The notes under the pieces: model-generated
Seen by the model: only the letters and a program-made list of their open reading frames with translations
Databases searched by the model: none
What the model was told of the DNA's origin: nothing
Assembly (NCBI GenBank): GCA_964459535.1
Contig: CAYWNJ010000001.1
Location: 1 to 29,226, forward strand
Direction: 5' to 3'
Source: an uncultured Rhodobacterales bacterium
Lineage (GTDB): Bacteria > Pseudomonadota > Alphaproteobacteria > Rhodobacterales > Rhodobacteraceae
Length of the DNA: 29,226 bases
Shown here: piece by piece, positions 1-29,226 of the stretch
Layout of the letters: each line of letters starts with the position of its first letter
Position numbering within the stretch: position 1 is the stretch's first letter
Position numbers and translations under genes: made by a program

Positions 1-90
1 AATCGGAAAAATGAAACATTCAAATTCGCGTTCGAGGCAAAGCCGAGAGGCAGCGAATTTGAATCCAATTTGACAAAACACGCTCTAAAG
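1..90 (+). repeat. Left copy of ~100-bp MITE-like element (5' end cut by window edge)
   Basis: Aligns to 25044-25133 with 3 mismatches (positions 56, 65, 72). It has an internal perfect 11-bp inverted repeat TTCAAATTCGC (19-29) / GCGAATTTGAA (53-63) and ends ...ACAAAACACGCTC-TA at 86-87. Confidence 0.9.
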
Positions 91-108
91 GGGCTGCTCC
101 CGGGCTAG
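88..108 (+). pseudogene. rmlA: Detached last six codons and stop of rmlA (K G L L P G stop)
   Basis: AAG GGG CTG CTC CCG GGC TAG directly follows the TA at the MITE end. It is in frame with ...TAT GGG GCC TAT CTA at 25014-25028 once the MITE is removed. Confidence 0.7.
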
Positions 109-123
109 GGCTGAGGAGCCCCC
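90..123. terminator. GC-rich hairpin downstream of the parB stop, overlapping the rmlA tail and stop; possible terminator
   Basis: GGGGCTGCTC ... GAGGAGCCCC pairs at 9/10 positions. There is no strong U-tract. Confidence 0.35.
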
Positions 124-136
124 TGCCCCAGCTGGC

Positions 137-160
137 AAATGTTTCGCGCGCGAAACATTT
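137..160. promoter_or_regulatory. Perfect 24-bp palindrome, putative parS centromere
   Basis: AAATGTTTCGCGCGCGAAACATTT overlaps the parB stop. It shares the TGTTTC/GAAACA arms of the canonical parS TGTTTCACGTGAAACA. Confidence 0.7.
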
Positions 161-1163
161 ACTTCGGCAAGGACCGGCGCAGATAGTTGAGCAGATCCAT
201 GCGCAGCTCATAGCTCATCTGCTTGCCCGACAGGCGCAGCCAGGTGCCGCTGGCATCCCACTCAGCCTCTAGGTCTTTGGCCACCGGACGCCGCGATACC
301 GCATCTGGCTTGGCGGGCGCTTTGGCCTCCGGCGGCGCGATACGTGCGGCAGACTCGGCCATCATTTTGGTCAGCAGCGCGGCTTCGGCTTCTGCGCTTT
401 GGGGCTTGGCCCCCAAAAGCGCCGCAGACGCCCGCCAAAACAACTCTGGATCCGCCTCAAGCGCTGCGGAAAGACGCAGGCCCAACCGCTCTCCGATCAT
501 ATGGGGAAAGCGCAGCGCCCCGTCGAGCCCGTTCACCACCGGCAGGAAGGACCGGATCTTGGACCGTTTCGCCCGCGAGGCCGAGCGGAAGAGCGTGAGC
601 AGCGCGGCCTTTTCACTCTCAAACACCCCCTGGCGCACCGCCTCTGCCGCAATGCGCGCCCGCTCGTAATAGCTGAGCCCCACACGAATCTCGTTTTCCT
701 CGACCATGGCGAGATAGGTCTCGGACGCCTCGACCGGCGCGCGCAACAGGGCAAGCACCTGGCCCGAATGTTGCCCCGCCTCTGCCAGCTGGGCGATCGC
801 GGTGCAGCGCCGCCAGCCCGAGATCAGACCATAGCCTCCCGTATCCGTCTTGAGTACCTCGATTGGGGTCTGTTGCCCGCGCTCTGCGATCGACTGGCGC
901 AGGGCTGCCATGTCATCCTCTTGGACCACCACCCGGTCGCGCACGATGTGATCCAGAACAATCTCTGCCACCGGCAAAGACAGCACCATCCGCCCCGACA
1001 CCCGCGCCGCCTGCAGCTCTTGGACCACATCAGAGAGCGCCGCGCTTTGCGCAGCATCCGCCGCCACATCTGCAATGGGGGCCCGGGCAAGGGCCGACTT
1101 GGTCTCGGGCGCGGCCCCGAACATCTCGGGGTTGGCGGGGCTGAGGCGTTTGCGTTTGGCCAT
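159..1163 (-). CDS. parB: ParB-family plasmid partition protein
   Basis: 334 aa with a ParB N-terminal motif (LRQSIAERGQQTPIEV...GYGLISGWRR). It lies directly downstream of parA and has an AAGGAG RBS. Confidence 0.9.
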   Translation of the reverse strand: MAKRKRLSPANPEMFGAAPETKSALARAPIADVAADAAQSAALSDVVQELQAARVSGRMVLSLPVAEIVLDHIVRDRVVVQEDDMAALRQSIAERGQQTPIEVLKTDTGGYGLISGWRRCTAIAQLAEAGQHSGQVLALLRAPVEASETYLAMVEENEIRVGLSYYERARIAAEAVRQGVFESEKAALLTLFRSASRAKRSKIRSFLPVVNGLDGALRFPHMIGERLGLRLSAALEADPELFWRASAALLGAKPQSAEAEAALLTKMMAESAARIAPPEAKAPAKPDAVSRRPVAKDLEAEWDASGTWLRLSGKQMSYELRMDLLNYLRRSLPK

Positions 1164-1199
1164 GTCAGTCTCCTTTATCAGGACAAAAGGGCAGGGTGG

Positions 1200-2591
1200 T
1201 TAACCTTTCCCTAGCTCCGCGTGCGCATCCCGGTGCCAGGCGCCCACCAAAAGCTGTTTGAACGCGGCATAGGTCGCATCAAAGGTTTCGCGCCCGCGCA
1301 CATAGGTCTCGCGGTTAAAATCGCGGTAATTGGCCTCGTAGATGCCTTGCACCTGTTCGCCCGCCTGCCCGATGAGCGCGGTAAAATCCTGGCGATGCGG
1401 GGACAGGGTGGGGCCGAGATAGGCCTGGATCAGCGCCGCCAGCTCGGCCTGCTGGGTGCCGTCATAGCGGGTGATGACCGCGCGCACCGCATCCCATTCA
1501 AATTGCAGCCCTTCCCGGCCCAAGGCGCGGGCGGCGACATTCTCGACCTCCTCGATCGAGCCGAACGTGGCGTGCAGCATGTCAAAGAACCGGCCCGTGC
1601 TGTCAAATTCCAAAAACGAAGCGCCGAGCGGGACGAGCAAGATATCCGCCGCCGCCAGCCCATTGATGGTCAGATAGCCCAGGGCAGGGGGCGTATCGAG
1701 GAAGATCACATCATAATCTGACAGAACCCCATCCGCCTCCAGACTGTCCGTCAGCGCATCCCACAGCTTCCAGCCTCGCGCGGCCATGCGCCAAACCGGG
1801 ATCTGAAACTCGGCCCAATAGAGGTTCAGCTGGGCGCCGATCAGGTCGATATTGGGCCAATGGGTCTTTTGAATAAGATCGGGCGCGCGGATCTCCAACG
1901 CTTCGGTGAGCGTGTCATCCAGCGGGGCAGGGGCCTCGCCCCGGTCCAGCCGGCGCTGGTTCTCGGTGCGCAGATGCTGGGCGTAATGCCGGGCCATGAG
2001 CGGAAAGACGGTTTGCCATTCGTCCTGCACCTGGCCCCCAAAGATCGAGGTCATCGATCCTTGGCTGTCCAGATCCACCACCAGCACCTTATAGCCATCG
2101 AGCGCCGCCGACATGGCCAGATGGGCCGCCGTGCTGGTCTTGCCCACACCGCCCTTGAAATTGGCCACCGCCACCAGTTTGGCAGGCAGGTCTTTGGGAC
2201 GGTAGGGCAGGTACTCTTTGGCCTTAGAGCCCTCTTGGCCGAAATGCGCCTTAAGCCGCAGCACCTCGTCAAAGCTAAACCATTTGGCGCCGCCATCGGT
2301 TTCTGAACGCCCTTGGGGCAGGTCCGGGTTTTGCTTCAGCACCCGGCGAAAATGGCCTGTGGCGACGGGGATCAAATAGCGGGTGATCTCCCATGTCGAG
2401 AATAGCCGCAGCTGCCGGTCTGTCCCGGCCTGCAGTCCGCGCGATGTCAGATCGGTGCGCCCCTGGGCACAGGCTGCCGCGATCTGGGCAAAATCATCGG
2501 TGCTGGCGCTGGTGCCAAGGCTGGCTTGCGCCTCTGCAGGGTTGATGTTGAAATAGGGCGGAGGGGTTTGTGGGGCAGGTTTGCGTTGCAT
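1200..2591 (-). CDS. parA: ParA-family partition ATPase with N-terminal extension
   Basis: 463 aa with deviant Walker A VANFKGGVGKTST, DLDSQGS and DTPPALG motifs. Confidence 0.93.
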   Translation of the reverse strand: MQRKPAPQTPPPYFNINPAEAQASLGTSASTDDFAQIAAACAQGRTDLTSRGLQAGTDRQLRLFSTWEITRYLIPVATGHFRRVLKQNPDLPQGRSETDGGAKWFSFDEVLRLKAHFGQEGSKAKEYLPYRPKDLPAKLVAVANFKGGVGKTSTAAHLAMSAALDGYKVLVVDLDSQGSMTSIFGGQVQDEWQTVFPLMARHYAQHLRTENQRRLDRGEAPAPLDDTLTEALEIRAPDLIQKTHWPNIDLIGAQLNLYWAEFQIPVWRMAARGWKLWDALTDSLEADGVLSDYDVIFLDTPPALGYLTINGLAAADILLVPLGASFLEFDSTGRFFDMLHATFGSIEEVENVAARALGREGLQFEWDAVRAVITRYDGTQQAELAALIQAYLGPTLSPHRQDFTALIGQAGEQVQGIYEANYRDFNRETYVRGRETFDATYAAFKQLLVGAWHRDAHAELGKG

Positions 2592-2756
2592 GATCTGGAT
2601 CGCCTGTTTGCGCCTATGTGCGTTCTTTTCCCAAAGTTAGCACAAAATAGCCAACATGGAAAGAAAGATGCAGCACGCCCTGGTTTTTCTAAGTAAATCA
2701 GTCTTTTCCATAAGAACTTCCCTTGGGATCTATGGGCTGGTTTTGCAGCTGGTGGA

Positions 2757-2857
2757 AAAAATATGATGTTAAATTCTGTTATATTTTAAGTTAAGGGCTA
2801 AACCTGTTTGACCCATAACATTGAAATAACGTAATTTTTTGGACTTTCTTTTTCTTT
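2757..2857. other. AT-rich tract next to the iterons (candidate DNA-unwinding element)
   Basis: Visibly A/T-rich sequence inside an otherwise GC-rich module, immediately left of the iterons. Confidence 0.6.
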
Positions 2858-2916
2858 GAGCGACTCTGATCCCCCGATAGAGCGACTCTGATCCCCCATT
2901 AAAGCGACTCTGATCC
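2858..2916 (+). repeat. Three iterons of the plasmid origin
   Basis: AGCGACTCTGATCC occurs at 2859, 2881 and 2903, an exact 22-bp period. Copies 1 and 2 share 18 bp. Confidence 0.9.
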
Positions 2917-2941
2917 GGCGTTCACATCGCTGGACGAGGGC

Positions 2942-2950
2942 TGTGGATAA
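2942..2950 (-). promoter_or_regulatory. DnaA box
   Basis: TGTGGATAA is the reverse complement of the consensus TTATCCACA. It lies between the iterons and the rep start. Confidence 0.85.
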
Positions 2951-3032
2951 CTCTAGGCTGGTGTCACTGAAACCCCGAAGAATCGGGCCCTCATGATCGG
3001 GGCTAACAATCGGCGAAGGCACGAGCAGAGCC

Positions 3033-4046
3033 ATGACCCAAGCAGACGGGCGCTTGCCCGACCGTCATCCCACAGGTGATTTTTTCATCTGCGATATCTT
3101 TGGGGCCGCGCCCAAGGATGATCTGGGCTCGATGGAGCACCCTATCTTTTCGCTTAGCACCCGGCCTGACCGGCGGGTGCTGAGCTATGCCCATAATGGC
3201 ACAGAGGTCACGGTGACCCCGTCTGTGCGCGGGCGGGCCACGATCTATGACAAGGATATCTTGATCTATTGCATCAGCCAGCTTGTCGCGGCGCTGAATG
3301 CGGGTCGCGCGGTCTCGCGCCGGCTTACGCTCAAGGCGCATGACCTTTTGGTGGCCACCAATCGGGACACGGGCGGGGACAGCTATGTGCGGCTGCGCGA
3401 GGCCTTTGAGCGGCTGGCGGGCACGCGTATCACCACCAACATAGCCACCGGCGGGGCTGAGACAACCGCCGGTTTTGGTCTGATCGAGAGCTGGCAGATC
3501 CAGCGCCGCACCAAGGGTGGGCGGATGATCTCGGTGTCGGTGGTGCTGTCGGAATGGCTCTTTCGTGCGGTGGAGGCGCGGGCGGTGCTCACGCTCAGCC
3601 GGGACTATTTTCGCCTCCGTAAACCGCTGGAGCGGCGGATCTACGAGCTGTGCAGAAAGCATTGCGGGCGCCAGCCGGATTGGCGTGTGAGCGTTGCGAT
3701 TTTGCACAAAAAGGCGGGCAGCGCCGCGCCTTTGCGCGTCTTCCGCGCGGCCCTGCGGGGGATTATTGCGGCGCAAACCTTGCCCGATTACCAGCTTGAA
3801 GAAGGGCCAGGCGACATGCTGCATGTGCGCCCTCACCGCCTGATTGAACCAGATGCCGCTGCCCCGCGCCCCAGTGCCGAGGCGCTGGAGGCCGCCCGCG
3901 CGCTAGCCCCTGGCTGGGATGTCTACGCGCTTGAGGCCGATTGGCGCGCCTTCTGGGCCGCCTCTGGGCGGGTGCGCCTCAGCTCAGTGGACAAAGCGTT
4001 TCTGGGCTGGGTCTCTTTTTATGTCTCGAAGAGGGGCGACTTGTGA
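3033..4046 (+). CDS. repA: Replication initiator protein A (RPA family; roseobacter RepA-type replicase)
   Basis: 337 aa with characteristic motifs DFFICDIF..PKDD..SMEHPIFSLS, ATIYDKDILIYCISQ and YFRLRKPLERRIYELCRKHCG. It is divergent from parAB with the iterons in between. Confidence 0.92.
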   Translation: MTQADGRLPDRHPTGDFFICDIFGAAPKDDLGSMEHPIFSLSTRPDRRVLSYAHNGTEVTVTPSVRGRATIYDKDILIYCISQLVAALNAGRAVSRRLTLKAHDLLVATNRDTGGDSYVRLREAFERLAGTRITTNIATGGAETTAGFGLIESWQIQRRTKGGRMISVSVVLSEWLFRAVEARAVLTLSRDYFRLRKPLERRIYELCRKHCGRQPDWRVSVAILHKKAGSAAPLRVFRAALRGIIAAQTLPDYQLEEGPGDMLHVRPHRLIEPDAAAPRPSAEALEAARALAPGWDVYALEADWRAFWAASGRVRLSSVDKAFLGWVSFYVSKRGDL

Positions 4047-4124
4047 CCGCTCAGGCTGTAACGTATTATTTGAAATATCTCATGCGAGAACCAGCGCGGC
4101 GGGCGTTCTAAGAGGGGACAGGGT

Positions 4125-6599
4125 TTGCCCAACAGATCGGCTCCTCTAACGCGTATTTGGCGCATCTTTCAGCGTTACGCTATTGGGCGTTTGCAGTTAA
4201 AGTTACCAACCGGCCCCCTGAAAGGGGGCGGGCATGTGGATAGCGTTATTGTGAAAGGTGGACGCCTGTACCTGGAAGGCTGGGGTATGGGTGATCGCAT
4301 AGGATTACGCCAAGGCCGTGCAACCACTTGGGCCGTACCACATATAAACAAACCAGGGAGTTCCGAGCGCGGTTTTGCTGTCGATCAGCCCTTTGAGCCA
4401 GGCCCCTTTTCGGTCTTAGTCCAACAAGACGGGACTGTGGTTGAAACAAGCTTTTCCGGAGTGACGCATTGGGCTTACGGCCTGCGCCGGTCGCTGCTGT
4501 TGGGGCCTTATCTTGTTGATATCATCCGAGCACTGCCTTTGATATGGCGCTGGCTGTACCGTGGGGAAATGGGCGCGCGGGAAACGCTCAAAGAACGGCT
4601 TTATCTTGTGCCGATCCGTGCTGCCGTGCAGATGCACTCTACTGTGGTGTTGGCCGATGATGCGCCATCTGTAATCGCCCGCCCCGCGGCGCTGATATTG
4701 CCGGTTTACAACGGTTTTGATGTACTCCCAGAGACGTTGCGCCGGATAGCGGCGCATTCTGGAGAGAATTGGAAACTCATCCTCATTGAGGATTGTTCGC
4801 CCGATCCTCAAATCCGCCCCTTTCTGCGTGCATGGTGTGCCGAAAACGCAGACCGGGTGGATCTCGTAGAAAATTCTGAGAACCTTGGTTTCATTGGGTC
4901 TGTGAATGTTGGTCTGTCCCTGGCGGCGCAACAGGCACCAGGCGATCCAGTGGTGTTGGTGAACGCGGATGCTTGGGTGCCGCCCGGATGGTTACCGCGC
5001 CTGCTGGCCCCGCTGGAGGATGTGACGGTTGCCTCGGTTACGCCGCTTTCAAATGATGCAGAGCTGTATTGCGTCCCCACACTCTGCCAACCCCATGCGC
5101 TCGCCGACGGAATGGTAGATCGGCTCGACGTTGCTGCGCAAACCCTACGCCCAGCACACGATATCGACATTCCGACCGGTGTGGGTTTTTGTATGGCGCT
5201 TGCGCCCCATTTTTTGGCACAGGTGCCGAATTTTGATCCAGCTTTCGGCCGGGGCTATGGTGAAGAGGTCGATTGGTGCCAGAAAACCCGTGCCTTGGGT
5301 GGACGGCATGTCGCAGCTGTGAATCTTTTTGTGGAACACCGTGGTGGGGCCTCTTTTGGGCAGACGCAAAAGACGCTTCTTTTGGCGCGTAACGGCGCTG
5401 AAATTAGCCGGCGCTATCCAAGCTATGATGCGCAGGTACAGGATTTTATTCGCTCTGACCCGTTGGTGACATTTCGCCTAGCGCTTGGGTTAGACTGGGC
5501 CGCATTATCTCAAAAAGGCGATGCGGTGCCGATCTATCTGGCGCATGCGATGGGTGGTGGGGCCGAGGCCTGGCTGCAACGCCGCCTTAAGGAACATACG
5601 CAGATGGGCGATGCCGCGGTCGTGCTGCGTGTCGGCCTAGGGCGACGCTGGAACATTGAACTGCATTCAGAGTTGGGTATGACCCAAGGGCTGACGGATG
5701 AAACAGAGCTGGTACGCACATTGCTACATCGTCTGCCCCGTCGGCGGATAATTTACTCCTGTGGGGTTGGCATGCGCGAGGCGCATCAGTTGCCAGGCAT
5801 CTTGTGTGAGCTGGCATCAAATGGTGAGCACCGCTTGGAGGTTTTGTTCCACGATTTTTTTCCGATCAGCCCGTCTTACACTTTGCTGGGCGAGGATGGG
5901 GGTTATCGTGGGGTGCCGCGCGGAGGCAGTCCGAGTGAGAATGATCACGCTCATAGCTTCGATGCTCCAAATGAACGTATCTCGCTGGCACATTGGCAAG
6001 CGAGCTGGGGAGAACTCATAACCGCGGCGCATCGAATCACAGTTTTTTCTCAGAGCAGTGCCGCGATTGTCAGGCAGGTTTGGCCCGAGGCGGCCCCACG
6101 CATTCAGGTCCGCCCCCACACCTTACACAGCCCACTGTTGCCTGTTGCGTCAGCCACTGACGCGAGGACGCTTACGATCGCCGCTTTGGGCAACATAGGG
6201 GCACAAAAAGGGGCCGGTGTCCTAGAGCAATTGAGCCGGAAGCTTGCACAGCGAAATGACTTACGTTTGGTCATTATTGGGCATATCGACCCCAGCTATA
6301 GCCTATCTAAGCCTGGGATTGTTCACGGATCTTATGAGCCCAAAGACATTCCGGCTTTGATCCAACGCTACCAAATTTCGGGCTGGATTATCCCGTCCAT
6401 TTGGCCCGAGACCTTTTCATTTACCACCCATGAGGCAATAGCGACCGGTCTGCCGGTGCTGGTATTTGACTTGGGTGCCCAAGCCGATGCTGTGGCAGAT
6501 ATAGACCAAGGATATGTGCTGCCACTTGATGCAATCGAAGAGGGGTTAGAGCCTGATTTCCTCTGTGACATCTTACGGCGAGGCAGACAGACGCCATGA
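4125..6599 (+). CDS. Multidomain glycosyltransferase (GT2 domain plus C-terminal GT-B/GT4-like domain), candidate capsule polymerase
   Basis: GT2 motifs LILPVYNG, LILIEDCSPD, ENLGFIGSVN, VLVNADAWV and GYGEEVDWC. C-terminal IPSIWPETFSFTTHEA..TGLPV. TTG start with GAGGGG 7 nt upstream. Confidence 0.85.
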   Translation: MPNRSAPLTRIWRIFQRYAIGRLQLKLPTGPLKGGGHVDSVIVKGGRLYLEGWGMGDRIGLRQGRATTWAVPHINKPGSSERGFAVDQPFEPGPFSVLVQQDGTVVETSFSGVTHWAYGLRRSLLLGPYLVDIIRALPLIWRWLYRGEMGARETLKERLYLVPIRAAVQMHSTVVLADDAPSVIARPAALILPVYNGFDVLPETLRRIAAHSGENWKLILIEDCSPDPQIRPFLRAWCAENADRVDLVENSENLGFIGSVNVGLSLAAQQAPGDPVVLVNADAWVPPGWLPRLLAPLEDVTVASVTPLSNDAELYCVPTLCQPHALADGMVDRLDVAAQTLRPAHDIDIPTGVGFCMALAPHFLAQVPNFDPAFGRGYGEEVDWCQKTRALGGRHVAAVNLFVEHRGGASFGQTQKTLLLARNGAEISRRYPSYDAQVQDFIRSDPLVTFRLALGLDWAALSQKGDAVPIYLAHAMGGGAEAWLQRRLKEHTQMGDAAVVLRVGLGRRWNIELHSELGMTQGLTDETELVRTLLHRLPRRRIIYSCGVGMREAHQLPGILCELASNGEHRLEVLFHDFFPISPSYTLLGEDGGYRGVPRGGSPSENDHAHSFDAPNERISLAHWQASWGELITAAHRITVFSQSSAAIVRQVWPEAAPRIQVRPHTLHSPLLPVASATDARTLTIAALGNIGAQKGAGVLEQLSRKLAQRNDLRLVIIGHIDPSYSLSKPGIVHGSYEPKDIPALIQRYQISGWIIPSIWPETFSFTTHEAIATGLPVLVFDLGAQADAVADIDQGYVLPLDAIEEGLEPDFLCDILRRGRQTP

Positions 6600-7795
6600 G
6601 CACCAAGCGCAGCATGCTAATTCATATTGGGGCTCCAAAATGTGGCTCCTCGGCCCTACAATATACTCTGAGCCAGGATCCAATTTTGAATTCCCCAGAG
6701 CGCCCCGAACATCGCTACATGTCTGTTCTGTCTGGTGAGGGCGGGTTGGAATTGTTATCTGGCGCGGCGCTGACCCGATATGCTGAAACAACGCCATTTG
6801 GTTATACCAGCTTTCCGGATTTTGACCCCAAGCAAGACCCCGCCCCGATTGCCGAAGCCATCATGCAGGCTCATAGGTTGGGCCAGGAAGAAAATTTCAT
6901 ACCGATCCTTTCTTCGGAGGGTTGGATCAACGCGCCAGGTATTTTTGCTGATATTTTGGCTGATATGAGCTACCCAAGGGTCGATGTTGTCGTCTTTTTG
7001 CGGGCTCCGGCAGAGTGGCTGAACTCGGCTTATTGGCAATGGGGCGTTTGGCTAGAAGGCAGTGTTGCCGACTGGTTGCGGCAGGGTGGGATACGCTATG
7101 ATTTTGGTCATCAGTTGAAGTTATGGAGCCGGCTGCCCCATGTGCGGCTGCATGTGCGCATGACCCATGGCGATGTTTTGGGCCAATTTACTGATGCAAC
7201 AGGCGTGCGGCTGAAAAAAACGGGGCAACGCAATACAGCCTCTCCGCGCAGTTTGATCGGTGTGTTGCGGCGGAACCGGGTTTTTCGCGTCGATGGTCAT
7301 GACAGCAAAACAGAGTTCGTTTTCCAGCGATGGTGCCGGGTGGATCTTGGGCCCAGTCTGTGGGCCTTTGATGCTGAACACATGTCTGAATTGGCGACCC
7401 AGCACATGAGCGAACTGGCCCTTTTAGAACCTTTCGTGAGCGCCTCAGACATTCAGGCCCTTGCTCACAGCCCGCCACATGTCCCAACCACAGAAGACGA
7501 TTTTCGCGTGGCCAGTGAGCTGTACACACTGCATTCCGCCTTGCTTCAAGGTGTGAGCCGCGCCTGTGCAGCAGCTAAGCGTCCCGCGCCAGATCTTCCG
7601 GCACTTCCCCCTCAGAAGGAGCGGATTATCGCCATCGAAGACATCTCCGCTTGGGATGAATGTATTTGCCGTGCACTGGAGGCTCTTCTAGCGGCGGACG
7701 CCGCTGCACGCATTATGCCCAACAGAATCGCAGCTCAAATTAAGGCACGCACACGCCGACTGTTTAATCGGATGCAAAAGTGGACCAATGGCTGA
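6596..7795 (+). CDS. Sulfotransferase-fold (P-loop-like) protein
   Basis: N-terminal LIHIGAPKCGSSALQ resembles the 5'-PSB loop. Later ILSSEG and VVVFLRAP..WLNSAYWQ motifs. The start overlaps the upstream stop (ATGA). Confidence 0.65.
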   Translation: MSTKRSMLIHIGAPKCGSSALQYTLSQDPILNSPERPEHRYMSVLSGEGGLELLSGAALTRYAETTPFGYTSFPDFDPKQDPAPIAEAIMQAHRLGQEENFIPILSSEGWINAPGIFADILADMSYPRVDVVVFLRAPAEWLNSAYWQWGVWLEGSVADWLRQGGIRYDFGHQLKLWSRLPHVRLHVRMTHGDVLGQFTDATGVRLKKTGQRNTASPRSLIGVLRRNRVFRVDGHDSKTEFVFQRWCRVDLGPSLWAFDAEHMSELATQHMSELALLEPFVSASDIQALAHSPPHVPTTEDDFRVASELYTLHSALLQGVSRACAAAKRPAPDLPALPPQKERIIAIEDISAWDECICRALEALLAADAAARIMPNRIAAQIKARTRRLFNRMQKWTNG

Positions 7796-8489
7796 TCGCT
7801 GACCTGACCCTAGCCCCACACGGGGACGCTTTCGGGCATAGCTCTGACGAATAGCGAATAACTAAAAACGGTCCGCCCGTATTGAGCAAAGGCGAAGGCC
7901 GATCCAAGGGTGAGAACTGGTGCACACCCGAGGTGGTCGTGTTATCAAGCGCCACATTCACTTGCGCATCACCGCTCTGGCCCCAGCCAAAGCCACCGAC
8001 GCGCAGCAATTTTCCAAAACGAGTATCATGCACATTGGATTGCACAGCATCTCCGGTGATGTAGCCATCGACCACCGCCCCTTGCCCCCATCTGGTGTGG
8101 TCCGGCTGAAAGGCTGCGGATCGTAGAAGGTGCGGAGGATCAGAAAAGACCCCGGTGGGGCGTTTTCCCGACAAACATGTTTGAGGGGGAGGCATCGCAG
8201 TGGCTGAAGATAACAGCGTAACCCATTGCCCAGCAGGCGATTGGGCAAAGCCAAATCTGCCGAGAGGCGGTCAGGCGACGAAGGGGACGGTTCGAGCACA
8301 ATGGCGCGTGACCCCAAGATTATCTTGTGGCAGGCTGCGGCGAACGCGGAGATCAGCGGTTCCAATGTGCAGGGTATGTTGCCCGAAGCCGTTGAAAACC
8401 AGCTTGCTGAAACAACGTCACCTTATCGCCTTGCAGCGACACTGGCGAGTTCCTAAACAACGGTTTATAGTACCAAGATTGGAACAAAC

Positions 8490-9902
8490 ATGATCACGCC
8501 TATTCTTCTTTGTGGTGGTTCTGGCACGCGACTTTGGCCGCTGTCACGCAAGAGTTTTCCGAAGCAGTTTGTCGATTTATTAGGGGATGAGAGCTTGTTC
8601 CAGGCGTCTGCTCGACGCTTTGTCGGGCCGGAATTCTATGATCCGCTTGTGGTTACGGGGGATGATTTTCGCTTTGTCGTTTCAGAACAACTGGCCGAGA
8701 TAGACATTAAACCGTCCGATATCCTGATCGAGCCCGAGGGACGCAATACGGCGCCAGCTGCCATTGCGGCTGCGCTTTATGTCGCGCAACAATCGTCTGA
8801 CGCCTATGTGCTGTTGGTGCCTTCAGATCATGCCGTGGCCAACCCTGAGGCGTTCCGCGCGAGCGCGCTTTTAGGTCTCAAAGCTGCTGAGGCTGGGCAG
8901 ATCGTAACATTTGGCATAGCTCCACAGCATGCAGAGACTGGCTATGGCTGGTTAGAGGCAGGTGACGAAATAGAGCCAGGCCTGTCTGACTTGGTTCGTT
9001 TTATCGAAAAGCCTAACGCCCTTCAGGCTAAGGAACTGTTCGAAAACGATCAGTTCTTGTGGAATTCAGGGGTCTTTTTGGCCAAAGCTTCGGTTCTGAT
9101 TGAGGCATTCCAAACTTATGCGCCTGCGATCTACAAGACAGTTTTAGCTGCGATGAACGCTGCTAAGAAAGATTTAGAATTCACGCGTATCGACCCAGAT
9201 CTTTGGGCCAAGGTCCCTGAGGATTCCATTGATTATGCTGTGATGGAAAAAGCCCAGAATATTAGCGTCGTGCACTTTAATGGGGATTGGTCTGATCTAG
9301 GCAGTTGGGAAGCGGTTTGGCGCGAATCTGAAACTGATACGGTAGGTAATTCGGTCTCTAATAACTCTACAGCCTATAATTGTGAAAACGTGCTTTTGCG
9401 CTCTGAAACACCTGACGTAGAATTGGTTGGGATCGGTCTTCAGAATATAGTTGCCGTAGCCACCCGTGATGCCGTCATGGTCGCTGATATTTCGAAAACT
9501 CAAAATGTGAAAGAAGTGGTCAGTGAGTTAAAGGCGCGCGGCACCAAGCAAGCAACCACTTTTCCCATTGATCGTCGACCTTGGGGGTGGTTTGAAAGTC
9601 TCGTCATTGGTGAACGGTTCCAAGTGAAGCGTATCTATGTGCATCCTGGCGCTGCTCTGAGTTTGCAAAGCCATCATCATCGTTCGGAGCATTGGATCGT
9701 CGTGCAAGGTACAGCCCTGGTGACTATAGACGACGATGTTAAGTTGGTTACCGAAAACCAGTCGGTCTATATTCCTCTTGGCGCAGTTCATCGGATGGAG
9801 AACCCTGGCAAGGTGCCGATGATCCTTATCGAGGTGCAAACTGGCTCTTATTTGGGCGAAGATGACATCATTCGCTATGAAGATATTTACGCGCGCTCTT
9901 AA
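8490..9902 (+). CDS. manC: Mannose-1-phosphate guanylyltransferase / mannose-6-phosphate isomerase
   Basis: 470 aa with PILLCGGSGTRLWPLSRKSFPKQF, EPEGRNTAPA, WSDLGSW and a cupin C-terminus RPWG...LSLQSHHHRSEHW. Confidence 0.96.
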   Translation: MITPILLCGGSGTRLWPLSRKSFPKQFVDLLGDESLFQASARRFVGPEFYDPLVVTGDDFRFVVSEQLAEIDIKPSDILIEPEGRNTAPAAIAAALYVAQQSSDAYVLLVPSDHAVANPEAFRASALLGLKAAEAGQIVTFGIAPQHAETGYGWLEAGDEIEPGLSDLVRFIEKPNALQAKELFENDQFLWNSGVFLAKASVLIEAFQTYAPAIYKTVLAAMNAAKKDLEFTRIDPDLWAKVPEDSIDYAVMEKAQNISVVHFNGDWSDLGSWEAVWRESETDTVGNSVSNNSTAYNCENVLLRSETPDVELVGIGLQNIVAVATRDAVMVADISKTQNVKEVVSELKARGTKQATTFPIDRRPWGWFESLVIGERFQVKRIYVHPGAALSLQSHHHRSEHWIVVQGTALVTIDDDVKLVTENQSVYIPLGAVHRMENPGKVPMILIEVQTGSYLGEDDIIRYEDIYARS

Positions 9903-10089
9903 GGGAGATTTCAAGATCTAGGGCACTTCGCGCTAGGGTCCTGACCCTAGGCCGGGTGGCAGCGCATGACGTCGAGGGACATCCCGTTCCCATCTGTGCT
10001 GGATGTCAGAGACCAAGTGCATTATGCCCGATACAAACGAATCTTGTAGCGCTATTTCACCTGCAGCGTGCATGTTCTCCGGGGTTGTC

Positions 10090-11283
10090 ATGAACCGAAT
10101 ATTTGTCGTCGATCCAGTTTGTGCCATGGAATACGGGCACACGCTTAACGCCATAAAATATTTCAGAGATATGGCCGCCAACTATTGTAACGACGCTGTT
10201 AGCGTTGCCTCATATCATTTGCCGGGTACTACAAAAGAGGATGGAATAGAGCGGTTCTTCGAGTTTCAGTACGGCTTTGGTTTGAAGATTGACCGACGCG
10301 ATGGGGAACGAAGCGCCTTTAACGCCCATTTTTTAGGTCAAAGCCCAGAAGGACGTTCTACCACAGATTTCCTTGAATTGATTCAACGCCATAATATCGG
10401 CAGCGATGATGCAATCATGTTCCCTGGTGTGGATTACTATAGCTTGCTTGGGATTGTCGCGGTACTCGACACGCGCGCGCCGCACACTTTGCCATTGCTG
10501 TATATCCGTTTTATTGGCGTTCTGGAAAACGCGGCTCTTGGACTGACGGGCGAGGCGGCCTTTGAGAAATGCATCGCCGTACTCAATGCCTATGTTCAGC
10601 AAGGCAGGCGCGTGTCGGTCTGTGCGGAGACGCCAAAATATGCGCAGCGTCTACGGGAACGCTTGATATGCCCTGTCATTACAGTGCCCTATTTTTCACC
10701 CGAGGTGGTGCCGTTGCCTGCCCCAGAAAAGTCCGATCGTACAACCTTCCTTGCCGGGGGAAGCGCACGGTCCGACAAAGGTTTTTTCAACCTGGTCGAG
10801 ATTATCCAAAAAGCCAACGCGCGCGCAGGGGCGGAAAATCTGCATTTTATTGTGCAATCCCTGCCAGATTCACAGGTAGCCGAGAATGAGGTTTATATTC
10901 GTGCGCTGTTGTCTCAGCCGAATGTAACTTTGATGGCGGGGCAGGTCAGCTATGATGAGATCATCGAAGCTTTCGCAGCCTCTCATGTGGCTCTGATGCC
11001 TTATGATACCGCGACCTATGCCTGGCGCGGTTCAGCCATGCTGATGGAGGCAATGATGTTTGAGCGGCTGGTGATCGCGCAAGCGGGCACGGGTTTTGCC
11101 GATCAGGCGCGGTTCTATAATGCGGGCGAGCTCGTGGAAACGATTGACGATTTTGCCGAAGCGATCAGCTATTTGTCGCGCGTGCCACATCGGCATTTGC
11201 ACGCTCGGGCCGCCCAGGCGCGCACCCATTATATGGAAGATGTTAAAACCGCCTGCGATCAGTGGTTGAGAGGAACAGAGTAA
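10090..11283 (+). CDS. Divergent GT-B fold glycosyltransferase
   Basis: Motifs GSARSDKGF and SHVALMPYD...RGSAMLMEAM. The start is placed at MNRIFVVDP (10090) rather than 10003. Confidence 0.65.
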   Translation: MNRIFVVDPVCAMEYGHTLNAIKYFRDMAANYCNDAVSVASYHLPGTTKEDGIERFFEFQYGFGLKIDRRDGERSAFNAHFLGQSPEGRSTTDFLELIQRHNIGSDDAIMFPGVDYYSLLGIVAVLDTRAPHTLPLLYIRFIGVLENAALGLTGEAAFEKCIAVLNAYVQQGRRVSVCAETPKYAQRLRERLICPVITVPYFSPEVVPLPAPEKSDRTTFLAGGSARSDKGFFNLVEIIQKANARAGAENLHFIVQSLPDSQVAENEVYIRALLSQPNVTLMAGQVSYDEIIEAFAASHVALMPYDTATYAWRGSAMLMEAMMFERLVIAQAGTGFADQARFYNAGELVETIDDFAEAISYLSRVPHRHLHARAAQARTHYMEDVKTACDQWLRGTE

Positions 11284-12827
11284 TGGTCAAACCTACGCTG
11301 CTCTTTGTTGACCACGCATTTCACAAAAAGACACATTCTACAGATTTTATTGTCGAGCTGCTTCAAGACGCCTTTGAGGTCACATCGCTTTATATTGAAC
11401 CAGACGCGCCGGTTGATCCAGCAATGGCCGAGACGGAGCACGAATATGTCTTCATCTGCCAAATGGACTTTCTGACACCTTTGTTTTTAGCGGCTGGCAA
11501 AAAGGTGACAGTGTCGCAGATGTACGACGGCTCAGGCGGGCTGCCCGTAGAACATTTCTTGCTGAACCGGCAAGCGCAATATGTGAACTTTTGCGTCGCG
11601 TTGCACAGTATGACGCTTAAAGCCGGCTCGCGCAGTTTTTTGACTCAATATGCCCTGGACCCAGAAGATTTTGAACCCGTGGACAACTTTGACGAACTGC
11701 GTGGGTTCTTCTGGCAACGCCTCCCGGACTCACAAGTCTCAGTGCCGCGCGTGCTGTCATTAATTGATGGTCAGTTAGACCGCCTACACCTGCATGTCCC
11801 GTCGGACAACAATACGGTTTTTGATAAGTCGCTTATTTCTAAAGCTAAAATGAAGGTGACCTTATCAGACTGGTTCGAAGACCCCAAAGATTTTCAAAAT
11901 CTGTTGCTTCAGTCCAATGTCTTTTTTGCACCGCGCCCAGCCGAAGGTATTGGAATGGCCTTTTTAGAGGCTATGGCGCGCGGAATGCTGGTGATTGCAA
12001 ATGATTTGCCGACCCACAATGAATATATCCATTCGCTGCAGAACGGGATTTTATTCAAGAATACATCCGAACATATCGATCTACGGTCTATACGAAAGGA
12101 AATTCCCCGTATTGGGCACAATGCCCGCCTCACCCTGCAGCGAAAACGTGAGGATTGGCTTGCCGACCGAGAGCCAATTTGCGCCTTTGTGAAGTCCGGT
12201 GCAGCGAGTGTTGTACCTCATGGCTTGCCCGGCCATCGCGATGTAATCCTGGAAATCATAAATGCCTATCAGCGCGGACTTGGCCCCTATATTGAGGCGC
12301 TGCAAAGTAAGGCCGAGTTCGTCAGCGCTTTTGGCACCTGGGACAAAGTTGTGAAATTTTCAAAACCACAACGAAGCAGAGAGGCTACACATGAAAGCGC
12401 TTATGATGATCGGTCCGTGATCGTCTTTGGTTATGGCAACGGGCGATACATGTTGGAGACCGGCTGGTCCGATATTGAACCTGGCCATGTCTGGGCAATT
12501 CAACGCAGTGCGAAGATATCCTGCCCAACGGCAAGACTCTTTGATGCTAAAAAGGTGCCCCATTCCTGTATCACAGCAATTGAACTGGAAATGCGGGGTC
12601 TTGCATCCTATGACGTGTCAGTGAAATTTGCAGGTAAGAGGCTAGGTAAGGTCGCGTTGAAGTCAAATTTCGAGGCCACCCGACTGACGTTGCCCAAATC
12701 TATGGATTTGGCTGATCTTACGGAGTTTGAACTGGGGTTTGAGCTAGGTCACCAGATAAAAGTACCCAAGGTAGAAGCCCGCGATCTGGCCTTTGCGATC
12801 AAATCACTCACGTTACATTTTGGATAG
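11283..12827 (+). CDS. GT4-family glycosyltransferase with C-terminal beta-sandwich-like domain
   Basis: SNVFFAPRPAEGIGMAFLEAMARG has the EX7E signature. TAATG stop/start coupling at 11281-11285. C-terminal GWSDIEPGHVW module. Confidence 0.85.
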   Translation: MVKPTLLFVDHAFHKKTHSTDFIVELLQDAFEVTSLYIEPDAPVDPAMAETEHEYVFICQMDFLTPLFLAAGKKVTVSQMYDGSGGLPVEHFLLNRQAQYVNFCVALHSMTLKAGSRSFLTQYALDPEDFEPVDNFDELRGFFWQRLPDSQVSVPRVLSLIDGQLDRLHLHVPSDNNTVFDKSLISKAKMKVTLSDWFEDPKDFQNLLLQSNVFFAPRPAEGIGMAFLEAMARGMLVIANDLPTHNEYIHSLQNGILFKNTSEHIDLRSIRKEIPRIGHNARLTLQRKREDWLADREPICAFVKSGAASVVPHGLPGHRDVILEIINAYQRGLGPYIEALQSKAEFVSAFGTWDKVVKFSKPQRSREATHESAYDDRSVIVFGYGNGRYMLETGWSDIEPGHVWAIQRSAKISCPTARLFDAKKVPHSCITAIELEMRGLASYDVSVKFAGKRLGKVALKSNFEATRLTLPKSMDLADLTEFELGFELGHQIKVPKVEARDLAFAIKSLTLHFG

Positions 12828-13799
12828 GCCACGGCGTCGCCTTTTGCGGGGCTGGCGTGCGGGCTTTTTGACTTTAGCGTCAAGCGCGCTGAGAATCTGA
12901 TAAAGATTATTAAGCTCTTGCATACGTTGCCCATTTTGACTTTGTAAGGATGAGACCGCACGTTTGAGTTCGTCAATCTGAAGACGTTGGTTGTAAAGCA
13001 ACCGTGCCAGATCCGAGGTCTGCCTCGTCGTTGTCACATAGCGATCTCGCGCGTATTGCGGCTCTTTATCATAGCCAAAACGCGCCATGACGTCACCGCA
13101 TTGTGCCCATAGGTTGGCTTGTGTCTCTGGGCTAAGAAATTGGGTAAATCCGCCGCTCTGGCCGCTGCGGTTATGTTCGTTCACATCAGCATGGGCACGC
13201 CAAAAGGCCGCTTCTATCACCGCCTGGTTAAATGCCGCTGCATCTGGGCATAAACCGGTTTTTTGCACCACATCTTGCAGCCAAGTAATGGGATCATAAG
13301 CAATATCTTCATAGCGGTACAGTAATGTGTGCTCCGGTTCGCTAGATAGTACATCTAAATAATTTCTGGCATGAGCAAGGTAGTTCGCAATCTCGTCTTG
13401 TGCATAAGTGTCAAGATCACGCCTAATGTGGCGGCCGCGTTCATTAAGATCCGTTAACTGGCCTTCACGAAAAACCGAATGGATATGTCCGTACGCGAAA
13501 TATTGCGACACGACACAATCACGCAGATCACGCATCACGATGACTTTTTGGTACTTTTCCGTACGGAACCTTTCAAAGGCCGCATCATATTCGCGGAAGG
13601 GGCCGAATATGGCATTCTGTCTGGGAAGACGGTCATACGCCTCTGTCGGAATGTCGGACGTTCGCACACCGTTGTTATAGGCCTCTTCCAACGGATTATG
13701 TAATTCCCACCCACTGGAGAGTGCTAAAATGTGCATTAACCGCGCTGTTATCGAGCTACCACCCCGAATAAGTCCAAAAAGGACAACAGGTCTTGTCAT
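12813..13799 (-). CDS. Sulfotransferase-domain protein with C-terminal coiled-coil-like segment and basic tail
   Basis: KVIVMRDLRDCVVSQY is a 3'-PB-like motif, followed by LLYRYED and HNRSGQSGGF. The 5'-PSB-like GLIRGGSS is non-canonical. Confidence 0.75.
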   Translation of the reverse strand: MTRPVVLFGLIRGGSSITARLMHILALSSGWELHNPLEEAYNNGVRTSDIPTEAYDRLPRQNAIFGPFREYDAAFERFRTEKYQKVIVMRDLRDCVVSQYFAYGHIHSVFREGQLTDLNERGRHIRRDLDTYAQDEIANYLAHARNYLDVLSSEPEHTLLYRYEDIAYDPITWLQDVVQKTGLCPDAAAFNQAVIEAAFWRAHADVNEHNRSGQSGGFTQFLSPETQANLWAQCGDVMARFGYDKEPQYARDRYVTTTRQTSDLARLLYNQRLQIDELKRAVSSLQSQNGQRMQELNNLYQILSALDAKVKKPARQPRKRRRRGLSKM

Positions 13800-14323
13800 C
13801 GGTGCACTACCTTCTCAGAGTAATAAATATAGGGCGCAATCAGAAATCACCTACTTGTAAAGCCATACCGCCCCTCTAACAGGTTTTTACGCCAATCAAA
13901 TGACCTGCTCCCCGCTGGCCCTTCATTGATAACGAGAAATTGCCCGTTTGGGCAAGCGCGCAGGGTGCGGGGCTCTCAACTGACTCAACTGTCCGGCGGG
14001 CTCAGACGGGCGTTTGATTGCCAAGCGACAAATGTAGTCTGACCACTGCCCTCTCTCATCGAAACTGCGTTTCGACGGCCGGGCAGCGGGACAGGGTGTT
14101 GTGCAGCAATGTCACCAGAGGGGCGCTGTAACCGCATCGCCAGAGGGGGTCAGTTGCGGATGTACGAAAACGGCCCCCTCTTTGATAAAGTCATCGTACC
14201 AGCCAAATGAAACACAGTTTGAGGCGGAAACGACCATCTTGTAGCTATATCAGCGGGCGGTCCCCTTACGGACACGGCTTGGTGAGCTAAACGTACTATT
14301 TCGCCCCCAGCCGTAAGCGTCCC

Positions 14324-14986
14324 TTAACTGAGCATACGCATGTTTTGGTTATGGTGCGCGATACCTTCTTCGATGTCTTCATAATAGGTCATCTGCCCCT
14401 GATCTAGCACCGCGACCGCATTGCACAGCTCTCGCACCTGATCGACCGAATGCGTCACCACGACGGCACCAGAATATTTCATTCGCTCTAGGAAAACTTC
14501 GGAGCTTTTCGCGCGAAAGGCGGCGTCCCCCACGGCCGTAATTTCATCAACCAGATATGTATCAAAACCAATGCCCATCGACACCCCAAACGCCAAACGT
14601 GACATCATCCCCGAAGAGTAGGTCCGAAACGGTAACTTGAAATGCACACCTAGACCGGCAAAACTTTCAACAAATTCAATTAGTTCATCCGCATCCACCC
14701 CGTAAATGCGTGCGACAAAACGCGTATTCTGCGCCCCCGTTAGTTCACCGTGGAAAGAACCGGCAAAACCCACAGGCCATGAGATAGAGCCCGTGCTGAC
14801 AATCCGCCCAGAGGTTGGTTCATAAGTACCAGCAATCATCTCCAGAAGTGTCGATTTACCGGCCCCATTGCGACCCAAAAGCCCAACCGAGCTACCAGTG
14901 GGGAACACTGCGTTGATGTTGTCGGCCACAACCTTTTTGCGACCATGGAGATGGAAAACTTTGGTGACATTCTCAAACTTGATCAT
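14324..14986 (-). CDS. kpsT: Capsular polysaccharide ABC transporter ATP-binding protein
   Basis: 220 aa with Walker A GRNGAGKST, YSSGMMSRLAFG signature and YLVDEITAVGD..F. There is no C-terminal carbohydrate-binding domain. Confidence 0.93.
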   Translation of the reverse strand: MIKFENVTKVFHLHGRKKVVADNINAVFPTGSSVGLLGRNGAGKSTLLEMIAGTYEPTSGRIVSTGSISWPVGFAGSFHGELTGAQNTRFVARIYGVDADELIEFVESFAGLGVHFKLPFRTYSSGMMSRLAFGVSMGIGFDTYLVDEITAVGDAAFRAKSSEVFLERMKYSGAVVVTHSVDQVRELCNAVAVLDQGQMTYYEDIEEGIAHHNQNMRMLS

Positions 14987-15004
14987 GAACCCAAAGCCCC
15001 GTGT

Positions 15005-16309
15005 CTACCGGCGATCCTTAACTGAATAATAGATCAGCACCGCCGTTGCCCAGCCCAAGAACAGGAACAGGGAAATCAGGAACTGCAAAGACAACCGGTG
15101 TGGATATTCCGGAGTTTCAGCGATGGTCGGTTCAAGATAAGCGGCCAGATAACGGCTCTTACGACGGGCCTCCGTAAGAGCTGCGTCATAAGCGGCAAGA
15201 GCGGAAAGATAGGCGCGTTCTGCAAATTCGCGGTCAACGATTAATCGCTCATAATCGCCCACAACACCAGCCATCCCACGACCATCCGTATTGGATGTGA
15301 CGCTGTTAACACCCACCTTCGCCCGCTCGGCTTCAATCCGTTCGGCAATAACCTGCAAGCGTTGCTCTGCTCGAGCGATACGGGGATCACTGGCTAAGAC
15401 AGTGCTACGTAGCACATCAAGCTCAATCAACACCTCCGCTTGACGCACCTGCAAGCTGCCAACAAGGCCAGTTTGGTTGCGTAAATCGACCTCTGGATCG
15501 ATCATTTGATTTTCATTGCGAAAGCTTGTGACATTTTTTCGCGCTGTTCTGAGCCGGGCTTGTGCATCTTCCAGATCAGCCCGCGCATAAGAGATCGCAT
15601 CATCGCGCGCAATCGCGCTGAGATCATTGATGAGCTCAGCACTGCGCTCAAAAAGCATCGCTGTGATGGCATGAGCATCTTCCGGGGTAAAAGCACGCAC
15701 CTCTACATCGAGCAATCCCGAGCCGGCACCATAGGTGACGTGGACCATCTTGTTCCAATATTCGAGCAGTTCTTCGATCGAAGAATCTTGCTGTAAAGTA
15801 AAAACGACATCGTCCGCAGGCTTGCTCCAGATCGATCTCAGATCAAGCTGTGCGTCAATTTCCCGGACCAAACGCTGGCTCTTGATATACTTGAAAAGGA
15901 TGTCTGTATCATTTGAACTCGAACCAGAGAACTGAGTGAAACCACTTAGGAGCTCAAGCGGCGAGCTTGTTTCTTCACGGCGCACGGCAAAGCCCATACG
16001 CGAGGCATATTGGTCTGCGGCCCAGCCCCAAAGATAAATGCCCGTCCCACCCGATGGTGCGACCACAAACAGTAAAAACGTCAAAATCGTCAGCACATGA
16101 CGCGCGCGAATCCAACTGCGCCGCACTGGCGGAGGCACTTTGGAAACAAGAGGAGCCCCAGCGCCGCCCGTGCCCGTGTCGGGCAATATTTGAGAGGGTG
16201 CGCTTGGAATAGTTGGCGCAGGGAACGCAGGCGGAGGGGGCGCCTTGCGCGGCACGTTCCCTTCCGGGACAGAGCGCAAATGTGGTTGGCTGCCGTTTTG
16301 TCCGGTCAT
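15005..16309 (-). CDS. kpsE: Capsule export polysaccharide co-polymerase/adaptor (KpsE/RkpR type)
   Basis: Two TM segments flank a long coiled-coil region. Motifs AADQYAS...AVRREE and C-terminal PTIAETPEYPHR. Confidence 0.88.
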   Translation of the reverse strand: MTGQNGSQPHLRSVPEGNVPRKAPPPPAFPAPTIPSAPSQILPDTGTGGAGAPLVSKVPPPVRRSWIRARHVLTILTFLLFVVAPSGGTGIYLWGWAADQYASRMGFAVRREETSSPLELLSGFTQFSGSSSNDTDILFKYIKSQRLVREIDAQLDLRSIWSKPADDVVFTLQQDSSIEELLEYWNKMVHVTYGAGSGLLDVEVRAFTPEDAHAITAMLFERSAELINDLSAIARDDAISYARADLEDAQARLRTARKNVTSFRNENQMIDPEVDLRNQTGLVGSLQVRQAEVLIELDVLRSTVLASDPRIARAEQRLQVIAERIEAERAKVGVNSVTSNTDGRGMAGVVGDYERLIVDREFAERAYLSALAAYDAALTEARRKSRYLAAYLEPTIAETPEYPHRLSLQFLISLFLFLGWATAVLIYYSVKDRR

Positions 16310-16389
16310 TGGGCGTGTTGTGGGCTTTGATTTATGACCATAAAATGATGAATACCGTTTTCATGTCCATGTCAACAAGCGGGCGGGCG

Positions 16390-17199
16390 ATGACAGATGT
16401 AAATGCAGTTCCACCACGCGCGGACACGCGGCGGCGGTTTCGCATGCTAAGGGCGGTTTCTGCTTTGATGCTGCGCGAGATGAGCTCGAGCTATGGCCGC
16501 TCACCCGGAGGCTATATGTGGGCGATTTTGGATCCGGTGGGCGGTATCGCACTTTTATCGCTGGTCTTTGCTGCGTTTTTCGACAAGCCGCCGCTGGGCA
16601 TCAGCTTTCCCACTTTTTATGCTACGGGAATGCTTCTTTTTGGCATGTTCAATGATGTACACAGCAAAATTGCGCTGTCATTGCTCTACTCTAAACAGCT
16701 CTTGGCCTATCCGACAGTAACATTTGTCGATGCGATCCTCGCCCGCTTTATCCTCAACACGATGACCGAATGCCTCGTGGCCTATATCGTTTTCACAGTC
16801 TGTTTTGCTCTGTTTGAAACGCGAACAAATATGGACTTTCCCGTCATCTTACAGGCATGGGCTCTGACCGCTTACTTGGCGCTCGGGATCGGCACGCTGA
16901 ACTGTTACCTTTTTGCCCGCTTCGAGGTCATGCAGCGCGCTTGGTCGATCATGATGCGGCCAGGGTTTATTCTATCAGGGACATTTTTTATCTTTGATAC
17001 ACTGCCAGAGAAGTACCAGAACTGGCTGTGGTGGAACCCCTTGGTCCACAATATCGGTATATCGCGATCCGGGTTCTACAGCGAATATGATGCCGCATTC
17101 GCCTCTCCTACCTATGTGATCGGGTTGTCGACGATATGCCTTGTGACGGGGCTGATGCTGCTGCGTAGGCATTACCGAACACTGTTGAGCAATCACTGA
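16390..17199 (+). CDS. kpsM: Capsule ABC transporter permease
   Basis: LREMSSSYGRSPGGYMWAILDP and LWWNPLVH...RSGFY are ABC-2 motifs, and the protein is hydrophobic. The start is uncertain (16345-16390). Confidence 0.88.
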   Translation: MTDVNAVPPRADTRRRFRMLRAVSALMLREMSSSYGRSPGGYMWAILDPVGGIALLSLVFAAFFDKPPLGISFPTFYATGMLLFGMFNDVHSKIALSLLYSKQLLAYPTVTFVDAILARFILNTMTECLVAYIVFTVCFALFETRTNMDFPVILQAWALTAYLALGIGTLNCYLFARFEVMQRAWSIMMRPGFILSGTFFIFDTLPEKYQNWLWWNPLVHNIGISRSGFYSEYDAAFASPTYVIGLSTICLVTGLMLLRRHYRTLLSNH

Positions 17200-17371
17200 T
17201 CTGCCCGCTTTTTAAGCCTTTGGCCTAGCAACTGTATTTCTCAGAAGTGTTGCTTGGTCCAAGTTTGTCGGGATTTACAGAGCGCAGCAGCTAGGCCTTT
17301 TGTTCAACTTTACGGTTTGCTAAAGAAACCTCCAAGTTGAGGGGTAGCGAAACAGCCATGCGATTTAACAA

Positions 17372-18307
17372 ATGATATCATTGCAAAATAAGAAGATTTG
17401 GGTTGCGGGTCATCGAGGCATGGTGGGCTCTGCCATTGTCCGGCGCCTGGCCTCGGAGGATTGTGAGATCCTCACGGTGTCACGTTCTGAGGTCGACCTG
17501 CGTGACCGCAGTGCGGTGGATGCTTGGATTAAAGACGCACGGCCAGATATGGTCGTGCTCGCCGCGGCGAAGGTGGGCGGCATTCTGGCGAACGACAGCT
17601 ACCCGGTCGATTTTCTATACGAAAATCTGGCGATTCAGAACAATGTGATCACGCTAAGCCATACCCATGATGTGGAAAAGCTACTGTTCTTGGGCTCATC
17701 CTGCATCTACCCCAAAATGGCACCACAACCGATTACCGAAGATGCTTTGCTGACTGGTCCGCTAGAGCCAACAAACGAGTGGTATGCAATTGCAAAAATT
17801 GCAGGGATCAAATTGTGCCAGGCTTATATGAAACAATACGGCGCGCGGTTTGTTTCGGGTATGCCAACAAATCTCTATGGTCCCTATGACAATTTTGACT
17901 TGGCTTCTAGCCACGTGATCCCTGCGCTGATGCGCAAGGCGCATGAGGCTAAGCTTGCTGGTGAAGATGGGATGGAAATTTGGGGCACTGGCTCACCGCT
18001 GCGCGAATTCATGCATGTAGATGATTTGGCCGATGCCGCCGTCTATGTGCTACGTGCCTATGAAGATTATGAACATATCAACATGGGAAGCGGTGACGAA
18101 GTCTCAATTGCCGAGGTGGCGCAGTTGGTGATGCGCGTTGTCGGCACCTCGGGTCATCTACGCCATGATCTATCCAAACCCGATGGTACACCACGCAAGT
18201 TGATGTCAGCGGACAAGCTGAAGGCTGCAGGCTGGGAGCCCAAAATTACCCTCGAAGACGGCCTCCACAGCACCTACGAATGGTTCATGGAACATGTTGC
18301 GCAATAG
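17372..18307 (+). CDS. fcl: GDP-L-fucose synthase
   Basis: 311 aa with VAGHRGMVGSA, AAAKVGGI..N, LFLGSSCIYPK, YAIAK and MPTNLYGP..NF. Confidence 0.96.
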   Translation: MISLQNKKIWVAGHRGMVGSAIVRRLASEDCEILTVSRSEVDLRDRSAVDAWIKDARPDMVVLAAAKVGGILANDSYPVDFLYENLAIQNNVITLSHTHDVEKLLFLGSSCIYPKMAPQPITEDALLTGPLEPTNEWYAIAKIAGIKLCQAYMKQYGARFVSGMPTNLYGPYDNFDLASSHVIPALMRKAHEAKLAGEDGMEIWGTGSPLREFMHVDDLADAAVYVLRAYEDYEHINMGSGDEVSIAEVAQLVMRVVGTSGHLRHDLSKPDGTPRKLMSADKLKAAGWEPKITLEDGLHSTYEWFMEHVAQ

Positions 18308-18422
18308 CAGCTCGTCTATCCAGATTGCGATCTATCGCACTTATTTCCAGGCATACCGCAGCCATCTGCTTGGATGAAGAATACATGCAAAAGGCTGTGA
18401 GCACTCAAGATTGGACATACAT

Positions 18423-19436
18423 ATGAAAAAGGCATTTATCTCTGGCATCACAGGACAGGACGGTGCATATCTGGCTCAGCTTTTGCTGGAAAAGGGCTAT
18501 GAGGTGCATGGCGGCGTGCGCCGAATCTCGCAACCTGAGACCGTTCGTTTGGAGCAGGTCGGTGTGCTCAAAGATGTGACCCTGCACGAGCTTGATCTCT
18601 CCGAGATGATGAACATTTTCCGTCTCATTCGTGACGGTCAATATGACGAATTTTACAATCTTGCCGCGCAGAGCTTTGTTGGATCCTCTTGGGATCAGCC
18701 CATCTACGCTGCTGATGTGAACGGTGTTGCGGTGGCACGGATACTGGAGAGCATACGCTCCGTCTCGCCTCATACCCGTTTCTACCAAGCCTCCACCTCA
18801 GAGATGTACGGGCTGGTACAGGCGGTACCGCAATCGGAGACCACGCGCTTCTATCCCCGCTCACCCTATGGCGTGGCCAAGGTTTATGGCCATTATATCA
18901 CCGTAAACTTCCGCGAGAGTTTCGACATGCACGCCTCCTGCGGGATCCTCTTTAATCATGAGAGCCCGTTGCGCGGCAAAGAATTCGTGACACGCAAAAT
19001 CACTATGGCTCTCGCCAAGATGGCCCGGGGTGGCAGCGATACACTTGTGTTGGGCAATCTGGAGGCGCAGCGCGACTGGGGCTTTGCAGGTGATTATGTG
19101 GAAGGCATGTGGCGCATGCTGCAGCAAGACAGCGCTGATGATTATGTGCTCGCGACAGGAGTGACCACGCCAATCCGCGATTTTGTGAATTTCGCTGCCG
19201 CAGAGCTTGGCTTTGATATTGAATGGACAGGCGAAGGCATCGACGAAGTGGGCACCGACCGCAAGACTGGGAAAAAGCTGGTAGAGATTTCCGAGAAGTT
19301 TTTCCGCCCGGCGGAGGTGGACCTGCTCATTGGTGACGCAACCAAGGCACGCACTGCTCTTGGATGGGAGCCCAAAGTGGACGTACGCGCACTTGCCAAC
19401 ATGATGGCCAAAGCTGACTATGACGCGCTTGGTTGA
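18423..19436 (+). CDS. gmd: GDP-mannose 4,6-dehydratase
   Basis: ISGITGQDGAYLA, YNLAAQSFV, QASTSEMYG, PRSPYGVAK and GILFNHESPLRG.EFVTRKI. Confidence 0.97.
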   Translation: MKKAFISGITGQDGAYLAQLLLEKGYEVHGGVRRISQPETVRLEQVGVLKDVTLHELDLSEMMNIFRLIRDGQYDEFYNLAAQSFVGSSWDQPIYAADVNGVAVARILESIRSVSPHTRFYQASTSEMYGLVQAVPQSETTRFYPRSPYGVAKVYGHYITVNFRESFDMHASCGILFNHESPLRGKEFVTRKITMALAKMARGGSDTLVLGNLEAQRDWGFAGDYVEGMWRMLQQDSADDYVLATGVTTPIRDFVNFAAAELGFDIEWTGEGIDEVGTDRKTGKKLVEISEKFFRPAEVDLLIGDATKARTALGWEPKVDVRALANMMAKADYDALG

Positions 19437-22047
19437 ACAGACCCAACCACACCCCAAACTGACCAGCCGGGTCGCGGCTCTCTTGCCGGCAACCCTGCGT
19501 CGTAAATTATCTGAACTGCGCGCAGCATCTCGAAAATCAGCAGAAGCGCGCAGTACAGCGCCCTATCGCGGCAACCTCGAAGGCGTTAGCCCCGAAGGCG
19601 TCCTGACGGGCTGGGTATTTGATAAAGAAAACCGCACGGGTCGTATACTTGTAGGGCTCTATGCCGGGGAAACTTTGGTCGAAACGGGAACAGCCCAGTT
19701 TCGGCGCGATGATGTTGCAGCGGCCCATGGGTGTGATGCGACCTGCGGGCTGCGCTTTGCCATTGGTGAGCAGCTGCTTGTCAAGTTACGCGATCATGCT
19801 GGGGTGTTATCCGTGCGCACCATGTCGGCAGAACCGTTCGAGATCGGTTCCGTTACATTGAAAGTTGATGACTCGGATCCGCCGGTTGGAGAGAGCGATA
19901 TTGGCTTTTTGGCCCATGTTCTCAAACCTGATCTCGACGCTCTGTTGGCAGCGTTGGAGGCTATACCTGAAAACGTGGCAGCGCCCGGCCCTGTCCGTCA
20001 TCCGCCCTTTGTCCCTCATGGCAAGATGTTCCAGACGGAACAGATCATACCCGAAATCCCTATCTCGGGTCAGCCCGCGTATATGGATTACGTGCGCTAT
20101 CGTTATCGTAAAGACGAGGAGTTCGCGGTAGCCCCTGGCCATGATGCGGCGGATCGCTATTTGTATTGGTATATTACCACATACCGCTCGCGCGAAAATC
20201 GGCGTGTGCCATTAGGCGCGGAACAGATTGCATATCTAAACGCGCCGATGGTGATGGGGGGACAGCAATATGTTCTGAGCCGTGCGATCTGGTGGCGGCT
20301 TCTAGAACGTTCAGATCTTTTGGGTAAGCTAAACCTGAACAATCGCGATGCGTACCACGACATACTCTTTTGGTGGGCCTATTCGGACTGCCCAACGCTC
20401 TATCTTGAAGATTGCCTGGTGCCGGACCGGTTTGCCGATCAACTGCGAGGCGTGCACCCCTCGCGCCGCTTTGACGCCTATCCGTTGAGTTATTTCACGG
20501 AGCGATATTTTCATGAGAACCCGGCTCTGCACCGGCTTGATGCCGGCAGTGCTCAAGGGCGTAAGACGCTGGTGCTGTGCATGCTGCTCCGCGCAATACA
20601 GCGCCCTGATTTGCTGCGCTATATCCCCTCAGGTTTGATCACCCAATTGCTGGCACCTGGTACCGACAACATGCCAAGTGCCTTAGAAAATTTTGTCCAC
20701 GATTTACGCTCTGCTGTATCCGAGGTCGCAACAGACACCCCAACCCGTCTGTCACTGAGCGCTGAGCGCTATATGCACATGCTGCGCACGGCGCAGTTTG
20801 ATCTGGCCTCGCGCCGCTTTCTGACCATTTCGCCAGCAGGGCACCGCTTTGAAGCGGCCGCGATGCCGGCCCCACGAGAAAGCGCCGATCTGCCGACGGT
20901 CGATGTACAATTGATCGGCCCACTGGCCAAGGCGTCAGGCCTAGGTCAGGCGACGCGCCTATCGGCGGATATCTTGCGTGCCACGGGTTTGTCTTTGCGC
21001 TGCGTAGACTTTGATCTCGATAATCCTGCGCCCGAAGGCTTTAGTTCCGATGCTCAAATAGACGAATACGGTCCGGCGCAAATTAACTTGATTCATCTTA
21101 ATGCCGAATCCACGCCACTTGCATTTGCCTATCAACCCGATGTGTTTTCGGGGCGCTATAATGTGGGCTACTTTTTTTGGGAGCTCGACCGCCCCGCTTA
21201 TTGCCATTACTTAGGTATGGATTTGCTGGATGAGATCTGGGTCTGCACCGAATACGGTGCTGCGGTCTACAGCCGAGATGATCATGACAAACCGGTGGTC
21301 AATGTCGGGATGTGTTATGAAAACATACCCGATATCGCCCGGACCGACAGCCGTGCTTTTGTGGAAGAGCGGTTTCTTTTCACCAAAGAGCATTTTATCT
21401 GCCTGGTCGCCTTTGACAGTTTCTCCTTTGTCCAGCGTAAAAACCCGGTAAATGTCCTGCTCGCGTTCCAGAAAGCGTTTGAAGGCGTTCCCGAAGCGCG
21501 GCTGGTGATCAAAACACAGAACCGCGATAGTGTCTTTGACCTTGTGCAAATGCAGCTGTGGGAACAGGTAGACCGTATTGTCGCCGAAGATCCTCGATTG
21601 GTCATCATGAATGAAACGCTCAGCTATCGTGACGTCTTGAGGCTTAAGGCCGGATGCGATTGCTATGTCACCTTACACAAATCTGAAGGTTGGGGGTTTG
21701 GCATGATCGAAGCGATGAACCTGGGCGTGCCTGTCGTATGCACAGGCTATTCAGGCAATATGGACTTCTGCACACCCCAAACAGCATGGTTGGTTGATTA
21801 CGAAGAAACGCCGCTGGAGCAAGATGATTACATCTTTGTGCGCAAAGGCTCGCGTTGGGCCGAGCCCGATATCGCTTCGGCCGCTGCTCAGCTGCGTGCG
21901 GTTTACGATGATCCCGCCGCGCGGGCCGCTAAGGCAGATGCGGCACAAACCATGATCCGCAACGCATTTTCATGCGACGCAATTGCAAAGCGTTATGGCA
22001 ATCGCCTACGTGAAATCCTTGCTATGCTGGACCATAGCACGCCATAG
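19420..22047 (+). CDS. Large multidomain glycosyltransferase with C-terminal GT4 domain
   Basis: 875 aa with C-terminal FFWEL, RKNP, SEGWGFGMIEAM.LGVPVVCTGYSGNMDF. It overlaps the gmd stop by 17 bp. Confidence 0.87.
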   Translation: MTRLVEQTQPHPKLTSRVAALLPATLRRKLSELRAASRKSAEARSTAPYRGNLEGVSPEGVLTGWVFDKENRTGRILVGLYAGETLVETGTAQFRRDDVAAAHGCDATCGLRFAIGEQLLVKLRDHAGVLSVRTMSAEPFEIGSVTLKVDDSDPPVGESDIGFLAHVLKPDLDALLAALEAIPENVAAPGPVRHPPFVPHGKMFQTEQIIPEIPISGQPAYMDYVRYRYRKDEEFAVAPGHDAADRYLYWYITTYRSRENRRVPLGAEQIAYLNAPMVMGGQQYVLSRAIWWRLLERSDLLGKLNLNNRDAYHDILFWWAYSDCPTLYLEDCLVPDRFADQLRGVHPSRRFDAYPLSYFTERYFHENPALHRLDAGSAQGRKTLVLCMLLRAIQRPDLLRYIPSGLITQLLAPGTDNMPSALENFVHDLRSAVSEVATDTPTRLSLSAERYMHMLRTAQFDLASRRFLTISPAGHRFEAAAMPAPRESADLPTVDVQLIGPLAKASGLGQATRLSADILRATGLSLRCVDFDLDNPAPEGFSSDAQIDEYGPAQINLIHLNAESTPLAFAYQPDVFSGRYNVGYFFWELDRPAYCHYLGMDLLDEIWVCTEYGAAVYSRDDHDKPVVNVGMCYENIPDIARTDSRAFVEERFLFTKEHFICLVAFDSFSFVQRKNPVNVLLAFQKAFEGVPEARLVIKTQNRDSVFDLVQMQLWEQVDRIVAEDPRLVIMNETLSYRDVLRLKAGCDCYVTLHKSEGWGFGMIEAMNLGVPVVCTGYSGNMDFCTPQTAWLVDYEETPLEQDDYIFVRKGSRWAEPDIASAAAQLRAVYDDPAARAAKADAAQTMIRNAFSCDAIAKRYGNRLREILAMLDHSTP

Positions 22048-22056
22048 GATCAGACC

Positions 22057-23829
22057 ATGTCAAAGCGTTCATCAAAGCCGCGCTTGGTAATTCACCTAGG
22101 CTTGCACAAAACCGGCTCCAGTTCACTACAGCATTGGCTATTACGTCATCAAACGGTGCTAGACCCACACCTGGCCTGTTATAACCTCGCAGACGGCAGC
22201 TCCAACTCAATTAAATTCGCAGCTCAAGCACTGGTGCTGGGCCAATTGACAATGGCAGGGTATCGCCAGCACGTAACCGAGTGGTTGCCTGTTTTTGACG
22301 CCATTGAACACCCAGCGATTTTATTGACTGACGAAGGGCTTTTGGGCCTGCCGATAGGATCGGTAACAGGTGACTATCACGAAACTGGTTTTTATCCTTT
22401 CGCAGCATCTATTGTAGAAGTTTTTGCTGAGGTTTTTGTTGAGTATGACCCCATTTTTGTTGTGATGCAGCGTGATACAGAAACTTGGTTACGCTCAATA
22501 CACAACCAAATGTATAGGCAAGGCTATGCCAGCAATAACTTTGATGAATTTGCCGCCGACCATGCAGGCAAGATAGATTGGTCGTCTTTGGTCGCGACTT
22601 TGGAAGCCACGATTGCTCATGGCGGGAAAGGGCGCGGCCGGCTTGAGGTGTTACAGTTCGAAGAAGAGTTTGCCACCGAAACCGTCTCTGACATGGGGTT
22701 TTTTCAAATTCTGGGTCTCCCTCCAGATCTAATGTCTCAATGCGAGCCGACCTTGCCTCACATCAATAGGTCACTTCCGATTTCAGTGCTGAATGTGCCA
22801 AAGCGCCCTGTGATGTTACTAGGCGCGCAAAATTCGATGCTGGAAGGCGGTTGGGTGAACCTGATGCGTCGCCAATTCGAAACTATGGTTGAGGTCACAA
22901 ACTTATCAGTGCTCTCATGTTCGAGCGCAACGGCGCTCTACCGCTTTATTAGTCATCAAAATCGCCCGGAGGATGAGGCGGTATTCTGGGAATACGGACA
23001 AAACGAATTTGACCATATGCAAGCTGGTCAAACATTAGAGAGCATACTCTATCATGTTGAATGGCTGATCCAACAATGCATTCGTCAGCAACGGCCCTTT
23101 GTCCCGGTGTTGATGAGTACCTGCACTCAGATGAGCTTTGGTGACGATCCTTGCCTGTCGGGTCTACGTCGGCTTTTTGAAGCCTATAAAATCAATTATG
23201 TGGATGTGCCTACACTGCTGTCTGTATTGGGCCGTGGGTCAGTGGACTTGGCACATTGGTATGCTGATGACACCTATTACAATGTATTGACTGAGTTGCC
23301 CGTGCGCGTGGCCGAGCAAGCAATGTTGACACTGCTCAAAGCTCAGCCGCCCGTGCAGATCCCAGAGCGTGCGGCGCATTTTGAAGGGCGTGACCTGGTA
23401 CTCGTCTACCCTGATGGAGGCGCGCATGAGGTATTCGACAATGGTGCCATTCGCCTTCCTTTTGAGGCCTATAAAGACGACTCACTTCGCTTTTCGATTA
23501 GTGGACATGTGATGGCTGCCGTGATTGTAACCACAGGCGCAGGACCTGCAGTATCAATTGAGATTGATGACATTCCTCTGCCCGGCATCTGGTCGACTCA
23601 GGTCGATTATGGAGATGATGCCCCCATACAGCACGTACGTCAGTTGGTGCTACCGGGTCAAACCGGTGTAGACACTGCAAGTTCAGTGACCGTACGCGCT
23701 TTGCAAAGCACGGAGCAAGCGCCAAAATTACAGTCAGGCTATGTTTGGAAAACGTCAGACGCGACAGCGATGTCAGCACATCGTATGAACGGAGTTTCAG
23801 CATTGGTCGCGGAAATTTTTCAAGCCTAA
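22057..23829 (+). CDS. Fusion of an N-terminal sulfotransferase-fold domain and a C-terminal SGNH-hydrolase-like domain
   Basis: N-terminal VIHLGLHKTGSSSLQ. From ~22800 there are SGNH-like blocks LLGAQNS, NLSVLSCSS, WEYGQNE and YADDTYY. Confidence 0.65.
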   Translation: MSKRSSKPRLVIHLGLHKTGSSSLQHWLLRHQTVLDPHLACYNLADGSSNSIKFAAQALVLGQLTMAGYRQHVTEWLPVFDAIEHPAILLTDEGLLGLPIGSVTGDYHETGFYPFAASIVEVFAEVFVEYDPIFVVMQRDTETWLRSIHNQMYRQGYASNNFDEFAADHAGKIDWSSLVATLEATIAHGGKGRGRLEVLQFEEEFATETVSDMGFFQILGLPPDLMSQCEPTLPHINRSLPISVLNVPKRPVMLLGAQNSMLEGGWVNLMRRQFETMVEVTNLSVLSCSSATALYRFISHQNRPEDEAVFWEYGQNEFDHMQAGQTLESILYHVEWLIQQCIRQQRPFVPVLMSTCTQMSFGDDPCLSGLRRLFEAYKINYVDVPTLLSVLGRGSVDLAHWYADDTYYNVLTELPVRVAEQAMLTLLKAQPPVQIPERAAHFEGRDLVLVYPDGGAHEVFDNGAIRLPFEAYKDDSLRFSISGHVMAAVIVTTGAGPAVSIEIDDIPLPGIWSTQVDYGDDAPIQHVRQLVLPGQTGVDTASSVTVRALQSTEQAPKLQSGYVWKTSDATAMSAHRMNGVSALVAEIFQA

Positions 23830-24268
23830 TGGGGCCGCTTTCAGCAGTTGGCGAAATAGTCACTTAGGCTCGACCCAGGAATGAATATCCCGATTACCCA
23901 AGGACAAACTCTGCGATGTACCCAGACACCCAGTATTGTCGATTTCAAACCGCCATACGGACAATACACCTGATGCCCCATCGATGCTGTAGGAAACCCC
24001 AGATCGTGTGCTCACAAATAGGCCAGGGCCCACGCAATCGGCAACCCTAACCCACTATTTTCAATGTCGAACTCTACCGACCGAGCATATGCAAGCGCAC
24101 TCATGTCTCTATTCACCCCCACGGCTTAATGCCTTCAGGAGCTATCGAGTGGCTGTGGGTATAGGATTTTCACTACAGGTGCAGTGATCTTCTTGCGCTC
24201 AGACCATAAGAGAGGGTTTGTCCGCTTCCGTCTATGATTTTCGCGTATCCGTCCACTCAAACGAAGGA

Positions 24269-24304
24269 CAGCCAAACGCGCGTATTGCTTGGAACAGGAA
24301 TCAA
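24269..24304 (-). pseudogene. tnpB: First 12 codons of IS66 tnpB
   Basis: TTG start overlapping the tnpA stop, translating (M)[11 protein letters not shown], the typical TnpB N-terminus. It then jumps to the right-end sequence. Confidence 0.75.
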
Positions 24305-24717
24305 GTGGTCAAACCTTGAACAAGGCAAACAACTGCCGTCAGCGCAGTCGACCCTTCAACCAAAATACGTCGTCCATCCGACAAAGTGATGTCCACCCGG
24401 GTGGCGGACAGACCGCCAGCGACCACGGCCATGCCCGTGTTCGGCAGAACAGGGGGATCAGAGGCAACGGCAACTTCAAGAAAGTCAGAAACCTCAATGT
24501 CATTCTCAGACAAAGGCCCGGATGGCACAAATCGAGGATCACGCAACCACTTGTGGATCAGATTGGCATTCATCGAATATCGACGTGCAACCTGCGCTAC
24601 CGAAACCCCGGAAACACGCGCCTGGTTGCAAATCGATTGCTTCTCATCATCCGACCAAAAACGCTTCTTCTGGCCCTTCTTGCCCGCCATAGAGTGCCTC
24701 AAGATGTCCACTATCAA
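24301..24717 (-). CDS. tnpA: IS66-family accessory protein TnpA (HTH)
   Basis: [14 protein letters not shown]...[27 protein letters not shown]...[14 protein letters not shown]. The start may be 24690. Confidence 0.88.
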
Positions 24718-24776
24718 TGGTGGACACTATCACCACACTCCTAGCCGCGTCAGAGCAGGGAAACCGGACGGATACG

Positions 24777-25028
24777 CTGATACTGGCGGGGATCCAAGAG
24801 ATTTGCGTGATCACCACGCCCCAGGACCAGGCCCAGTTTCAGCGCACGCTGGGGGATGGCAGCCAAATGGGGGATCCGCCTGAGCTATATCGAGCAGCCC
24901 TCTCCGAACGCCAAGGCCAACAGGTGGGCTGCCCCGAGGAGATCGCGTTTGAGCAGGGTTGGATCAGCGCGGACCAACTGGCCGAGCGCGCCGGGCTTTT
25001 CGCCAAGACGCAATATGGGGCCTATCTA
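24777..25028 (+). pseudogene. rmlA: Shattered glucose-1-phosphate thymidylyltransferase (rmlA/rfbA)
   Basis: The N-part reads [30 protein letters not shown], then [13 protein letters not shown] after a 1-nt shift. It is fused to the C-part [23 protein letters not shown]...YGAYL. Confidence 0.9.
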
Positions 25029-25130
25029 GCGCTTGTTTTGTTCAATCGGAAAAATGAAACATTCAAATTCGCGTTCGAGGCAAAGCCGAGAGGCAGCGCA
25101 TTTGAATTCAATTTAACAAAACACGCTCTA
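25027..25130 (+). mobile_element. Right, complete copy of the MITE-like element (100 bp between TA dinucleotides)
   Basis: Terminal inverted repeats TAGCGCTTGTTTTGTTCAAT (25027-25046) and the reverse complement of 25111-25130 (TAGAGCGTGTTTTGTTAAAT) match 17/20. It has an internal hairpin and TA at both ends. Confidence 0.8.
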
Positions 25131-25276
25131 AAGCGCCCGATCTCAAAATTGAGGCGTTCTACGACGACAATTCGGATGGCACCCGCCCCGTGGGGGCGAA
25201 GCTACCCAGCGCAACAGCGACTGTTGCGCGTAAGATGTGTGCGAAGCGAGAGGCTTCAGATCAAAAGTTGGATGCT

Positions 25277-25597
25277 TTAGGCAGCTTCGGCCTGTTGCGC
25301 AGCATTGCGGCGCTCGGATTCCTCGCGAGACAAGGCGACCGAGGTGCGCACACCCTTGCCAACGAAGTCCATCAAACCCTCGACAACGCGCTCATTGGGG
25401 TCAATCCCGGCGCAGCTAAGCACTTCGCGGCCATCGCGAGAGCGGGCCCAGCGGGCAATTTGCTCAGGTCCATTTCCATATTTCTTATCATCGGCGATTG
25501 CATCGTCGAGCGCAGCCAAGACAACCGCTGCAAAGAGTTTACGGGCACGATTGCCTTGTTCGTGATTAAAGGCCGTACCATCAACGAAATCTTTCAT
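25277..25597 (-). CDS. Conserved Rhodobacterales small protein (DUF6280-like)
   Basis: 106 aa, [34 protein letters not shown]. The family name comes from recognition, not from a search. It is divergent from efp. Confidence 0.8.
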
Positions 25598-25815
25598 TCG
25601 CTGTCCATCCTTATTCTTGCTCTTGTGTTTTAGGCGTAGGTGCCCTTATGGCGTATCTTCAACGATTCGGATACCCCAAAACTGCATGGCTCCCTTGCAT
25701 TGCCTGCATAGCTGGAGCGTATCACTTACGAGATATCGCGATATTGCACCGCGCTACACATCAAGATATAGGCGGTGCTCAAGTTTCTTCAATCTTTTGC
25801 CACGGTTTTGCCACA

Positions 25816-26379
25816 ATGCCAAAAATCAACGGGAACGAGATTCGCCCAGGAAATGTGCTGGAGCATAATGACGGCCTATGGGCGGCTGTAAAGGTGGATC
25901 ACGTGAAGCCGGGTAAGGGCGGTGCCTTTGCCCAGGTCGAGCTGCGCAACCTGCGGAATGGCTCCAAGCTGAATGAGCGGTTTCGCAGCGCAGACAAGGT
26001 CGAACGCATTCGGCTTGAGCAAAAGGATCAGCAATTCTTGTACGAAGCGGACGGGATGCTGACCTTTATGGACACCGAAACCTACGAGCAGATTGAGCTT
26101 TCTGCGGATTTGCTTGGTGAGCGGCGGCCCTTTCTTCAGGACGGGATGACGATTGTCGTCGAGTTTTATGAGACCGAGGCTCTGAATGCGACATTGCCGC
26201 AAAAGGTGACCTGTAAAGTGGTCGAGACCGAGCCGGTTGTGAAAGGTCAAACCGCTGCAAACAGCTTTAAGCCTGCGATTTTGGACAACGGGGTAAAGGT
26301 ATCGGTGCCACCGTTTGTTGGGCAAGACGAGGACATTATCGTCAACACCGAGACATTTGAGTATGTCGAACGGGCGTAA
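25816..26379 (+). CDS. efp: Elongation factor P
   Basis: 187 aa from [12 protein letters not shown], with loop [10 protein letters not shown] and C-terminal [15 protein letters not shown]...VPPFV. Confidence 0.97.
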
Positions 26380-26382
26380 GCT

Positions 26383-26673
26383 CTAGGTCTCACCGTCTTC
26401 CTGCTTGCGAAGTTGGGCGCGCGCGCCTGGGTCGATCACTGCCCGTTGCTTCAGCCTTGCTGCGCGGGCCCGTAGCGCCGCAAGGCGCGCGGTGCTGTCG
26501 ATCTCGGGCTCAGAGGTCGCCTTTGCCTGTTCTGTTTGGGCTCTAAGCGCCCCGAGCGGTAGCAAAGATGGGTACTCTGAGGCGCGTGTATTCTCAATAA
26601 TCGATTGATCAAGCTCAGGCACTTCGGCGCAAGCCGCAAGTAATATCGGTATCAAGAACATTGCACGCTGCAT
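26383..26673 (-). CDS. Small putative lipoprotein
   Basis: Short signal peptide with lipobox LLAA-C. Confidence 0.65.
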   Translation of the reverse strand: MQRAMFLIPILLAACAEVPELDQSIIENTRASEYPSLLPLGALRAQTEQAKATSEPEIDSTARLAALRARAARLKQRAVIDPGARAQLRKQEDGET

Positions 26674-26750
26674 GGGCAGAGCTTGCCTGAGCCTCCTGCG
26701 CGTTGCAAGGCTTGGCTTTACAAACCTGTTTCGGTAGGGCTGGCGCTACA

Positions 26751-27329
26751 ATGGCACGAACGATGGGTTCACATTCCGACATAACCGGCCCGCGTGTGCG
26801 CGCGGCGGCGCTTCGGTTATTTGCGGATGCAGGCTATGCGGCGGTTTCTATGCGGCAGATCGCGTCGGCCGTTGGCGTTCAGGCCGGGGCGCTTTACAAT
26901 TACATACCTGACAAGCAGTCGCTGCTTTTCGAACTTATGCGCACCCATATGGCAGAGCTTTTATCGGCGCTCCCCGAACGCAGCGGCGCTGTTGAGGCAG
27001 ACCTCGAAGCATTTGTGCGCTTTCACATCTCGTTTCATCATGCGCGGCCCGAGGCGGTCTTTATCGCTTATATGGAGTTGCGCAGCCTTGAGCCGGAAAA
27101 TTTCAAACATATCGAAAAGATGAGGAAGACTTATGAGGACCATCTTGAAGAGATCTTACGAGATGGGGTGGAAACAGGCGGTTTCATGGTCCGAGACCCT
27201 AAGATCACGGCGATGGCGGTTATCGCCATGCTTACCGGGGTCAATACCTGGTTTCGCGACAAAGGTCGGCTGAGCCTGGCGCAGGTACAGGATATTTATT
27301 GGGCGATGGTGCGGCGCGCGGTTGGATGA
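26751..27329 (+). CDS. TetR/AcrR-family transcriptional regulator
   Basis: HTH segment AALRLFADAGYAAVSMRQIASAVGVQAGALYNYIPDKQSLL. The start is placed at MARTMGSHS. Confidence 0.92.
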   Translation: MARTMGSHSDITGPRVRAAALRLFADAGYAAVSMRQIASAVGVQAGALYNYIPDKQSLLFELMRTHMAELLSALPERSGAVEADLEAFVRFHISFHHARPEAVFIAYMELRSLEPENFKHIEKMRKTYEDHLEEILRDGVETGGFMVRDPKITAMAVIAMLTGVNTWFRDKGRLSLAQVQDIYWAMVRRAVG

Positions 27330-27346
27330 CGCTGCACATAATAAAA

Positions 27347-27507
27347 CCTGACGACTGAACTTTGATCTTGTATCCGCTTAGACCCCAGCCATCCGTAGGA
27401 TGGCAACGCGCCGACCGCCCCCACGGGCGGCGCGTACCGCGCCACCCTCGGTCGGCTTGAGCAAAGCGGAAACGATTAAAGATTGATATCAAAATTGAGT
27501 CGTCAGG
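27347..27507. repeat. Second, unrelated MITE/REP-like element (161 bp)
   Basis: 20-bp terminal inverted repeats CCTGACGACTGAACTTTGAT vs CCTGACGACTCAATTTTGAT match 18/20. Nested inner IRs and a GC hairpin CCGCCC-CCAC-GGGCGG. It sits between convergent genes. Confidence 0.7.
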
Positions 27508-27551
27508 CTATATGTTCAGGGCGATCTCCCTTAGGTTCAAGGCCAGGCGCT

Positions 27552-28283
27552 CTAATCCGCCGCTGCCCAGGTTGGCGGCAGAATATGCGGCGGCGCTTTA
27601 AGCAAAATCCGGCGTGAGTGCGAGGCAAACTCGCGCCGCGCAATCACCGCGCAGGTAAAGCCCGTCGCAATCAGCAGCGCCAGCGGCCCGATTAGCCACG
27701 CCACGGTTGCCAGCGCGAAGTAAACGGCGCGCAGGCCGCGATTAAAGGCCCGCGCGGCAGTGATGTTGATCTCTGCCGCTTGCGCCGCGCGCGGCGCACA
27801 GAGCGCATCATCCCGGTCATTCGGAACCGCCGCCATCAGAACCGAGGCATAACCAAAGAGCCGATTGGACCACACAAACTTCAAAAACGCGCTCGTCAAA
27901 AAGAGCGCAACAAACACCAGCTTGATCTCCCAGACAAAGGCCGGATCTGCGATCAGCAACAGCTCGCCCGCTATCCCCGTCAGCGCATCCGCATTCGTCA
28001 TCAGCGCGAGCGTGCCGCCAAGGGTCAGCATTGAGGTCGAGGCGAAAAAGGCCGTGCCTTGCCGCAAGCTGCCCACGATTTGCGCATCGAAAACCCGCAC
28101 CTCGCGGGTAATCAGTTGCTGCATCCACGCGCGCCGAAAGTCAGCCATAAGTTGCGACATCGACGGCCACCGTGCGGGCGCGTTCTCGATGATCCAGCTC
28201 AGCAACGCCCAGCTGCCCACCGCCAGCGAAATTGCAACGTAGTCCAGCAGCGCAAAATGAGAAAGCCGATCCATCCAAGTCAT
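27552..28283 (-). CDS. DUF599-like membrane protein
   Basis: 243 aa from MTWMDRLSHF, with R.RWM...REVRVFDAQIVGSLRQGTAFFASTS and FNRGLRAVYF. Several TM segments. Confidence 0.82.
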   Translation of the reverse strand: MTWMDRLSHFALLDYVAISLAVGSWALLSWIIENAPARWPSMSQLMADFRRAWMQQLITREVRVFDAQIVGSLRQGTAFFASTSMLTLGGTLALMTNADALTGIAGELLLIADPAFVWEIKLVFVALFLTSAFLKFVWSNRLFGYASVLMAAVPNDRDDALCAPRAAQAAEINITAARAFNRGLRAVYFALATVAWLIGPLALLIATGFTCAVIARREFASHSRRILLKAPPHILPPTWAAAD

Positions 28284-28326
28284 ACCGGCCTGATAGGCGA
28301 AGATCTGAGCACTTGCCAGGGCGAAA

Positions 28327-28351
28327 AATTGGTAATATAAACTTACCAATT
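28327..28351. promoter_or_regulatory. Putative GntR/FadR-family (GlcC-like) operator
   Basis: Perfect 9-bp inverted repeat AATTGGTAA-N7-TTACCAATT, abutting the glcD RBS. Confidence 0.6.
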
Positions 28352-28362
28352 GGAGATTGCCT

Positions 28363-29226
28363 ATGGAAATGCCCCACCCCAGCGCTGAAATTATCGCGCG
28401 CAAAGCTGCCCTTGTGAAACGTTTGGAGGCGGTCTTGCCCCCCGGCGCTGTGATCAGCGACAGCAATGAGACCCGCGCCTATGAATGCGACGCGCTCACG
28501 GCGTATAAGTGCCCGCCGCTTGCCGCTGTCTTGCCCAGCACAACCGAAGAGGTGGCGGCGGTTCTGCGCATTTGCCACGAAGAGCAAGTACCCGTCGTGC
28601 CGCGCGGCTCGGGCACCTCGCTGGCAGGCGGGGCCTTACCCACGGCCGATTGCGTCATCCTTGGGGTGGCGCGCATGAATGCCGTGCTGGAAACGAACTT
28701 CGCCGACCGCTATGTGCGCGTGCAGTCCGGGCGCACAAACCTCAGCGTGACCGGCGCGGTTGAGGGGGATGGGTTCTTTTACGCCCCCGACCCCTCCTCG
28801 CAGCTGGCCTGCGCGATTGCCGGGAATATCGCCATGAATTCAGGCGGCGCGCATTGCCTGAAATATGGCGTGACCACGAACAACCTGCTGGGCGTTACAA
28901 TGGTGACGATGGAGGGTCGCGTGGTCGAGCTGGGCGGCGCTTATATGGATGCAAGCGGGCTGGACCTTTTGGGGCTGGTCTGCGGCTCTGAAGGGCAGCT
29001 TGGCGTCGTGACCGAGGCGGTCTTGCGCATTCTGCCCAAACCCGAGGGCGCGCGCCCCGTGCTGATCGGCTTTGACGATGCAGAGATCGCGGGCGCTTGC
29101 GTGTCGGACATTATAAAAGCGGGCGTTCTGCCCGTCGCCATCGAGTTTATGGACCGCCTGTGCATCCAAGCTTGCGAAAACTTTGCCAAAGCGGGCTATC
29201 CCGATTGCGCCGCCCTGCTGATCGTC
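28363..29226 (+). CDS. glcD: Glycolate oxidase FAD-linked subunit GlcD (runs off the window end)
   Basis: Absent from the ORF track because there is no stop in the window. Manual translation gives MEMPHP...YECDALTAYKCPP...PRGSGTSLAGGA...PDPSSQLACAIAGNIAMNSGGAHCLKYGVT. GGAG RBS upstream. Confidence 0.9.
   Translation, partial: MEMPHPSAEIIARKAALVKRLEAVLPPGAVISDSNETRAYECDALTAYKCPPLAAVLPSTTEEVAAVLRICHEEQVPVVPRGSGTSLAGGALPTADCVILGVARMNAVLETNFADRYVRVQSGRTNLSVTGAVEGDGFFYAPDPSSQLACAIAGNIAMNSGGAHCLKYGVTTNNLLGVTMVTMEGRVVELGGAYMDASGLDLLGLVCGSEGQLGVVTEAVLRILPKPEGARPVLIGFDDAEIAGACVSDIIKAGVLPVAIEFMDRLCIQACENFAKAGYPDCAALLIV

Follow-up and report, generated by a model that had tools for sequence, protein, structure and literature searches.

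The window, that is, the whole 29,226-nt stretch of DNA analysed here, is an entire contig (C1), and its base 1 is the start of that contig. The plasmid that it carries comes from a marine roseobacter and was recovered from a marine biofilm metagenome. At the left of the plasmid, a ParB/RepB-like partition protein of 334 aa is encoded on the minus strand (159-1163); its matches to PF02195 and TIGR03454 both fall under the cut-off, and the gene holds the position of ParB in pDSHI02. Beside it, also on the minus strand, lies the gene of a ParA-type partition ATPase of 463 aa (1200-2591; PF13614, PF01656 and TIGR03453), which shares about 79% nucleotide identity with AAA ATPase genes of Rhodobacteraceae plasmids. 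An iteron-like array with a 22-bp period and 2.7 copies, the putative origin (2858-2916), separates parA from repA (3033-4046, plus strand), whose product matches the replication initiator family PF10134 over its full length with 321 bits and is 74% identical in amino acids to a Rhodobacteraceae plasmid RepA. RepA, ParA, the ParB-like protein and the 22-bp iterons thus form a replication and partition module of its own, as a free plasmid has. Judged by homology, RepA would most likely bind the iterons and so replicate the plasmid, with ParAB providing partition. No conjugation genes were found on the 25,043-bp plasmid, and no tRNA, tyrosine integrase or serine recombinase on contig C1.

Most of the cargo is a capsule-type polysaccharide locus (4125-23829) with KpsMTE, GDP-fucose and sulfotransferase genes. 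It encodes glycosyltransferases (4125-6599, 10003-11283, 11262-12827 and 19420-22047), ManC (8490-9902), Fcl (17372-18307), Gmd (18411-19436) and two sulfotransferase-like proteins (12813-13799, minus strand, and 22057-23829). A capsule-type ABC exporter can be recognised at family level from a KpsT/Wzt-like ATPase (14324-14986, minus strand), a KpsE-family protein (15005-16309, minus strand; TIGR01010) and a KpsM-like protein (16213-17199; NF050053), all of which score below the equivalog cut-offs. Further to the right lies an orphan IS66-family TnpA accessory gene (24301-24717, minus strand; PF01527, and NF047595 with 75.1 bits, the cut-off being 74), which is not followed by tnpB or tnpC. 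It adjoins an internally deleted remnant of rmlA (24717-25026, plus strand). This stub is all that is present of a rhamnose operon rmlCBDA, as rmlB, rmlC and rmlD are absent from the annotated ORFs.

The remainder of the contig (25131-29226) is a fragment of chromosome, as indicated by its context in relatives and in independent contigs (L052-L055). It carries genes for DUF6280 (25277-25597, minus strand), efp (25648-26379, with the true start near 25816), a TetR regulator (26703-27329), DUF599 (27552-28466, minus strand) and a glcD-like protein (28357-29226) that runs off the contig end. Looking up the TetR protein, in order to test the second join across a repeat, gave no record, probably owing to another choice of start codon in the gene call. 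In congeners, DUF6280 and efp stand with conserved neighbours in contigs of 448 kb (G001) and 4.7 Mb (G018). The GC content of this tail is 0.58, equal to the genome mean, against 0.54 in the plasmid.

MITE copies at the two ends of the plasmid

The initial annotation described a RepA/Par and origin module and a capsule locus lying between direct MITE repeats, chromosomal-type genes to their right and neither integrase, resolvase nor tRNA, and our gene and repeat analyses bear out each of these points. Bases 1-99 are repeated directly at 25044-25142 with a spacing of 25,043 bp, and the first 90 bases of the two copies are identical at 87 of 90 positions. The internal copy is a full element of about 104 bp (25027-25130, plus strand) with terminal inverted repeats (TIRs) of around 16 bp and TA flanks. 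The copy at base 1 (1-87, plus strand) is the one that belongs to the plasmid; the contig start has cut off its first 17 bp and left the 87 bp on the right. Being short, non-coding, multicopy and bounded by TIRs and TA, the element is a MITE of the TA-targeting, Tc1/IS630-like type; TA stands outside 72 of the 99 TIR sites in the assembly. No match was obtained in an Rfam scan of the window, and the MITE hairpin corresponds to no known RNA family. A search for an autonomous parent with the same TIRs found no two TIRs separated by 600-3000 bp, which, given the fragmentation of the assembly, is weak evidence of absence.

The source assembly comprises 668 contigs (N50 5.6 kb, 3.06 Mb), and about 60 copies of the MITE are spread over 55 of them, 11 at contig ends. 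Because of this abundance, the presence of two copies on one contig is not beyond chance expectation. Exact overlaps between contig ends in this assembly show a sharp maximum at 55 bp, with 112 counts, from which it follows that it was built with k=55. The first 55 bases of C1 are exactly those of 25044-25098, the first mismatch being at base 56, so that bases 1-55 are a 55-mer graph node common to both places and bases 1-25098 represent a graph loop with a tail. To the left of base 1 there is no chromosomal flank, and no contig end in the source assembly exactly overlaps the start of C1. Four MITE-ending contigs that might have been its left neighbours (C337, C332, C640 and C162) overlap C1 at only 90-94% identity, and none is the same copy. 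Contig C444, which carries the YdjM-like gene discussed below, was likewise rejected as a direct graph neighbour, since 71 bp separate its start from the chromosomal MITE and it has no k-mer overlap with C1.

The bases that distinguish the MITE copies locate the join. The plasmid MITE has GC at 25029-30 and A, C and G at 25099, 25108 and 25115, and the chromosomal MITE has AA and C, T and A at the same sites. In the internal copy of the window, GC is combined with C, T and A, so the element is a hybrid with plasmid bases at its left end and chromosomal bases at its right end. This combination places the switch from plasmid to chromosome inside a 68-bp stretch (25031-25098) that is identical in the two copies and longer than k.

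Circle and empty site in independent assemblies

We compared C1 with independent k=141 assemblies from ENA, whose record names suggest that they share the biofilm study and the BioSample with the MAG. In ERZ27264700, contig k141_772499 (25,039 bp) runs from window position 14672 to 25043 and then directly from 1 to 14667 with 100% identity. In ERZ27264732, the two ends of k141_1174512 (25,059 bp) share the 16 bp of window 7793-7808, which gives a circle of 25,043 bp (25,059 - 16), and a third assembly holds a scaffold of 25,104 bp. The plasmid therefore closes on itself, with window position 25043 joined to base 1. The join from 25028 through the MITE to 88, which the initial annotation had named, for reads, among the signs of a free, mis-assembled plasmid, is present at contig level.

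The coding sequence also runs across this junction. Beyond the plasmid MITE, window positions 88-108 contain the last codons and the stop of rmlA, and when the MITE and one TA are excised in silico the natural-length C-terminus and the stop are restored across the circle junction only. The ORF spanning the circle junction (144 aa), on which the matches to TIGR01207 were obtained, occurs on four contigs from at least three assemblies. The ORF spanning the hybrid junction (187 aa) was found on no public contig.

The chromosomal site is also found without the plasmid. L052, L053 and L055, contigs of three different assemblies, contain efp, DUF6280 and the MITE, and then diverge from the window at 25023 into a YdjM-like gene, giving an empty site of the order YdjM-like gene, MITE, DUF6280, efp. 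The YdjM-like gene is that of C444 in the same MAG, and in the congener G001 it adjoins DUF6280. None of the other public assemblies contains the hybrid junction, which occurs in this k=55 contig only.

Could the circle itself be the artefact, the other assemblies having collapsed a true MITE-flanked chromosomal island? Direct repeats around an island can indeed give false circular contigs when the repeat exceeds k. Here, however, the 104-bp MITE is shorter than k=141, so that a 141-mer must hold both unique flanks; moreover, the empty site was assembled independently three times, the circle junction leaves the rmlA reading frame unbroken, and the diagnostic bases on the left and on the right occur together in parental combinations. 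We regard a false circle as highly improbable.

Origin of the hybrid junction

How did a complete plasmid come to stand beside efp in one contig? Very probably C1 is a chimera, in which the free circular plasmid (1-25043) has been mis-joined to the chromosome through a MITE common to both, as an artefact of de Bruijn assembly at k=55. The chromosome has its own MITE copy between the YdjM-like gene and DUF6280-efp; through the 68 identical bases shared by the two copies, which exceed k, the plasmid loop touches the chromosomal path in the graph, and the assembler probably made one circuit of the loop before taking the chromosomal branch. We infer that the hybrid junction stems from such a walk of the assembler rather than from a real recombinant molecule. 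The contig resembles the repeat-mediated chimeras of short-read de Bruijn assemblies in every respect: an exact repeat of 68 bp exceeds the k of 55, the first bases of the contig are the repeated k-mer, the length of the loop equals that of the true circle, and a larger k resolves both molecules. It corresponds to a textbook case, with no notable difference. A mis-join through the repeat, with base 1 as a contig start, had been put forward in the initial annotation as an alternative to integration, and it is this alternative that the start of C1 on the common 55-mer and the k=141 assemblies support.

The initial annotation itself proposed that the plasmid is integrated between the two MITEs and that the MITE serves as a portable attachment site. 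In some members of the population, recombination within the 68-bp stretch would then have inserted the plasmid at the site flanked by the YdjM-like gene and DUF6280, with free circles and empty sites coexisting. The substrate is present, as the two MITE copies have the same direction relative to the join and share 68 identical bases; the assembler did pass through the node, and a hybrid MITE is the expected product of a crossover. Paired-end-aware assemblers normally require some support to extend through a branch, and cointegrates do form through shared repeats, as exemplified by Hfr formation by F via IS elements. In plasmid-chromosome cointegrates that arise via IS elements or MITEs, the same mobile repeat lies on both replicons, as it does here; the difference is that here the parental junctions alone are independently supported. 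These junctions were assembled at k=141, which requires real spanning reads, whereas the hybrid junction is missing from every independent assembly. Of the two recombinant junctions of a cointegrate, the left is represented by a contig end and the right by this contig only. The initial annotation had proposed to look left of base 1 for the rest of the MITE and chromosomal genes; the contig starts within the MITE, in line with its caveat about a contig start. C1 begins exactly on a k-mer node without a link to C444, and RecA-dependent recombination over 68 bp is inefficient.

Depth may also speak against a cointegrate, in which plasmid and flanking chromosome would be equally deep. In k=31 Logan contigs from runs X1 and X2, plasmid depth was 6.0 and 7.3 and tail depth 3.8 and 3.3, ratios of about 1.6 and 2.2 that are noisy owing to low depth, strain splitting and coverage holes. 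One of the biofilm metagenome runs that contain the window appears to be SRR6869053, judged by an identical Logan contig of 2,595 bp. The Logan contigs are interrupted at the MITE and too short in k to connect the diagnostic bases, which are 71 bp apart, so that the hybrid junction lacks support but is not directly disproved. In these contigs, strain SNPs occur in the C1 tail, and the plasmid is almost clonal. At a depth of about 6-7x a minority of real cointegrates may be present. On balance, we consider a cointegrate in part of the population very unlikely. The same applies to the idea that a minority of cells carries the plasmid integrated through the 68-bp MITE core and that C1 records a real capsule episome, switched reversibly through the MITE and present together with free circles and empty sites. 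As for the entire 29-kb contig being extrachromosomal, with efp, DUF6280, TetR and glcD on the same plasmid or chromid, roseobacter chromids with core-like genes exist (PMC5030684 and general knowledge) and the tail is joined to the plasmid in C1, but this reading is refuted by the independent contigs, in which a circle of 25,043 bp is complete and the tail genes are absent, and the long efp-DUF6280 contigs of congeners and the genome-like GC content of the tail leave it a negligible probability.

Taken as a chimera, C1 calls for caution, since a public MAG contig that sets a complete plasmid beside efp would be taken for a capsule island inserted in the chromosome. Assembly at small k readily yields such loop-plus-tail chimeras from MITE-rich genomes, and their signature, the recurrence of the first k bases of a contig inside it, lends itself to automatic screening. 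The species-specific MITE that this plasmid carries is also useful evidence for tying it to its host.

A small polysaccharide plasmid of roseobacters

What is real in C1 is a small polysaccharide plasmid of roseobacters, of RepA type and without the rhamnose operon, which belongs to a known kind and is ordinary within it. RepA-I 'biofilm plasmids' of the Roseobacter group, such as pPGA1_65 (65 kb) of Phaeobacter inhibens DSM 17395, were described by Michael et al. (2016; PMC5030684). The 25-kb plasmid has the same module layout as pPGA1_65 (parB-parA, origin and divergent repA). Its RepA shows 68% identity to that of pPGA1_65 along the whole protein, a figure that does not in itself assign it to the RepA-I clade. 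Both carry polysaccharide cargo, represented here by ManC, Gmd, GDP-L-fucose synthase, a sulfotransferase, GT4 enzymes and the capsule-type ABC exporter. They differ in size, and the 25-kb plasmid has neither type I secretion nor LuxR genes; the rhamnose operon, which defines the 'biofilm plasmids', has been lost from it, save for the internally deleted and MITE-disrupted rmlA stub. On the basis of its gene content, the plasmid most likely supplies its roseobacter host with a fucose-containing, probably sulfated surface polysaccharide, as the 'biofilm plasmids' do. A 25-kb plasmid that keeps the GDP-fucose, sulfotransferase and KpsMTE genes would be a modest addition to this family.

Comparison with pDSHI02 of Dinoroseobacter shibae DFL 12 (153 kb) gave a RepA identity of 69%, a parA gene of equal length (1392 bp), the same order of ParB, ParA and RepA, and polysaccharide genes adjoining the module. 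pDSHI02 differs in being six times larger, in having a recombinase beside repA and in the rest of its cargo. In PLSDB there is no near-identical plasmid: a megablast search with the whole plasmid matched the par/rep module alone, at about 79-80% identity and a coverage of at most 8%. The RepA of the 25,043-bp plasmid is lacking in the three congeners, and a second RepA, 68% identical to it, is encoded in the same MAG on contig C40.

Circle junction and empty chromosomal site in independent assemblies

The initial annotation read window positions 1-25133 as an integrase-free capsule episome between two direct MITE copies, and named a mis-join through the repeat as the alternative. The repeat pair is real (1-99 against 25044-25142, with 87/90 identities in the first 90 bases, spacing 25,043 bp), yet it is the alternative that proved right: base 1 is a contig start, since the window is an entire contig, and the circle and the empty chromosomal site have each been assembled independently. 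With these two structures and a hybrid MITE at the internal junction, the MITE-flanked episome is very probably an assembly artefact. What actually exists is a circular, RepA-type Rhodobacteraceae plasmid of 25,043 bp.

An exact ParB protein search of public assemblies found a 25,039-bp contig (ENA ERZ27264700 k141_772499) in which window 14672-25043 is followed directly by 1-14667 at 100% identity; it contains the circle junction, from the polysaccharide end through the MITE to parB. The ends of a second contig (ERZ27264732 k141_1174512, 25,059 bp) share exactly 16 bp, window 7793-7808 (25,059 - 16 = 25,043), and a third assembly holds a 25,104-bp scaffold with the same genes. For the chromosomal side, an exact DUF6280 protein search returned four contigs from four public assemblies. 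Three of them follow the window leftwards from about 26500 as far as 25024, then part from it and continue with a YdjM-like gene (188 aa), a second MITE and an ABC ATPase; the fourth stops within the MITE. The YdjM-like flank corresponds to C444, another contig of the same bin, at 99.2% identity, and the YdjM-like gene is homologous to the DUF6280 neighbour in the nearly closed congener genome G001. This YdjM-like gene/MITE/DUF6280 arrangement is the empty chromosomal site, bearing its own MITE.

Assembly graph and hybrid MITE

How did plasmid and chromosome come to share a contig? The contig is the longest of 668 in a 3.06-Mb assembly (86% complete, N50 5.6 kb), and its left MITE copy is without the first 17 bp solely because it is cut by the contig start. 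Among exact overlaps of contig ends, a length of 55 bp stands out sharply (112 counts versus 2-20 at other lengths), and the contigs are therefore the product of a de Bruijn graph with k=55. Bases 1-55 exactly equal 25044-25098, with the first mismatch at base 56, so that in the graph 1-25098 is an edge leaving and re-entering one node. This edge makes a loop of 25,043 bp, and from the same node 25099-29226 departs as a tail. The graph would look alike for a free circle with a repeat copy on the chromosome and for a cointegrate, and the contig alone cannot separate them.

Diagnostic bases tell the MITE copies apart. The plasmid MITE has GC at the equivalents of 25029-30 and A, C and G at those of 25099, 25108 and 25115, and the chromosomal MITE has AA and C, T and A. 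The window's internal MITE (25027-25130) combines GC with C, T and A: it is a hybrid, with plasmid bases on the left and chromosomal bases on the right, and the switch must fall in 25031-25098. These 68 bases, identical in both parent MITEs, exceed k=55 and are shorter than k=141. In the public assembly search, the ORF spanning the hybrid junction (24717-25280, 187 aa) was on no contig, and that spanning the circle junction (144 aa) was on four, which came from at least three assemblies. That a minor population of real cointegrate exists is quite improbable. The ORF from 24717 is an rmlA remnant (TIGR01207 matches). Once the MITE and one TA are removed from the circle junction, it ends ...YGAYLKGLLPG-stop; an intact RmlA paralogue on contig C326 ends ...YGKYLKRLVQ-stop, and across the hybrid junction the frame continues without a stop. 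Because the C-terminus is restored across the circle junction and not the hybrid, the plasmid's MITE must have inserted into plasmid DNA, both flanks being plasmid.

Mean k-mer depth in Logan contigs from the two biofilm metagenome runs in which the window occurs (X1 and X2) was 6.0 and 7.3 over 9227-24567, and 3.8 and 3.3 over repeat-free bins of the tail. The chromosomal tail (25131-29226) shows alternative alleles between these runs of the same sample, in SNP clusters at 26440-26620 and 28503-28531; in the 15 kb of plasmid compared there is one variant alone (11465 G>T). These depth and allele data are thin and serve as support only; they agree with a separate replicon that exceeds one copy per chromosome or is common to several strains, and fit a single-copy island poorly.

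The plasmid and its kin

The gene content initially described was borne out, as was the lack of an integrase: the contig is free of tRNA genes, tyrosine integrases and serine recombinases. Genes for a ParB-like protein (159-1163) and ParA (1200-2591) lie on the minus strand. They are followed by an array of 22-bp iterons (2858-2916), RepA (3033-4046, PF10134) and a polysaccharide locus that encodes ManC, Gmd, GDP-L-fucose synthase, export proteins resembling KpsM, KpsE and KpsT, several glycosyltransferases and sulfotransferase-like proteins. Next come an orphan IS66 tnpA and the rmlA stub, ahead of the internal MITE; DUF6280, efp, TetR, DUF599 and glcD follow it. By homology, RepA and the iterons would initiate replication, ParAB would partition the plasmid, and KpsMTE would export a fucose-containing, probably sulfated polysaccharide that may aid surface attachment. 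Two sulfotransferase-like proteins (12813-13799, minus strand, and 22057-23829, plus strand) adjoin a GDP-L-fucose pathway that is complete, an arrangement suggestive of a fucose-containing, sulfated product; their Pfam matches are weak (29.8 bits for the first and 20.3 bits, under the cut-off, for the second).

The plasmid is real but ordinary, adding to a kind already known. Its RepA shares 74% identity with the RepAs of plasmids from Antarctobacter, Tropicibacter and others, and 68% and 69% with those of pPGA1_65 (the RepA-I reference) and pDSHI02, which have the same parB-parA / ori / repA layout. ManC, Gmd, Fcl, sulfotransferase, GT4 enzymes and a capsule-type ABC exporter are likewise found on the Phaeobacter 'biofilm plasmid' (PMC5030684), but of the rhamnose operon that defines the latter only the broken rmlA is left here. 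PLSDB holds no near-identical plasmid, only par/rep module matches of about 80%. The 463-aa ParA has an extension of about 135 aa before its P-loop domain; as the homologous ATPase gene of pDSHI02 matches it in length, the extension is a conserved trait of this replicon type. Logan contigs from both runs end exactly at 24726, where several differing continuations branch off. The stretch round the orphan tnpA (24269-24776) is 72-84% similar to contigs C587 and C79 of the bin, and so is an IS-related repeat within the community.

The host and its dispersed repeats

The host belongs to the roseobacter group; its EF-P best matches an Aliishimia MAG (94%) and is too conserved for naming a genus. 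In G001 the DUF6280-efp pair is on a contig of 448 kb and in another relative, G018, on one of 4.7 Mb, and the window's RepA is absent from all three congeners examined. On the chromosomal flank, ERZ27264700 k141_1140771, one of the independent contigs with efp, DUF6280 and the MITE, differs from C444 by 15 mismatches in 1.8 kb, against 2 in 1.5 kb on the DUF6280-efp side; therefore more than one host strain is present. Two more PF10134 RepA genes, at 1371-2351 of contig C40 (68% identical to the window's RepA) and 521-1441 of contig C60 (44%), point to at least three RepA-type replicons in the bin, and the C40 paralogue poses a question of compatibility groups.

Aligning 43 genomic copies gave a full MITE of about 104 bp (25027-25130), which is bounded by the terminal inverted repeats TAGAGCtTGTTTTGTT ... 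AACAAAACACGCTCTA and has a hairpin conserved at its centre. Since TA directly flanks 72 of 99 such TIR-like sites and no parent of autonomous size is assembled in this genome, the element is a TA-targeting MITE. About 60 copies are spread over 55 contigs, 11 of them at contig ends, and two copies spaced 25 kb are unremarkable here. With at least 60 copies in this genome, a single congener match (78%) and none in 19 other relatives searched, the MITE is essentially species-specific; for this reason a copy on the plasmid is good evidence of the plasmid's residence in this host.

The window itself holds two further families of dispersed repeats. One, of about 100 bp, fills 25183-25282 between the MITE and DUF6280 (about 47 matches in the genome, 70-83% identical). 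The other, of about 173 bp, lies at 27341-27513 between TetR and DUF599 (more than 120 matches, 87-94% identical) and exceeds k=55. In G001, DUF6280-efp, TetR and DUF599-glcD occupy three separate places, and the TetR/DUF599 join across this repeat may be either another mis-join or a genuine rearrangement.

Follow-up and report, generated by a model that had tools for sequence, protein, structure and literature searches.

The longest contig of an uncultured Rhodobacterales draft genome probably joins one turn of a circular RepA-type plasmid to chromosomal DNA at a shared MITE

The window analysed here, a stretch of 29,226 nt, is the whole of contig C1, the longest among the 668 contigs of the draft genome (3.06 Mb, 86% complete) of an uncultured Rhodobacterales bacterium. 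Results of our analysis make it quite likely that this contig is a path through an assembly graph, which runs one turn around a plasmid and then exits into the chromosome. As part of this explanation, and with the same good degree of confidence, positions 88-25130 can be regarded as a single complete round of a circular plasmid of 25,043 bp, which exists today and is of the roseobacter RepA/ParAB type. The separation of the rmlA stop codon from the rest of this gene by 25 kb, as well as the apparent opening of the circle, are most likely products of that path and not traces of a biological event. The G+C content of the plasmid part (positions 88-25026) is 54.3%, as compared to 57.8% in the chromosomal flank (positions 25131-29226) and 58.0% in the whole draft.

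The rmlA remnant is located in the plus strand at positions 24777-25028 (its start is approximate) and comprises residues 49-80 and 248-291 of RfbA, with which it shares 78% and 73% identity, respectively, in a tblastn comparison. It matches, in blastn searches, annotated rfbA genes of 216 plasmid records in two pieces that are ~725 nt apart in the targets, which indicates an internal deletion of ~460 nt. In addition to this deletion, the remnant has acquired a frameshift and a MITE insertion, and its first 48 codons at the 5' end have been replaced by an IS fragment (positions 24301-24726, minus strand, with a weak match to Pfam HTH_Tnp_1), so that no intact frame of ~290 aa is left. Judging from these sequence features, the remnant is a pseudogene of RmlA/RfbA, glucose-1-phosphate thymidylyltransferase. 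Logan contigs of two runs all stop at position 24726 and then diverge into different sequences. This branching indicates that the IS fragment is a multi-copy repeat and that rmlA is truncated at the border of this repeat. An odd joint of position 24776 to position 25062, with 285 nt skipped and a 29-nt side, was seen in both Logan runs. An intact rmlA (75% identical to Gemmobacter RfbA, with the tail KRLVQ) is present elsewhere in the genome (C326:2353-3216), and hence dTDP-rhamnose may still be made after the plasmid copy has been lost.

The remnant ends with ...KTQYGAYL (ACG CAA TAT GGG GCC TAT C and TA at positions 25008-25028), its last leucine codon being composed of C and of the TA dinucleotide (positions 25027-25028) that opens a MITE. 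The last six codons of rmlA, KGLLPG, and the stop codon (AAG GGG CTG CTC CCG GGC TAG) are at positions 88-108 of the plus strand, after the TA at positions 86-87 that closes a partial copy of the same MITE. A first-pass annotation, made from the sequence of the window, had described both ends of this split gene accurately. Its statement that RmlA proteins terminate a few residues after the YGxYL motif holds as well: this motif is followed by six residues in 74 and by five residues in 29 of 114 RmlA homologues, and the RfbA proteins encoded by Phaeobacter and Gemmobacter plasmids end with YGAYLERLLN and YGAYLARLIHE. The third residue of the tail is leucine in 104 of the 114 homologues and the fourth is leucine or isoleucine in 87, while lysine at the first position and glycine at the second one are the second commonest residues there. 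Scored against the profile of RmlA tails, KGLLPG with its stop codon reaches 14.2 bits, which is the median of true tails; the rebuilt C-terminus thus resembles, and is not unrelated to, the C-termini of RmlA homologues. A 144-aa ORF that was called on independent metagenome contigs runs from the rmlA remnant through TA and the MITE to KGLLPG and the stop codon. Positions 88-108 are the end of the rmlA remnant. The contrary assumption that they are a coincidental short open frame could draw on the length of the tail, only six codons, but is extremely improbable, as the independent contigs physically join the tail to the remnant and relatives share the order of the rmlA stop codon, a palindrome, and parB. 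A chance match was also rejected on statistical grounds, since the score of the tail was not reached by any of 200,000 27-mers drawn at random from the genome.

The comparison of window positions 88-1250 with 400 genomes of the same family and with a plasmid collection revealed no close relative, parB being at most 72% identical at the DNA level, and the plasmid is absent from the same-genus genome. As no near-identical isolate DNA was found, the junction was compared with distant relatives instead. The nearest DNA matches of parB and rfbA are in Phaeobacter, Salipiger, Sulfitobacter, and Gemmobacter plasmids. In three of 19 parB loci of relatives (L035, L045, and L038) rmlA converges on parB. 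The rmlA gene of L038 ends with YGAYLKRLLPAR. In L045, the rmlA stop codon is followed by ~30 nt, the palindrome GTTTCGCGCGCGAAAC, and parB, which is the order at window positions 106-161, and therefore the context of bases 88-160 in this relative is the same and not a different one. In the window, the palindrome (24 nt, core GTTTCGCGCGCGAAAC) is at positions 137-160, where rmlA and parB converge, and shares bases with the stop codon of parB. Several other Rhodobacterales genomes have it next to their parB, among them L045, in which it is located between rmlA and parB. Moreover, it adjoins the second parB homologue of the studied genome (C40:4216), and another one is present at C380:651. These locations make it a candidate parS-like partition site or a candidate bidirectional terminator shared by partition modules of RepA-type plasmids.

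The plasmid part of the window starts with a replication and partition region. The parB gene (positions 159-1163, minus strand, 334 aa) matches annotated ParB of roseobacter plasmids, although its match to Pfam ParB_N is weak and below the curated cut-off of Pfam. It is followed by parA (positions 1200-2591, minus strand, 463 aa; Pfam AAA_31, CbiA, and MipZ) and by the gene of the plasmid replication initiator RepA (positions 3033-4046, plus strand), whose product matches Pfam PF10134 RPA with an E value of 4.9e-96. The parAB genes are divergent from repA and upstream of it, and thus the RepA domain and adjacent parAB, by which RepA-type Rhodobacterales plasmids are recognised, are both present. 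The cargo of the plasmid is a polysaccharide cluster at positions 4125-23829, which comprises genes of glycosyltransferases, manC, genes of GDP-mannose dehydratase and epimerase, an ABC-2 exporter, and sulfotransferase-like genes.

The circularity of this plasmid is documented by metagenome contigs, which were found by exact matching of ParB and the read-through ORF. The exact ParB protein is present on four metagenome contigs of 20-50 kb. Three contigs, ERZ27264700 k141_772499 (25,039 nt), ERZ27264732 k141_1174512 (25,059 nt), and ERZ27264626 k141_914622 (1,629 nt), contain the closed junction, and all of them read from the rmlA remnant through one MITE to KGLLPG, the stop codon, and parB. 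The k value of these assemblies, 141, exceeds the length of the MITE, and hence real sequence underlies the closed junction. Contig k141_1174512 begins and ends with the same 16 nt (window positions 7793-7808), which gives a circle of 25,043 nt, and this length is equal to the spacing between both MITE copies in the window. Unlike k141_1174512, contig k141_772499 is broken at about window position 14670. By coordinates, its ends are 5 nt apart at positions 14667-14673 and do not overlap; no obvious repeat is seen there. The sequence of one closed-junction contig (L053) is 100% identical to window positions 1-11163 and differs from positions 15202-25133 at the three MITE positions only. A further scaffold, S084 scaffold_1263 (25,104 nt), terminates inside the MITE with plasmid-type bases. 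The plasmid is, therefore, a closed circle that is present today, possibly in the form of a tandem multimer instead of a single circle. The circular plasmid with rmlA converging on parB, which had been proposed in the first-pass annotation, is supported by the closed-junction contigs, by the 16-nt overlap, and by the three loci of relatives.

The MITE that interrupts rmlA belongs to a family with 60 matches in the draft genome, 32 of them end to end, and with no coding capacity. Together with its duplicated TA, the insertion in rmlA is 102 nt long, in frame, free of stop codons, and placed at the leucine codon six codons before the end. The TA dinucleotide, which has a frequency of 2.65% in the genome, flanks the end-to-end copies at the left in 30 of 32 cases, at the right in 22, and at both sides in 20, and this supports the proposed insertion of the element into a TA within the final codons of rmlA. 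The terminal inverted repeats are imperfect, with matches at 17 of 22 positions. These sequence features are consistent with a TA-targeting MITE of IS630/Tc1-mariner type. Thirteen matches to the MITE are not more than 60 nt from contig ends, which indicates that the family regularly breaks the assembly. The second repeat family of the window, unrelated to the 100-nt MITE, is found in the chromosomal flank at positions 27341-27555. This repeat of ~170-210 nt, at which Logan word depth rises to 56-117, has at least 40 copies in the draft, which are 80-95% identical, and is probably another MITE family.

The two MITE copies of the window are not equivalent. The full copy in the plus strand, which was correctly assigned in the first-pass annotation as opening with the TA at 25027-25028, is now delimited at positions 25027-25130, with the 100-nt element at positions 25029-25128 and the closing TA at positions 25129-25130. 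The copy at the contig start (positions 1-87, plus strand) is partial, without the first 17 nt of the element. Positions 1-87 and 25044-25130 are the same apart from three differences, namely a, c, and g at positions 56, 65, and 72 versus c, t, and a at positions 25099, 25108, and 25115. The former are the plasmid-type bases, and the closed-junction contigs (L053, L054, and L055) carry the same plasmid-type right half. The latter are characteristic of a MITE copy of the chromosome, which begins with TAAAGCTTG, while the plasmid copy begins with TAGCGCTTG. As the right copy of the window has the plasmid-type left end, TAGCGCTTG, and the chromosomal-type right half, it is a hybrid. Both parental copies are flanked by TA at each side and are identical to each other over 67 nt (the region of positions 25033-25098).

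The chromosomal parent of this hybrid was identified in independent contigs, which were found by the exact look-up of the DUF6280 protein. They contain an unoccupied site, in which a ydjM-like gene is followed by TA, the MITE, TA, and the sequence of the window from position 25131 onwards, and the MITE of this site carries c, t, and a, as do window positions 25099, 25108, and 25115. To the left of this MITE are the ydjM-like gene and a gene of ABC ATPase, not the plasmid. Empty-site contigs are present in ERZ27264700, a sample that contains a full plasmid contig too, as well as in ERZ23498827 and ERZ27264626. In the window, the chromosomal flank extends over 4.1 kb after the second MITE copy (positions 25131-29226, plus strand) and contains the DUF6280 gene (positions 25277-25597, minus strand), efp (positions 25816-26379), the DUF599 gene, and the start of glcD. 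The exact look-up of the 187-aa EF-P gave no match, which can be explained by the use of a 243-aa start by gene callers. In the binned genome, 71 nt are missing between the end of the ydjM-side contig, C444, and the chromosomal MITE; the terminal 55-mer of C444 was not found in any other binned contig, and none of the 31-mers of the chromosomal left junction (ydjM side) are present there. Contig C444 is 99.2% identical to its metagenome counterpart L064 (ERZ27264700 k141_1140771), with 15 mismatches in 1,811 nt, while the efp-side flank of the window differs from the metagenome contig at two MITE bases and is otherwise identical. This disparity indicates that the bin may mix closely related strains.

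The way in which the window contig came into being can be deduced from traces of its assembly. In the genome from which it derives, head-to-tail overlaps of exactly 55 nt were seen at 106 contig ends and a common inward 55-mer at 38, whereas neither kind of match was found at 56 nt, which is the signature of a de Bruijn assembly with k = 55. Window positions 1-55 are exactly the same as positions 25044-25098, base 56 is the first difference, and the only two occurrences of the 55-mer of positions 1-55 in the binned genome are within this contig. The position of the first difference shows that the contig starts at the branching 55-mer vertex where both MITEs diverge. Terminal redundancy of a simple circular contig as the whole explanation was rejected because of the 4.1 kb of chromosomal DNA after the second MITE copy.

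In a graph of k = 55, the plasmid and the chromosomal MITE copies, being identical over 67 nt, would collapse into one shared edge. The contig would then start at the last shared 55-mer, enter the plasmid-type branch with the rmlA tail and parB, circle the loop once, cross the shared edge again, and exit on the chromosomal branch towards efp. De Bruijn assemblers clip tips in their graphs, and on this basis the edge by which ydjM should enter the shared stretch probably disappeared, either because of a gap in coverage or because it was clipped as a tip, and the loop would be left with a single exit. We infer that the hybrid joint was made by the assembler and not by recombination in cells.

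The same layout may be read as a genuine structure of the genome. In a Campbell-type integration, the 25-kb plasmid would have recombined with the chromosomal MITE via the 67 identical bases, in at least a part of the population, and would now be an episome next to efp, reversibly inserted without an integrase and flanked by two hybrid MITE copies. The right junction of this episome, and the beginning of the left one, would then be what is seen in the window. The graph of k = 55 gives the same 56-mers for a free plasmid with an empty site and for the integration, and hence the window alone does not discriminate between them. The composition of the hybrid right copy is exactly that which a crossover within the 67 shared bases would produce, and the plasmid-type right half of the left copy agrees with such an event, too. 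In addition, a second assembly of k = 55 contains a scaffold (S078 scaffold_106677, 1,369 nt) that runs from rmlA through the MITE to chromosomal-type bases. However, this scaffold ends 16 nt past the vertex, and its overlap with the efp-side scaffold is exactly 55 nt long, so that it shares the weakness of the window. Depth estimates, which are of word depth in Logan contigs that break at the MITE and do not span the hybrid junctions, diverge: in run X1 the plasmid (~6) and the nearest 2 kb of the flank (5.4) are similar, as integration would predict, while in run X2 the depth of the plasmid (~7-8) is ~2.3 times that of the flank (2.2-4.7). The assemblies with k larger than the MITE length speak against integration, as they show the parental junctions only. 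The look-up of the ydjM-like protein gave empty-site contigs only, with no reciprocal ydjM/parB junction, the exact look-up of the window-type junction ORF found no other record, and the contig starts exactly at a graph vertex and not in chromosomal DNA. An integrated episome would be recognised by both of its junctions, whereas the right hybrid junction is seen in k=55 assemblies only. Taken together, we consider such an integration rather improbable. A minority integrated form is conceivable, as 67 nt of perfect identity would be enough for occasional RecA-dependent recombination, but it is slightly less probable still that in a part of the population the plasmid is integrated next to efp by RecA-type recombination across these 67 bases and coexists with the free circle. 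If this were true, MITEs would act as portable, integrase-free attachment sites, by which small plasmids shuttle into and out of the roseobacter chromosome.

It is still far less probable that the circle is a former one, opened within the MITE, and that it is now a linear replicon or a segment that has been rearranged for good. Such a reading takes the last step in the order of events of the first-pass annotation literally, and the layout of the window, which starts inside the MITE, would agree with it if considered alone. However, the window is a complete contig, one of 668 in the draft, in which the ends of contigs are repeatedly close to this MITE, and the start of the window is a 55-mer vertex. 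Also, no telomere-like or hairpin end was found. The closed-junction contigs contradict the opening of the circle, and the breaks of the unit-length contigs are elsewhere (at positions 7793-7808 and ~14670). As assemblies of higher k from this sample series contain both the intact circle and the unoccupied chromosomal site, this part of the first-pass annotation is not supported as a biological event.

The contig viewed as a graph path has counterparts among the contigs of circular replicons that repeats have made chimeric or over-extended in de Bruijn assemblies of short reads. As in these contigs, its terminal redundancy is equal to k, it starts at a branching k-mer, the loop is crossed once, and the exit leads through a repeat common to another replicon. 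The case is not an unusual one, and the repeat is here not an IS or an rRNA operon but a 67-nt identical stretch of two MITEs. The layout of repeat, plasmid, repeat, and chromosome, with hybrid repeats, is also that of Campbell-type, Hfr-like, IS-mediated integration, but it differs from the latter in that one hybrid junction is present, only where k is smaller than the shared stretch, and the reciprocal one was not found. The MITE itself, with its length of 100 nt, terminal inverted repeats, TA flanks at most copies, multiple matches, and non-coding character, is similar to TA-targeting IS630/Tc1-mariner MITEs. Unlike in typical MITEs of this kind, its plasmid copy (102 nt) is in frame and stop-free, and as a consequence a read-through ORF is called.

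Roseobacters widely carry RepA-type plasmids that combine a rhamnose operon with genes of polysaccharide export and determine biofilm formation (Michael et al. 2016, PMC5030684). The plasmid described here resembles these RepA 'biofilm' plasmids (PMC5030684) by RepA of the PF10134 family, divergent parAB, polysaccharide genes with an ABC exporter, and plasmid-borne rmlA (rfbA). In contrast to roseobacter rhamnose plasmids, it is only 25 kb in size, its rhamnose operon is reduced to the broken stub of rmlA, with no rmlB, rmlC, or rmlD in the window, and a GDP-mannose-derived pathway and sulfotransferase-like genes are present instead. It is an ordinary roseobacter plasmid of the RepA type, small in size, in which a decayed rhamnose gene is interrupted by a common MITE, and nothing in it is outside known biology.

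For the curation of this genome, our results mean that the longest contig of the draft is probably a chimera of plasmid and chromosome made at a 67-nt repeat, and that readings based on an integrated or opened plasmid are untrustworthy without read-level support. The split stop codon of rmlA is a valid sign of a circular replicon in a linearised contig, and it dates the insertion of the MITE to the time after the arrangement of rmlA and parB had been established.

Follow-up and report, generated by a model that had tools for sequence, protein, structure and literature searches.

The stretch at 24777-25028, together with 21 nt at 88-108, is a pseudogene of rmlA that carries four lesions. It lies in a window (the whole stretch of DNA analysed, 29,226 nt) that takes up the entire contig C1. 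No contig of the MAG is longer, the assembly being fragmented (3.06 Mb in 668 contigs, 86% complete). Our reading, to which we give a probability of about 0.7, is that the pseudogene is a non-functional remnant of an rmlA that was once the last gene of an rmlC-B-D-A operon facing parS/parB on a RepA-I-type roseobacter plasmid, in a host that keeps a complete, probably chromosomal, rmlCBDA. What the stretch shows is a redundant plasmid gene in ordinary decay; a pathway has not been lost. RepA-I plasmids with a rhamnose operon decide the surface attachment of many roseobacters. The positions of the features are collected in Table 1.

Table 1. Positions of the rmlA relic, its lesions and the neighbouring plasmid genes in the window.
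Feature	Position	Strand	Remarks
rmlA, last six codons and stop (KGLLPG*)	88-108	+	match to Tateyamaria RmlA C-terminus
Palindrome ATGTTTCGCGCGCGAAACAT, 20 nt	139-158		between rmlA stop and parB stop; putative parS
parB	159-1163	-	within 159-2591
parA	1200-2591	-	within 159-2591
repA	3033-4046	+	PF10134; RepA-I clade
manC (GMP/PMI), intact	8490-9902	+	TIGR01479, 584 bits (cut-off 373)
KpsT/Wzt-like ATPase	14324-14986	-	part of exporter 14324-17199
KpsE-like protein	15005-16309	-	part of exporter 14324-17199
KpsM/Wzm-like permease	16213-17199	+	part of exporter 14324-17199
fcl, intact	17372-18307	+	NF047922, 513.5 bits (cut-off 500)
gmd, intact	18411-19436	+	TIGR01472, 437.8 bits (cut-off 415)
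Spacer, 413 nt	23830-24242		between last cargo gene and mini-IS66; no rml homology
mini-IS66	24243-24777	-	535 bp; both inverted repeats and tnpA only (ORF 24301-24717, minus strand); tnpB, tnpC deleted; truncates rmlA at about codon 40
rmlA relic, N-terminal piece	24777-24906	+	about codons 40-84; +1 A at 24865-24867; TIGR01207 and alignments
Deletion junction CCCTCTCCG	24898-24906	+	nine bases align to both the QPSP side and the TLSE side of intact genes
rmlA relic, C-terminal piece	24900-25028	+	TIGR01207 and alignments
MITE	25027-25130		104 bp; TA at both ends; six codons before rmlA stop; right third different from the copy at 1-87

Two parts of the relic are matched by TIGR01207, the NCBIfam model of rmlA. 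The first match covers 24774-24872 (model positions 39-71, E 4e-8, 33.5 bits) and the second 24894-25034 (model positions 237-283 of 286, E 2e-10, 41.1 bits). Both scores are far under the curated cut-off of 360.65 bits and the matches are therefore fragments; the rmlA gene on another contig of the MAG, C326, reaches 449.6 bits. The N-terminal GGxGTRL nucleotide-binding loop and the central sugar-phosphate-binding core, which a full-length RmlA has in a single open frame, are not found in the relic. Codons 1-39 are missing with the IS66 derivative in their place, codons ~85-242 are deleted and the frame is shifted at 24865-24867. A profile search of the window gave no rmlB, rmlC or rmlD, as had been claimed in an earlier note made from the letters of this DNA, and an Rfam scan placed no family above threshold anywhere in the window. 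The same note had listed the four lesions of rmlA, i.e. an IS at the 5′ end, an extra A, an internal deletion and a MITE, and all of them are real. Any single one of the four suffices to kill the gene.

The element at the 5′ end has perfect terminal inverted repeats of 12 nt. Its sole ORF encodes an IS66-like accessory TnpA (NF047595; 75.1 bits, cut-off 74). Contig C587 has a relative with the full tnpA-tnpB-tnpC set, in which both TnpB and the IS66 transposase were found. Since its terminal inverted repeats recur in autonomous copies and it has the accessory gene for TnpA, mini-IS66 is a non-autonomous member of the IS66 family. The IS terminus ...CCGGACGGATACG is common to three copies (that of the relic and those on C587 and C79), and homology to rmlA begins at the very next base. 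The replacement of the rmlA 5′ end by this element, with the loss of the first ~39 codons, is thus confirmed. An 8-bp target-site duplication is absent at mini-IS66; the flanks TGATTTTC and TGATACTG agree at 5 of 8 positions, and the mismatch fits the replacement of one flank via deletion or recombination. In the 413-nt spacer to the left of the IS, no homology to rmlD or rmlA was found above shuffled controls. Neither the profile search nor the comparison with shuffled controls gave a remnant of rmlD, rmlB or rmlC to the left of the IS. Since the spacer has no similarity to rml genes, the upstream part of the operon is gone and not just displaced.

At the site of the frameshift the relic reads CAGCCAAATGGGG (CCAAATGGGG), as against CCA[A/G]TGGGG in all the aligned intact homologues (12 in one alignment and nine more in a second). 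The extra A suspected near 24865-24867 is thereby established as a +1 insertion. The two pieces of the relic span 252 nt here and 726 nt in every intact homologue, from which about 475 nt are lost, and a large internal deletion at ~24899-24906 had been correctly noticed. The suggestion that the heptamer CTCTCCG had served as microhomology stood in part only. The junction does align to both sides of the deleted segment, but the exact heptamer is present at both sites in no intact homologue. An exact CTCTCCG at both deletion ends was consequently ruled out; what the intact homologues share is CCCT and an imperfect repeat of ~10 nt. The intact homologues available are no nearer than about 85%, too distant to fix the ancestral sequence at the deletion ends. 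From the aligned sequences a microhomology-mediated deletion in rmlA is plausible but not proven. Together, the +1 A and the ~475-nt deletion restore the reading frame.

The element in the 3′ end of rmlA has terminal inverted repeats of 20 nt (consensus TAGAGCTTGTTTTG...) and, in most copies, TA at both ends. In this genome it gives 58 BLAST matches, and has 32 full-length copies besides many partial ones. It is short, does not code, ends in inverted repeats, has the TA duplicated and is present many times, and is thus a MITE; the MITE claimed for the 3′ end of rmlA is borne out and lies at 25027-25130.

The nearest relatives of the relic are the rmlA genes of two Tateyamaria contigs, L048 and L049, with 83.3% and 81.7% nucleotide identity; these two genes are 80.6% identical to each other, i.e. 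less than the relic is to either. Towards the intact rmlA on C326 the DNA identity is about 75-77% (74.9% in one comparison). The differences of the relic are distributed over the three codon positions as 6/10/28, and those between the two functional Tateyamaria genes as 10/7/34. Because this pattern is like that between working genes, the inactivation is recent relative to the divergence. By this measure the gene was under selection through nearly all of its divergence and died recently.

The end of the reading frame is found at the other end of the contig. When the MITE and one TA are taken out, ...YGAYL at 25028 continues as AAG GGG CTG CTC CCG GGC TAG at 88-108 (KGLLPG*); the RmlA of Tateyamaria sp. 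1078 has the C-terminus YGAYLKGLLP*. The first 55 nt of C1 are identical to 25044-25098, and the following 35 nt have three mismatches. Exact overlaps of 55 nt are also seen between C273 and C326 and between C326 and C601, and 106 of the 1336 contig ends share a 55-mer with another end, which indicates that the assembly was made with k=55. From the terminal rmlA codons at the contig start and the 55-nt identity it follows that C1 runs once round a plasmid unit of 25,043 bp (88-25130) and exits inside the MITE. This exit may be an assembler mis-join of a free plasmid, or the plasmid may be integrated by MITE x MITE recombination. The right-hand 4 kb of C1 carry chromosome-type genes whose counterparts lie at three different loci in every one of three congeners; in 25131-29226 either the genome is rearranged or there are further repeat-mediated mis-joins. 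The genes in this part are DUF6280-efp, TetR, and DUF599 with an FAD oxidase, efp being the only copy in the MAG. A genus-wide repeat of ~100 nt lies at 27374-27477. A second short repeat family with GC-rich hairpins is represented at 25183-25281 of the window (decayed, about 80%) and at 3258-3359 of C326 (L046). The left 8.3 kb of the plasmid gave, in a DNA search of three congeners, no match save one of 32 nt (E 6e-4) in one of them; the plasmid is accordingly accessory.

The replicase places the plasmid in a known family. RepA is 85% and 84% identical to those of the two Tateyamaria contigs, 72% to that of the 52-kb plasmid of M. algicola DG898 and 68% to that of pPGA1_65. A quick ML tree puts it together with the Tateyamaria replicons and with L051 (SH-aLRT 96-97), and those three all have rmlCBDA within 10 kb. 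The group is nested in a 100%-supported clade with P. inhibens pPGA1_65 and the M. algicola 52-kb plasmid, in a tree which leaves the RepA of contig C60 (43%) and RepAs of 48-52% outside the clade and has no typed RepA-II, -III or -IV among its outgroups. The replicase thus groups with typed RepA-I replicases, and parAB is divergent from repA, as in RepA-I plasmids. Like biofilm plasmids, the plasmid has a polysaccharide ABC exporter, whose genes are counterparts of genes #40-42 of pPGA1_65; of the intact rmlCBDA expected of a biofilm plasmid, it has a relic of rmlA only. In six close relatives wzm ... rmlC-B-D-A is followed by parB and parA on the opposite strand, and these by repA. Their rmlA converges on parB, which is at most a few dozen bases away from the rmlA stop and in some cases only a few, and the relic is at the same spot. 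The descent from an rml-carrying RepA-I biofilm plasmid proposed earlier is upheld by the RepA tree, the synteny towards parB and the closest rmlA of the relic, which all agree.

The palindrome between the rmlA stop and parB is perfect. It occurs once in the window, and 24 related loci have it either next to parB or in the parA-parB interval, i.e. 22 loci of RepA relatives and the contigs C380 (L043, 649-668) and C40 (L045, 4214-4233) of the MAG. From its position in these loci it is probably the parS centromere of the RepA-I plasmid family. At least three RepA-type replicons are present in the MAG, on C1, C40 and C60. The proteins of C40 are 66% (RepA), 79% (ParA) and 52% (ParB) identical to those of the plasmid and its RepA lies inside the RepA-I clade; that of C60 (L134), 43% identical, lies outside. 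The presence of two RepA-I replicons in a single bin points either to several strains or to incompatibility groups that are narrow.

The cargo of the plasmid is a polysaccharide cluster at 4125-23829 with glycosyltransferases, manC, two or three sulfotransferase-like genes, the exporter, fcl and gmd. ManC, Gmd and Fcl, the set for GDP-L-fucose synthesis, are each full-length and above the NCBIfam equivalog cut-off. The KpsT/KpsE/KpsM-like exporter is the one shared with biofilm plasmids. The cargo proteins have their best matches on L058, L060, L065 and L074 (44-77%), which are other RepA-I plasmids: 75-77% for fcl, 53-77% for the exporter and 40-57% for the glycosyltransferases. The Tateyamaria contigs L048 and L049 match the backbone only, apart from a weak match to the exporter; the Tateyamaria-type parts are the backbone (parB, parA, repA, parS) and the 3′-proximal third of rmlA. 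As the backbone is of Tateyamaria type and 4125-23829 is like the cargo of other RepA-I plasmids, the relic marks the boundary of a cargo replacement, and the IS66 derivative sits exactly on that boundary. To judge from these matches, the plasmid seems to combine a backbone of Tateyamaria type with the cargo of another RepA-I plasmid, and the IS66 derivative inside rmlA is the site of one breakpoint.

The earlier note had taken the rhamnose pathway to be destroyed and had proposed a search of the rest of the genome for rml genes. This search found a complete operon, and the claim does not hold: an intact rmlC-B-D-A, linked to housekeeping genes, is present on C273/C326 of the same MAG. On C326 rmlC, rmlB, rmlD and rmlA are all above the NCBIfam cut-offs; the start of rmlC (~48 codons) is on C273, which is joined to C326 by an exact overlap of 55 nt. 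The last 55 nt of C326, which are unique, overlap C601, whose genes for a thioredoxin-TPR and a Lon-N-domain protein are both housekeeping. A repeat just downstream of rmlA on C326, the copy at 3258-3359 named above, has 142 matches in the MAG, several of them 98-100% identical, and is 85-96% identical in congeners; as it also occurs in the rest of the genome, the contig belongs to this organism. The possibility that the operon is a contaminant was rejected on the identity of 98-100% between this repeat and other copies in the genome. A location of C326 on another RepA replicon was likewise discarded, there being no link to parB, parA or repA and the contig walk leading to housekeeping genes. 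The operon on C273/C326 is probably chromosomal, a location that is deduced from one unique 55-mer link. At only 75-77% DNA identity, its rmlA is a separate, older copy and not the source of the relic. Two points count against our reading. The proteins of the intact operon are nearer to those of Tateyamaria plasmid operons (RmlA 86-88%) than to those of the operons of congeners (75-77%). Moreover, the MAG represents a population, is 86% complete in 668 contigs and has at least three RepA-type replicons, and the plasmid and the intact operon could come from different cells of it.

The rmlC of this operon is split at a 55-mer vertex of the graph between the end of C273 (L044) and the start of C326 (L046), a sign that the sample may contain another rmlC-like sequence or a variant strain. 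Between rmlB and rmlD, several of the roseobacter rml operons include an insertion or an additional gene (L048 4726-5430, L049 4698-5404, L142 6007-7815 and L047 5411-6013); the C326 operon has none, and in pPGA1_65 the gene between rmlB and rmlD is annotated as a metal-dependent hydrolase.

A course of events can be proposed for the decay. An IS66-associated deletion or recombination would have removed rmlC, rmlB and rmlD along with ~39 codons at the start of rmlA. About 475 nt would next have been lost by slippage from one short CCCT...CCG repeat to another, a run of A would have gained one base, and a TA-targeting MITE would have inserted near the rmlA stop. The loss of rml would have been tolerated because the host retains a complete, probably chromosomal, rmlCBDA; the tail of rmlA may persist because it abuts the parS palindrome, and the relic would now be without a role. 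We infer the order of the four events and the part of IS66 in the truncation, with neither a target-site duplication nor a second IS copy to prove the mechanism of deletion.

The earlier note had gone on to suggest a swap of rhamnose for fucose, in which the organism would have lost dTDP-rhamnose synthesis and the plasmid-encoded surface glycan would have moved from rhamnose to mannose/fucose chemistry. The plasmid copy of rml is indeed dead while manC, gmd and fcl are intact. In the two Tateyamaria genomes whose backbones are nearest, rmlCBDA lies on the plasmid, and a search at E<=1e-30 gave no Fcl anywhere; in addition, fcl-gmd-GT-sulfotransferase fills the slot from wzm to rmlA that is held by rmlCBD in these relatives, and the cargo is like that of other RepA-I plasmids. 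These observations support the swap in part only. dTDP-rhamnose can still come from the second operon, which is intact, shares a genome-specific repeat with the rest of the MAG and connects to housekeeping genes. The archetypal biofilm plasmid pPGA1_65 carries rfbCBDA along with manC, fcl, gmd and a sulfotransferase, and from this coexistence the two modules are not alternatives in the RepA-I family. The sugar make-up of a glycan and the donor sugars of glycosyltransferases are not readable from sequence. A loss of rhamnose synthesis with a move to mannose/fucose chemistry is therefore considered unlikely; judged on gene content, the sugar switch would at most be an exchange of plasmid cargo.

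Retention of the relic for a function, either as a chimeric protein of 187 aa or as a spacer or terminator protecting parS, is still more doubtful. The +1 insertion and the 475-nt deletion restore the frame, leaving a single open frame at 24717-25280 (187 codons), which starts with an ATG within the IS on the strand opposite to tnpA and crosses both rmlA pieces and the MITE. On C380, too, the tail of another, independent rmlA lies 19 nt from the same palindrome by a parB end. Against this, restoration of the frame is expected by chance in one case out of three, the product would have neither the N-terminus that binds the nucleotide nor any of the sugar-binding core, and would run through the MITE, and there is no sign that it is conserved. 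Protection of parS accounts for the survival of the tail and not for a function. The ORF is probably meaningless. That the lesions are artefacts of assembly, from collapse of strain variants or chimeric joins, is very improbable. The assembly is highly fragmented with overlaps of k=55, the contig exits the plasmid inside the MITE and the right-hand 4 kb lead to three separate loci per congener, all of which could speak for such joins. However, a 9-nt microhomology is too short to give a false join in a k=55 graph, which means that the deletion was not made by the assembler; the IS and the MITE have clean ends, with termini common to other copies, and one genuine lesion of the four would leave the gene dead. 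Decay of a redundant plasmid rmlA thus remains the reading that we prefer.

The tail on C380 (L043) is seen at 640-770 on the minus strand. It consists of the last ~24 codons and the stop of another rmlA, convergent on the end of a parB which is 55% identical to the parB of C1, and a GT4 and a GT2 gene lie upstream. Two plasmids of one population that keep only an rmlA tail beside parS would fit selection against deletions reaching the centromere. A more tentative idea, which we hold to be possible rather than probable, is that the rmlA-parS-parB junction is a recurrent breakpoint of cargo exchange among RepA-I plasmids, where glycan cassettes would have been swapped repeatedly up to, and never through, the centromere, with mobile elements making the cuts and the chromosomal rml making the loss cost-free. 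If so, the relic would show a very recent stage in the diversification of surface glycans on biofilm plasmids.

As it stands, the relic is an added example of known biology and raises no new question. A plasmid with a freshly erased operon, in a host with a second one, illustrates the turnover of glycan cargo by IS, MITE, slippage and exchange with sister plasmids, and it cautions that a pseudogene on a plasmid is not to be taken as the loss of a pathway. The plasmid is a small mosaic member of a known family, and the relic is ordinary but well documented.

Among the members of this family, the two Tateyamaria contigs have the closest backbones: NZ_JBNFZM010000012.1 of Tateyamaria sp. 1078 (48 kb) and NZ_CANNES010000012.1 of an uncultured Tateyamaria (118 kb), with 85/84% for RepA, 84/86% for ParA and 66/65% for ParB. 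Both share with the plasmid the order rmlA stop, parS-like palindrome, parB stop at the junction, and the C-terminus YGAYLKGLLP*, and their rmlA genes are the nearest to the relic (83/82% nt). They differ in having an intact rmlCBDA and a cargo that is unrelated save for a weak exporter match (about 40%). The plasmid pPGA1_65 of P. inhibens DSM 17395 (NC_018288.1) resembles the one described here in its RepA-I replicase (68% aa), ParA (80%) and ParB (48%), in the KpsT/KpsE/KpsM-like exporter (60/42/43%), in manC, fcl and gmd (62/55/49%) and in the lack of conjugation genes. It is, however, 65 kb long with an intact rfbC-B-(hydrolase)-D-A away from parB, whereas the plasmid here has 25 kb, an rmlA relic alone by parB and other glycosyltransferases. 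Massive recombination between replicons was described by Michael et al. 2016 (PMC5030684), who found the rhamnose operon on 22 of the 35 RepA-I plasmids analysed; RepA-I replicons without rml are thus already known. The RepA-I loci L060 and L065 (RepA 73-74%) have an fcl of 75-77% identity and homologues of three of the glycosyltransferases found here, and no rml within 10 kb. In contrast to the known rml-less RepA-I plasmids, the plasmid described here still shows the operon it has lost, as an rmlA broken four times.
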